Part shown: in pieces, positions 1 to 64,000 of the stretch
How positions within the stretch are numbered: position 1 is the first letter of the stretch
Layout: every line of letters begins with the position of its first letter
NCBI RefSeq assembly: GCF_022045235.1
Contig: NW_027266330.1
Coordinates: forward strand, 31,620,001 to 31,684,000
Direction of reading: 5' to 3'
DNA from: Haliotis cracherodii
Lineage: Eukaryota
Length of the DNA: 64,000 nt
The notes under the pieces: model-generated
Told to the model about the DNA's origin: nothing
The model's input: the letters and a program-made list of their open reading frames with translations, nothing else
Database searches by the model: none
Translations under genes and position numbers: made by a program

Positions 1-170
1 CCTCTTTCAATGACGATGAAGCTTCCTTCACGGAACTCTTGTCCGACAGCTCATATAGTGAGGACGACGAAGACCAGGGAGACCTATACAGCAACGACAG
101 CAGCTACGATATGACGACTCTCAGTCGAGCTTTGTCTGTAGACGACAGTGCACTTCATAGAAACGCCTAA
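1..170 (+). CDS. 3' end of exon 2 of the array gene (partial copy cut by window edge)
   Basis: Matches the exon 2 end of the other copies (...SFNDDEASFTELL...LHRNA*), TAA at 168-170. Confidence 0.85.
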   Translation, partial: SFNDDEASFTELLSDSSYSEDDEDQGDLYSNDSSYDMTTLSRALSVDDSALHRNA

Positions 171-321
171 GAGAAATCACAAGTCCCATCCACATCAACT
201 AGTGCTGCATTTACCTTGTTATTCATTTTTTGTAATTGTACACAAATGTTGCCTGACAGTGTGCAAAGGGCATCCTCTTATATTGTAAACCACATTTGTT
301 TGTTGATGAATATGCTGAGGA

Positions 322-327
322 AATAAA
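322..327 (+). terminator. Candidate polyadenylation signal AATAAA (same place in every unit)
   Basis: AATAAA ~150 nt after the stop codon, preceded by T-rich sequence with TGTA motifs; present in all units. Confidence 0.6.
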
Positions 328-408
328 TAATGAAGTCGATATTATAATCTTGATCAGTTGCTGACACGCTCACGACATCTTGAAGACATCATTCGTATAG
401 AAAGTTTG

Positions 409-423
409 TGAGAGAGAGAGAGA
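409..423. repeat. (GA)n microsatellite in each unit, length-variable
   Basis: gtgagagagagagaga; repeat number differs between units. Confidence 0.8.
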
Positions 424-1669
424 AAAGGTTAATTTGAGATGGTATCTCACAATACCAAGCCTTCGATCATTTTACTTGGTTCTGAGTATGGCAATCATTC
501 GAAGATATCGTCCTTAATCTATTCTTTGAAATAGGAAAAGATACAGACTAATCAATTGAAATGAAACACATTAGGTATTGATGGAGAAGAAGAGATTCCA
601 AGGTAATGGTTGCACCATAACATTAAATACAGTTTGGAGCGTAGCAATTCGTTTGCCCGTATCCATGCCGATCCTATAGCAAAAGGATTTAGACAGACGA
701 ACCACAACCCCATATGATATTCATCTGAGAGAGATATATGCCAGGTTGAATTTCATATTATCAGAGCATTTAATTGTTTCTCTTTCCTTTTGAAATGTAC
801 ATGCCCAAGTGCTTAAGGAGAGAGTCATACATGTTAAAAAGTGTCAATGCATACAGCATGCAAAACAAAAGGAAATTGAAACATTGATATCAACACAGGC
901 CAAATAACATGTTTGATCCAAGTCAGCACTTGATGAATACTATTCCCCTGAAAGCACTAAAAAGTAAAGATCAGAATATCCTGACATGAAACAGTGGGCA
1001 TCTTTCAAAAACAATGCTAACAACGTGCTTATGTATATCTAGCAACATACTCCAATTTCCATCATGTGCTTTAACAGCATTCTGTATTCAAAGATATAAA
1101 TCATGACACCGTACTTTGTAATTCTCCCCAAAACATGACAGTTATACACTGAAGATGATGTCTCTAGATCATTTAACATACATAAACTTTATTGTACATG
1201 CCTATTTATTTATTTATATAGTAACCTTTTAAGTACCCGACGTCCACCCAAAAGCTTCTAAGATGGTAAATATCCAGATACTTAAGCCAAATGAGCTGCT
1301 TCAATTATACCATGATGATGGTATTCATCAAAAATAGTATTTGAAATGCTTCAAAACATACGTGCTGTATTTCGATCATGTAAGACTGGTTGGGAAAATG
1401 GTCAGATTAACATAGCATTTACGACCTCCAACAGATGTGTACAATAAGTTCCAGATTTGACTGTACATGTATTCACTTTGCCTTTGTCTACCTGATTAAG
1501 GATTTTTTTTAGGAATGTGGACATGGTTTTCTCGGGTTTTTTAATTGAAACTAAACGTTCAGAGAAGCATCAGACGATTTCCAAGCTGATAGAAGTTTCT
1601 GTGACTTGGTTTCTGTGGAAGCGAAAGTAACCACATCGGATTTTTAAGTAACACAATGTACTGCACCGT

Positions 1670-1967
1670 TTGATCAATCCCGATTTAATCAATTAACAAT
1701 GATTGATAATCCCTGGAGATAACAGGACTAGATTGGTTGAACTCTTCTCAGACCTCTCCCTTTATACGGAAACTTGTTTTGACAAGAAGTTGATTGGTTT
1801 CTCAAGTGGACAGTGAGATTCCTTTCGGATCAAAGCCGAATGAAGTTGTAGTGTAGCTTTGATCTCGCCACTGGCTTCGAAAATGCTCTCTTTGATCTAT
1901 AAATCTCTACTACTATGTTTATACTAAGGGTCAGTATAAATGTTTTGCACGGACTGGAGTCCTTCAC
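1670..1967 (+). promoter_or_regulatory. Array-gene promoter now fused to LINE A1: ATTGG 1732 and 1793, CTTTGATC-type sites 1828/1857/1890, TATAAA 1935, Inr TTCAC with A+1 at ~1966
   Basis: Same sequence as the promoters of intact units. The left TSD keeps the Inr. Confidence 0.7.
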
Positions 1968-2259
1968 ATCACATGCCTCCCCCATGGAAACTCAACCAGC
2001 TAAACCTAATCCAACCCATGACGAAGATTTCTCCACTACTGAGGAAACAATAGACACTACTCCAACTAAAACAAACCAAACTTCCCAACCAGCCAACACC
2101 CCAAACCTAAATAACCTCACCTTACTCCTAGCATATATGCATAGTCAAAACTCACCAAAAGCTAGTATGGAATCCTTCCACAAAGTAGCTTTCAATCTAA
2201 AATTAACCGATCTTCCCTTCTTCCTCTTTAACCTCCATCTAAAAGAACTCACCGAATAA
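1968..2259 (+). pseudogene. Truncated ORF1 C-terminal remnant of LINE A1
   Basis: Matches the 3' end of ORF1 of copy A2 (SHASPMETQ...LKELTE*). Confidence 0.9.
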
Positions 2260-2278
2260 AATAAAAACTAAAAACTAA

Positions 2279-5200
2279 ATCACCAATCACCCGAACCCAA
2301 TATTCGAAGGACTAAATATTTTTCAGTGGAACGCCAACGGACTCACCTCCCACGGCCATGAACTAAAAACTAAATTTAAACTAAATAAAGGCCCTCACAT
2401 TGCTTGTATACAGGAAACCAAATTCTCAAAAAAATCGAAATTCACACTACCTAACTACAACTCAGTTAGAACTGACAGAGCTAAACCGAAAACAAGAAGA
2501 GCCGCAGGAGGACTAATCATATTTATCAGGGAAGATATAAATTACGAAGAAATAAAAATAGACACGCCAAACCTAGAAGCCAACGGCATTAAAATCACAT
2601 TAAATAACCGAAACATAAACATCATAAATATTTACCACTGGGCGGAACAAAAAGTCCAACCTGAGGATCTAAACAAACTACTCAAAATAAGCGATAAATC
2701 TACTATATTCCTAGGAGACTTTAACGCTCACCATCCTACATGGAGCATAGATGATAAAATAGATAATCATGGCAAATTAATCTCCGAATGGATAGAAACA
2801 AACGACCTAGTACTCCTTAATAGCAACCAACCCACGAGGTACGATAAGATAAACCAAAAAATGTCGGCTATCGACCTAACCATATGCACCGCAGATCTAG
2901 CCCAAAGCACTCAATGGGAAGTGCACGACGTCCCGCTAGGTAGCGACCACTTCCCCATAAACATAACCATAGGAAATACAAACGTACCAATCCAAACAGA
3001 AAACCAAGAACCAAAATTCCATTACAACAAAGCTAACTGGGACCAATTCCAAGATATCTGCAACGAAGCTAACTTAAACGAAATAGAAAATAATGATCCA
3101 GAAACCTATTGTAAAAACCTAACAGACTATATAATAAACGCAGCCAAAACCTCCATCCCCTTCAAAGTATCTAAGACAGGCAAACCGACGGTACCATGGT
3201 GGAATGAGGAAATAGAACAGACTAGACGAAAACGTAAATCAGCCTTCAATAAAGCGAAACGCGACTACAAATATTTAAACATAGCCCACGAACTAAACCA
3301 CCAGGTTCAAAAACTAGTCCAAATAGCCAAAAGTAGAGACTGGAAAAAATTCTGCGAAGGTATAAATAACCGTACAGATGCCAGAACGGTCTGGCGCAAA
3401 ATCCACGCCATTAGAGGCTTAAAACGACAAAAAAAAAACCCTAACATTAACAACTCAACCAACCCCGCCCAAAAAGCAAATAATCTCGCCAACCACTTTT
3501 CGGCCGTTAGCAGTAACAGCAACTTCAGCCAAAAATTCCAAGATAAACTTAAAACAGAAAACAAACCCACAAAAGAACCAAACAATAACAATCTAGAAAT
3601 AAATCAACCCTACACAATGGAGGAGCTCCTCTACGTAATCCAAAACAGGAAAAAGGGCACAGCCCCAGGATTAGACCTAACCTCTTACCAAATAATTAAA
3701 AAACTCCCCCTAAAACTGCTCCAGGCAGTACTCAAACTATACAATCTCATCTACCTAAACGGACAGGTTCCTACACCCTGGAAACAGGCCCTAGTCATAC
3801 CAATCCCTAAACCTAATAAACCAGCTAATCAAGCTAACTCATATAGACCAATATCCCTAACTTCAAACTTATGTAAAGTAATGGAATCAATGGTTAAAAA
3901 TAGATTACAACATTACTTAACCCAAAATAACACCATAAACCCAGATCAAAGCGGTTTCACTCCTGGCCGCTCAACCCTAGATAACCTCGCCCGACTAGAA
4001 CAAGATATTAAGACAGGACAACTAAATAAACAATATACCACAGGCATCTTCTTAGACTTCTCTAAAGCTTTCGACATGGTATGGCACGATGGGCTAATAC
4101 AAAAACTTAAAAAAATAGGACTCAAAGGTCAGATAATAAACTACATCCAGGACTACCTAAACAATCGTAAAATAACCGTGTGTATAGACCAAACTCTATC
4201 GGACCAATGTCCCCTAGAAAATGGCACTCCACAGGGCAGTATCCTCAGCCCCACCCTCTTCAATATAATGATAAACGATCTATTCGAGGGTCTATCCCCT
4301 AAAGTAAACACATCAAAATTCGCGGATGATGGAGCCATCTGGATCCGCACTAAAAGCATGAAAATGGCCACAAATCTACTCCAAAAATCTCTTAATAAAA
4401 TACAACAATGGGCTGACAAATGGGGCTTCTCCCTTAACTCAGAAAAAACAACAGGAATAGTATTCAAACATAAAAACATGAAACCCGCCTCCCCAATCCT
4501 CCAGCTAAACAACCAAACAATCAAATTTCAAAAACAAACCAAATTCTTAGGACTTATTTTCGATGAACATCTCACCTGGGATGCTCACATCCAAAACCTA
4601 ACAACTAAATGCAGTAAAGACCTAAACACCCTAAGATGCCTAACTGGCTCTAACTGGGGAGCCTCCAAAGATACTCTCCTCTCTCTCTACATATCCCTAA
4701 TTAGATCAAAACTAGACTACGGCTGCGCCATATACAACACCCTAAACAACTCTCTATCCAAAAAACTTGACTCAATACAATATCAGGCTCTCAAACTCAT
4801 TACACGCACCCAACATGGCACCTCCTACACCTCACTTCAGGCCTTAACAGGAGAAATGCCACTAAGTCTACGCAGGGAACAGCTAAGCTTAAATTTCTGG
4901 GCCGCGTCCCAATCAAACCCTCTCATCCAAAACTTAATAAACCAAAACATCAGCCCTAAAAACCAAGCTCTAGCTCGTAAACACCCCTTACTTACCCCAA
5001 TATCCCAAAGAATAACAAACTACCTAAATGAACACCAAATTAAAAATCTTAAACAAAACTGCAAACAATCAAATATCTTCACCCCTAAACTTAAAATACC
5101 CAAAATAGACACAACACTAGCTAGCCAAATAAATAAACAAACCGACCCAAACATAGCTAAAACTACCACACTAGCATACATACACAAAAATTGGCCAAAT

Positions 5201-6061
5201 TGGTGTCACATTTACACGGACGGATCCTCAGATCCGACCTCCAAACACACGGGTTTCGGAGTCCATACCACACAACCAACTAAAACCACACAATCCTTCC
5301 GACTCCCAAATAACCAATCAATATTCACGGCCGAACTAATGGGCATGGCCTCAGCCCTCCACAATCAAGAATCCAAAAACAACCAAAAAATCCTAATACT
5401 TACTGACTCCCTAAGTGGACTACAAGCCCTCCAAAACAAAAATACTAAAAACCGACCTAAATTAATAAATCAAATACTTAAAAGCTCCAACGACCTAACA
5501 AAAGCAGGCAAACAAATAACCTTCTTGTGGATACCCGCCCACGTAGGAATATACGGTAATGAAAACGCCGATAAAGCAGCTAAACTATCCCTTAAAATCC
5601 CAGAAATAAGCTTAAACTTACCCATCTCAAAAACAGAAATTAAAAGTGTAAACAAACAAAAAATCACAAAAAAATGGCATAACCTATATCTAAACTCAAA
5701 TAGCAAAATCAAAAGAGTGCTCAGCAAACCACTAACCAAACCAAAAATTCTCCATCCATCAAAAAAAATCGACAGAGTAATCACTAAACTCCAAACAGGA
5801 CACACCAACCTAAATAACCACCTAAAAAATTTTAAAAAACACACTACAGGTAACTGCCCACACTGCAAACAACCAGAAACCCCAGAACACGCACTCATCC
5901 ACTGCACACACTACCTAACACATCGAACCGCATTACAAACCACCCTCAATCTAAACAAGGCTCTCACTCTAGAAGCAATACTAAACCCACAAAATAAACT
6001 AGAAAACTTCAAGGCCTTAGGCGTATTCTTAATAAAAACGGAACTAATAAAACGCATCTAA
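2279..6061 (+). CDS. LINE ORF2 polyprotein: AP-endonuclease, reverse transcriptase, RNase H, C-terminal CX2CX7HX4C. Frame open from 2279; no ATG until 2861
   Basis: Manual translation upstream of 2861 gives FEGLNIFQWNANGL...CIQETK...LGDFNAHH in frame. Then SDH, YRPISLTS, LDFSKAFD, PQGSILSP, FADD, YTDGS, TDSLS, WIPAHVGIYGNENAD, CPHC...H...C. Confidence 0.93.
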   Translation: MTNHPNPIFEGLNIFQWNANGLTSHGHELKTKFKLNKGPHIACIQETKFSKKSKFTLPNYNSVRTDRAKPKTRRAAGGLIIFIREDINYEEIKIDTPNLEANGIKITLNNRNINIINIYHWAEQKVQPEDLNKLLKISDKSTIFLGDFNAHHPTWSIDDKIDNHGKLISEWIETNDLVLLNSNQPTRYDKINQKMSAIDLTICTADLAQSTQWEVHDVPLGSDHFPINITIGNTNVPIQTENQEPKFHYNKANWDQFQDICNEANLNEIENNDPETYCKNLTDYIINAAKTSIPFKVSKTGKPTVPWWNEEIEQTRRKRKSAFNKAKRDYKYLNIAHELNHQVQKLVQIAKSRDWKKFCEGINNRTDARTVWRKIHAIRGLKRQKKNPNINNSTNPAQKANNLANHFSAVSSNSNFSQKFQDKLKTENKPTKEPNNNNLEINQPYTMEELLYVIQNRKKGTAPGLDLTSYQIIKKLPLKLLQAVLKLYNLIYLNGQVPTPWKQALVIPIPKPNKPANQANSYRPISLTSNLCKVMESMVKNRLQHYLTQNNTINPDQSGFTPGRSTLDNLARLEQDIKTGQLNKQYTTGIFLDFSKAFDMVWHDGLIQKLKKIGLKGQIINYIQDYLNNRKITVCIDQTLSDQCPLENGTPQGSILSPTLFNIMINDLFEGLSPKVNTSKFADDGAIWIRTKSMKMATNLLQKSLNKIQQWADKWGFSLNSEKTTGIVFKHKNMKPASPILQLNNQTIKFQKQTKFLGLIFDEHLTWDAHIQNLTTKCSKDLNTLRCLTGSNWGASKDTLLSLYISLIRSKLDYGCAIYNTLNNSLSKKLDSIQYQALKLITRTQHGTSYTSLQALTGEMPLSLRREQLSLNFWAASQSNPLIQNLINQNISPKNQALARKHPLLTPISQRITNYLNEHQIKNLKQNCKQSNIFTPKLKIPKIDTTLASQINKQTDPNIAKTTTLAYIHKNWPNWCHIYTDGSSDPTSKHTGFGVHTTQPTKTTQSFRLPNNQSIFTAELMGMASALHNQESKNNQKILILTDSLSGLQALQNKNTKNRPKLINQILKSSNDLTKAGKQITFLWIPAHVGIYGNENADKAAKLSLKIPEISLNLPISKTEIKSVNKQKITKKWHNLYLNSNSKIKRVLSKPLTKPKILHPSKKIDRVITKLQTGHTNLNNHLKNFKKHTTGNCPHCKQPETPEHALIHCTHYLTHRTALQTTLNLNKALTLEAILNPQNKLENFKALGVFLIKTELIKRI

Positions 6062-6468
6062 AACCATAATAACCTACCAAATCAAAATCACATAAACAAA
6101 CAATCATCCACCATACCCAGCTCCCTTAGTTCTCCTCCCCAACCCCATCAGCATCTATTCCAAATCTCAAAATTCCCAAATTCTATATAAGCAACCCCTA
6201 AAGCCCCCTCTTGGGTTGCACAGACCACCCTCGCCCCTTTCGGAAACACATTAAATGGCCTGGCCGGGCCCGTGTGCGAAATACGCATCAGTCGGAAAGC
6301 GCACGTTAAATCTCCAAAGTAAGTAAGTAAGTAAGTGGAGTCCTTCACTGCATCTCAATCCGTGAGAACGAACACATCTACTTTCCAATTATCTAAATTT
6401 GGCGCTACTGAATTCCTGTAGTATTACATCCGACTGCATTCTAGTGTTGTGTCCGAAGGCCCTAGAAC

Positions 6469-7090
6469 ATGGATCCAGTTCAAGTTGCCATCAAGCTGAG
6501 ACGACTCCTTATTGCCCACGACAATGCAGTGAAAGAGATCCTGACATTAGGTAAATATGAACTGTGCTCTTTTTCAGTCCCCTGCAAACATTGCAATATT
6601 GGTATCACACTGAATTTTAGAATTGAACAAAATAAAATGATATTGTTGTGAACACATTTACCGAGATTTCTAATTACCCGTTTTATTGTTTTCAGATACC
6701 CAAGTCTACCATCTGATGCGGAAGATGACAGCCAACTCCTCCAACAACTGCATAATCCGAGGTGAACAGCTGATCCAGAGATGATGGGTGCTGGAAGGTG
6801 TCAAGGAGATGTTTACCATCTACAGACAACTCAAGTGGCAAGAGGTGCAAGCCTGTGTAAACGCCATCACCAAAGATGCTTCTGGAGAGAGTGATTCGGA
6901 GGCGGACTGGAATGGAGATACCTCTTTCAATGACGATGAAGCTTCCTTCACGGAACTCTTGTCCGACAGCTCATATAGTGAGGACGACGAAGACCAGGGA
7001 GACCTATACAGCAACGACAGCAGCTACGATATGACGACTCTCAGTCGAGCTTTGTCTGTAGACGACAGTGCACTTCATAGAAACGCCTAA
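6469..7090 (+). pseudogene. Array gene copy with nonsense mutation R57* and separated from its promoter by LINE A1 (intron 6551-6695)
   Basis: CGA>TGA at 6782-6784; all other complete copies read CGA. Confidence 0.85.
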
Positions 7091-8589
7091 GAGAAATCAC
7101 AAGTCCCATCCACATCAACTAGTGCTGCATTTACCTTGTTATTCATTTTTTGTAATTGTACACAAATGTTGCCTGACAGTGTGCAAAGGGCATCCTCTTA
7201 TATTGTAAACCACATTTGTTTGTTGATGAATATGCTGAGGAAATAAATAATGAAGTCGATATTATAATCTTGATCAGTTGCTGACACGCTCACGACATCT
7301 TGAAGACATCATTCGTATAGAAAGTTTGTGAGAGAGAGAGAGAAAAGGTTAATTTGAGATGGTATCTCACAATACCAAGCCTTCGATCATTTTACTTGGT
7401 TCTGAGTATGGCAATCATTCGAAGATATCGTCCTTAATCTATTCTTTGAAATAGGAAAAGATACAGACTAATCAATTGAAATGAAACACATTAGGTATTG
7501 ATGGAGAAGAAGAGATTCCAAGGTAATGGTTGCACCATAACATTAAATACAGTTTGGAGCGTAGCAATTCGTTTGCCCGTATCCATGCCGATCCTATAGC
7601 AAAAGGATTTAGACAGACGAACCACAACCCCATATGATATTCATCTGAGAGAGATATATGCCAGGTTGAATTTCATATTATCAGAGCATTTAATTGTTTC
7701 TCTTTCCTTTTGAAATGTACATGCCCAAGTGCTTAAGGAGAGAGTCATACATGTTAAAAAGTGTCAATGCATAAAGCATGCAAAACAAAAGGAAATTGAA
7801 ACATTGACATCAACACAGGCCAAATAACATTTTTGATCCAAGTCAGCACTTGATGAATACTATTCCCCTGAAAGCACTAAAAAGTAAAGATCAGAATATC
7901 CTGACATGAAACAGTGGGCATCTTTCAAAAACAATGCTAACAACGTGCTTATGTATATCTAGCAACATACTCCAATTTCCATCATGTGCTTTAACAGCAT
8001 TCTGTATTCAAAGATATAAATCATGACACCGTACTTTGTAATTCTCCCCAAAACATGACAGTTATACACTGAAGATGATGTCTCTAGATCATTTAACATA
8101 CATAAACTTTATTGTACATGCCTATTTATTTATTTATATAGTAACCTTTTAAGTACCCGACGTCCACCCAAAAGCTTCTAAGATGGTAAATATCCAGATA
8201 CTTAAGCCAAATGAGCTGCTTCAATTATACCATGATGATGGTATTCATCAAAAATAGTATTTGAAATGCTTCAAAACATACGTGCTGTATTTCGATCATG
8301 TAAGACTGGTTGGGAAAATGGTCAGATTAACATAGCATTTACGACCTCCAACAGATGTGTACAATAAGTTCCAGATTTGACTGTACATGTATTCACTTTG
8401 CCTTTGTCTACCTGATTAAGGATTTTTTTTAGGAATGTGGACATGGTTTTCTCGGGTTTTTTAATTGAAACTAAACGTTCAGAGAAGCATCAGACGATTT
8501 CCAAGCTGATAGAAGTTTCTGTGACTTGGTTTCTGTGGAAGCGAAAGTAACCACATCGGATTTTTAAGTAACACAATGTACTGCACCGT

Positions 8590-8890
8590 TTGATCAATCC
8601 CGATTTAATCAATTAACAATGATTGATAATCCCTGGAGATAACAGGACTAGATTGGTTGAACTCTTCTCAGACCTCTCCCTTTATACGGAAACTTGTTTT
8701 GACAAGAAGTTGATTGGTTTCTCAAGTGGACAGTGAGATTCCTTTCGGATCAAAGCCGAATGAAGTTGTAGTGTAGCTTTGATCTCGCCACTGGCTTCGA
8801 AAATGCTCTCTTTGATCTATAAATCTCTACTACTATGTTTATACTAAGGGTCAGTATAAATGTTTTGCACGGACTGGAGTCCTTCACTGC
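8590..8890 (+). promoter_or_regulatory. Representative intact promoter (repeated in every unit): homeodomain/Sox-like cluster ~8592-8632, inverted CCAAT 8652 and 8713, TCF/LEF-type sites 8748-8755, 8777-8784, 8810-8817, TATAAA 8818 and 8855, Inr TTCACT with A at 8886
   Basis: TATA-to-Inr spacing is 31 nt. A 122-nt ATG-free leader leads to a Kozak-like AACATGG. Motif matches were read directly; the TSS is inferred. Confidence 0.7.
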
Positions 8891-9007
8891 ATCTCAATCC
8901 GTGAGAACGAACACATCTACTTTCCAATTATCTAAATTTGGCGCTACTGAATTCCTGTAGTATTACATCCGACTGCATTCTAGTGTTGTGTCCGAAGGCC
9001 CTAGAAC

Positions 9008-9629
9008 ATGGATCCAGTTCAAGTTGCCATCAAGCTGAGACGACTCCTTATTGCCCACGACAATGCAGTGAAAGAGATCCTGACATTAGGTAAATATGAA
9101 CTGTGCTCTTTTTCAGTCCCCTGCAAACATTGCAATATTGGTATCACACTGAATTTTAGAATTGAACAAAATAAAATGATATTGTTGTGAACACATTTAC
9201 CGAGATTTCTAATTACCCGTTTTATTGTTTTCAGATACCCAAGTCTACCATCTGATGCGGAAGATGACAGCCAACTCCTCCAACAACTGCATAATCCGAG
9301 GTGAACAGCTGATCCAGAGACGATGGGTGCTGGAAGGTGTCAAGGAGATGTTTACCATCTACAGACAACTCAAGTGGCAAGAGGTGCAAGCCTGTGTAAA
9401 CGCCATCACCAAAGATGCTTCTGGAGAGAGTGATTCGGAGGCGGACTGGAATGGAGATACCTCTTTCAATGACGATGAAGCTTCCTTCACGGAACTCTTG
9501 TCCGACAGCTCATATAGTGAGGACGACGAAGACCAGGGAGACCTATACAGCAACGACAGCAGCTACGATATGACGACTCTCAGTCGAGCTTTGTCTGTAG
9601 ACGACAGTGCACTTCATAGAAACGCCTAA
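9008..9629 (+). CDS. Uncharacterised 158-aa protein, two exons (9008-9089, 9235-9629), intron 9090-9234
   Basis: Donor AG|GTAAAT, branch CTAAT, pyrimidine tract TTTTATTGTTTTCAG. Splicing joins MDPV...EILTL-D-TQVYHL... in frame (phase 1). Confidence 0.88.
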
Positions 9630-11546
9630 GAGAAATCACAAGTCCCATCCACATCAACTAGTGCTGCATTTACCTTGTTATTCATTTTTTGTAATTGTAC
9701 ACAAATGTTGCCTGACAGTGTGCAAAGGGCATCCTCTTATATTGTAAACCACATTTGTTTGTTGATGAATATGCTGAGGAAATAAATAATGAAGTCGATA
9801 TTATAATCTTGATCAGTTGCTGACACGCTCACGACATCTTGAAGACATCATTCGTATAGAAAGTTTGAGAGAGAGAGAGAGAAAAGGTTAATTTGAGATG
9901 GTATCTCACAATACCAAGCCTTCGATCATTTTACTTGGTTCTGAGTATGGCAATCATTCGAAGATATCGTCCTTAATCTATTCTTTGAAATAGGAAAAGA
10001 TACAGACTAATCAATTGAAATGAAACACATTAGGTATTGATGGAGAAGAAGAGATTCCAATGTAATGGTTGCACCATAACATTAAATACAGTTTGGAGCG
10101 TAGCAATTCGTTTGCCCGTATCCATGCCGATCCTATAGCAAAAGGATTTAGACAGACGAACCACAACCCCATATGATATTCATCTGAGAGAGATATATGC
10201 CAGGTTGAATTTCATATTATCAGAGCATTTAATTGTTTCTCTTTCCTTTTGAAATGTACATGCCCAAGTGCTTAAGGAGAGAGTCATACATGTTAAAAAG
10301 TGTCAATGCATACAGCATGCAAAACAAAAGGAAATTGAAACATTGACATCAACACAGGCCAAATAACATTTTTGATCCAAGTCAGCACTTGATGAATACT
10401 ATTCCCCTGAAAGCACTAAAAAGTAAAGATCAGAATATCCTGACATGAAACAGTGGGCATCTTTCAAAAACAATGCTAACAACGTGCTTATGTATATCTA
10501 GCAACATACTCCAATTTCCATCATGTGCTTTAACAGCATTCTGTATTCAAAGATATAAATCATGACACCGTACTTTGTAATTCTCCCCAAAACATGACAG
10601 TTATACACTGAAGATGATGTCTCTAGATCATTTAACATACATAAACTTTATTGTACATGCCTATTTATTTATTTATATAGTAACCTTTTAAGTACCCGAC
10701 GTCCACCCAAAAGCTTCTAAGATGGTAAATATCCAGATACTTAAGCCAAATGAGCTGCTTCAATTATACCATGATGATGGTATTCATCAAAAATAGTATT
10801 TGAAATGCTTCAAAACATACGTGCTGTATTTCGATCATGTAAGACTGGTTGGGAAAATGGTCAGATTAACATAGCATTTACGACCTCCAACAGATGTGTA
10901 CAATAAGTTCCAGATTTGACTGTACATGTATTCACTTTGCCTTTGTCTACCTGATTAAGGATTTTTTTTAGGATTGTGGACATGGTTTTCTCGAGTTTTT
11001 TAATTGAAACTAAACGTTCAGAGAAGCATCAGACGATTTCCAAGCTGATAGAAGTTTCTGTGACTTGGTTTCTGTGGAAGCGAAAGTAACCACATCGGAT
11101 TTTTAAGTAACACAATGTACTGCACCGTTTGATCAATCCCGATTTAATCAATTAACAATGATTGATAATCCCTGGAGATAACAGGACTAGATTGGTTGAA
11201 CTCTTCTCAGACCTCTCCCTTTATACGGAAACTTGTTTTGACAAGAAGTTGATTGGTTTCTCAAGTGGACAGTGAGATTCCTTTCGGATCAAAGCCGAAT
11301 GAAGTTGTAGTGTAGCTTTGATCTCGCCACTGGCTTCGAAAATGCTCTCTTTGATCTATAAATCTCTACTACTATGTTTATACTAAGGGTCAGTATAAAT
11401 GTTTTGCACGGACTGGAGTCCTTCACTGCATCTCAATCCGTGAGAACGAACACATCTACTTTCCAATTATCTAAATTTGGCGCTACTGAATTCCTGTAGT
11501 ATTACATCCGACTGCATTCTAGTGTTGTGTCCGAAGGCCCTAGAAC

Positions 11547-12168
11547 ATGGATCCAGTTCAAGTTGCCATCAAGCTGAGACGACTCCTTATTGCCCACGAC
11601 AATGCAGTGAAAGAGATCCTGACATTAGGTAAATATGAACTGTGCTCTTTTTCAGTCCCCTGCAAACATTGCAATATCGGTATCACACTGAATTTTAGAA
11701 TTGAACAAAATAAAATGATATTGTTGTGAACACATTTACCGAGATTTCTAATTACCCGTTTTATTGTTTTCAGATACCCAAGTCTACCATCTGATGCGGA
11801 AGATGACAGCCAACTCCTCCAACAACTGCATAATCCGAGGTGAACAGCTGATCCAGAGACGATGGGTGCTGGAAGGTGTCAAGGAGATGTTTACCATCTA
11901 CAGACAACTCAAGTGGCAAGAGGTGCAAGCCTGTGTAAACGCCATCACCAAAGATGCTTCTGGAGAGAGTGATTCGGAGGCGGACTGGAATGGAGATACC
12001 TCTTTCAATGACGATGAAGCTTCCTTCACGGAACTCTTGTCCGACAGCTCATATAGTGAGGACGACGAAGACCAGGGAGACCTATACAGCAACGACAGCA
12101 GCTACGATATGACGACTCTCAGTCGAGCTTTGTCTGTAGACGACAGTGCACTTCATAGAAACGCCTAA
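11547..12168 (+). CDS. Array gene copy, 158 aa (intron 11629-11773)
   Basis: Same structure as the 9008 copy. Confidence 0.88.
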
Positions 12169-14083
12169 GAGAAATCACAAGTCCCATCCACATCAACTAG
12201 TGCTGCATTTACCTTGTTATTCATTTTTTGTTATTGTACACAAATGTTGCCTGACAGTGTGCAAAGGGCATCCTATTATATTGTAAACCACATTTGTTTG
12301 TTGATGAATATGCTGAGGAAATAAATAATGAAGTCGATATTATAATCTTGATCAGTTGCTGACACGCTCACGACATCTTGAAGACATCATTCGTATAGAA
12401 AGTTTGTGAGAGAGAGAGAGAAAAGGTTAATTTGAGATGGTATCTCACAATACCAAGCCTTCGATCATTTTACTTGGTTCTGAGTATGGCAATCATTCGA
12501 AGATATCGTCCTTAATCTATTCTTTGAAATAGGAAAAGATACAGACTAATCAATTGAAATGAAACACATTAGGTATTGATGGAGAAGAAGAGATTCCAAT
12601 GTAATGGTTGCACCATAACATTAAATACAGTTTGGAGCGTAGCAATTCGTTTGCCCGTATCCATGCCGATCCTATAGCAAAAGGATTTAGACAGACGAAC
12701 CACAACCCCATATGATATTCATCTGAGAGAGATATATGCCAGGTTGAATTTCATATTATCAGAGCATTTAATTGTTTCTCTTTCCTTTTGAAATGTACAT
12801 GCCCAAGTGCTTAAGGAGAGAGTCATACATGTTAAAAAGTGTCAATGCATACAGCATGCAAAACAAAAGGAAATTGAAACATTGACATCAACACAGGCCA
12901 AATAACATTTTTGATCCAAGTCAGCACTTGATGAATACTATTCCCCTGAAAGCACTAAAAAGTAAAGATCAGAATATCCTGACATGAAACAGTGGGCATC
13001 TTTCAAAAACAATGCTAACAACGTGCTTATGTATATCTAGCAACATACTCCAATTTCCATCATGTGCTTTAACAGCATTCTGTATTCAAAGATATAAATC
13101 ATGACACCGTACTTTGTAATTCTCCCCAAAACATGACAGTTATACACTGAAGATGATGTCTCTAGATCATTAAGCATACATAAACTTTATTGTACATGCC
13201 TATTTATTTATTTATATAGTAACCTTTTAAGTACCCGACGTCCACCCAAAAGCTTCTAAGATGGTAAATATCCAGATACTTAAGCCAAATGAGCTGCTTC
13301 AATTATACCATGATGATGGTATTCATCAAAAATAGTATTTGAAATGCTTCAAAACATACGTGCTGTATTTCGATCATGTAAGACGGGTTGGGAAAATGCT
13401 CAGATTAACATAGCATTTACGACCTCAAACAGATGTGTACAATAAGTTCCAGATTTGACTGTACATGTCTTCACTTTGCCTTTGCCTACCTGATTAAGGA
13501 TTTTTTAGGATTGTGGACATGGTTTTCTCGGCTTTTTTAATTGAAACTAAACGTTCAGAGAAGCATTAGACGATTTCCAAGCTGATAGAAGTTTCTGTGA
13601 CTTGGTTTCTGTGGAAGCGAAAGTAACCACATCGGATTTTTAAGTAACACAATGTACTGCACCGTTTGATCAATCCCGATTTAATCAATTAACAATGATT
13701 GATAATCCCTGGAGATAACAGGACTAGATTGGTTGAACTCTTCTCAGACCTGTCCCTTTATACGGAAACTTGTTTTGACAAGAAGTTGATTGGTTTCTCA
13801 AGTGGACAGTGAGATTCCTTTCGGATCAAAGCCGAATGAAGTTGTAGTGTAGCTTTGATCTCGCCACTGGCTTCGAAAATGCTCTCTTTGATCTATAAAT
13901 CTCTACTACTATGTTTATACTAAGGGTCAGTATAAATGTTTTGCACGGACTGGAGTCCTTCACTGCATCTCAATCCGTGAGAACGAACACATCTACTTTC
14001 CAATTATCTAAATTTGGCGCTACTGAATTCCTGTAGTATTACATCCGACTGCATTCTAGTGTTGTGTCCGAAGGCCCTAGAAA

Positions 14084-14705
14084 ATGGATCCAGTTCAAGT
14101 TGCCATCAAGCTGAGACGACTCCTTATTGCCCACGACAATGCAGTGAAAGAGATCCTGACATTAGGTAAATATGAACTGTGCTTTTTTTCAGTCCCCTGC
14201 AAACATTGCAATATCGGTATCACACTGAATTTTAGAATTGAACAAAATAAAATGATATTGTTGTGAACACATTTACCGAGATTTCTAATTACCCGTTTTA
14301 TTGTTTTCAGATACCCAAGTCTACCATCTGATGCGGAAGATGACAGCCAACTCCTCCAACAACTGCATAATCCGAGGTGAACAGCTGATCCAGAGACGAT
14401 GGGTGCTGGAAGGTGTCAAGGAGATGTTTACCATCTACAGACAACTCAAGTGGCAAGAGGTGCAAGCCTGTGTAAACGCCATCACCAAAGATGCTTCTGG
14501 AGAGAGTGATTCGGAGGCGGACTGGAATGGAGATACCTCTTTCAATGACGATGAAGCTTCCTTCACGGAACTCTTGTCCGACAGCTCATATAGTGAGGAC
14601 GACGAAGACCAGGGAGACCTATACAGCAACGACAGCAGCTACGATATGACGACTCTCAGTCGAGCTTTGTCTGTAGACGACAGTGCACTTCATAGAAACG
14701 CCTAA
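14084..14705 (+). CDS. Array gene copy, 158 aa (intron 14166-14310)
   Basis: Same structure as the 9008 copy. Confidence 0.88.
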
Positions 14706-16620
14706 GAGAAATCACAAGTCCCATCCACATCAACTAGTGCTGCATTTACCTTGTTATTCATTTTTTGTTATTGTACACAAATGTTGCCTGACAGTGTGCA
14801 AAGGGCATCCTATTATATTGTAAACCACATTTGTTTGTTGATGAATATGCTGAGGAAATAAATAATGAAGTCGATATTATAATCTTGATCAGTTGCTGAC
14901 ACGCTCACGACATCTTGAAGACATCATTCGTATAGAAAGTGTGTGAGAGAGAGAGAGAAAAGGTTAATTTGAGATGGTATCTCACAATACCAAGCCTTCG
15001 ATCATTTTACTTGGTTCTGAGTATGGCAATCATTCGAAGATATCGTCCTTAATCTATTCTTTGAAATAGGAAAAGATACAGACTAATCAATTGAAATGAA
15101 ACACATTAGGTATTGATGGAGAAGAAGAGATTCCAATGTAATGGTTGCACCATAACATTAAATACAGTTTGGAGCGTAGCAATTCGTTTGCCCGTATCCA
15201 TGCCGATCCTATAGCAAAAGGATTTAGACAGACGAACCACAACCCCATATGATATTCATCTGAGAGAGATATATGCCAGGTTGAATTTCATATTATCAGA
15301 GCATTTAATTGTTTCTCTTTCCTTTTGAAATGTACATGCCCAAGTGCTTAAGGAGAGAGTCATACATGTTAAAAAGTGTCAATGCATACAGCATGCAAAA
15401 CAAAAGGAAATTGAAACATTGACATCAACACAGGCCAAATAACATTTTTGATCCAAGTCAGCACTTGATGAATACTATTCCCCTGAAAGCACTAAAAAGT
15501 AAAGATCAGAATATCCTGACATGAAACAGTGGGCATCTTTCAAAAACAATGCTAACAACGTGCTTATGTATATCTAGCAACATACTCCAATTTCCATCAT
15601 GTGCTTTAACAGCATTCTGTATTCAAAGATATAAATCATGACACCGTACTTTGTAATTCTCCCCAAAACATGACAGTTATACACTGAAGATGATGTCTCT
15701 AGATCATTTAGCATACATAAACTTTATTGTACATGCCTATTTATTTATTTATATAGTAACCTTTTAAGTACCCGACGTCCACCCAAAAGCTTCTAAGATG
15801 GTAAATATCCAGATACTTAAGCCAAATGAGCTGCTTCAATTATACCATGATGATGGTATTCATCAAAAATAGTATTTGAAATGCTTCAAAACATACGTGC
15901 TGTATTTCGATCATGTAAGACGGGTTGGGAAAATGGTCAGATTAACATAGCATTTACGACCTCCAACAGATGTGTACAATAAGTTCCAGATTTGACTGTA
16001 CATGTCTTCACTTTGCCTTTGCCTACCTGATTAAGGATTTTTTAGGATTGTGGACATGGTTTTCTCGGGTTTTTTAATTGAAACTAAACGTTCAGAGAAG
16101 CATCAGACGATTTCCAAGCTGATAGAAGTTTCTGTGACTTGGTTTCTGTGGAAGCGAAAGTAACCACATCGGATTTTTAAGTAACACAATGTACTGCACC
16201 GTTTGATCAATCCCGATTTAATCAATTAACAATGATTGATAATCCCTGGAGATAACAGGACTAGATTGGTTGAACTCTTCTCAGACCTGTCCCTTTATAC
16301 GGAAACTTGTTTTGACAAGAAGTTGATTGGTTTCTCAAGTGGACAGTGAGATTCCTTTCGGATCAAAGCCGAATGAAGTTGTAGTGTAGCTTTGATCTCG
16401 CCACTGGCTTCGAAAATGCTCTCTTTGATCTATAAATCTCTACTACTATGTTTATACTAAGGGTCAGTATAAATGTTTTGCACGGACTGGAGTCCTTCAC
16501 TGCATCTCAATCCGTGAGAACGAACACATCTACTTTCCAATTATCTAAATTTGGCGCTACTGAATTCCTGTAGTATTACATCCGACTGCATTCTAGTGTT
16601 GTGTCCGAAGGCCCTAGAAA

Positions 16621-17242
16621 ATGGATCCAGTTCAAGTTGCCATCAAGCTGAGACGACTCCTTATTGCCCACGACAATGCAGTGAAAGAGATCCTGACATT
16701 AGGTAAATATGAACTGTGCTCTTTTTCAGTCCCCTGCAAACATTGCAATATCGGTATCACACTGAATTTTAGAATTGAACAAAATAAAATGATATTGTTG
16801 TGAACACATTTACCGAGATTTCTAATTACCCGTTTTATTGTTTTCAGATACCCAAGTCTACCATCTGATGCGGAAGATGACAGCCAACTCCTCCAACAAC
16901 TGCATAATCCGAGGTGAACAGCTGATCCAGAGACGATGGGTGCTGGAAGGTGTCAAGGAGATGTTTACCATCTACAGACAACTCAAGTGGCAAGAGGTGC
17001 AAGCCTGTGTAAACGCCATCACCAAAGATGCTTCTGGAGAGAGTGATTCGGAGGCGGACTGGAATGGAGATACCTCTTTCAATGACGATGAAGCTTCCTT
17101 CACGGAACTCTTGTCCGACAGCTCATATAGTGAGGACGACGAAGACCAGGGAGACCTATACAGCAACGACAGCAGCTACGATATGACGACTCTCAGTCGA
17201 GCTTTGTCTGTAGACGACAGTGCACTTCATAGAAACGCCTAA
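16621..17242 (+). CDS. Array gene copy, 158 aa (intron 16703-16847)
   Basis: Same structure as the 9008 copy. Confidence 0.88.
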
Positions 17243-19157
17243 GAGAAATCACAAGTCCCATCCACATCAACTAGTGCTGCATTTACCTTGTTATTCATTT
17301 TTTGTTATTGTACACAAATGTTGCCTGACAGTGTGCAAAGGGCATCCTATTATATTGTAAACCACATTTGTTTGTTGATGAATATGCTGAGGAAATAAAT
17401 AATGAAGTCGATATTATAATCTTGATCAGTTGCTGACACGCTCACGACATCTTGAAGACATCATTCGTATAGAAAGTGTGTGAGAGAGAGAGAGAAAAGG
17501 TTAATTTGAGATGGTATCTCACAATACCAAGCCTTCGATCATTTTACTTGGTTCTGAGTATGGCAATCATTCGAAGATATCGTCCTTAATCTATTCTTTG
17601 AAATAGGAAAAGATACAGACTAATCAATTGAAATGAAACACATTAGGTATTGATGGAGAAGAAGAGATTCCAATGTAATGGTTGCACCATAACATTAAAT
17701 ACAGTTTGGAGCGTAGCAATTCGTTTGCCCGTATCCATGCCGATCCTATAGCAAAAGGATTTAGACAGACGAACCACAACCCCATATGATATTCATCTGA
17801 GAGAGATATATGCCAGGTTGAATTTCATATTATCAGAGCATTTAATTGTTTCTCTTTCCTTTTGAAATGTACATGCCCAAGTGCTTAAGGAGAGAGTCAT
17901 ACATGTTAAAAAGTGTCAATGCATACAGCATGCAAAACAAAAGGAAATTGAAACATTGACATCAACACAGGCCAAATAACATTTTTGATCCAAGTCAGCA
18001 CTTGATGAATACTATTCCCCTGAAAGCACTAAAAAGTAAAGATCAGAATATCCTGACATGAAACAGTGGGCATCTTTCAAAAACAATGCTAACAACGTGC
18101 TTATGTATATCTAGCAACATACTCCAATTTCCATCATGTGCTTTAACAGCATTCTGTATTCAAAGATATAAATCATGACACCGTACTTTGTAATTCTCCC
18201 CAAAACATGACAGTTATACACTGAAGATGATGTCTCTAGATCATTTAGCATACATAAACTTTATTGTACATGCCTATTTATTTATTTATATAGTAACCTT
18301 TTAAGTACCCGACGTCCACCCAAAAGCTTCTAAGATGGTAAATATCCAGATACTTAAGCCAAATGAGCTGCTTCAATTATACCATGATGATGGTATTCAT
18401 CAAAAATAGTATTTGAAATGCTTCAAAACATACGTGCTGTATTTCGATCATGTAAGACGGGTTGGGAAAATGGTCAGATTAACATAGCATTTACGACCTC
18501 CAACAGATGTGTACAATAAGTTCCAGATTTGACTGTACATGTCTTCACTTTGCCTTTGCCTACCTGATTAAGGATTTTTTAGGATTGTGGACATGGTTTT
18601 CTCGGGTTTTTTAATTGAAACTAAACGTTCAGAGAAGCATCAGACGATTTCCAAGCTGATAGAAGTTTCTGTGACTTGGTTTCTGTGGAAGCGAAAGTAA
18701 CCACATCGGATTTTTAAGTAACACAATGTACTGCACCGTTTGATCAATCCCGATTTAATCAATTAACAATGATTGATAATCCCTGGAGATAACAGGACTA
18801 GATTGGTTGAACTCTTCTCAGACCTCTCCCTTTATACGGAAACTTGTTTTGACAAGAAGTTGATTGGTTTCTCAAGTGGACAGTGAGATTCCTTTCGGAT
18901 CAAAGCCGAATGAAGTTGTAGTGTAGCTTTGATCTCGCCACTGGCTTCGAAAATGCTCTCTTTGATCTATAAATCTCTACTACTATGTTTATACTAAGGG
19001 TCAGTATAAATGTTTTGCACGGACTGGAGTCCTTCACTGCATCTCAATCCGTGAGAACGAACACATCTACTTTCCAATTATCTAAATTTGGCGCTACTGA
19101 ATTCCTGTAGTATTACATCCGACTGCATTCTAGTGTTGTGTCCGAAGGCCCTAGAAA

Positions 19158-19779
19158 ATGGATCCAGTTCAAGTTGCCATCAAGCTGAGACGACTCCTTA
19201 TTGCCCACGACAATGCAGTGAAAGAGATCCTGACATTAGGTAAATATGAACTGTGCTCTTTTTCAGTCCCCTGCAAACATTGCAATATCGGTATCACACT
19301 GAATTTTAGAATTGAACAAAATAAAATGATATTGTTGTGAACACATTTACCGAGATTTCTAATTACCCGTTTTATTGTTTTCAGATACCCAAGTCTACCA
19401 TCTGATGCGGAAGATGACAGCCAACTCCTCCAACAACTGCATAATCCGAGGTGAACAGCTGATCCAGAGACGATGGGTGCTGGAAGGTGTCAAGGAGATG
19501 TTTACCATCTACAGACAACTCAAGTGGCAAGAGGTGCAAGCCTGTGTAAACGCCATCACCAAAGATGCTTCTGGAGAGAGTGATTCGGAGGCGGACTGGA
19601 ATGGAGATACCTCTTTCAATGACGATGAAGCTTCCTTCACGGAACTCTTGTCCGACAGCTCATATAGTGAGGACGACGAAGACCAGGGAGACCTATACAG
19701 CAACGACAGCAGCTACGATATGACGACTCTCAGTCGAGCTTTGTCTGTAGACGACAGTGCACTTCATAGAAACGCCTAA
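19158..19779 (+). CDS. Array gene copy, 158 aa (intron 19240-19384)
   Basis: Same structure as the 9008 copy. Confidence 0.88.
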
Positions 19780-21694
19780 GAGAAATCACAAGTCCCATCC
19801 ACATCAACTAGTGCTGCATTTACCTTGTTATTCATTTTTTGTTATTGTACACAAATGTTGCCTGACAGTGTGCAAAGGGCATCCTATTATATTGTAAACC
19901 ACATTTGTTTGTTGATGAATATGCTGAGGAAATAAATAATGAAGTCGATATTATAATCTTGATCAGTTGCTGACACGCTCACGACATCTTGAAGACATCA
20001 TTCGTATAGAAAGTGTGTGAGAGAGAGAGAGAAAAGGTTAATTTGAGATGGTATCTCACAATACCAAGCCTTCGATCATTTTACTTGGTTCTGAGTATGG
20101 CAATCATTCGAAGATATCGTCCTTAATCTATTCTTTGAAATAGGAAAAGATACAGACTAATCAATTGAAATGAAACACATTAGGTATTGATGGAGAAGAA
20201 GAGATTCCAATGTAATGGTTGCACCATAACATTAAATACAGTTTGGAGCGTAGCAATTCGTTTGCCCGTATCCATGCCGATCCTATAGCAAAAGGATTTA
20301 GACAGACGAACCACAACCCCATATGATATTCATCTGAGAGAGATATATGCCAGGTTGAATTTCATATTATCAGAGCATTTAATTGTTTCTCTTTCCTTTT
20401 GAAATGTACATGCCCAAGTGCTTAAGGAGAGAGTCATACATGTTAAAAAGTGTCAATGCATACAGCATGCAAAACAAAAGGAAATTGAAACATTGACATC
20501 AACACAGGCCAAATAACATTTTTGATCCAAGTCAGCACTTGATGAATACTATTCCCCTGAAAGCACTAAAAAGTAAAGATCAGAATATCCTGACATGAAA
20601 CAGTGGGCATCTTTCAAAAACAATGCTAACAACGTGCTTATGTATATCTAGCAACATACTCCAATTTCCATCATGTGCTTTAACAGCATTCTGTATTCAA
20701 AGATATAAATCATGACACCGTACTTTGTAATTCTCCCCAAAACATGACAGTTATACACTGAAGATGATGTCTCTAGATCATTTAGCATACATAAACTTTA
20801 TTGTACATGCCTATTTATTTATTTATATAGTAACCTTTTAAGTACCCGACGTCCACCCAAAAGCTTCTAAGATGGTAAATATCCAGATACTTAAGCCAAA
20901 TGAGCTGCTTCAATTATACCATGATGATGGTATTCATCAAAAATAGTATTTGAAATGCTTCAAAACATACGTGCTGTATTTCGATCATGTAAGACGGGTT
21001 GGGAAAATGGTCAGATTAACATAGCATTTACGACCTCCAACAGATGTGTACAATAAGTTCCAGATTTGACTGTACATGTCTTCACTTTGCCTTTGCCTAC
21101 CTGATTAAGGATTTTTTAGGATTGTGGACATGGTTTTCTCGGGTTTTTTAATTGAAACTAAACGTTCAGAGAAGCATCAGACGATTTCCAAGCTGATAGA
21201 AGTTTCTGTGACTTGGTTTCTGTGGAAGCGAAAGTAACCACATCGGATTTTTAAGTAACACAATGTACTGCACCGTTTGATCAATCCCGATTTAATCAAT
21301 TAACAATGATTGATAATCCCTGGAGATAACAGGACTAGATTGGTTGAACTCTTCTCAGACCTCTCCCTTTATACGGAAACTTGTTTTGACAAGAAGTTGA
21401 TTGGTTTCTCAAGTGGACAGTGAGATTCCTTTCGGATCAAAGCCTAATGAAGTTGTAGTGTAGCTTTGATCTCGCCACTGGCTTCGAAAATGCTCTCTTT
21501 GATCTATAAATCTCTACTACTATGTTTATACTAAGGGTCAGTATAAATGTTTTGCACGGACTGGAGTCCTTCACTGCATCTCAATCCGTGAGAACGAACA
21601 CATCTACTTTCCAATTATCTAAATTTGGCGCTACTGAATTCCTGTAGTATTACATCCGACTGCATTCTAGTGTTGTGTCCGAAGGCCCTAGAAA

Positions 21695-22316
21695 ATGGAT
21701 CCAGTTCAAGTTGCCATCAAGCTGAGACGACTCCTTATTGCCCACGACAATGCAGTGAAAGAGATCCTGACATTAGGTAAATATGAACTGTGCTCTTTTT
21801 CAGTCCCCTGCAAAAATTGCAATATCGGTATCACACTGAATTTTAGAATTGAACAAAATAAAATGATATTGTTGTGAACACATTTACCGAGATTTCTAAT
21901 TACCCGTTTTATTGTTTTCAGATACCCAAGTCTACCATCTGATGCGGAAGATGACAGCCAACTCCTCCAACAACTGCATAATCCGAGGTGAACAGCTGAT
22001 CCAGAGACGATGGGTGCTGGAAGGTGTCAAGGAGATGTTTACCATCTACAGACAACTCAAGTGGCAAGAGGTGCAAGCCTGTGTAAACGCCATCACCAAA
22101 GATGCTTCTGGAGAGAGTGATTCGGAGGCGGACTGGAATGGAGATACCTCTTTCAATGACGATGAAGCTTCCTTCACGGAACTCTTGTCCGACAGCTCAT
22201 ATAGTGAGGACGACGAAGACCAGGGAGACCTATACAGCAACGACAGCAGCTACGATATGACGACTCTCAGTCGAGCTTTGTCTGTAGACGACAGTGCACT
22301 TCATAGAAACGCCTAA
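21695..22316 (+). CDS. Array gene copy, 158 aa (intron 21777-21921)
   Basis: Same structure as the 9008 copy. Confidence 0.88.
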
Positions 22317-24230
22317 GAGAAATCACAAGTCCCATCCACATCAACTAGTGCTGCATTTACCTTGTTATTCATTTTTTGTTATTGTACACAAATGTTGCCT
22401 GACAGTGTGCAAAGGGCATCCTATTATATTGTAAACCACATTTGTTTGTTGATGAATATGCTGAGGAAATAAATAATGAAGTCGATATTATAATCTTGAT
22501 CATTTGCTGACACGCTCACGACATCTTGAAGACATCATTCGTATAGAAAGTTTGTGAGAGAGAGAGAGAGAAAAGGTTAATTTGAGATGGTATCTCACAA
22601 TACCAAGCCTTCGATCATTTTACTTGGTTCTGAGTATGGCAATCATTCGAAGATATCGTCCTTAATCTATTCTTTGAAATAGGAAAAGATACAGACTAAT
22701 CAATTGAAATGAAACACGTTAGGTATTGATGGAGAAGAGATTCCAATGTAATGGTTGCACCATAACATTAAATACAGTTTGGAGCGTTGCAATTCGTTTG
22801 CCCGTATCCATGCCGATCCTATAGCAAAAGGATTTAGACAGACGAACCACAACCCCATATGATATTCATCTGAGAGAGATATATGCCAGATGGAATTTCA
22901 TATTATCAGAGCATTTAATTGTTTCTCTTTCCTTTTGAAATGTACATGCCCAAGTGCTTAAGGAGAGAGTCATACATGTTAAAAAGTGTCAATGCATACA
23001 GCATGCAAAACAAAAGGAAATTGAAACATTGACATCAACACAGGCCAAATAACATTTTTGATCCAAGTCAGCACTTGATGAATACTATTCCCCTGAAAGC
23101 ACTAAAAAGTAAAGATCAGAATATCCTGACATGAAACAGTGGGCATCTTTCAAAAACAATGCTAACAACGTGCTTATGTTTATCTAGCAACATACTCCAA
23201 TTTCCATCATGTGCTTTAACAGTATTCTGTATTCAAAGATATAAATCATGACACCGTGCTTTGTAATTCTCCCCAAAACATGACAGTTATACACTGAAGA
23301 TGATGTCTCTAGATCATTTAACATACATAAACTTTATTGTACATGCCTATTTATTTATTTATATAGTAACCTTTTAAGTACCCGACGTCCACCCAAAAGC
23401 TTCTAAGATGGTAAATATCCGGATACTTAAGCCAAATGAGCTGCTTCAATTATACCATGATGATGGTATTCATCAAAAATAGTATTTGAAATGCTTCAAA
23501 ACATACGTGCTGTATTTCGATCATGTAAGACGGGTTGGGAAAATGGTCAGATTAACATAGCATTTACGACCTCAAACAGATGTGTACAATAAGTTCCAGA
23601 TTTGACTGTACATGTCTTCACTTTGCCTTTGCCTACCTGATTAAGGATTTTTTAGGATTGTGGACATGGTTTTCTCGGCTTTTTTAATTGAAACTAAACG
23701 TTCAGAGAAGCATCAGACGATTTCCAAGCTGATAGAAGTTTCTGTGACTTGGTTTCTGTGGAAGCGAAAGTAACCACATCGGATTTTTAAGTAACACAAT
23801 GTACTGCACCGTTTGATCAATCCCGATTTAATCAATTAACAATGATTGATAATCCCTGGAGATAACAGGACTAGATTGGTTGAACTCTTCTCAGACCTCT
23901 CCCTTTATACGGAAACTTGTTTTGACAAGAAGTTGATTGGTTTCTCAAGTGGACAGTGAGATTCCTTTCGGATCAAAGCCTAATGAAGTTGTAGTGTAGC
24001 TTTGATCTCGCCACTGGCTTCGAAAATGCTCTCTTTGATCTATAAATCTCTACTACTATGTTTATACTAAGGGTCAGTATAAATGTTTTGCACGGACTGG
24101 AGTCCTTCACTGCATCTCAATCCGTGAGAACGAACACATCTACTTTCCAATTATCTAAATTTGGCGCTACTGAATTCCTGTAGTATTACATCCGACTGCA
24201 TTCTAGTGTTGTGTCCGAAGGCCCTAGAAC

Positions 24231-24852
24231 ATGGATCCAGTTCAAGTTGCCATCAAGCTGAGACGACTCCTTATTGCCCACGACAATGCAGTGAAAGAGA
24301 TCCTGACATTAGGTAAATATGAACTGTGCTCTTTTTCAGTCCCCTGCAAACATTGCAATATCGGTATCACACTGAATTTTAGAATTGAACAAAATAAAAT
24401 GATATTGTTGTGAACACATTTACCGAGATTTCTAATTACCCGTTTTATTGTTTTCAGATACCCAAGTCTACCATCTGATGCGGAAGATGACAGCCAACTC
24501 CTCCAACAACTGCATAATCCGAGGTGAACAGCTGATCCAGAGACGATGGGTGCTGGAAGGTGTCAAGGAGATGTTTACCATCTACAGACAACTCAAGTGG
24601 CAAGAGGTGCAAGCCTGTGTAAACGCCATCACCAAAGATGCTTCTGGAGAGAGTGATTCGGAGGCGGACTGGAATGCAGATACCTCTTTCAATGACGATG
24701 AAGCTTCCTTCACGGAACTCTTGTCCGACAGCTCATATAGTGAGGACGACGAAGACCAGGGAGACCTATACAGCAACGACAGCAGCTACGATATGACGAC
24801 TCTCAGTCGAGCTTTGTCTGTAGACGACAGTGCACTTCATAGAAACGCCTAA
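24231..24852 (+). CDS. Array gene copy, 158 aa, G101A variant (intron 24313-24457)
   Basis: Same structure; WNADT instead of WNGDT. Confidence 0.88.
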
Positions 24853-26729
24853 GAGAAATCACAAGTCCCATCCACATCAACTAGTGCTGCATTTACCTTG
24901 TTATTCATTTTTTGTTATTGTACACAAATGTTGCCTGACAGTGTGCAAAGGGCATTCTATTATATTGTAAACCACATTTGTTTGTTGATGAATATGCTGA
25001 GGAAATAAATAATGAAGTCGATATTATAATCTTGATCATTTGCTGACACGCTCACGACATCTTGAAGACATCATTCGTATAGAAAGTTTGTGAGAGAGAG
25101 AGAGAGAAAAGGTTAATTTGAGATGGTATCTCACAATACCAAGCCTTCGATCATTTTACTTGGTTCTGAGTATGGCAATCATTCGAAGATATCGTCCTTA
25201 ATCTATTCTTTGAAATAGGAAAAGATACAGACTAATCAATTGAAATGAAACACGTTAGGTATTGATGGAGAAGAGATTCCAATGTAATGGTTGCACCATA
25301 ACATTATATACAGTTTGGAGCGTAGCAATTCGTTTGCCCGTATCCATGCCGATCCTATAGCAAAAGGATTTAGACAGACGAACCACAACCCCATATGATA
25401 TTCATCTGAGAGAGATATATGCCAGGTGGAATTTCATTTTATCAGAGCATTTAATTGTTTCTCTTTCCTTTTGAAATGTACATGCCCAAGTGCTTAAGGA
25501 GAGAGTCATACATGTTAAAAAGTGTCAATGCATACAGCATGCAAAACAAAAGGAAATTGAAACATTGACATCAACACAGGCCAAATAACATTTTTGATCC
25601 AAGTCAGCACTTGATGAATACTATTCCCCTGAAAGCACTAAAAAGTAAAGATCAGAATATCCTGACATGAAACAGTGGGCATCTTTCAAAAACAATGCTA
25701 ACAACGTGCTTATGTATATCTAGCAACATACTCCAATTTCCATCATGTGCTTTAACAGCATTCTGTATTCAAAGATATAAATCATGACACCGTGCTTTGT
25801 AATTCTCCCCAAAACATGACAGTTATACACTGAAGATGATGTCTCTAGATCATTTAACATACATAAACTTTATTGTACATGCCTATTTATTTATTTATAT
25901 AGTAACCTTTTAAGTACCCGACGTCCACCCAAAAGCTTCTAAGATGGTAAATATCCAGATACTTAAGCCAAATGAGCTGCTTCAATTATACCATGATGAT
26001 GGTATTCATCAAAAATAGTATTTGAAATGCTTCAAAACATACGTGCTGTATTTCGATCATGTAAGACGGGTTGGGAAAATGGTCAGATTAACATAGCATT
26101 TACGACCTCAAACAGATGTGTACAATAAGTTCCAGATTTGACTGTACATGTCTTCACTTTGCCTTTGCCTACCTGATTAAGGATTTTTTAGGATTGTGGA
26201 CATGTTTTTCTCGGGGTTTTTAATTGAAACTAAACGTTCAGAGAAGCATCAGACGATTTCCAAGCTGATAGAAGTTTCTGTGACTTGGTTTCTGTGGAAG
26301 CGAAAGTAACCACATCGGATTTTTAAGTAACACAATGTACTGCACCGTTTGATCAATCCCGATTTAATCAATTAACAATGATTGATAATCCCTGGAGATA
26401 ACAGGACTAGATTGGTTGAACTCTTCTCAGACCTCTCCCTTTATACGGAAACTTGTTTTGACAAGAAGTTGTTTGGTTTCTCAAGTGGACAGTGAGATTC
26501 CTTTCGGATCAAAGCCTAATGAAGTTGTAGTGTAGCTTTGATCTCGCCACTGGCTTCGAAAATGCTCTCTTTGATCTATAAATCTCTACTACTATGTTTA
26601 TACTAAGGGTCAGTATAAATGTTTTGCACGGACTGGAGTCCACCAAGTAAAAACAACAAACCAACTCACCTCCCCAAAACCACCACCACTCACCACAACA
26701 CACGCTCTCCAACACAACACCCAAACAAT

Positions 26730-28355
26730 ATGACTGACACCCGCAACGCCACACTCGCAGACATTCCAGCTCCTTACTCACCCACGCCTGCGGAAGCGCA
26801 CAACACTTCTGGGAGGTCACTCGAAAACATCGTCCCGACCGAGTATGGCGAAAACACGACATACACCACCCCAACCAAACCAGCTAACTCGCCACCACAA
26901 AACACCAAAAAACGCAAACTCGACACATCCACTCCACCTCCATCGCCAACACCCTCCCCGGCCGCCTTCCTCACCACCTTCGCCCTCTACTTCTTCTCAG
27001 CAGGCTCAGGCACCACTCTCTCACTAGAACTTTCGGCAGACAAAATAGGACTTTGGTTCAAAAGACAAAAAATAAATTACAACAATATTAAAAAAGCCAA
27101 CAAAGGATACCAGATAATCTTTCCTAACCGAGAATCTTACAACGCAGCAAATAAAATAACTCAAATATTCCACGTCACGGTAATCAAACAAACACCTAAT
27201 TGGCAACAATATACACGAGGCGTAATAAGGGTTAACCCAAGGGAAACAACTGAGGACTTACAATTATACTCTCTAGAAGCTAACATAAACCAAGACCAAA
27301 ACCCTCAACCCCTAATCACCAGCACGCGCAGAATAACCTCAACTAGAAACGGAAAAACGGTCCCAACCTCCATTGTCATAATCAACTTTAAAAAAAACGC
27401 TAAATTCCCTGAAGCCCCCAAACACATATCCTTCGGAGCCCACACAAACTTAGAAGTCAAACCCTATATAAAGCAGGTTAAGCAATGTTCAAAGTGCCTC
27501 AAATACAACCACACTGCTTCCCAATGCACCTACCCTAAAACTAAATGTAAAAAATGCGCACAAACAGACTGCCCAGGCACATGCACACCCTGGTGCATCC
27601 ACTGCAAATCCACCCAACACACTTCACTTTCAAACCAATGCCCACACAGACACACACTCACCCAGCAGGCCAACAAACACATAAACATAGAAACGGCTAA
27701 AATCCAAACACGAAAATTTGCTACACCTGCATCTAAACCACTCCTCCCTACACCACACCCAAACACCATCCCACAAACAAACACCACACCCATAACCGAC
27801 AGCTCTGTCTGGGACCCCTACCGAGAAACCGCACCCACCTCACACACACAAGCAGCCACTCAACCAACCACGAACCCTCCCAAAACATCAACCCCCGCAT
27901 GCAAAACAAACCTCAAAATGACCACCACAACACGACCCTCATCCAAGCACCCTACAGCCCATATGGCAACAACGCTCTCCCACAAGCAAGCACAACAACA
28001 AAACACAAACACTAAGAAAACATCAGCTACACCCATCCCGCCAACACCTTCACAACCCTCCACATCACATGCCTCCCCCATGGAAACTCAACCAGCTAAA
28101 CCTAATCCAACCCATGACGAAGATTTCTCCACTACTGAGGAAACAATAGACACTACTCCAACTAAAACAAACCAAACTTCCCAACCAGCCAACACCCCAA
28201 ACCTAAATAACCTCACCTTACTCCTAGCATATATGCATAGTCAAAACTCACCAAAAGCTAGTATGGAATCCTTCCACAAAGTAGCTTTCAATCTAAAATT
28301 AACCGATCTTCCCTTCTTCCTCTTTAACCTCCATCTAAAAGAACTCACCGAATAA
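26730..28355 (+). CDS. LINE ORF1 gag-like nucleic-acid-binding protein, 541 aa
   Basis: First ATG inside the element (MTDTRN...). Knuckles CSKCLKYNHTASQC, CKKCAQTDCPGTC, CIHCKSTQHTSLSNQC; KKRK NLS-like patch; P/T-rich linker. Confidence 0.88.
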   Translation: MTDTRNATLADIPAPYSPTPAEAHNTSGRSLENIVPTEYGENTTYTTPTKPANSPPQNTKKRKLDTSTPPPSPTPSPAAFLTTFALYFFSAGSGTTLSLELSADKIGLWFKRQKINYNNIKKANKGYQIIFPNRESYNAANKITQIFHVTVIKQTPNWQQYTRGVIRVNPRETTEDLQLYSLEANINQDQNPQPLITSTRRITSTRNGKTVPTSIVIINFKKNAKFPEAPKHISFGAHTNLEVKPYIKQVKQCSKCLKYNHTASQCTYPKTKCKKCAQTDCPGTCTPWCIHCKSTQHTSLSNQCPHRHTLTQQANKHINIETAKIQTRKFATPASKPLLPTPHPNTIPQTNTTPITDSSVWDPYRETAPTSHTQAATQPTTNPPKTSTPACKTNLKMTTTTRPSSKHPTAHMATTLSHKQAQQQNTNTKKTSATPIPPTPSQPSTSHASPMETQPAKPNPTHDEDFSTTEETIDTTPTKTNQTSQPANTPNLNNLTLLLAYMHSQNSPKASMESFHKVAFNLKLTDLPFFLFNLHLKELTE

Positions 28356-28374
28356 AATAAAAACTAAAAACTAA

Positions 28375-31300
28375 ATCACCAATCACCCGAACCCAATATT
28401 CGAAGGACTAAATATTTTTCAGTGGAACGCCAATGGACTCACCTCCCACGGCCATGAACTAAAAACTAAATTTAAACTAAATAAAGGCCCTCACATTGCT
28501 TGTATACAGGAAACCAAATTCTCAAAAAAATCGAAATTCACACTACCTAACTACAACTCAGTTAGAACTGACAGAGCTAAACCGAAAACAAGAAGAGCCG
28601 CAGGAGGACTAATCATATTTATCAGGGAAGATATAAATTACGAAGAAATAAAAATAGACACGCCAAACCTAGAAGCCAACGGCATTAAAATCACATTAAA
28701 TAACCGAAACATAAACATCATAAATATTTACCACTGGGCGGAACAAAAAGTCCAACCTGAGGATCTAAACAAACTACTCAAAATAAGCGATAAATCTACT
28801 ATATTCCTAGGAGACTTTAACGCTCACCATCCTACATGGAGCATAGATGATAAAATAGATACTCATGGCAAATTAATCTCCGAATGGATAGAAACAAACG
28901 ACCTAGTACTCCTTAATAGCAACCAACCCACGAGGTACGATAAGATAAACCAAAAAATGTCGGCTATCGACCTAACCATATGCACCGCAGATCTAGCCCA
29001 AAGCACTCAATGGGAAGTGCACGACGTCCCGCTAGGTAGCGACCACTTCCCCATAAACATAACCATAGGAAATACAAACGTACCAATCCAAACAGAAAAC
29101 CAAGAACCAAAATTCCATTACAACAAAGCTAACTGGGACCAATTCCAAGATATCTGCAACGAAGCTAACTTAAACGAAATAGAAAATAATGATCCAGAAA
29201 CCTATTGTAAAAACCTAACAGACTATATAATAAACGCAGCCAAAACCTCCATCCCCTTCAAAGTATCTAAGACAGGCAAACCGACGGTACCATGGTGGAA
29301 TGAGGAAATAGAACAGATTAGACGAAAACGTAAATCAGCCTTCAATAAAGCAAAACGCGACTACAAATATTTAAACATAGCCCACGAACTAAACCACCAG
29401 GTTCAAAAACTAGTCCAAATAGCCAAAAGTAGAGACTGGAAAAAATTCTGCGAAGGTATAAATAACCGTACAGATGCCAGAACGGTCTGGCGCAAAATCC
29501 ACGCCATTAGAGGCTTAAAACGACATAAAAAAAACCCTAACATTAACAACTCAACCAACCCCGCCCAAAAAGCAAATAATCTCGCCAACCACTTTTCGGC
29601 CGTTAGCAGTAACAGCAACTTCAGCCAAAAATTCCAAGATAAACTTAAAACAGAAAACAAACCCACAAAAGAACCAAACAATAACAATCTAGAAATAAAT
29701 CAACCCTACACAATGGAGGAGCTCCTCTACGTAATCCAAAACAGGAAAAAGGGCACAGCCCCAGGATTAGACCTAACCTCTTACCAAATAATTAAAAAAC
29801 TCCCCCTAAAACTGCTCCAGGCACTACTCAAACTATACAATCTCATCTACCTAAACGGACAGGTTCCTACACCCTGGAAACAGGCCCTAGTCATACCAAT
29901 CCCTAAACCTAATAAACCAGCTAATCAAGCTAACTCATATAGACCAATATCCCTAACTTCAAACTTATGTAAAGTAATGGAATCAATGGCTAAAAATAGA
30001 TTACAACATTACTTAACCCAAAATAACACCATAAACCCAGATCAAAGCGGTTTCACTCCTGGCCGCTCAACCCTAGATAACCTCGCCCGACTAGAACAAG
30101 ATATTAAGACAGGACAACTAAATAAACAATATACCACAGGCATCTTCTTAGACTTCTCTAAAGCTTTCGACATGGTATGGCACGATGGGCTAATACGAAA
30201 ACTTAAAAAAATAGGACTCAAAGGTCAGATAATAAACTACATCCAGGACTACCTAAACAATCGTAAAATAACCGTGTGTATAGACCAAACTCTATCGGAC
30301 CAATGTCCCCTAGAAAATGGCACTCCACAGGGCAGTATCCTCAGCCCCACCCTCTTCAATATAATGATAAACGATCTATTCGAGGGTCTATCCCCTAAAG
30401 TAAACACATCAAAATTCGCGGATGATGGAGCCATCTGGATCCGCACTAAAAGCATGAAAATGGCCACAAATCTACTCCAAAAATCTCTTAATAAAATACA
30501 ACAATGGGCTGACAAATGGGGCTTCTCCCTTAACTCAGAAAAAACAACAGGAATAGTATTCAAACATAAAAACATGAAACCCGCCTCCCCAATCCTCCAG
30601 CTAAACAACCAAACAATCAAATTTCAAAAACAAACCAAATTCTTAGGACTTATTTTCGATGAACATCTCACCTGGGATGCTCACATCCAAAACCTAACAA
30701 CTAAATGCAGTAAAGACCTAAACACCCTAAGATGCCTAACTGGCTCTAACTGGGGAGCCTCCAAAGATAATCTCCTCTCTCTCTACATATCCCTAATTAG
30801 ATCAAAACTAGACTACGGCTGCGCCATATACAACACCCTAAACAACTCTCTATCCAAAAAACTTGACTCAATACAATATCAGGCTCTCAAACTCATTACA
30901 CGCACCCAACATGGCACCTCCTACACCTCACTTCAGGCCTTAACAGGAGAAATGCCACTAAGTCTACGCAGGGAACAGCTAAGCTTAAATTTCTGGGCCG
31001 CGTCCCAATCAAACCCTCTCATCCAAAACTTAATAAACCAAAACATCAGCCCTAAAAACCAAGCTCTAGCTCGTAAACACCCCTTACTTACCCCAATATC
31101 CCAAAGAATAACAAACTACCTAAATGAACACCAAATTAAAAATCTTAAACAAAACTGCAAACAATCAAATATCTTCACCCCTAAACTTAAAATACCCAAA
31201 ATAGACACAACACTAGCTAGCCAAATAAATAAACAAACCGACCCAAACATAGCTAAAACTACCACACTAGCATACATACACAAAAATTGGCCAAATTGGT

Positions 31301-32157
31301 GTCACATTTACACGGACGGATCCTCAGATCCGACCTCCAAACACACGGGTTTCGGAGTCCATACCACACAACCAACTAAAACCACACAATCCTTCCGACT
31401 CCCAAATAACCAATCAATATTCACGGCCGAACTAATGGGCATGGCCTCAGCCCTCCACAATCAAGAATCCAAAAACAACCAAAAAATCCTAATACTTACT
31501 GACTCCCTAAGTGGACTACAAGCCCTCCAAAACAAAAATACTAAAAACCGACCTAAATTAATAAATCAAATACTTAAAAGCTCCAACGACCTAACAAAAG
31601 CAGGCAAACAAATAACCTTCTTGTGGATACCCGCCCACGTAGGAATATACGGTAATGAAAACGCCGATAAAGCAGCTAAACTATCCCTTAAAATCCCAGA
31701 AATAAGCTTAAACTTACCCATCTCAAAATCAGAAATTAAAAGTGTAAACAAACAAAAAATCACAAAAAAATGGCATAACCTATATCTAAACTCAAATAGC
31801 AAAATCAAAAGAGTGCTCAGCAAACCACTAACCAAACCAAAAATTCTCCATCCATCAAAAAAAATCGACAGAGTAATCACTAAACTCCAAACAGGACACA
31901 CCAACCTAAATAACCACCTAAAAAAATTTAAAAAACACACTACAGGTAACTGCCCACACTGCAAACAACCAGAAACCCCAGAACACGCACTCATCCACTG
32001 CACACACTACCTAACACATCGAACCGCATTACAAACCACCCTCAATCTAAACAAGGCTCTCACTCTAGAAGCAATACTAAACCCACAAAATAATCTAGAA
32101 AACTTCAAGGCCTTAGGCGTATTCTTAATAAAAACGGAACTAATAAAACGCATCTAA
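28375..32157 (+). CDS. LINE ORF2 (APE-RT-RNaseH-CCHC), intact; no ATG until 28957
   Basis: Same as A1 ORF2 at offset 26096. The EN domain starts FEGLNIFQWN at 28399. Confidence 0.93.
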   Translation: MTNHPNPIFEGLNIFQWNANGLTSHGHELKTKFKLNKGPHIACIQETKFSKKSKFTLPNYNSVRTDRAKPKTRRAAGGLIIFIREDINYEEIKIDTPNLEANGIKITLNNRNINIINIYHWAEQKVQPEDLNKLLKISDKSTIFLGDFNAHHPTWSIDDKIDTHGKLISEWIETNDLVLLNSNQPTRYDKINQKMSAIDLTICTADLAQSTQWEVHDVPLGSDHFPINITIGNTNVPIQTENQEPKFHYNKANWDQFQDICNEANLNEIENNDPETYCKNLTDYIINAAKTSIPFKVSKTGKPTVPWWNEEIEQIRRKRKSAFNKAKRDYKYLNIAHELNHQVQKLVQIAKSRDWKKFCEGINNRTDARTVWRKIHAIRGLKRHKKNPNINNSTNPAQKANNLANHFSAVSSNSNFSQKFQDKLKTENKPTKEPNNNNLEINQPYTMEELLYVIQNRKKGTAPGLDLTSYQIIKKLPLKLLQALLKLYNLIYLNGQVPTPWKQALVIPIPKPNKPANQANSYRPISLTSNLCKVMESMAKNRLQHYLTQNNTINPDQSGFTPGRSTLDNLARLEQDIKTGQLNKQYTTGIFLDFSKAFDMVWHDGLIRKLKKIGLKGQIINYIQDYLNNRKITVCIDQTLSDQCPLENGTPQGSILSPTLFNIMINDLFEGLSPKVNTSKFADDGAIWIRTKSMKMATNLLQKSLNKIQQWADKWGFSLNSEKTTGIVFKHKNMKPASPILQLNNQTIKFQKQTKFLGLIFDEHLTWDAHIQNLTTKCSKDLNTLRCLTGSNWGASKDNLLSLYISLIRSKLDYGCAIYNTLNNSLSKKLDSIQYQALKLITRTQHGTSYTSLQALTGEMPLSLRREQLSLNFWAASQSNPLIQNLINQNISPKNQALARKHPLLTPISQRITNYLNEHQIKNLKQNCKQSNIFTPKLKIPKIDTTLASQINKQTDPNIAKTTTLAYIHKNWPNWCHIYTDGSSDPTSKHTGFGVHTTQPTKTTQSFRLPNNQSIFTAELMGMASALHNQESKNNQKILILTDSLSGLQALQNKNTKNRPKLINQILKSSNDLTKAGKQITFLWIPAHVGIYGNENADKAAKLSLKIPEISLNLPISKSEIKSVNKQKITKKWHNLYLNSNSKIKRVLSKPLTKPKILHPSKKIDRVITKLQTGHTNLNNHLKKFKKHTTGNCPHCKQPETPEHALIHCTHYLTHRTALQTTLNLNKALTLEAILNPQNNLENFKALGVFLIKTELIKRI

Positions 32158-32564
32158 AACCATAATAACCTACCAAATCAAAATCACATAAACAAACAAT
32201 CATCCACCATACCCAGCTCCCTTAGTTCTCCTCCCCAACCCCATCAGCATCTATTCCAAATCTCAAAATTCCCAAATTCTATATAAGCAACCCCTAAAGC
32301 CCCCTCTTGGGTTGCACAGACCACCCTCGCCCCTTTCGGAAACACATTCAATGGCCTGGCCGGGCCCGTGTGCGAAATACGCATCAGTCGGAAAGCGCAC
32401 GTTAAATCTCCAAAGTAAGTAAAAGTAAGTAAGGAGTCCTTCACTGCATCTCAATCCGTGAGAACGAACACATCTACTTTCCAATTATCTAAATTTGGCG
32501 CTACTGAATTCCTGTAGTATTACATCCGACTGCATTCTAGTGTTGTGTCCGAAGGCCCTAGAAA

Positions 32565-33186
32565 ATGGATCCAGTTCAAGTTGCCATCAAGCTGAGACGA
32601 CTCCTTATTGCCCACGACAATGCAGTGAAAGAGATCCTGACATTAGGTAAATATGAACTGTGCTCTTTTTCAGTCCCCTGCAAACATTGCAATATCGGTA
32701 TCACACTGAATTTTAGAATTGAACAAAATAAAATGATATTGTTGTGAACACATTTACCGAGATTTCTAATTACCCGTTTTATTGTTTTCAGATACCCAAG
32801 TCTACCATCTGATGCGGAAGATGACAGGCAACTCCTCCAACAACTGCATAATCCGAGGTGAACAGCTGATCCAGAGACGATGGGTGCTGGAAGGTGTCAA
32901 GGAGATGTTTACCATCTACAGACAACTCAAGTGGCAAGAGGTGCAAGCCTGTGTAAACGCCATCACCAAAGATGCTTCTGGAGAGAGTGATTCGGAGGCG
33001 GACTGGAATGGAGATACCTCTTTCAATGACGATGAAGCTTCCTTCACGGAACTCTTGTCCGACAGCTCATATAGTGAGGACGACGAAGACCAGGGAGACC
33101 TATACAGCAACGACAGCAGCTACGATATGACGACTCTCAGTCGAGCTTTGTCTGTAGACGACAGTGCACTTCATAGAAACGCCTAA
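32565..33186 (+). CDS. Array gene copy, A40G variant, intact ORF but separated from its promoter by LINE A2 (intron 32647-32791)
   Basis: Same structure; MTGNSS. Confidence 0.8.
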
Positions 33187-35100
33187 GAGAAATCACAAGT
33201 CCCATCCACATCAACTAGTGCTGCATTTACCTTGTTATTCATTTTTTGTTATTGTACACAAATGTTGCCTGACAGTGTGCAAAGGGCATCCTATTATATT
33301 GTAAACCACATTTGTTTGTTGATGAATATGCTGAGGAAATAAATAATGAAGTCGATATTATAATCTTGATCATTTGCTGACACGCTCACGACATCTTGAA
33401 GACATCATTCGTATAGAAAGTTTGTGAGAGAGAGAGAGAGAAAAGGTTAATTTGAGATGGTATCTCACAATACCAAGCCTTCGATCATTTTACTTGGTTC
33501 TGAGTATGGCAATCATTCGCAGATATCGTCCTTAATCTATTCTTTGAAATAGGAAAAGATACAGACTAATCAATTGAAATGAAACACGTTAGGTATTGAT
33601 GGAGAAGAGATTCCAATGTAATGGTTGCACCATAACATTATATACAGTTTGGAGCGTTGCAATTCGTTTGCCCGTATCCATGCCGATCCTATAGCAAAAG
33701 GATTTAGACAGACGAACCACAACCCCATATGATATTCATCTGAGAGAGATATATGCCAGGTGGAATTTCATTTTATCAGAGCATTTAATTGTTTCTCTTT
33801 CCTTTTGAAATGTACATGCCCAAGTGCTTAAGGAGAGAGTCATACATGTTAAAAAGTGTCAATGCATACAGCATGCAAAACAAAAGGAAATTGAAACATT
33901 GACATCAACACAGGCCAAATAACATTTTTGATCCAAGTCAGCACTTGATGAATACTATTCCCCTGAAAGCACTAAAAAGTAAAGATCAGAATATCCTGAC
34001 ATGAAACAGTGGGCATCTTTCAAAAACAATGCTAACAACGTGCTTATGTATATCTAGCAACATACTCCAATTTCCATCATGTGCTTTAACAGCATTCTGT
34101 ATTCAAAGATATAAATCATGACACCGTACTTTGTAATTCTCCCCAAAACATGACAGTTATACACTGAAGATGATGTCTCTAGATCATTTAACATACATAA
34201 ACTTTATTGTACATGCCTATTTATTTATTTATATAGTAACCTTTTAAGTACCCGACGTCCACCCAAAAGCTTCTAAGATGGTAAATATCCAGATACTTAA
34301 GCCAAATGAGCTGCTTCAATTATACCATGATGATGGTATTCATCAAAAATAGTATTTGAAATGCTTCAAAACATACGTGCTGTATTTCGATCATGTAAGA
34401 CGGGTTGGGAAAATGCTCAGATTAACATAGCATTTACGACCTCAAACAGATGTGTACAATAAGTTCCAGATTTGACTGTACATGTCTTCACTTTGCCTTT
34501 GCCTACCTGATTAAGGATTTTTTAGGATTGTGGACATGGTTTTCTCGGGGTTTTTAATTGAAACTAAACGTTCAGAGAAGCATCAGACGATTTCCAAGCT
34601 GATAGAAGTTTCTGTGACTTGGTTTCTGTGGAAGCGAAAGTAACCACATCGGATTTTTAAGTAACACAATGTACTGCACCGTTTGATCAATCCCGATTTA
34701 ATCAATTAACAATGATTGATAATCCCTGGAGATAACAGGACTAGATTGGTTGAACTCTTCTCAGACCTCTCCCTTTATACGGAAACTTGTTTTGACAAGA
34801 AGTTGATTGGTTTCTCAAGTGGACAGTGAGATTCCTTTCGGATCAAAGCCTAATGAAGTTGTAGTGTAGCTTTGATCTCGCCACTGGCTTCGAAAATGCT
34901 CTCTTTGATCTATAAATCTCTACTACTATGTTTATACTAAGGGTCAGTATAAATGTTTTGCACGGACTGGAGTCCTTCACTGCATCTCAATCCGTGAGAA
35001 CGAACACATCTACTTTCCAATTATCTAAATTTGGCGCTACTGAATTCCTGTAGTATTACATCCGACTGCATTCTAGTGTTGTGTCCGAAGGCCCTAGAAC

Positions 35101-35722
35101 ATGGATCCAGTTCAAGTTGCCATCAAGCTGAGACGACTCCTTATTGCCCACGACAATGCAGTGAAAGAGATCCTGACATTAGGTAAATATGAACTGTGCT
35201 TTTTTTCAGTCCCCTGCAAACATTGCAATATCGGTATCACACTGAATTTTAGAATTGAACAAAATAAAATGATATTGTTGTGAACACATTTACCGAGATT
35301 TCTAATTACCCGTTTTATTGTTTTCAGATACCCAAGTCTACCATCTGATGCGGAAGATGACAGCCAACTCCTCCAACAACTGCATAATCCGAGGTGAACA
35401 GCTGATCCAGAGACGATGGGTGCTGGAAGGTGTCAAGGAGATGTTTACCATCTACAGACAACTCAAGTGGCAAGAGGTGCAAGCCTGTGTAAACGCCATC
35501 ACCAAAGATGCTTCTGGAGAGAGTGATTCGGAGGCGGACTGGAATGGAGATACCTCTTTCAATGACGATGAAGCTTCCTTCACGGAACTCTTGTCCGACA
35601 GCTCATATAGTGAGGACGACGAAGACCAGGGAGACCTATACAGCAACGACAGCAGCTACGATATGACGACTCTCAGTCGAGCTTTGTCTGTAGACGACAG
35701 TGCACTTCATAGAAACGCCTAA
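35101..35722 (+). CDS. Array gene copy, 158 aa (intron 35183-35327)
   Basis: Same structure as the 9008 copy. Confidence 0.88.
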
Positions 35723-37636
35723 GAGAAATCACAAGTCCCATCCACATCAACTAGTGCTGCATTTACCTTGTTATTCATTTTTTGTTATTGTACACAAATG
35801 TTGCCTGACAGTGTGCAAAGGGCATCCTATTATATTGTAAACCACATTTGTTTGTTGATGAATATGCTGAGGAAATAAATAATGAAGTCGATATTATAAT
35901 CTTGATCATTTGCTGACACGCTCACGACATCTTGAAGACATCATTCGTATAGAAAGTTTGTGAGAGAGAGAGAGAGAAAAGGTTAATTTGAGATGGTATC
36001 TCACAATACCAAGCCTTCCATCATTTTACTTGGTTCTGAGTATGGCAATCATTCGAAGATATCGTCCTTAATCTATTCTTTGAAATAGGAAAAGATACAG
36101 ACTAATCAATTGAAATGAAACACGTTAGGTATTGATGGAGAAGAGATTCCAATGTAATGGTTGCACCATAACATTATATACAGTTTGGAGCGTTGCAATT
36201 CGTTTGCCCGTATCCATGCCGATCCTATAGCAAAAGGATTTAGACAGACGAACCACAACCCCATATGATATTCATCTGAGAGAGATATATGCCAGGTGGA
36301 ATTTCATTTTATCAGAGCATTTAATTGTTTCTCTTTCCTTTTGAAATGTACATGCCCAAGTGCTTAAGGAGAGAGTCATACATGTTAAAAAGTGTCAATG
36401 CATACAGCATGCAAAACAAAAGGAAATTGAAACATTGACATCAACACAGGCCAAATAACATTTTTGATCCAAGTCAGCACTTGATGAATACTATTCCCCT
36501 GAAAGCACTAAAAAGTAAAGATCAGAATATCCTGACATGAAACAGTGGGCATCTTTCAAAAACAATGCTAACAACGTGCTTATGTATATCTAGCAACATA
36601 CTCCAATTTCCATCATGTGCTTTAACAGCATTCTGTATTCAAAGATATAAATCATGACACCGTGCTTTGTAATTCTCCCCAAAACATGACAGTTATACAC
36701 TGAAGATGATGTCTCTAGATCATTTAACACACATAAACTTTATTGTACATGCCTATTTATTTATTTATATAGTAACCTTTTAAGTACCCGACGTCCACCC
36801 AAAAGCTTCTAAGATGGTAAATATCCAGATACTTAAGCCAAATGAGCTGCTTCAATTATACCATGATGATGGTATTCATCAAAAATAGTATTTGAAATGC
36901 TTCAAAACATACGTGCTGTATTTCGATCATGTAAGACGGGTTGGGAAAATGGTCAGATTAACATAGCATTTACGACCTCAAACAGATGTGTACAATAAGT
37001 TCCAGATTTGACTGTACATGTCTTCACTTTGCCTTTGCCTACCTGATTAAGGATTTTTTAGGATTGTGGACATGGTTTTCTCGGGGTTTTTAATTGAAAC
37101 TAAACGTTCAGAGAAGCATCAGACGATTTCCAAGCTGATAGAAGTTTCTGTGACTTGGTTTCTGTGGAAGCGAAAGTAACCACATCGGATTTTTAAGTAA
37201 CACAATGTACTGCACCGTTTGATCAATCCCGATTTAATCAATTAACAATGATTGATAATCCCTGGAGATAACAGGACTAGATTGGTTGAACTCTTCTCAG
37301 ACCTCTCCCTTTATACGGAAACTTGTTTTGACAAGAAGTTGATTGGTTTCTCAAGTGGACAGTGAGATTCCTTTCGGATCAAAGCCTAATGAAGTTGTAG
37401 TGTAGCTTTGATCTCGCCACTGGCTTCGAAAATGCTCTCTTTGATCTATAAATCTCTACTACTATGTTTATACTAAGGGTCAGTATAAATGTTTTGCACG
37501 GACTGGAGTCCTTCACTGCATCTCAATCCGTGAGAACGAACACATCTACTTTCCAATTATCTAAATTTGGCGCTACTGAATTCCTGTAGTATTACATCCG
37601 ACTGCATTCTAGTGTTGTGTCCGAAGGCCCTAGAAC

Positions 37637-38258
37637 ATGGATCCAGTTCAAGTTGCCATCAAGCTGAGACGACTCCTTATTGCCCACGACAATGCAGTGA
37701 AAGAGATCCTGACATTAGGTAAATATGAACTGTGCTTTTTTTCAGTCCCCTGCAAACATTGCAATATCGGTATCACACTGAATTTTAGAATTGAACAAAA
37801 TAAAATGATATTGTTGTGAACACATTTACCGAGATTTCTAATTACCCGTTTTATTGTTTTCAGATACCCAAGTCTACCATCTGATGCGGAAGATGACAGC
37901 CAACTCCTCCAACAACTGCATAATCCGAGGTGAACAGCTGATCCAGAGACGATGGGTGCTGGAAGGTGTCAAGGAGATGTTTACCATCTACAGACAACTC
38001 AAGTGGCAAGAGGTGCAAGCCTGTGTAAACGCCATCACCAAAGATGCTTCTGGAGAGAGTGATTCGGAGGCGGACTGGAATGGAGATACCTCTTTCAATG
38101 ACGATGAAGCTTCCTTCACGGAACTCTTGTCCGACAGCTCATATAGTGAGGACGACGAAGACCAGGGAGACCTATACAGCAACGACAGCAGCTACGATAT
38201 GACGACTCTCAGTCGAGCTTTGTCTGTAGACGACAGTGCACTTCATAGAAACGCCTAA
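37637..38258 (+). CDS. Array gene copy, 158 aa (intron 37719-37863)
   Basis: Same structure as the 9008 copy. Confidence 0.88.
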
Positions 38259-40172
38259 GAGAAATCACAAGTCCCATCCACATCAACTAGTGCTGCATTT
38301 ACCTTGTTATTCATTTTTTGTTATTGTACACAAATGTTGCCTGACAGTGTGCAAAGGGCATCCTATTATATTGTAAACCACATTTGTTTGTTGATGAATA
38401 TGCTGAGGAAATAAATAATGAAGTCGATATTATAATCTTGATCATTTGCTGACACGCTCACGACATCTTGAAGACATCATTCGTATAGAAAGTTTGTGAG
38501 AGAGAGAGAGAGAAAAGGTTAATTTGAGATGGTATCTCACAATACCAAGCCTTCCATCATTTTACTTGGTTCTGAGTATGGCAATCATTCGAAGATATCG
38601 TCCTTAATCTATTCTTTGAAATAGGAAAAGATACAGACTAATCAATTGAAATGAAACACGTTAGGTATTGATGGAGAAGAGATTCCAATGTAATGGTTGC
38701 ACCATAACATTATATACAGTTTGGAGCGTTGCAATTCGTTTGCCCGTATCCATGCCGATCCTATAGCAAAAGGATTTAGACAGACGAACCACAACCCCAT
38801 ATGATATTCATCTGAGAGAGATATATGCCAGGTGGAATTTCATTTTATCAGAGCATTTAATTGTTTCTCTTTCCTTTTGAAATGTACATGCCCAAGTGCT
38901 TAAGGAGAGAGTCATACATGTTAAAAAGTGTCAATGCATACAGCATGCAAAACAAAAGGAAATTGAAACATTGACATCAACACAGGCCAAATAACATTTT
39001 TGATCCAAGTCAGCACTTGATGAATACTATTCCCCTGAAAGCACTAAAAAGTAAAGATCAGAATATCCTGACATGAAACAGTGGGCATCTTTCAAAAACA
39101 ATGCTAACAACGTGCTTATGTATATCTAGCAACATACTCCAATTTCCATCATGTGCTTTAACAGCATTCTGTATTCAAAGATATAAATCATGACACCGTG
39201 CTTTGTAATTCTCCCCAAAACATGACAGTTATACACTGAAGATGATGTCTCTAGATCATTTAACACACATAAACTTTATTGTACATGCCTATTTATTTAT
39301 TTATATAGTAACCTTTTAAGTACCCGACGTCCACCCAAAAGCTTCTAAGATGGTAAATATCCAGATACTTAAGCCAAATGAGCTGCTTCAATTATACCAT
39401 GATGATGGTATTCATCAAAAATAGTATTTGAAATGCTTCAAAACATACGTGCTGTATTTCGATCATGTAAGACGGGTTGGGAAAATGGTCAGATTAACAT
39501 AGCATTTACGACCTCAAACAGATGTGTACAATAAGTTCCAGATTTGACTGTACATGTCTTCACTTTGCCTTTGCCTACCTGATTAAGGATTTTTTAGGAT
39601 TGTGGACATGTTTTTCTCGGGGTTTTTAATTGAAACTAAACGTTCAGAGAAGCATCAGACGATTTCCAAGCTGATAGAAGTTTCTGTGACTTGGTTTCTG
39701 TGGAAGCGAAAGTAACCACATCGGATTTTTAAGTAATACAATGTACTGCACCGTTTGATCAATCCCGATTTAATCAATTAACAATGATTGATAATCCCTG
39801 GAGATAACAGGACTAGATTGGTTGAACTCTTCTCAGACCTCTCCCTTTATACGGAAACTTGTTTTGACAAGAAGTTGTTTGGTTTCTCAAGTGGACAGTG
39901 AGATTCCTTTCGGATCAAAGCCGAATGAAGTTGTAGTGTAGCTTTGATCTCGCCACTGGCTTCGAAAATGCTCTCTTTGATCTATAAATCTCTACTACTA
40001 TGTTTATACTAAGGGTCAGTATAAATGTTTTGCACGGACTGGAGTCCTTCACTGCATCTCAATCCGTGAGAACGAACACATCTACTTTCCAATTATCTAA
40101 ATTTGGCGCTACTGAATTCCTGTAGTATTACATCCGACTGCATTCTAGTGTTGTGTCCGAAGGCCCTAGAAC

Positions 40173-40794
40173 ATGGATCCAGTTCAAGTTGCCATCAAGC
40201 TGAGACGACTCCTTATTGCCCACGACAATGCAGTGAAAGAGATCCTGACATTAGGTAAATATGAACTGTGCTCTTTTTCAGTCCCCTGCAAACATTGCAA
40301 TATCGGTATCACACTGAATTTTAGAATTGAACAAAATAAAATGATATTGTTGTGAACACATTTACCGAGATTTCTAATTACCCGTTTTATTGTTTTCAGA
40401 TACCCAAGTCTACCATCTGATGCGGAAGATGACAGGCAACTCCTCCAACAACTGCATAATCCGAGGTGAACAGCTGATCCAGAGACGATGGGTGCTGGAA
40501 GGTGTCAAGGAGATGTTTACCATCTACAGACAACTCAAGTGGCAAGAGGTGCAAGCCTGTGTAAACGCCATCACCAAAGATGCTTCTGGAGAGAGTGATT
40601 CGGAGGCGGACTGGAATGGAGATACCTCTTTCAATGACGATGAAGCTTCCTTCACGGAACTCTTGTCCGACAGCTCATATAGTGAGGACGACGAAGACCA
40701 GGGAGACCTATACAGCAACGACAGCAGCTACGATATGACGACTCTCAGTCGAGCTTTGTCTGTAGACGACAGTGCACTTCATAGAAACGCCTAA
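40173..40794 (+). CDS. Array gene copy, A40G (intron 40255-40399)
   Basis: Same structure. Confidence 0.88.
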
Positions 40795-42708
40795 GAGAAA
40801 TCACAAGTCCCATCCACATCAACTAGTGCTGCATTTACCTTGTTATTCATTTTTTGTTATTGTACACAAATGTTGCCTGACAGTGTGCAAAGGGCATCCT
40901 ATTATATTGTAAACCACATTTGTTTGTTGATGAATATGCTGAGGAAATAAATAATGAAGTCGATATTATAATCTTGATCATTTGCTGACACGCTCACGAC
41001 ATCTTGAAGACATCATTCGTATAGAAAGTTTGTGAGAGAGAGAGAGAGAAAAGGTTAATTTGAGATGGTATCTCACAATACCAAGCCTTCCATCATTTTA
41101 CTTGGTTCTGAGTATGGCAATCATTCGAAGATATCGTCCTTAATCTATTCTTTGAAATAGGAAAAGATACAGACTAATCAATTGAAATGAAACACGTTAG
41201 GTATTGATGGAGAAGAGATTCCAATGTAATGGTTGCACCATAACATTATATACAGTTTGGAGCGTTGCAATTCGTTTGCCCGTATCCATGCCGATCCTAT
41301 AGCAAAAGGATTTAGACAGACGAACCACAACCCCATATGATATTCATCTGAGAGAGATATATGCCAGGTGGAATTTCATTTTATCAGAGCATTTAATTGT
41401 TTCTCTTTCCTTTTGAAATGTACATGCCCAAGTGCTTAAGGAGAGAGTCATACATGTTAAAAAGTGTCAATGCATACAGCATGCAAAACAAAAGGAAATT
41501 GAAACATTGACATCAACACAGGCCAAATAACATTTTTGATCCAAGTCAGCACTTGATGAATACTATTCCCCTGAAAGCACTAAAAAGTAAAGATCAGAAT
41601 ATCCTGACATGAAACAGTGGGCATCTTTCAAAAACAATGCTAACAACGTGCTTATGTATATCTAGCAACATACTCCAATTTCCATCATGTGCTTTAACAG
41701 CATTCTGTATTCAAAGATATAAATCATGACACCGTGCTTTGTAATTCTCCCCAAAACATGACAGTTATACACTGAAGATGATGTCTCTAGATCATTTAAC
41801 ACACATAAACTTTATTGTACATGCCTATTTATTTATTTATATAGTAACCTTTTAAGTACCCGACGTCCACCCAAAAGCTTCTAAGATGGTAAATATCCAG
41901 ATACTTAAGCCAAATGAGCTGCTTCAATTATACCATGATGATGGTATTCATCAAAAATAGTATTTGAAATGCTTCAAAACATACGTGCTGTATTTCGATC
42001 ATGTAAGACGGGTTGGGAAAATGCTCAGATTAACATAGCATTTACGACCTCAAACAGATGTGTACAATAAGTTCCAGATTTGACTGTACATGTCTTCACT
42101 TTGCCTTTGCCTACCTGATTAAGGATTTTTTAGGATTGTGGACATGTTTTTCTCGGGGTTTTTAATTGAAACTAAACGTTCAGAGAAGCATCAGACGATT
42201 TCCAAGCTGATAGAAGTTTCTGTGACTTGGTTTCTGTGGAAGCGAAAGTAACCACATCGGATTTTTAAGTAACACAATGTACTGCACCGTTTGATCAATC
42301 CCGATTTAATCAATTAACAATGATTGATAATCCCTGGAGATAACAGGACTAGATTGGTTGAACTCTTCTCAGACCTCTCCCTTTATACGGAAACTTGTTT
42401 TGACAAGAAGTTGTTTGGTTTCTCAAGTGGACAGTGAGATTCCTTTCGGATCAAAGCCGAATGAAGTTGTAGTGTAGCTTTGATCTCGCCACTGGCTTCG
42501 AAAATGCTCTCTTTGATCTATAAATCTCTACTACTATGTTTATACTAAGGGTCAGTATAAATGTTTTGCACGGACTGGAGTCCTTCACTGCATCTCAATC
42601 CGTGAGAACGAACACATCTACTTTCCAATTATCTAAATTTGGCGCTACTGAATTCCTGTAGTATTACATCCGACTGCATTCTAGTGTTGTGTCCGAAGGC
42701 CCTAGAAC

Positions 42709-43330
42709 ATGGATCCAGTTCAAGTTGCCATCAAGCTGAGACGACTCCTTATTGCCCACGACAATGCAGTGAAAGAGATCCTGACATTAGGTAAATATGA
42801 ACTGTGCTCTTTTTCAGTCCCCTGCAAACATTGCAATATCGGTATCACACTGAATTTTAGAATTGAACAAAATAAAATGATATTGTTGTGAACACATTTA
42901 CCGAGATTTCTAATTACCCGTTTTATTGTTTTCAGATACCCAAGTCTACCATCTGATGCGGAAGATGACAGGCAACTCCTCCAACAACTGCATAATCCGA
43001 GGTGAACAGCTGATCCAGAGACGATGGGTGCTGGAAGGTGTCAAGGAGATGTTTACCATCTACAGACAACTCAAGTGGCAAGAGGTGCAAGCCTGTGTAA
43101 ACGCCATCACCAAAGATGCTTCTGGAGAGAGTGATTCGGAGGCGGACTGGAATGGAGATACCTCTTTCAATGACGATGAAGCTTCCTTCACGGAACTCTT
43201 GTCCGACAGCTCATATAGTGAGGACGACGAAGACCAGGGAGACCTATACAGCAACGACAGCAGCTACGATATGACGACTCTCAGTCGAGCTTTGTCTGTA
43301 GACGACAGTGCACTTCATAGAAACGCCTAA
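42709..43330 (+). CDS. Array gene copy, A40G (intron 42791-42935)
   Basis: Same structure. Confidence 0.88.
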
Positions 43331-45244
43331 GAGAAATCACAAGTCCCATCCACATCAACTAGTGCTGCATTTACCTTGTTATTCATTTTTTGTTATTGTA
43401 CACAAATGTTGCCTGACAGTGTGCAAAGGGCATCCTATTATATTGTAAACCACATTTGTTTGTTGATGAATATGCTGAGGAAATAAATAATGAAGTCGAT
43501 ATTATAATCTTGATCATTTGCTGACACGCTCACGACATCTTGAAGACATCATTCGTATAGAAAGTTTGTGAGAGAGAGAGAGAGAAAAGGTTAATTTGAG
43601 ATGGTATCTCACAATACCAAGCCTTCCATCATTTTACTTGGTTCTGAGTATGGCAATCATTCGAAGATATCGTCCTTAATCTATTCTTTGAAATAGGAAA
43701 AGATACAGACTAATCAATTGAAATGAAACACGTTAGGTATTGATGGAGAAGAGATTCCAATGTAATGGTTGCACCATAACATTAAATACAGTTTGGAGCG
43801 TTGCAATTCGTTTGCCCGTATCCATGCCGATCCTATAGCAAAAGGATTTAGACAGACGAACCACAACCCCATATGATATTCATCTGAGAGAGATATATGC
43901 CAGGTGGAATTTCATTTTATCAGAGCATTTAATTGTTTCTCTTTCCTTTTGAAATGTACATGCCCAAGTGCTTAAGGAGAGAGTCATACATGTTAAAAAG
44001 TGTCAATGCATACAGCATGCAAAACAAAAGGAAATTGAAACATTGACATCAACACAGGCCAAATAACATTTTTGATCCAAGTCAGCACTTGATGAATACT
44101 ATTCCCCTGAAAGCACTAAAAAGTAAAGATCAGAATATCCTGACATGAAACAGTGGGCATCTTTCAAAAACAATGCTAACAACGTGCTTATGTATATCTA
44201 GCAACATACTCCAATTTCCATCATGTGCTTTAACAGCATTCTGTATTCAAAGATATAAATCATGACACCGTGCTTTGTAATTCTCCCCAAAACATGACAG
44301 TTATACACTGAAGATGATGTCTCTAGATCATTTAACACACATAAACTTTATTGTACATGCCTATTTATTTATTTATATAGTAACCTTTTAAGTACCCGAC
44401 GTCCACCCAAAAGCTTCTAAGATGGTAAATATCCAGATACTTAAGCCAAATGAGCTGCTTCAATTATACCATGATGATGGTATTCATCAAAAATAGTATT
44501 TGAAATGCTTCAAAACATACGTGCTGTATTTCGATCATGTAAGACGGGTTGGGAAAATGCTCAGATTAACATAGCATTTACGACCTCAAACAGATGTGTA
44601 CAATAAGTTCCAGATTTGACTGTACATGTCTTCACTTTGCCTTTGCCTACCTGATTAAGGATTTTTTAGGATTGTGGACATGTTTTTCTCGGGGTTTTTA
44701 ATTGAAACTAAACGTTCAGAGAAGCATCAGACGATTTCCAAGCTGATAGAAGTTTCTGTGACTTGGTTTCTGTGGAAGCGAAAGTAACCACATCGGATTT
44801 TTAAGTAACACAATGTACTGCACCGTTTGATCAATCCCGATTTAATCAATTAACAATGATTGATAATCCCTGGAGATAACAGGACTAGATTGGTTGAACT
44901 CTTCTCAGACCTCTCCCTTTATACGGAAACTTGTTTTGACAAGAAGTTGTTTGGTTTCTCAAGTGGACAGTGAGATTCCTTTCGGATCAAAGCCGAATGA
45001 AGTTGTAGTGTAGCTTTGATCTCGCCACTGGCTTCGAAAATGCTCTCTTTGATCTATAAATCTCTACTACTATGTTTATACTAAGGGTCAGTATAAATGT
45101 TTTGCACGGACTGGAGTCCTTCACTGCATCTCAATCCGTGAGAACGAACACATCTACTTTCCAATTATCTAAATTTGGCGCTACTGAATTCCTGTAGTAT
45201 TACATCCGACTGCATTCTAGTGTTGTGTCCGAAGGCCCTAGAAC

Positions 45245-45866
45245 ATGGATCCAGTTCAAGTTGCCATCAAGCTGAGACGACTCCTTATTGCCCACGACAA
45301 TGCAGTGAAAGAGATCCTGACATTAGGTAAATATGAACTGTGCTCTTTTTCAGTCCCCTGCAAACATTGCAATATCGGTATCACACTGAATTTTAGAATT
45401 GAACAAAATAAAATGATATTGTTGTGAACACATTTACCGAGATTTCTAATTACCCGTTTTATTGTTTTCAGATACCCAAGTCTACCATCTGATGCGGAAG
45501 ATGACAGGCAACTCCTCCAACAACTGCATAATCCGAGGTGAACAGCTGATCCAGAGACGATGGGTGCTGGAAGGTGTCAAGGAGATGTTTACCATCTACA
45601 GACAACTCAAGTGGCAAGAGGTGCAAGCCTGTGTAAACGCCATCACCAAAGATGCTTCTGGAGAGAGTGATTCGGAGGCGGACTGGAATGGAGATACCTC
45701 TTTCAATGACGATGAAGCTTCCTTCACGGAACTCTTGTCCGACAGCTCATATAGTGAGGACGACGAAGACCAGGGAGACCTATACAGCAACGACAGCAGC
45801 TACGATATGACGACTCTCAGTCGAGCTTTGTCTGTAGACGACAGTGCACTTCATAGAAACGCCTAA
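45245..45866 (+). CDS. Array gene copy, A40G (intron 45327-45471)
   Basis: Same structure. Confidence 0.88.
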
Positions 45867-47780
45867 GAGAAATCACAAGTCCCATCCACATCAACTAGTG
45901 CTGCATTTACCTTGTTATTCATTTTTTGTTATTGTACACAAATGTTGCCTGACAGTGTGCAAAGGGCATCCTATTATATTGTAAACCACATTTGTTTGTT
46001 GATGAATATGCTGAGGAAATAAATAATGAAGTCGATATTATAATCTTGATCATTTGCTGACACGCTCACGACATCTTGAAGACATCATTCGTATAGAAAG
46101 TTTGTGAGAGAGAGAGAGAGAAAAGGTTAATTTGAGATGGTATCTCACAATACCAAGCCTTCGATCATTTTACTTGGTTCTGAGTATGGCAATCATTCGA
46201 AGATATCGTCCTTAATCTATTCTTTGAAATAGGAAAAGATACAGACTAATCAATTGAAATGAAACACGTTAGGTATTGATGGAGAAGAGATTCCAATGTA
46301 ATGGTTGCACCATAACATTAAATACAGTTTGGAGCGTTGCAATTCGTTTGCCCGTATCCATGCCGATCCTATAGCAAAAGGATTTAGACAGACGAACCAC
46401 AACCCCATATGATATTCATCTGAGAGAGATATATGCCAGGTGGAATTTCATATTATCAGAGCATTTAATTGTTTCTCTTTCCTTTTGAAATGTACATGCC
46501 CAAGTGCTTAAGGAGAGAGTCATGCATGTTAAAAAGTGTCAATGCATACAGCATGCAAAACAAAAGGAAATTGAAACATTGACATCAACACAGGCCAAAT
46601 ATCATTTTTGATCCAAGTCAGCACTTGATGAATACTATTCCCCTGAAAGCACTAAAAAGTAAAGATCAGAATATCCTGACATGAAACAGTAGGCATCTTT
46701 CAAAAACAATGCTAACAACGTGCTTATGTTTATCTAGCAACATACTCCAATTTCCATCATGTGCTTTAACAGCATTCTGTATTCAAAGATATAAATCATG
46801 ACACCGTGCTTTGTAATTCTCCCCAAAACATGACAGTTATACACTGAAGATGATGTCTCTAGATCATTTAACACACATAAACTTTATTGTACATGCCTAT
46901 TTATTTATTTATATAGTAACCTTTCAACTACCCGACGTCCACCCAAAAGCTTCTAAGATGGTAAATATCCAGATACTTAAGCCAAATGAGCTGCTTCAAT
47001 TATACCATGATGATGGTATTCATCAAAAATAGTATTTGAAATGCTTCAAAACATACGTTCTGTATTTCAATCATGTAAGACTGGTTGGGAAAATGGTCAG
47101 ATTAACATAGCATTTACGACCTCAAACAGATGTGTACAATAAGTTCCAGATTTGACTGTACATGTCTTCACTTTGCCTTTGCCTACCTGATTAAGGATTT
47201 TTTAGGATTGTGGACATGGTTTTCTCGGCTTTTTTAATTGAAACTAAACGTTCAGAGAAGCATCAGACGATTTCCAAGCTGATAGAAGTTTCTGTGACTT
47301 GGTTTCTGTGGAAGCGAAAGTAACCACATCGGATTTTTAAGTAACACAATGTACTGCACCGTTTGATCAATCCCGATTTAATCAATTAACAATGATTGAT
47401 AATCCCTGGAGATAACAGGACTAGATTGGTTGAACTCTTCTCAGACCTCTCCCTTTATACGGAAACTTGTTTTGACAAGAAGTTGATTGGTTTCTCAAGT
47501 GGACAGTGAGATTCCTTTCGGATCAAAGCCGAATGAAGTTGTAGTGTAGCTTTGATCTCGCCACTGGCTTCGAAAATGCTCTCTTTGATCTATAAATCTC
47601 TACTACTATGTTTATACTAAGGGTCAGTATAAATGTTTTGCACGGACTGGAGTCCTTCACTGCATCTCAATCCGTGAGAACGAACACATCTACTTTCCAA
47701 TTATCTAAATTTGGCGCTACTGAATTCCTGTAGTATTACATCCGACTGCATTCTAGTGTTGTGTCCGAAGGCCCTAGAAC

Positions 47781-48402
47781 ATGGATCCAGTTCAAGTTGC
47801 CATCAAGCTGAGACGACTCCTTATTGCCCACGACAATGCAGTGAAAGAGATCCTGACATTAGGTAAATATGAACTGTGCTCTTTTTCAGTCCCCTGCAAA
47901 CATTGCAATATCGGTATCACACTGAATTTTAGAATTGAACAAAATAAAATGATATTGTTGTGAACACATTTACCGAGATTTCTAATTACCCGTTTTATTG
48001 TTTTCAGATACCCAAGTCTACCATCTGATGCGGAAGATGACAGGCAACTCCTCCAACAACTGCATAATCCGAGGTGAACAGCTGATCCAGAGACGATGGG
48101 TGCTGGAAGGTGTCAAGGAGATGTTTACCATCTACAGACAACTCAAGTGGCAAGAGGTGCAAGCCTGTGTAAACGCCATCACCAAAGATGCTTCTGGAGA
48201 GAGTGATTCGGAGGCGGACTGGAATGGAGATACCTCTTTCAATGACGATGAAGCTTCCTTCACGGAACTCTTGTCCGACAGCTCATATAGTGAGGACGAC
48301 GAAGACCAGGGAGACCTATACAGCAACGACAGCAGCTACGATATGACGACTCTCAGTCGAGCTTTGTCTGTAGACGACAGTGCACTTCATAGAAACGCCT
48401 AA
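47781..48402 (+). CDS. Array gene copy, A40G (intron 47863-48007)
   Basis: Same structure. Confidence 0.88.
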
Positions 48403-50319
48403 GAGAAATCACAAGTCCCATCCACATCAACTAGTGCTGCATTTACCTTGTTATTCATTTTTTGTTATTGTACACAAATGTTGCCTGACAGTGTGCAAAG
48501 GGCATCCTATTATATTGTAAACCACATTTGTTTGTTGATGAATATGCTGAGGAAATAAATAATGAAGTCGATATTATAATCTTGATCATTTGCTGACACG
48601 CTCACGACATCTTGAAGACATCATTCGTATAGAAAGTTTGTGTGAGAGAGAGAGAGAAAAGGTTAATTTGAGATGGTATCTCACAAAACCAAGCCTTCCA
48701 TCATTTTACTTGGTTCTGAGTATGGCAATCATTCGCAGATATCGTCCTTAATCTATTCTTTGAAATAGGAAAAGATACAGACTAATCAATTGAAATGAAA
48801 CACATTAGGTATTGATGGAGAAGAAGAGATTCCAATGTAATGGTTGCACCATAACATTAAATACAGTTTGGAGCGTTGCAATTCGTTTGCCCGTATCCAT
48901 GCCGATCCTATAGCAAAAGGATTTAGACAGACGAACCACAACCCCATATGATATTCATCTGAGAGAGATATATGCCAGGTGGAATTTCATTTTATCAGAG
49001 CATTTAATTGTTTCTCTTTCCTTTTGAAATGTACATGCCCAAGTGCTTAAGGAGAGAGTCATACATGTTAAAAAGTGTCAATGCATACAGCATGCAAAAC
49101 AAAAGGAAATTGAAACATTGACATCAACACAGGCCAAATAACATTTTTGATCCAAGTCAGCACTTGATGAATACTATTCCCCTGAAAGCACTAAAAAGTA
49201 AAGATCAGAATATCCTGACATGAAACAGTAGGCATCTTTCAAAAACAATGCTAACAACGTGCTTATGTTTATCTAGCAACATACTCCAATTTCCATCATG
49301 TGCTTTAACAGCATTCTGTATTCAAAGATATAAATCATGACACCGTGCTTTGTAATTCTCCCCAAAACATGACAGTTATACACTGAAGATGATGTCTCTA
49401 GATCATTTAACACACATAAACTTTATTGTACATGCCTATTTATTTATTTATATAGTAACCTTTCAACTACCCGACGTCCACCCAAAAGCTTCTAAGATGG
49501 TAAATATCCAGATACTTAAGCCAAATGAGCTGCTTCAATTATACCATGATGATGGTATTCATCAAAAATAGTATTTGAAATGCTTCAAAACATACGTTCT
49601 GTATTTCAATCATGTAAGACTGGTTGGGAAAATGGTCAGATTAACATAGCATTTACGACCTCAAACAGATGTGTACAATAAGTTCCAGATTTGACTGTAC
49701 ATGTCTTCACTTTGCCTTTGCCTACCTGATTAAGGATTTTTTAGGATTGTGGACATGGTTTTCTCGGCTTTTTTAATTGAAACTAAACGTTCAGAGAAGC
49801 ATCAGACGATTTCCAAGCTGATAGAAGTTTCTGTGACTTGGTTTCTGTGGAAGCGAAAGTAACCACATCGGATTTTTAAGTAACACAATGTACTGCACCG
49901 TTTGATCAATCCCGATTTAATCAATTAACAATGATTGATAATCCCTGGAGATAACAGGACTAGATTGGTTGAACTCTTCTCAGACCTCTCCCTTTATACG
50001 GAAACTTGTTTTGACAAGAAGTTGATTGGTTTCTCAAGTGGACAGTGAGATTCCTTTCGGATCAAAGCCGAATGAAGTTGTAGTGTAGCTTTGATCTCGC
50101 CACTGGCTTCGAAAATGCTCTCTTTGATCTATAAATCTCTACTACTATGTTTATACTAAGGGTCAGTATAAATGTTTTGCACGGACTGGAGTCCTTCACT
50201 GCATCTCAATCCGTGAGAACGAACACATCTACTTTCCAATTATCTAAATTTGGCGCTACTGAATTCCTGTAGTATTACATCCGACTGCATTCTAGTGTTG
50301 TGTCCGAAGGCCCTAGAAC

Positions 50320-50941
50320 ATGGATCCAGTTCAAGTTGCCATCAAGCTGAGACGACTCCTTATTGCCCACGACAATGCAGTGAAAGAGATCCTGACATTA
50401 GGTAAATATGAACTGTGCTCTTTTTCAGTCCCCTGCAAACATTGCAATATCGGTATCACACTGAATTTTAGAATTGAACAAAATAAAATGATATTGTTGT
50501 GAACACATTTACCGAGATTTCTAATTACCCGTTTTATTGTTTTCAGATACCCAAGTCTACCATCTGATGCGGAAGATGACAGGCAACTCCTCCAACAACT
50601 GCATAATCCGAGGTGAACAGCTGATCCAGAGACGATGGGTGCTGGAAGGTGTCAAGGAGATGTTTACCATCTACAGACAACTCAAGTGGCAAGAGGTGCA
50701 AGCCTGTGTAAACGCCATCACCAAAGATGCTTCTGGAGAGAGTGATTCGGAGGCGGACTGGAATGGAGATACCTCTTTCAATGACGATGAAGCTTCCTTC
50801 ACGGAACTCTTGTCCGACAGCTCATATAGTGAGGACGACGAAGACCAGGGAGACCTATACAGCAACGACAGCAGCTACGATATGACGACTCTCAGTCGAG
50901 CTTTGTCTGTAGACGACAGTGCACTTCATAGAAACGCCTAA
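50320..50941 (+). CDS. Array gene copy, A40G (intron 50402-50546)
   Basis: Same structure. Confidence 0.88.
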
Positions 50942-52856
50942 GAGAAATCACAAGTCCCATCCACATCAACTAGTGCTGCATTTACCTTGTTATTCATTTT
51001 TTGTTATTGTACACAAATGTTGCCTGACAGTGTGCAAAGGGCATCCTATTATATTGTAAACCACATTTGTTTGTTGATGAATATGCTGAGGAAATAAATA
51101 ATGAAGTCGATATTATAATCTTGATCATTTGCTGACACGCTCACGACATCTTGAAGACATCATTCGTATAGAAAGTTTGTGAGAGAGAGAGAGAAAAGGT
51201 TAATTTGAGATGGTATCTCACAATACCAAGCCTTCGATCATTTTACTTGGTTCTGAGTATGGCAATCATTCGCAGATATCGTCCTTAATCTATTCTTTGA
51301 AATAGGAAAAGATACAGACTAATCAATTGAAATGAAACACATTAGGTATTGATGGAGAAGAAGAGATTCCAATGTAATGGTTGCACCATAACATTAAATA
51401 CAGTTTGGAGCGTTGCAATTCGTTTGCCCGTATCCATGCCGATCCTATAGCAAAAGGATTTAGACAGACGAACCACAACCCCATATGATATTCATCTGAG
51501 AGAGATATATGCCAGGTGGAATTTCATTTTATCAGAGCATTTAATTGTTTCTCTTTCCTTTTGAAATGTACATGCCCAAGTGCTTAAGGAGAGAGTCATA
51601 CATGTTAAAAAGTGTCAATGCATACAGCATGCAAAACAAAAGGAAATTGAAACATTGACATCAACACAGGCCAAATAACATTTTTGATCCAAGTCAGCAC
51701 TTGATGAATACTATTCCCCTGAAAGCACTAAAAAGTAAAGATCAGAATATCCTGACATGAAACAGTAGGCATCTTTCAAAAACAATGCTAACAACGTGCT
51801 TATGTTTATCTAGCAACATACTCCAATTTCCATCATGTGCTTTAACAGCATTCTGTATTCAAAGATATAAATCATGACACCGTGCTTTGTAATTCTCCCC
51901 AAAACATGACAGTTATACACTGAAGATGATGTCTCTAGATCATTTAACACACATAAACTTTATTGTACATGCCTATTTATTTATTTATATAGTAACCTTT
52001 CAACTACCCGACGTCCACCCAAAAGCTTCTAAGATGGTAAATATCCAGATACTTAAGCCAAATGAGCTGCTTCAATTATACCATGATGATGGTATTCATC
52101 AAAAATAGTATTTGAAATGCTTCAAAACATACGTGCTGTATTTCAATCATGTAAGACTGGTTGGGAAAATGGTCAGATTAACATAGCATTTACGACCTCA
52201 AACAGATGTGTACAATAAGTTCCAGATTTGACTGTACATGTCTTCACTTTGCCTTTGCCTACCTGATTAAGGATTTTTTAGGATTGTGGACATGGTTTTC
52301 TCGGGTTTTTTAATTGAAACTAAACGTTCAGAGAAGCATCAGACGATTTCCAAGCTGATAGAAGTTTCTGTGACTTGGTTTCTGTGGAAGCGAAAGTAAC
52401 CACATCGGATTTTTAAGTAACACAATGTACTGCACCGTTTGATCAATCCCGATTTAATCAATTAACAATGATTGATAATCCCTGGAGATAACAGGACTAG
52501 ATTGGTTGAACTCTTCTCAGACCTCTCCCTTTATACGGAAACTTGTTTTGACAAGAAGTTGATTGGTTTCTCAAGTGGACAGTGAGATTCCTTTCGGATC
52601 AAAGCCGAATGAAGTTGTAGTGTAGCTTTGATCTCGCCACTGGCTTCGAAAATGCTCTCTTTGATCTATAAATCTCTACTACTATGTTTATACTAAGGGT
52701 CAGTATAAATGTTTTGCACGGACTGGAGTCCTTCACTGCATCTCAATCCGTGAGAACGAACACATCTACTTTCCAATTATCTAAATTTGGCGCTACTGAA
52801 TTCCTGTAGTATTACATCCGACTGCATTCTAGTGTTGTGTCCGAAGGCCCTAGAAC

Positions 52857-53478
52857 ATGGATCCAGTTCAAGTTGCCATCAAGCTGAGACGACTCCTTAT
52901 TGCCCACGACAATGCAGTGAAAGAGATCCTGACATTAGGTAAATATGAACTGTGCTCTTTTTCAGTCCCCTGCAAACATTGCAATATCGGTATCACACTG
53001 AATTTTAGAATTGAACAAAATAAAATGATATTGTTGTGAACACATTTACCGAGATTTCTAATTACCCGTTTTATTGTTTTCAGATACCCAAGTCTACCAT
53101 CTGATGCGGAAGATGACAGGCAACTCCTCCAACAACTGCATAATCCGAGGTGAACAGCTGATCCAGAGACGATGGGTGCTGGAAGGTGTCAAGGAGATGT
53201 TTACCATCTACAGACAACTCAAGTGGCAAGAGGTGCAAGCCTGTGTAAACGCCATCACCAAAGATGCTTCTGGAGAGAGTGATTCGGAGGCGGACTGGAA
53301 TGGAGATACCTCTTTCAATGACGATGAAGCTTCCTTCACGGAACTCTTGTCCGACAGCTCATATAGTGAGGACGACGAAGACCAGGGAGACCTATACAGC
53401 AACGACAGCAGCTACGATATGACGACTCTCAGTCGAGCTTTGTCTGTAGACGACAGTGCACTTCATAGAAACGCCTAA
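52857..53478 (+). CDS. Array gene copy, A40G (intron 52939-53083)
   Basis: Same structure. Confidence 0.88.
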
Positions 53479-55322
53479 GAGAAATCACAAGTCCCATCCA
53501 CATCAACTAGTGCTGCATTAACCTTGTTATTCATTTTTTGTTATTGTACACAAATGTTGCCTGACAGTGTGCAAAGGGCATCCTATTATATTGTAAACCA
53601 CATTTGTTTGTTGATGAATATGCTGAGGAAATAAATAATGAAGTCGATATTATAATCTTGATCATTTGCTGACACGCTCACGACATCTTGAAGACATCAT
53701 TCGTATAGAAAGTTTGTGAGAGAGAGAGAGAAAAGGTTAATTTGAGATGGTATCTCACAATACCAAGCCTTCCATCATTTTACTTGGTTCTGAGTATGGC
53801 AATCATTCGCAGATATCGTCCTTAATCTATTCTTTGAAATAGGAAAAGATACAGACTAATCAATTGAAATGAAACACGTTAGGTATTGATGGAGAAGAGA
53901 TTCCAATGTAATGGTTGCACCATAACATTAAATACAGTTTGGAGCGTTGCAATTCGTTTGCCCGTATCCATGCCGATCCTATAGCAAAAGGATTTAGACA
54001 GACGAACCACAACCCCATATGATATTGATCTTAGAGACATATATGTCAGGTTGGATTTCATATTATCAGAGCATTTAATTGTTTCTCTTTCCTTTTGAAA
54101 TGTACATGCCCAAGTGCTTAAGGAGAGAGTCATACATGTTAAAAAGTGTCAATGCATACAGCATGCAAAACAAAAGGAAATTGAAACATTGACATCAACA
54201 CAGGCCAAATAACATTTTTGATCCAAGTCAGCACTTGATGAATACTATTCCCCTGAAAGCACTAAAAAGTAAAGATCAGAATATCCTGACATGAAACAGT
54301 AGGCATCTTTCAAAAACAATGCTAACAACGTGCTTATGTATATCTAGCAACATACTCCAATTTCCATCATGTGCTTTAACAGCATTCTGTATTCAAAGAT
54401 ATAAATCATGACACCGTGCTTTGTAATTCTCCCCAAAACATGACAGTTATACACTGAAGATGATGTCTCTAGATCATTTAACACACATAAACTTTATTGT
54501 ACATGCCTATTTATTTATTTATATAGTAACCTTTTAAGTACCCGACGTCCACCCAAAAGCTTCTAAGATGGTAAATATCCAGATACTTAAGCCAAATGAA
54601 CTGCTTCAATTATACCATGATGATGGTATTCATCAAAAATAGTATTTGAAATGCTTCAAAACATACGTGCTGTATTTCGATCATGTAAGACGGGTTGGGA
54701 AAATGCTCAGATTAACATAGCATTTACGACCTCAAACAGATGTGTACAATAAGTTCCAGATTTGACTGTACATGTCTTCACTTTGCCTTTGCCTACCTGA
54801 TTAAGGATTTTTTAGGATTGTGGACATGGTTTTCTCGGCTTTTTTAATTGAAACTAAACGTTCAGAGAAGCATCAGACGATTTCCAAGCTGATAGAAGTT
54901 TCTGTGACTTGGTTTCTGTGGAAGCGAAAGTAACCACATCGGATTTTTAAGTAACACAATGTACTGCACCGTTTGATCAATCCCGATTTAATCAATTAAC
55001 AATGATTGATAATCCCTGGAGATAACAGGACTAGATTGGTTGAACTCTTGGCTGGCTGACTGATATAAAAGATTTAACGTGCGCTTTCCGACTACAGCGT
55101 ATTTCGCACACGGGCCTGGTCGGACCATTTAGTGTATTCCGAGAAGGGTGAAAGTGGTGTGTGCAATCCAAGAGGGGGCTTTTAGGGGTTGCTTATATTG
55201 ATTTTTTGAAATTTTTAAATTTGGAATAAATGCCGAGGTGGGTGGAGGAGGGAACTAAGGGAGCCGGGTGAGGTGGGTGTTTGTATGTTTATTGGATTTT
55301 GAATTGGTAGATTAGTTAATTT

Positions 55323-58300
55323 TTAGATGCGCTTAATTAGGTCTGTTTTGATTAGGAATACGCCTAGGGCCTTGAAGTTTTCTAGTTTATTTTGAGGGTT
55401 TAGTATTTCATCTAGAGTAGGAACTTTATTTAGATTGAGGGCGGTTTGTAGTGTGGTTCTGTGTGTTTGATAGTGGGTGCAGTGAATGAGTGCGTGTTCT
55501 GTGGTTTCGGGTTGTTTGCAGTGGGGGCAGTTGCCTGTGGTGTGTCTTTTAAGTTGTTTTAGGTGGTTATTTAGGTTGGTGTGTCCTGTTTGGAGTTTTG
55601 TAATTAATCTGTCAATTTTTTTAGAGGGGTGTAGGATTTTAGGTTTGGCTAGTGGTTTTCTGAGCACTTTTTTGATTTGGCTATTTGAGTTTTGATATTG
55701 ATTATGCCATTTTTTGGTTATTTTTTTGTTTGTTTACACTTTTAATTTCTGATTTTGAGATGGGTAGGTTTAGGCTTATTTCTGGTATTTTGAGAGACAA
55801 TTTAGCTGCTTTATCGGCGCTTTCATTGCCGTAAATTCCTACGTGGGCGGGGATCCACAAGAAGGTTATTTGTTTGCCTGCTTTTGTTAGGTCGTTGGAG
55901 CTTTTAAGTATTTGGTTTATTAATTTAGGTCGTTTTTTGGTATTTTTGTTTTGGAGGGCTTGTAGTCCACTAAGGGAGTCAGTGAGAATTAGGATTTTTT
56001 TGTTGTTTTTAGATTGTTGGTTATGCAGGGCTGAGGCCATGCCCATAAGTTCGGCCGTGAATATTGATTGGTTGTTAGGGAGTCGGTAAGATTGTGTGCA
56101 TATAACTGGTTGTGAGGTATGGACTCCGAAGCCTGTGTGGTTGGAGATCGGGTCTGAAGATCCGTCAGTGTATATGTGACACCAATTTGGCCAATTTTCG
56201 TGTATGTATGCAAGTGTGGTGGTTTTAGCTATGTTTGGGTCGGTTTGTTTATTTATTTGGTTAGCTAGCGTTGTGTCTAATTGGGGTATTTTGAGTTTAG
56301 GGGTGAAGATATTTGTTTTTTTGCAGTTTTGTGTAAGATTTTGAGTTTGGTGTTCATTGAGGTAGTTAGTTATTCTTTGGGATATTGGGGTGAGTAAGGG
56401 GTGTTTGCGAGCTAGAGCTTGGTTTCTTGGGCTAATGTTTTGGTTAATTAGGTTTTGGATGAGAGGGTTTGTTTGGGACGCGGCCCAGAAGTTAAGGCTT
56501 AGATGTTCCCTGCGTAGATTTAGTGGCATTTCTCCTGTAAGGGCCTGAAGTGAGGTGTAGGAGGTGCCATGTTGGGTGCGTGTAATTAGTTTGAGAGCCT
56601 GATATTGTATTGAGTCAAGTTTTTTAGAAAGAGAGTTGTTTAGGGTATTGTATATGGCACAGCCGTAGTCTAGTTTTGATCTAATTAGTGTTGTATATAG
56701 TGAGAGGAGAGTATCTTTGGAGGCTCCCCAGTTAGAGCCGGTGAGACATCTTAATGTGTTAAGGTCTTTGCTGCATCTAGTTTTTAGGTTTTGGACGTGA
56801 GCCTCCCAGGTGAGGTGTTGATCGAAAATAAGTCCTAAGAATTTTGTTTGTTTTTGGAATTTGATTGTTTGGTTGTTTAGCTGGAGGATTGGGTAGGCAG
56901 GTTTCATGTTTTTATGTTTGAATACTACTCCTGTTGTTTTATCTGAGTTAAGGGAGAAGCCCCATTTGTCTGCCCATTGTTGTATTTTATTTAGAGATTT
57001 TTGGATTAAGTTTTCTGCCATTTTAATGCTTTTAGTGCGGATCCATAGGGCTCCGTCATCCGCGAATTTTGAAGTGTTTAGTTTAGGGGATAATCCCTCG
57101 AATAGATCATTTATCATTATATTGAAGAGGGTTGGGCTGAGGATGCTGCCCTGGGGAGTGCCATTTTCTAGGGGACACTGGTCCGATAGTGTATGGTCTA
57201 TACCCACGGTAATTTTGCGATTGTTTAGGAAATCTTGGATGAAGTTTATTATTTGACCTTTTAGTCCTATTTTTTTTAGTTTTTGTAATAGCCCGTGGTG
57301 CCATACCATATCGAAAGCTTTAGAGAAGTCGAGGAATATGCCTATGGTGTATTGCTTGTTTAGCTGTCCTGTTTTTATATCCTGTTCTAGTCGGGCAAGG
57401 TTATCGAGAGTTGATCGGCCAGGAGTGAAGCCGCTTTGGTCAGGATTTATGATGTTGTTTTGGTCTAGGTAGTGCTGTAGCCTATTTTTAGTCATAAGTT
57501 CCATTATTTTGCAGAGATTTGAGGTTAGGGAGATGGGCCTATAGGAGTTTGCCTGATCTGCTGGTTTATTTGGTTTAGGTATTGGGATTACTAGAGCTTC
57601 CTTCCATGAGGATGGGACCTGTCCGTTTAGGTAGACTAGGTTGTATAGTTTAAGTAAAGTTTGGAGTAGTTTGGTAGGTAAGTGTTTGATTATTTGGTAA
57701 GAGGTGAGGTCTAGGCCAGGGGCTGTTCCTTTTTTTCTATTGTTTAGTACGTGATTTAGTTCTTCTATGGTGTAAGGTTGATTTATTTCTAGGTTGTCTT
57801 GTCTGTTTTCTTTGGAGAATTTAGTTTCTTTATTTAGTTTATCTTGGAATTTCTTACTGAAGTTACTGTTGCTGCTAACTTTAGAGAAGTGTTTGGCTAG
57901 GTTGTTGGCCTTTTGGGTGGGGTTAGTTGAGTTGTTTATATTGGGGCTTTTTTTGTGCCGTTTGATGCCTCGGATGGCGTGAATTTTGCGCCACACCTTC
58001 CTAGCGTCGGTGTGGTGATTTAGCTCCTCACAGAATTTTTTCCACGTTTTGGTTTTAGCAGTTTTAACTAGGTTTTGCACTTGGTGGTTAAGTTCATGAG
58101 CTGTTTTGAGATGAGAGGGGTCTCGTTTAGCTCTGTTGAAAGCTGATTTGCGTTTTAGTCTAGTTAGCTCTATTTCCTCATTCCACCAAGGAACAGTGGG
58201 TTTTCCTGGGTTGGATGATTTGAAGGGGATTTCGGATTTGGCTGCGTTGATTATGAAGTTAGTTAGGTTTTGACAGAATGTTTCGGGATCTGTTGTTTCT

Positions 58301-59082
58301 AAATCGTTTAGATTAGCTTCGTTGCATAATTCTTGGAATTGGTCCCAGTTGGCGTTTTTGTACTGAAATTTAGGTTCCTGTTTAGGGGTTTGATTTGGTA
58401 TTTTTATATTTCCTAGGGTTATATTTATGGGAAAGTGGTCGCTGCCTAGAGGTACTGGGTGGACGTCCCACATCAGACTTTGTGCTAAGTCTGGCGTACA
58501 TATTGTTAAGTCGATAGCCGACATGGTGTGGTGGGTTTTGTCGTATCTAGTTGGTTGGTTATTGTTTAATAGTATTAGGTCATTTTTTTCGATCCACTCT
58601 GATATTAGTTGTCCATGGTTGTCTAGTTTATCTGCAATGCCCCAGGTAGGATGATGGGCATTGAAGTCTCCTAGGAAGATGGTTGATTTATTTCCTAATT
58701 GGTAAAGGACATCTAGGTCTGTATCTTTAATTGGTTTTAGTGTTGAGTGATAGATGTTAATGATTTTTATTTTTTGGTTATTGATGGTGACTTGGATTCC
58801 ATTAGCTTCTAGATTAGGAGTGTTTACTTTAACTTCCTCGTAGTTAATATCCTCTCTAACGTAGATGATTAGACCTCCTCCAGTTCTGCCTGGCATGGTT
58901 TTGGACCTGTCGGTTCTCACTGCGTTATAATTTGGTAGGTTGAATTTAGTTTTATGTGAGAATTTGGTTTCTTGAATACAAGCTACATGGGGACCTTTAT
59001 CTATTTTGAATTTAGCTTTGAGTTCAGAACCATGGCCGGCGAGGCCATTGGCATTCCATTGAAAAATGTTTAGGCCTTCCAT
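55323..59082 (-). CDS. Subfamily B ORF2 (APE-RT-RNaseH-CCHC) with a +1 frameshift in an A7 run at 55721-55727
   Basis: ORF 59082-55702 starts MEGLNIFQWN and leaves homology at KQK. The C-terminal CPHC...H...C domain continues in ORF 55667-55323. Confidence 0.9.
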
Positions 59083-59129
59083 TGGGAAACTGGGTGGATT
59101 TATGTTTGGTTTAGGCTTGGTTTAGGTAT

Positions 59130-59678
59130 TTACTTTAGTAGGTTATTAAGGTTGCTGCTGAAACGGTCGAAAGATGTGGTGACGAGTTTTAGTTTATGTG
59201 CTACACCAAAGAAGGCTTTGGAGCTGGCTTCTGGATTAGACTGCTTTAACACGTAAGCTAGTAGGAGGACTAAGTTGTTTAGATTTTTGCTTGCTACGTT
59301 TTGGGTGAGTTTTTTTCTATAGCTTTTGGTTTTTGGGGCTGACAAGGTAAGCTCGTTTATTTCCTCTGAGGATGTGTACTCGTCCTCTTCGGTTAAGTTG
59401 TCTTTAGTTTGGTCAATCTGTTCGGTGGTGGGTTGCATGCTGGGTTTGGGTGCGAGAGTCTGAGTGGTTTCTGTAGTTTCCCTGTTGACTGGGTGTTCGG
59501 GGGTTGCCTGTAGGTTTGGGAGTGTTGTTGCCCTTGTGGCTGTGATGGCTTGTGTTGGTGCTGGTTGTGTGGTGGTCGTTGTGCGTTGGGTTTTGCTTGC
59601 GGGTGTAGATGTGGTAATTGTAGGGTGAGAGGCGGGGAGGGTGAGAGTGTGAGTTTGTGGGATGTGTGGGGTGTTTGT
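59130..59678 (-). pseudogene. Truncated ORF1 C-terminal part of subfamily B
   Basis: T/P-rich linker, then NLNNLVLLLAY..., homologous to the A ORF1 end (NLNNLTLLLAY). Confidence 0.85.
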
Positions 59679-60029
59679 TTGAACTCTTCTCAGACCTCTC
59701 CCTTTATACGGAAACTTGTTTTGACAAGAAGTTGATTGGTTTCTCAAGTGGACAGTGAGATTCCTTTCGGATCAAAGCCGAATGAAGTTGTAGTGTAGCT
59801 TTGATCTCGCCACTGGCTTCGAAAATGCTCCCTTTGATCTATAAATCTCTACTACTATGTTTATACTAAGGGTCAGTATAAATGTTTTGCAAGGACTGGA
59901 GTCCTTCACTGCATCTCAATCCGTGAGAACGAACACATCTACTTTCCAATTATCTAAATTTGGCGCTACTGAATTCCTGTAGTATTACATCCGACTGCAT
60001 TCTAGTGTTGTGTCCGAAGGCCCTAGAAC

Positions 60030-60651
60030 ATGGATCCAGTTCAAGTTGCCATCAAGCTGAGACGATTCCTTATTGCCCACGACAATGCAGTGAAAGAGAT
60101 CCTGACATTAGGTAAATATGAACTGTGCTCTTTTTCAGTCCCCTGCAAACATTGCAATATCGGTATCACACTGAATTTTAGAATTGAACAAAATAAAATG
60201 ATATTGTTGTGAACACATTTACCGAGATTTCTAATTACCCGTTTTATTGTTTTCAGATACCCAAGTCTACCATCTGATGCGGAAGATGACAGCCAACTCC
60301 TCCAACAACTGCATAATCCGAGGTGAACAGCTGATCCAGAGACGATGGGTGCTGGAAGGTGTCAAGGAGATGTTAACCATCTACAGACAACTCAAGTGGC
60401 AAGAGGTGCAAGCCTGTGTAAACGCCATCACCAAAGATGCTTCTGGAGAGAGTGATTCGGAGGCGGACTGGAATGCAGATACCTCTTTCAATGACGATGA
60501 AGCTTCCTTCACGGAACTCTTGTCCGACAGCTCATATAGTGAGGACGACGAAGACCAGGGAGACCTATACAGCAACGACAGCAGCTACGATATGACGACT
60601 CTCAGTCGAGCTTTGTCTGTAGACGACAGTGCACTTCATAGAAACGCCTAA
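60030..60651 (+). CDS. Array gene copy with L13F, F67L and G101A (intron 60112-60256)
   Basis: Same structure. Its distal promoter is split off by LINE B. Confidence 0.82.
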
Positions 60652-62554
60652 GAGAAATCACAAGTCCCATCCACATCAACTAGTGCTGCATTTACCTTGT
60701 TATTCATTTTTTCATTTTTTGTTATTGTACACAAATGTTGCCTGACAGTGTGCAAAGGGCATCCTATTATATTGTAAACCACATTTGTTTGTTGATGAAT
60801 ATGCTGAGGAAATAAATAATGAAGTCGATATTATAATCTTGATCATTCACTGACACGCTCACGACATCTTGAAGACATCATTCGTATAGAGAGAGAGAAA
60901 AGGTTAATTTGAGATGGTATCTCACAATACCAAACCTTCGATCATTTTACTTGGTTCTGAGTATGGCAATCATTCGCAGATATCGTCCTTAATCTATTCT
61001 TTGAAATAGGAAAAAGATACAGACTAATCAATTGAAATGAAACACATTTGGACATTAGGTATTGATGGAGAAGAAGTGATTCCAATGTAATGGTTGCACA
61101 ATAACATTAAATACAGTTTGGAGCGTTGCAATTCGTTTGCCCGTATCCAAGCCGATCCTATAGCAAAAGGATTTAGACAGACGAACCACAACCCCATATG
61201 ATATTCATCTGAGAGACATATATGTCAGGTTGTATTTCATATTATCAGAGCATTTAATTGTTTCTCTTTCCTTTTGCAATGTACATACCCAAGTGCTTAA
61301 GGAGATAGTCATGCATGTTAAAAATTGTCAATGCACACAGCATGCAAGACAAAAGGAAATTGAAACATTGACATCAACACAGGCCAAATAACATTTCTGA
61401 TCCAAGTCAGCACTTGATGAATACTATTCCCCTGAAAGCACTAAAAAGTAAAGATCAGAATATCCTGACATGAAACAGTGGGCATCTTTCAAAAACAATG
61501 CTAACAACGTGCTTATGTTTATCTAGCAACATACTCCAATTTACCTCATGTGCTTTAACAGCATTCTGTATTCAAAGATATAAATCATGACACAGTGCTT
61601 TGTAATTCTCCCAAACACATGACAGTTATACACTGAAGATGATGTCTCTAGATCATTTAACACACATAAACTTTATTGTACATGCCTATTTATTTATTTA
61701 TTTATATAGTAAGCATTTAAGTACCCGACGTCCACCCAAAACTTCTAAGATGGTTAATATCCAGATACTTAAGCCAAATGAGCTGCTTCAATTATACCAT
61801 GAGGATGGTATTCATCAAAAATAGTATTTGAAATGCTTCAAAACATACGTAAGACTGGTTGGGGAAATGGTCAGTTTAACATAGCATTCACGACCTCAAA
61901 CAGATGTGTACAATAAGTTCCAGATTTGACTGTACATGTCTTCACTTTGCCTTTGCCTACCAGAGTAAGGATTTTTTAGGATTGTGGACATGGTTTTCTG
62001 GGCTTTTTTAATTGAAACTAAACGTTCAGAGAAGCATCAGACGATTTCCAATCTGATAGAAGTTTCTGTGACTTGGTTTCTGTGGATGCGAAAGTAACCA
62101 CATCGGATTTTTAAGTAACACAATGTACTGCACCGTTTGATCAATCCCGATTTAATCAATTAACAATGATTGATAATCCCTGCAGATAACAGGACTAGAT
62201 TGGTTGAACTCTTCTCAGACCTGTCCCTTTATACGGAAACTTGTTTTGACAAGAAGTTGATTGGTTTCTCAAGTGGACAGTGAGATTCCTTTCGGATCAA
62301 AGCCGAATGAAGTTGCAGTGTAGCTTTGATCTCGCCACTGGCTTCGAAAATGCTCTCTTTGATCTATAAATCTCTACTACTATGTTTATACTAAGGGTAA
62401 GTATAAATGTTTTGCACGGACTGGAGTCCTTCACTTCATCTCAATCCGTGAGAACGAACACATCTACTTTCCAATTATCTAAATTTGGCGCTACTGAATT
62501 CCTGTAGTATTACATCCGACTGCATTCTAGTGTTGTGTCCGAAGGCCCTAGAAC

Positions 62555-63176
62555 ATGGATCCAGTTCAAGTTGCCATCAAGCTGAGACGACTCCTTATTG
62601 CCCACGACAATGCAGTGAAAGAGATCCTGACATTAGGTAAATATGAACTGTGCTCTTTTTCAGTTCCCTGCAAACATGGCAATATTGGTATCACACTGAA
62701 TTTTAGAATTGAACAAAATAAAATGACATTGTTGGGAACACATTTACCGAGATTTCTAATTACCCGTTTTATTGTTTTCAGATACCCAAGTCTACCATCT
62801 GATGCGGAAGATGACAGCTAACTCCTCCAACAACTGCATAATCCGAGGTGAACAGCTGATCCAGAGACGATGGGTGCTGGAAGGTGTCAAGGAGATGTTT
62901 ACCATCTACAGACAACTCAAGTGGCAAGAGGTGCAAGCCTGTGTAAACGCCATCACCAAAGATGCTTCTGGAGAGAGTGATTCGGAGGCGGACTGGAATG
63001 CAGATACCTCTTTCAATGACGATGAAGCTTCCTTCACGGAACTCTTGTCCGACAGCTCATATAGTGAGGACGACGAAGACCAGGGAGACCTATACAGCAA
63101 CGACAGCAGCTACGATATGACGACTCTCAGTCGAGCTTTGTCTGTAGACGACAGTGCACTTCATAGAAACGCCTAA
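62555..63176 (+). CDS. Array gene copy, G101A (intron 62637-62781)
   Basis: Same structure; splice sites intact despite several intron substitutions. Confidence 0.86.
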
Positions 63177-64000
63177 GAGAAATCACAAGTCCCATCCACA
63201 TCAACTAGTGCTGCATTTACCTTGTTATTCATTTTTTGTTATTGTACACAAATGTTGCCTGACAGTGTGCAAAGGGCATCCTATTATATTGTAAACCACA
63301 TTTGTTTGTTGATGAATATGCTGAGGAAATAAATAATGAAGTCGATATTATAATCTTGATCATTCACTGACACGCTCACGACATCTTGAAGACATCATTC
63401 GTATAGAGAGAGAGAAAAGGTTAATTTGAGATGGTATCTCACAATACCAAACCTTCGATCATTTTACTTGGTTCTGAGTAAGGCAATCATTCGCAGATAT
63501 CGTCCTTAATCTATTCTTTGAAATAGGAAAAAGATACAGACTAATCAATTGAAATGAAACACATTTGGACATTAGGTATTGATGGAGAAGAAGTGATTCC
63601 AATGTAATGGTTGCACAATAACATTAAATACAGTTTGGAGCGTTGCAATTCGTTTGCCCGTATCCATGCCGATCCTATAGCAAAAGGATTTAGACAGACG
63701 AACCACAACCCCATATGATATTGATCTTAGAGACATATATGTCAGGTTGTATTTCATATTATCAGAGCATTTAATTGTTTCTCTTTCCTTTTGCAATGTA
63801 CATACCCAAGTGCTTAAGGAGATAGTCATGCATGTTAAAAATTGTCAATGCACACAGCATGCAAGACAAAAGGAAATTGAAACATTGACATCAACACAGG
63901 CCAAATAACATTTCTGATCCAAGTCAGCACTTGATGAATACTATTCCCCTGAAAGCACGAAAAAGTAAAGATCAGAATATCCTGACATGAAACAGTGGGC

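Follow-up and report, generated by a model that had tools for sequence, protein, structure and literature searches.

LINE A, a young and abundant LINE family, appears to insert in promoter orientation at a fixed distance from TATA boxes, and to do so at unrelated sequences of the Haliotis cracherodii genome. The insertion bond lies at TATA+13 to +15 in a tandem array of promoter-bearing units, at the site of a sister family (LINE B), in two repeats (X and Y) and at 12 unique TATAAA loci. We consider it probable that LINE A, its subfamilies and LINE B all prime reverse transcription at a nick 13–15 nt past TATA(A/T)A. The starting point was a 64-kb stretch of DNA (the window), which holds two LINE A copies (A1 and A2), one LINE B copy and 17 empty sites (Table 1).

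Table 1. Insertions, flanking duplications and promoter elements in the window.
Feature	Position	Strand	Remarks
LINE A1	1968–6335	+	4,368 bp, sense, 5'-truncated
LINE A2	26642–32432	+	5,791 bp, sense
TATAAA box, unit receiving A1	1935–1940	+	nick 14–15 nt past box
A1 TSD, 5' copy	1955–1967	+	(T)GGAGTCCTTCAC
A1 TSD, 3' copy	6336–6348	+	
TATAAA box, unit receiving A2	26614–26619	+	
A2 TSD, 5' copy	26635–26641	+	GGAGTCC
A2 TSD, 3' copy	32433–32439	+	
Empty site, example	8855–8887	+	TATAAA TGTTTTGCACGGAC(T)^GGAGTCCTTCAC
LINE B	55050–59674	-	(CAGY)n-type tail
LINE B TSD, tail side	55036–55049	-	
LINE B TSD, 5'-end side	59675–59688	-	
TATAAA box for LINE B	59703–59708	-	exactly 14 nt upstream of nick, in B orientation

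Two LINE copies at one core-promoter bond

A sequence-only reading of the window had described two sense LINE copies at the same core-promoter bond of different array units, and this is confirmed. The 3' junctions of A1 and A2 fall at an identical bond, ±1 nt: (TAAG)4 followed by T GGAGTCCTTCAC at 6335/6336 in A1, and the tail TAAGTAAAAGTAAGTAA followed by GGAGTCC at 32432/32433 in A2. Judged by TATA geometry, the TSS would lie ~10 nt downstream of this bond. The differences listed between the two copies also hold, as their 5' ends and tails differ, their TSDs measure 12–13 bp ((T)GGAGTCCTTCAC) and 7 bp (GGAGTCC), and their bodies are separated by 13 substitutions, with indels confined to the tail and none in 4.3 kb of body. 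A1 is truncated at the equivalent of position 1423 of A2; its 5' junction shows imperfect microhomology (target CCTTCAC, LINE CCTCCAC), and its ORF2 frame is open. A2 encodes an ORF1 with CCHC knuckles (first Met at ~26730, to 28355) and an ORF2 open over 1,260 codons (28375–32157) with APE, RT, RNase H and a zinc knuckle, and is without the ~540–780 bp of monomeric 5' UTR present in longer copies.

The flanks of each copy match its own adjacent empty units (0–3 differences per kb) more closely than the flanks of A1 match those of A2 (7–10 per kb), in agreement with the different unit haplotypes claimed earlier. The claimed independence of the two insertions stands only in part. A1 and A2 do not represent independent draws on the family, as they share a substitution that is absent from all other of ~520 copies and a second variant found in just 7 copies, and A1 is a mosaic relative to A2 and A4; on the other side, the remaining array copies come from three subfamilies. 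Given the private substitution, the array may owe part of its load to gene conversion or to copies already within it.

Reuse of the bond across the array

The array spans 160 kb (C67:31.607–31.767 Mb) and holds nine LINE bodies at the bond GGAC(T)^GGAGTCC, which is TATAAA+14/15 in every case; seven of these uses lie beyond the window. Unit starts are occupied in 7 of 47 cases and empty in 40, and every one of the nine events made use of the sense-strand nick. Across the nine copies the 3' junction stays the same, and the 5' junction and TSD vary. Two copies are full length, with two different ends, and truncated copies begin at about 540, 750, 1420, 2040, 3810, 4360 and 4870; TSDs measure 0, 7, 7–8, 10–11, 11, 12–13 and 22 bp, and tails vary. 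Three subfamilies are represented, one copy being ~9% diverged and three 0.6–1% diverged. These junctions support the earlier proposal of separate insertions, which prove to be several and target-primed, and its view of the core promoter as the thing aimed at survives with them. One copy (A8) combines tails primed on both strands with the 22-bp TSD, which is a signature of retrotransposition.

Each LINE-bearing unit resembles the adjacent empty units, which makes block duplication unlikely. Duplication of a 26-kb higher-order block with one LINE in it was likewise rejected, as identity between units declines with distance and LINE flanks resemble neighbouring units rather than one another. Each unit contains 8 TATAWA hexamers, counting both strands, and no insertion was found at six further hexamers across the 47 units, so the TATAWA hexamer alone is not sufficient.

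LINE B, which is 83% identical to LINE A, occupies the other strand at TATAAA+14, ~220 bp upstream of the A site. With 8 TATAWA hexamers per unit, the chance of such a placement is ~0.5%. A search for B-family full-length 5' ends, made with one 20-mer that was probably too specific, found nothing.

TATA spacing at unrelated loci

A genome-wide survey of 5' ends covered ~160 true termini of full-length LINE A. TATAWA occurs 5–35 nt upstream in 63 matches at ~43 loci, and the nearest hexamer lies at 20–28 nt in ~34 and at 5–15 nt in none (distances and counts for full-length 5' ends and for repeat X were tallied by eye from listings). In unique flanks, sense TATAAA precedes 12 termini, always 22–28 nt upstream of the 5' end, versus none for the antisense control TTTATA. 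The AAATAT control gave three termini, and TATAWA at the control distance of 36–66 nt gave 11, of which 7 are the second box of one repeat family. The canonical TATAWA hexamer accompanies only ~1/4 of full-length termini. A TCA-type initiator follows 7–12 nt past the nick at all read-through targets (array, B site, X and Y). The cut position is near the expected start of promoter melting.

Repeat X has 302 matches in the genome, and about 20% of the copies listed are interrupted at TATATA+13/15; the break lies 8–13 nt past TATATA+13 in 20 of the first 100 copies listed, and LINE-like or foreign sequence follows it. Both junctions are visible at three loci, with the TSDs CCCTCATTCA, CTCATTCAGTC and CTCATTCA. 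Repeat Y follows this pattern too, with breaks at TATATA+13. An Rfam search with X and Y returned no RNA family.

Head-to-tail stacks, in which a LINE A tail is followed after 2–12 nt by a full-length LINE A 5' end, were found at 21 loci, and among 39 copies sampled, 8 have a same-orientation LINE that begins within ~13 nt beyond the tail. An insertion leaves the TATA box as well as the nick site in place, so that re-insertion at the same site would generate such stacks. Targeting of internal LINE promoters was considered and rejected, as the downstream partner is often 5'-truncated. Template jumping was also rejected as the source of the stacks, as the recurrent spacers (CCCTCATTCA and CTCTGTAAATC) are TSDs at X and Y TATA sites; end-to-end jumping could account for junctions with 0–3 nt between elements.

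A dispersed family of RNase H-bearing LINEs

By its predicted domains, LINE A is an RNase H-bearing APE LINE, of the I group in the broad sense. Pfam matches RVT_1 and RNase_H in the ORF2 of A2; APE motifs were read directly in frame (28375–28957), and homologues have PF03372 or PF14529. The best relative in the database, which is unnamed, shows 47% identity. No DNA-binding domains other than the CCHC knuckles were found by Pfam in the LINE A proteins.

About 1,900 copies have an intact 3' end, on many contigs; copies were compared as found in the genome. The array holds nine of these overall, and 4 of the 136 that carry the young-subfamily allele, leaving 99% of copies outside. Outside the array, 139 3' flanks were sampled, and all proved unrelated to the array unit. 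The sequence-only reading had taken the element for a candidate site-specific LINE with the macrosatellite as its safe haven; on these counts neither idea is supported, as the copies are mostly dispersed, with unrelated 3' flanks where sampled, and GGACT^GGAGTCC is no general target. GGAGTCC and the palindrome GGACTGGAGTCC were examined as general targets and discarded: the 43 outside 12-mers show no excess of occupied sites, and GGAGTCC falls within TSD range in just one non-array full-length copy.

How the insertion site may be chosen

In the explanation that we favour, target-primed reverse transcription would begin with a nick in the template strand for transcription, 13–15 nt downstream of TATA(A/T)A; counted from the first T of the box the distance is ~20 nt, and the initiator follows ~10 nt later. 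The inserted element would be oriented like TATA-driven transcription. A second-strand cut 7–14 nt further on would place the 5' end of the new copy ~30 nt from the TATA box, at the start position expected of that box, so that even 5'-truncated copies would acquire a promoter. As both the TATA box and the nick site would survive insertion, the same bond would be reusable, and in an array of 47 units with an identical TATA promoter in each, many units would be hit at the same nucleotide. TBP or the pre-initiation complex, rather than a protein of the element, may be what senses the spacing, and the captured TATA box presumably drives the LINE copies. More tentatively, and with rather less confidence than in the nick position itself, we suggest that the lineage is guided by the Pol II pre-initiation complex and nicks the template at the upstream edge of the melting region, ~20 bp from TATA; a ~10-bp TSD would then put the element's own initiator at +1, and every new copy, even a truncated one, would complete a TATA–initiator promoter from host parts.

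The spacing might instead be set by a LINE protein (ORF2p outside the APE fold, or ORF1p) that binds TATA(A/T)A itself and cuts at a distance like a type IIS enzyme, with TBP and the pre-initiation complex uninvolved. Such binding would predict that both TATATA stretches and TATAAA at unrelated loci obey the rule, as they do, and the role of TBP is one that we only infer. We nevertheless regard direct reading as unlikely: over 47 units, nine insertions fell at the promoter box and none at six other TATAWA hexamers per unit, the initiator lies past the nick at all read-through targets, and CCHC knuckles are the sole DNA-binding domain detected by Pfam.

It is improbable that the array is instead seeded by its own copies, through transcripts carrying a few unit bases past the tail that anneal at the nicked site in other units, with no endonuclease site preference. 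The private substitution and the 7-copy variant of A1 and A2 fit this idea, and the differences between the pair in haplotype, tail and TSD fit parent–offspring retrotransposition; however, the private variants could arise equally from gene conversion, and A1 is a mosaic relative to A2 and A4. Such seeding leaves unexplained both the three subfamilies at one bond and the TATA spacing at B, X, Y and the unique loci. Tails running into TGGAGTCC are no commoner outside the array than expected by chance (2 hits versus 5 in the control), and all TSDs are ≤22 bp, hence no long read-through. Homing by 3' read-through would be a minor contributor only.

Unequal crossing-over that spread one or two ancestral insertions, followed by deletions mimicking TSDs, is already disfavoured and would be very surprising. 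It can account for single cases: a deletion between CCTTCAC of the upstream empty site and CCTCCAC of the LINE reproduces the 12-bp TSD of A1 exactly, A7 is derivable by deletion between two GGACT pentamers, and A1 and A2 have their private variant in common. Against this, the flanks of occupied units match neighbouring empty units and not each other, longer TSDs are not derivable from shorter ones, tails carry indels where the 4.3-kb body of A1 and A2 has none, subfamily divergence of up to 9% is out of reach, and the both-strand tails and 22-bp TSD of A8 mark retrotransposition. Descent of all array copies from one ancestor, named beforehand as an outcome that would count against separate insertions, is thus at odds with the three subfamilies and the varied TSDs and tails, and retains in its favour the variant private to A1 and A2. 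A strictly sequence-specific LINE with GGACT^GGAGTCC of the macrosatellite as its target would produce the constant 3' and variable 5' junctions of the array but is refuted by the ~1,900 dispersed copies, with 0 of 139 outside flanks related.

Relation to known targeting systems

LINE target choice is thought to be of two kinds, resting on either a short, ubiquitous endonuclease motif or one conserved multicopy sequence. A third mode would be insertion at a fixed TATA distance, oriented like the promoter. CRE/SLACS elements insert in trypanosomatid spliced-leader genes, which are tandem and multicopy, just downstream of the host promoter, which can transcribe the element. LINE A resembles them in lying just past the host promoter of a tandem gene, but CRE/SLACS carry a restriction-like endonuclease and are sequence-specific for a single gene. 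To our knowledge, targeting at a fixed promoter distance has been known so far only at Pol III genes (Ty3 and TRE5-A), and LINE A would be the first LINE, and the first retroelement known to us, whose exact insertion nucleotide is set by the geometry of a Pol II core promoter. No LINE inserting at a set distance from a TATA box came up in a literature search.

The budding yeast LTR retrotransposon Ty3 integrates at Pol III start sites, with TBP-containing TFIIIB as its landmark (PMC6673722; review PMC5911963). As proposed for LINE A, the geometry of an initiation complex and not local sequence sets the insertion nucleotide. Ty3 uses an integrase and double-stranded cDNA at Pol III genes, whereas LINE A is an APE-type element that relies on target-primed reverse transcription; its apparent targets are TATA boxes in TATA/initiator promoters of the Pol II type and, unlike Ty3, its copies are polar to the promoter. 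TRE5-A, a Dictyostelium non-LTR element, targets the TFIIIC/IIIB complex ~50 bp upstream of tRNA genes (PMC3159450, PMC5391098). It too is a LINE positioned by a transcription complex rather than by sequence, but at Pol III genes, within a few-bp window ~50 bp away, and its own 5' end does not fall at the host start. Target-specific non-LTR elements belong to the R1, Tx1 or early-branching RLE clades (PMC4640811). The APE LINEs in the R1 and Tx1 clades (R1, TRAS/SART, Keno, Tx1 and others) are sequence-specific (PMC4640811) and share with LINE A a constant 3' and variable 5' junction, tandem stacks and multicopy targets. Nearly all of their copies lie in one conserved sequence that the endonuclease reads, whereas LINE A flanks are unrelated save for the TATA box. 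The Drosophila I element, also an RNase H-bearing APE LINE, shows ~2-fold enrichment of de novo insertions in promoters, tracking expression (PMC10018349). Its preference differs in being weak and broad, 100–200 bp upstream of start sites and AT-rich, with no fixed spacing reported.

The TATA rule would answer how 5'-truncated or promoter-less LINE copies come to be transcribed and would account for the head-to-tail stacks in the H. cracherodii genome. TATA-containing genes would be singled out for mutation, and tandem gene arrays would tolerate the hits best. A further, testable consequence concerns how a host complex can aim an APE-type endonuclease, which is of practical interest for directing where long DNA is inserted.

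Read data

LINE A 3' ends in the read data have diverse flanks; depth on the unit was too low to show junctions in another individual. The read data set has an excess of C>T changes. In reads from related species, the array unit is present and its sites are empty.

The array and its nine LINE A bodies

Tandem copies of a 2,537-bp unit, 98.8-100% alike, make up an array that fills the window. As read from the 200 kb around the window, the array extends from ~31,606,800 to 31,766,700 of its contig (C67) and contains 47 unit starts in forward orientation, 40 empty and 7 occupied. Every unit encodes a small two-exon ORF, for which a Pfam search returned no family, and has a TATAAAT box with TGTTTTGCA(C/A)GGACT GGAGTCCTTCACTGC after it. 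Contigs with the array unit from two related species span empty sites. In the distal array (C67:31691243-31733704, L050-L054), some units are variants that carry an indel around unit position 1000, and a two-unit higher-order pattern is present. C>T and G>A changes were strongly over-represented in reads of run X21, a 'genomic' run, on window 5900-11899, which most of the reads fit only partly; unit depth from this run is not usable, and it looks like a converted or damaged library.

The LINE A family has two open frames, an ORF1 with CCHC knuckles and an ORF2 open over 1,260 codons with APE, RT, RNase H and zinc knuckle domains, and terminates in a (TAAG)n tail. The best relative found in databases is unnamed and shares 47% identity with it. 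Two close LINE relatives, P0025 and P0028, are filed in public databases under 'Candidatus Thiodiazotropha' metagenome bins, most likely as host-animal DNA binned with the symbiont. The full-length 5' UTR comprises one or two ~235-bp monomers, each beginning CAGTTGCAGTTTGTAC (L051-L053; C67:31701474-31702011 and 31719438-31720215), and internal monomer junctions account for about half of this 16-mer's occurrences genome-wide. The first bases of the element, CAGTT, form an initiator-like motif. In copy A2, ORF1 is intact from its first Met, and ~540-780 bp of the monomeric 5' UTR present in longer copies is missing.

Across the array, nine LINE A bodies (A0-A8) use a single canonical bond, GGAC(T)^GGAGTCC, with the caret marking the insertion point. 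The sequence-only reading had placed the tails of A1 and A2 at this same bond and described them as distinct copies, and on both points it holds: A1 is 5' truncated, starting at position 1423 of A2, and the two differ in TSD (12-13 bp versus 7 bp), at 13 substitutions and by tail indels. A1, A2, A4, A6 and A7 diverge mutually by 0.2-0.3%; A5, A8 and A0 lie 0.6-1% from them, and A3 ~9%. The unit flanks of each LINE-bearing unit resemble neighbouring empty units (0-3 differences per kb), not other LINE-bearing units. Together with the varied TSDs, tails and subfamilies, these neighbour-matching flanks require several separate target-primed events at one bond; duplication of one event is rejected, since it could neither lengthen a TSD nor produce the variety of tails and subfamilies. 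Units carry either C or A 6 nt upstream of the nick, and insertions have occurred in both types. Top-strand priming 22 nt downstream gave rise to the A8 body, in what looks like priming on both strands. At the left array edge (C67:31607345-31608964, L041), an inverted piece consists of unit bases 2-186 fused at the canonical bond to the final 1.4 kb of a LINE A, so this inversion postdates the insertion.

LINE copies in the array and LINE A loci elsewhere in the assembly (C67, contig of the window; C1, C6, C13, C23 and C45, other contigs)
Feature	Position	Orientation	Structure	TSD or junction
A0		inverted	fragment at array edge; diverged flank, odd tail	
A1	window 1968-6335	+	start ~1420; interrupts array	12-13 bp
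A2	window 26642-32432	+	start ~540; interrupts array	7 bp
A3			start ~2040; divergence 10-17% in 5' half, 2-5% in 3' half	7-8 bp
A4			full length	10-11 bp
A5			start ~750; ~1 kb of target deleted on 5' side	tail abuts 5' TSD of A6
A6			full length plus extra 235-bp monomer	11 bp
A7			start ~4870	no TSD; 5-nt microhomology
A8 (L057)	C67:31762747-31764765	body inverted	21-nt forward (TAAG)n tail at canonical bond	22 bp
LINE B	window 55050-59674	opposite strand	83% identical to A; interrupts array	
Repeat target, both junctions	C1:65458612/65459551		~0.9-kb copy	CCCTCATTCA
Repeat target, both junctions	C1:49998526/49998577		~75-bp copy	CTCATTCAGTC
Repeat target, both junctions	C1:62235824/62237008			CTCATTCA
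B-type tail before LINE A	C6:21921902			
B-type tail before LINE A	C13:9168316			
B-type tail before LINE A	C23:49086165			
B-type tail before LINE A	C23:50110124			
B-type tail before LINE A	C45:48589993			

Relation of A1 and A2

The proposed independence of A1 and A2 did not survive comparison with ~520 copies: the two have in common a T>A substitution, unique in the genome, that all others lack (window 4142-4168 and 30238-30264; C67:31624142 and C67:31650238), and a second common variant is found in only 7 copies. Because their unit haplotypes, tails and TSDs differ, we read them as parent and offspring, or as siblings, via retrotransposition. The two may instead have inserted separately and exchanged sequence afterwards by gene conversion; A1 is mosaic relative to A2 and A4, and elsewhere along its length it shares variants with A4. 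Taken together, the unique change and this mosaicism suggest either that array-borne LINEs have undergone gene conversion with one another or that template switching took place.

A dispersed family

The array is not the exclusive target that had been proposed as a safe haven, as dispersed copies occur on many contigs in flanks unrelated to the unit. With the last 380 bp of A2 as query, 39 further copies were retrieved, 99-100% identical and spread over many contigs; their flanks are all unrelated. The exact 3' end, searched with a pattern that matches about three quarters of copies, is present 1,412 times, and no unit-related 3' flank outside the array was found among the first 100 listed of these. 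An allele of the young subfamily common to A1, A2, A4 and A7 is present in 136 copies, and one common to A1 and A4 in 45. Target sequence was rejected as the key: the 12-mer GGACTGGAGTCC is present 43 times outside the array. There, a LINE A tail followed by TGGAGTCC gave only 2 matches, versus 5 for a control, and only one non-array full-length copy had GGAGTCC within TSD range. Reported target-specific LINEs come from the R1, Tx1 and early-branching clades and occupy a single conserved sequence (PMC4640811), a pattern that LINE A does not follow.

A probable fixed spacing from TATA boxes

DNA upstream of full-length LINE A 5' ends (~160 true termini) was listed and tested for TATA boxes, with TATAWA and TATAAA distances tallied by eye. 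TATAWA was matched 63 times 5-35 nt upstream, at ~43 of the ~160 true termini; the nearest hexamer lay at 20-28 nt in ~34 cases and at 5-15 nt in none. In the same 5-35-nt range, TATAAA marks 12 termini with unique flanks, and in each it lies at 22-28 nt; under a uniform spread, the chance of 12/12 in a 7-nt span among 31 positions is ~2e-8. Over this range, the antisense TTTATA was absent from unique flanks and the control AAATAT occurred 3 times. TATAWA 36-66 nt upstream gave 11 matches, 7 of which are a second box in a single repeat family. With the observed TSDs (7-14 nt) subtracted, the nick falls 13-15 nt past the hexamer. The array site, TATAAA + TGTTTTGCACGGAC(T), has exactly this spacing. 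The sister family, LINE B, is flanked in its own orientation by TATAAA GGGAGAGGTCTGAG ^ AAGAGTTCAA..., that is, 14 nt, on its own a ~0.5% coincidence given that TATAWA occurs only eight times in a unit, both strands counted.

The 'spacers' that recur behind LINE A tails (CCCTCATTCA, CTCTGTAAATC) proved to be TSDs at two multicopy repeats with TATATA boxes, repeat X (TATATA TTCTGCACTATGT ^ CCCTCATTCAGTCTTGC) and repeat Y (TATATA CTTGCTTACTGCA ^ CTCTGTAAATCACTTGC). Repeat X has 302 matches genome-wide; by eye, 20 of the first 100 listed are broken 8-13 nt past the caret, beyond which the sequence is internal to LINE A or otherwise foreign. Three loci with both junctions at a repeat target indicate that truncated copies also obey the spacing rule. 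An Rfam search found no family for either repeat. Copies of repeat X (~300, with a TATATA box and TCAGTC initiator) often form closely spaced diverging pairs (for example, C1:24476074/24476140 and C5:35587890/35587969).

We consider it likely that nicking follows the orientation of the promoter and falls 13-15 nt past its TATA box. LINE A would thus nick the template strand at this distance, and the array would be a hot spot because its 47 identical TATA promoters are 47 identical best sites. The geometry agrees with the promoter capture suggested earlier, as a TATA box, 14 nt and a ~10-nt TSD place the element's CAGTT ~30 nt from the box. A TCA-type initiator lies 7-12 nt past the nick at every target that is readable through, and six further TATAWA hexamers per unit are never used; in this small sample, both favour a promoter complex over recognition of the bare hexamer. 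Guidance of insertion by a functional promoter complex is nevertheless proposed only tentatively, from sequence patterns. Positioning by a transcription complex is described at Pol III genes for Ty3 (PMC6673722, PMC5911963) and TRE5-A (PMC3159450), and the promoter preference of the Drosophila I-element is weak and broad (PMC10018349). Full-text literature searches turned up no LINE with fixed TATA-box spacing, although one may exist.

Head-to-tail stacks

Head-to-tail LINE stacks are common in this genome, as would follow if an insertion leaves both the TATA box and the nick site intact. At 21 loci, only 2-12 nt separate a LINE A tail from the full-length LINE A 5' end downstream of it, and 8/39 sampled copies have a same-orientation LINE, full-length or truncated, within ~13 nt of the tail. 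That partners are of both kinds suggests that nick reuse is general, regardless of the downstream DNA. (CAGT)n tails of the B type also occur at a distance of 8-13 nt before full-length LINE A 5' ends, so the two families stack together at shared sites. LINE A copies with identical flanks also lie in another tandem structure, of ~11.9-kb period, where a further copy occupies the same 11-nt site, CTTGGGGCCCC (C1:45763633, 45775571, 45787509 and 45788911).

Follow-up and report, generated by a model that had tools for sequence, protein, structure and literature searches.

The closest described counterpart of the promoter considered here is that of the Xenopus gene siamois, which likewise carries several TCF cores within about 230 bp of its start without an adjoining RCCG helper; the -233/+5 probe holds four potential TCF elements and no RCCG (PMC2847248). 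Siamois is also a short gene, expressed early and initiated by nuclear beta-catenin (10.1101/488056). The earliest zygotic genes of the frog are short (<1 kb coding), intron-poor and clustered, with beta-catenin initiating nodal3/5/6 as well as siamois, and the nodal5/6 clusters resemble the abalone array in being multicopy, with a short coding sequence and few introns (10.1101/488056). A third point of reference is provided by the elements bound by Drosophila TCF/Pangolin and by E-tail TCFs, which share with the array the HMG core CTTTGWWS, and abalone too has a C-clamp TCF (PMC4154663, PMC4267635). CTTTGWWS is given as the Wnt-response element (WRE) consensus and RCCGCC as the helper site (PMC4267635), with GCCGCCR as the helper in the fly (PMC4154663).

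Siamois is a homeobox gene for which TCF binding and activation have been demonstrated; the array, a candidate for such binding, encodes an unnamed helical-hairpin protein without a Pfam match, in 47 copies. Unlike nodal5/6, with which it shares no homology, the array consists of near-identical units that repeat the whole promoter and is marked by LINE hotspots. Homology to homeobox or TGF-beta genes was not found (the product fits no Pfam family), so that the comparison concerns only how such promoters may work. In contrast to the bipartite HMG-helper elements, neither GCCGCCR nor RCCGCC occurs in 16 promoters searched, and the GCCG present in the array overlaps the core. Clusters of TCF sites in proximal promoters are a known kind of element; what is new is an unnamed mollusc gene family that bears one.

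The window, meaning the whole 64,000-nucleotide stretch of Haliotis cracherodii DNA that was analysed (C67:31.62-31.68 Mb of a 1.18-Gb genome), lies inside an array of 47 gene copies that extends over about 157 kb (C67:31.609-31.766 Mb). The array and one of its genes are laid out as follows.

1-64000, plus strand: tandem array of units of about 2537 bp, with 19 genes in the window, 18 of them intact
9008-9089, plus strand: coding exon 1, 82 nt, with the ATG at 9008; equal in length in the C78, C23 and L091 homologs described below
9090-9234, plus strand: GT-AG intron, the spliced joint being present in two of four RNA-like runs (X1, X7)
9235-9629, plus strand: coding exon 2, with the stop at 9629; product of 158 aa

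The coding sequence amounts to 477 nt, with the one intron. Among named proteins, the best matches are NCBI 'uncharacterized protein' models from Haliotis rufescens (98% identity) and H. asinina (88%); the gene is multicopy also in records of H. asinina, H. rubra and H. rufescens, and more distant homologs occur in Patella, Lottia, Pecten and Mytilus. None of the NCBI homologs from Haliotis or these four genera carries an annotated function or regulation. Literature searches, covering mainly open-access main texts, found no paper on the gene family or the locus, and those on mollusc Wnt targets found none for the array locus.

The structure predicted for the product (pLDDT 70) consists of a helical hairpin, an acidic linker and, at the C-terminus, a further helix. 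Searches against Pfam, PDB sequences, Foldseek, VIA-align and Atlas returned generic hairpins or nothing. The match of its fold to Vps24 (Z 9.2, rmsd 1.9, 88 aligned) is tied with many unrelated hairpins, and the Atlas feature score of 0.86 for Snf7/ESCRT-III obtained with the Lottia homolog P0020 is a lead only. The layout of hairpin, acidic linker and terminal helix loosely resembles ESCRT-III/Snf7. Relatives of the product were sought in viral contigs and none was found, and the secreted, pan-animal 'beer belly' protein is set apart from it by description alone. The antepenultimate residue is an arginine in 32 of 37 family proteins and also in the two paralogs that were modelled (9618-9626 in the window); we take it to be a possible C-terminal degron.

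The promoter of this gene contains the following elements.

8588-8595, plus strand: weak fourth site, GTTTGATC (7/8 match)
8627-8717: TAATCC (8627) and two reverse CCAAT boxes (8652, 8713), also present in TCF-less paralog promoters
8748-8755, minus strand: TCF/LEF-consensus site 1, GATCAAAG (which is CTTTGATC on the minus strand), matching the WRE CTTTGWWS (PMC4267635)
8755-8758, plus strand: GCCG, proposed as a helper site; it overlaps site 1
8777-8784, plus strand: TCF/LEF-consensus site 2, CTTTGATC, aligned with the middle site of C78 in a global alignment of twilight quality
8786-8790: CGCCA, flanking site 2
8810-8817, plus strand: TCF/LEF-consensus site 3, CTTTGATC, lost in one edge copy beyond the window
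8855-8860, plus strand: TATA box, TATAAA, with a predicted start near 8886

The likely binders of TAATCC and of the CCAAT boxes are presumably a K50 homeodomain protein and NF-Y, respectively. The sequence-only reading of this stretch had reported three perfect TCF/LEF-type sites within 70 bp, and these are present, in place and letter, at 8748, 8777 and 8810; their starts lie 107, 78 and 45 bases upstream of the TATAAA at 8855. The offsets of -138, -109 and -76 given for them presuppose the predicted start at 8886, which is consistent with the TATA spacing. The spliced contig of run X1 begins at 8911. RNA-like contigs of X2, X7 and X12 cross the three sites at low depth and may represent an upstream start, read-through or DNA; with such contigs in three runs, the start at 8886 stays a prediction. 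The X2 and X7 contigs reach hundreds of bases 5' of the TATA box (8300-9089) and end near the AATAAA at 9781. Sites 1 and 2 do extend, as had been described, to a 9-bp inverted repeat (8748-8756 and 8776-8784) with a 19-nt spacer, but the repeat is not kept in the homologs, in which the site orientations differ, and on this comparison of promoters it is a by-product of two opposed sites.

Much had also been made of the persistence of the trio in every unit and of a high dosage of roughly 60 sites. The trio is indeed found in all 19 window units, including the diverged last ones, and the variant site ascribed to the unit at ~59830 is likewise there, as CCCTTTGATC in the unit at 59770. The window units are, however, 98.8-100% identical to each other (95.7-96.5% for the last two), and because copies are 96-100% identical, 'kept in every unit' is not evidence. 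The window holds 59 matches, of which 57 are 19 units with three sites each and two lie in a LINE ORF2; the persistence is pseudo-replication, and the supposed dosage is one event copied. A comparison of the window-wide count with shuffles (59 vs. 3.9) was discarded as a measure of enrichment for the same reason. Over the whole array 45 of 47 gene copies have an intact trio, the exceptions being one edge copy without site 3 and one copy that lacks its promoter at a LINE. In the alignment of the 47 promoter rows 21 of 375 positions vary, one of them among the 24 site bases, and this invariance of the sites inside the array is no better than chance (P=0.6). Contigs of related organisms that run across the array promoter have no change inside the three sites among the rows listed, in a comparison with little power at a few percent divergence.

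A fair test against chance takes one 2538-bp unit and dinucleotide shuffles of it. Three copies within 70 bp were obtained in 0 of 5000 such shuffles, which puts the trio beyond chance. The trio also survives the after-the-fact choice of motif, because any 8-mer at all occurs three times in 70 bp in only 12 of 2000 shuffles of the unit, in which the TCF-site trio is the sole 8-mer triple of such kind.

Such trios are also rare in the genome at large. The strict pattern with the array's orientations (-++) has 62 matches in 1.18 Gb, against 0 in the control. Of these, 45 are array units, and the other 17 fall at five loci that look repetitive, two of them confirmed tandem repeats and three judged so from the sequence listed. 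The strict ++- pattern has 12 matches, 11 in one minisatellite and the twelfth at C78, from which the pattern was derived, so that this count speaks to rarity only. Relaxed patterns, run without the relaxed -++ class, gave 31 matches vs. 8 in the control in one case and 31 vs. 6 in the other. Same-strand pairs (1473 vs. 1440 in the control) were set aside as uninformative, the rows listed being mostly minisatellites. Twenty stretches near other trios, taken as a positive control, contained no family member by profile, and 0 of 150 ORFs scanned there (of 799 of at least 60 aa) matched Pfam. Another tandem array, at C6:30.79-30.81 Mb (L042-L043), has a period of about 8 kb and a CTTTGAT trio in each unit; its ORFs, where scanned, had no Pfam match.

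The genome contains distant paralogs of the array gene at C23, C78, C12 and C45, and the trio recurs in one of them. The C78 paralog, on another contig, has 39% protein identity and is spliced in run X1; its promoter carries CTTTGATC, CTTTGATC and CTTTGATG at -285, -232 and -197 from the ATG. This trio spans 96 bp, lies upstream of a TATA-like box and was matched by 1 of 5000 shuffles. A second recurrence is in L091 (VAPK010406427.1), the sole homolog from a metagenome scan, also with 39% identity. The ends of L091 overlap (90% over 87 bp), which suggests one unit of another tandem array, and it would appear to come from another animal, since no such gene is among the matches in the abalone genome. 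Its promoter has CTTTGAT at -178, -156 and -144, three in 41 bp, upstream of a TATAAA at -102; the 7-mer was fixed before the L091 locus was examined, and 2 of 5000 shuffles matched its trio. No 7-mer other than CTTTGAT is present two or more times in each of the array, C78 and L091 promoters, and in all three a TATA box follows downstream of the trio. Conservation in homologous promoters holds for part of the family only.

The promoter of the C23 paralog (41% identity) has 0 CTTTGAT and one CTTTGWWS, and no trio. In the C12 cluster the trio is absent from 12 of 12 promoters, which have 0-1 WRE each, two being displaced by LINEs; the single gene on C12 is likewise without it, with 0-1 WRE, and the promoter of the C45 paralog was not located. 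Besides the array, the family forms two clusters on C12 (L016-L024; C12:3.43-3.47 Mb and 62.09-62.14 Mb), of about 15 genes at 26% identity, whose promoters, with CCAAT, TAATCC and TATA but no TCF trio, are natural negative controls. An intronless member at L013:4902-5501 (C12:63.483 Mb) is possibly a retrocopy of the C12 type. Among related organisms, a contig of organism C keeps both of the C78 sites within its cover; run X5 does not cover the C78 exons, and none of the runs is catalogued as RNA, neither of which bears on expression.

We consider the trio likely to be a selected Wnt-response element, to which TCF would bind and through which beta-catenin would switch many copies on for a pulse of short-lived protein; we put the probability of this at about 0.7. 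A Wnt-response element is likely because the trio adjoins the TATA box of a spliced, 47-copy gene and recurs in two homologous promoters. In such a scheme TCF would bind the trio through its HMG box, and beta-catenin would activate many array copies at once, several core sites being enough with no helper beside them, as at Xenopus siamois. The output would rise with tandem amplification, the conserved antepenultimate arginine would shorten the life of the protein, and the result would be a short burst of protein, probably in early embryos.

The GC-rich flanks reported beside the sites, GCCG at 8755-8758 and CGCCA at 8786-8790, are present as described, but their proposed role as helpers for a C-clamp TCF fails: RCCGCC occurs in 0 of the 16 promoters, and the GCCG that overlaps site 1 is polymorphic, reading GCCT in 5 of the 19 window units and in two of the three related-organism runs that cover it (X2, X12). 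The shorter RCCG is present in the array and near site 1 of L091 and absent from C78, and is too frequent to weigh (PMC4267635). Absence of the extended helper is one of the points in favour of an alternative that we regard as unlikely, though the likeliest of the rivals, in which TCF mainly represses the array (the TCF/Groucho default) and the family-wide factors at CCAAT and TAATCC, motifs found in promoters with and without the trio, activate it. TCFs do repress without signal (PMC3916239, PMC3698143). Against this, helper-less promoters with several sites, such as siamois, are activated (PMC2847248), and the same sites serve both modes, which makes the two inseparable by sequence.

The identity of the binder raises a different alternative, that the sites are functional but read independently of Wnt by another factor, most plausibly an HMG protein of the Sox type. 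The loose Sox heptamer is (A/T)(A/T)CAA(A/T)G, which ATCAAAG fits, and the genome has several HMG boxes of apparent Sox type. Sox proteins prefer AACAAT/AACAAAG. The core is ATCAAAG in nine of nine sites of the three promoters and in none of them the AACAAT or AACAAAG of this preference, and the eighth base is C or G, as in the WRE, in seven of nine. Full CTTTGWWS matches make up the same seven (array 3/3, C78 3/3, L091 1/3); none of the L091 sites is CTTTGATC, but all three have the 7-mer core. TCF is favoured over Sox because of these two counts, 7/9 and 9/9, and a Sox reader seems to us distinctly improbable. The sequence CTTTGATT is the core of a TCF4-bound element of Cdx1 (PMC2847248, Table 2). 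The abalone has a TCF gene at C12:34.70 Mb (L109-L110, L121), found through PF00505, with HMG-box exons and a C-clamp-like exon (judged by peptide motifs); a search with PF08347 gave nothing in the genome or in the controls. Two similar HMG-box first exons of this gene lie about 365 bp apart and are probably alternative. The original TCF/Wnt reading thus draws support, at the level of sequence, from the trio in two homologous promoters and from a host C-clamp TCF gene.

We think it very unlikely that the trio is a neutral accident or relic, a chance arrangement that tandem duplication then copied, the trios of the homologs being due to common ancestry. The near-identity of the units and the non-significant conservation within the array would suit such an origin, as would the absence of the trio from C23 and C12 and a contig of organism E in which 7 bp are deleted across the distal C78 site. 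So would a residual similarity of the array and C78 promoters: their global alignment with the sites masked scores -19 to -30, the null being -45 +/- 11, a twilight similarity by which the two are not fully independent. The trio may be ancestral to the family, in a tree that has 7 of 19 inner branches open and C78 as a long branch. Against a relic, each of the three promoters has its trio at P below 0.001, in genes whose proteins are at about 39% identity, and the orientations (-++, ++- and +++ in the array, C78 and L091) and spacings differ. No local alignment joins the three promoters, 201/300, 38/300 and 81/300 shuffles scoring equally high. For the array and C78 the faint global similarity, in which the middle site is aligned, suggests that one site was retained and the others turned over.

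LINEs are a conspicuous feature of the array, and three lie in the window.

1961-6336, plus strand: 5'-truncated LINE (endonuclease, RT, RNase H), lying between TATA box and predicted start and followed by a gene with a premature stop
26641-32432, plus strand: LINE with ORF1 and ORF2, its 3' junction as in the copy at 1961-6336 and its 5' end different
55049-59675, minus strand: related LINE (83%), inserted in antisense some 80 bp 5' of site 1

In the gene copy right behind the first of these (6469-7090) the reading frame is cut short at codon 57; the remaining 18 copies of the window are intact. The young LINE, with its (AAGT)n tail, has 10 3' ends in the array vs. 0 in 278,704 control bases; about 0.12 would be expected from the 914 first-look candidates, a lower bound. 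With at least 914 such candidates it is dispersed in the genome, and 30 of 30 flanks fetched (of 41 listed) are without a common target, so that in this sample it does not behave as a sequence-specific LINE. Five 3' ends, probably three events, lie in the TCF-less C12 promoters in both orientations; the element is also present upstream of C78, and copies of it adjoin the 5' ends of others (the loci of these kinds are the array, L018, L021, L022, L023, L014, L061 and L085). Some insertions have an inverted copy of the target flank, e.g. L028:7395-8964, L037-L038 and L014:6200-6600.

An arrangement of use chiefly to the LINE, which would target the promoter to borrow Wnt-driven transcription, is the least credible explanation. 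In its favour, most array copies share one 3' end point, about 15 nt past the TATA box, and differ in their 5' ends, one full-length copy starts exactly at unit position 8885, and the copy at 26641 has both ORFs open. Against it, the element is dispersed, shares no target in the sampled flanks, and occurs in antisense, at the 5' ends of other copies of itself and in TCF-less promoters; the trio in C78 or L091 is left unexplained. The earlier idea that a retroelement captures the TCF promoter is weak on the same grounds, though the full-length copy starting at 8885 could be readable from the array promoter. It is possible that the LINE prefers open promoters or transcription start regions. Heritable insertions would then imply open chromatin at the family promoters in the germ line or its precursors, which suggests that the gene family is active there.

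Returning to the trio as a Wnt-response element, the weakest step is the stage of expression, which we place in the early embryo or germ-line precursors with little better than even odds; the original suggestion of an early embryonic or stem-cell locus is plausible. In the snail Crepidula, beta-catenin persists in cells of the 4d lineage, including germ-line precursors (PMC3724503). By analogy, this pattern and the layout of the earliest frog genes would both fit the model proposed for the array. A wider and distinctly tentative version, which we hold to be doubtful, is that beta-catenin/TCF has since ancient times directly driven a mollusc-specific family of short-lived helical-hairpin proteins in the early spiralian embryo. 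Tandem amplification would have taken the Wnt switch along in at least two lineages, and in germ-line precursors the family promoters would be open enough for a young LINE to accumulate there and be transcribable from the Wnt-driven start.

The concentration of LINEs at family promoters is a separate lead. By its cluster of TCF sites, an unnamed family of mollusc genes becomes a candidate for direct control by Wnt. If this is true, molluscan embryology would gain an endogenous read-out in 47 copies and a native beta-catenin reporter of compact size, an orphan family would acquire its first context, and the frog pattern of tandem-amplified beta-catenin targets would extend to a spiralian.
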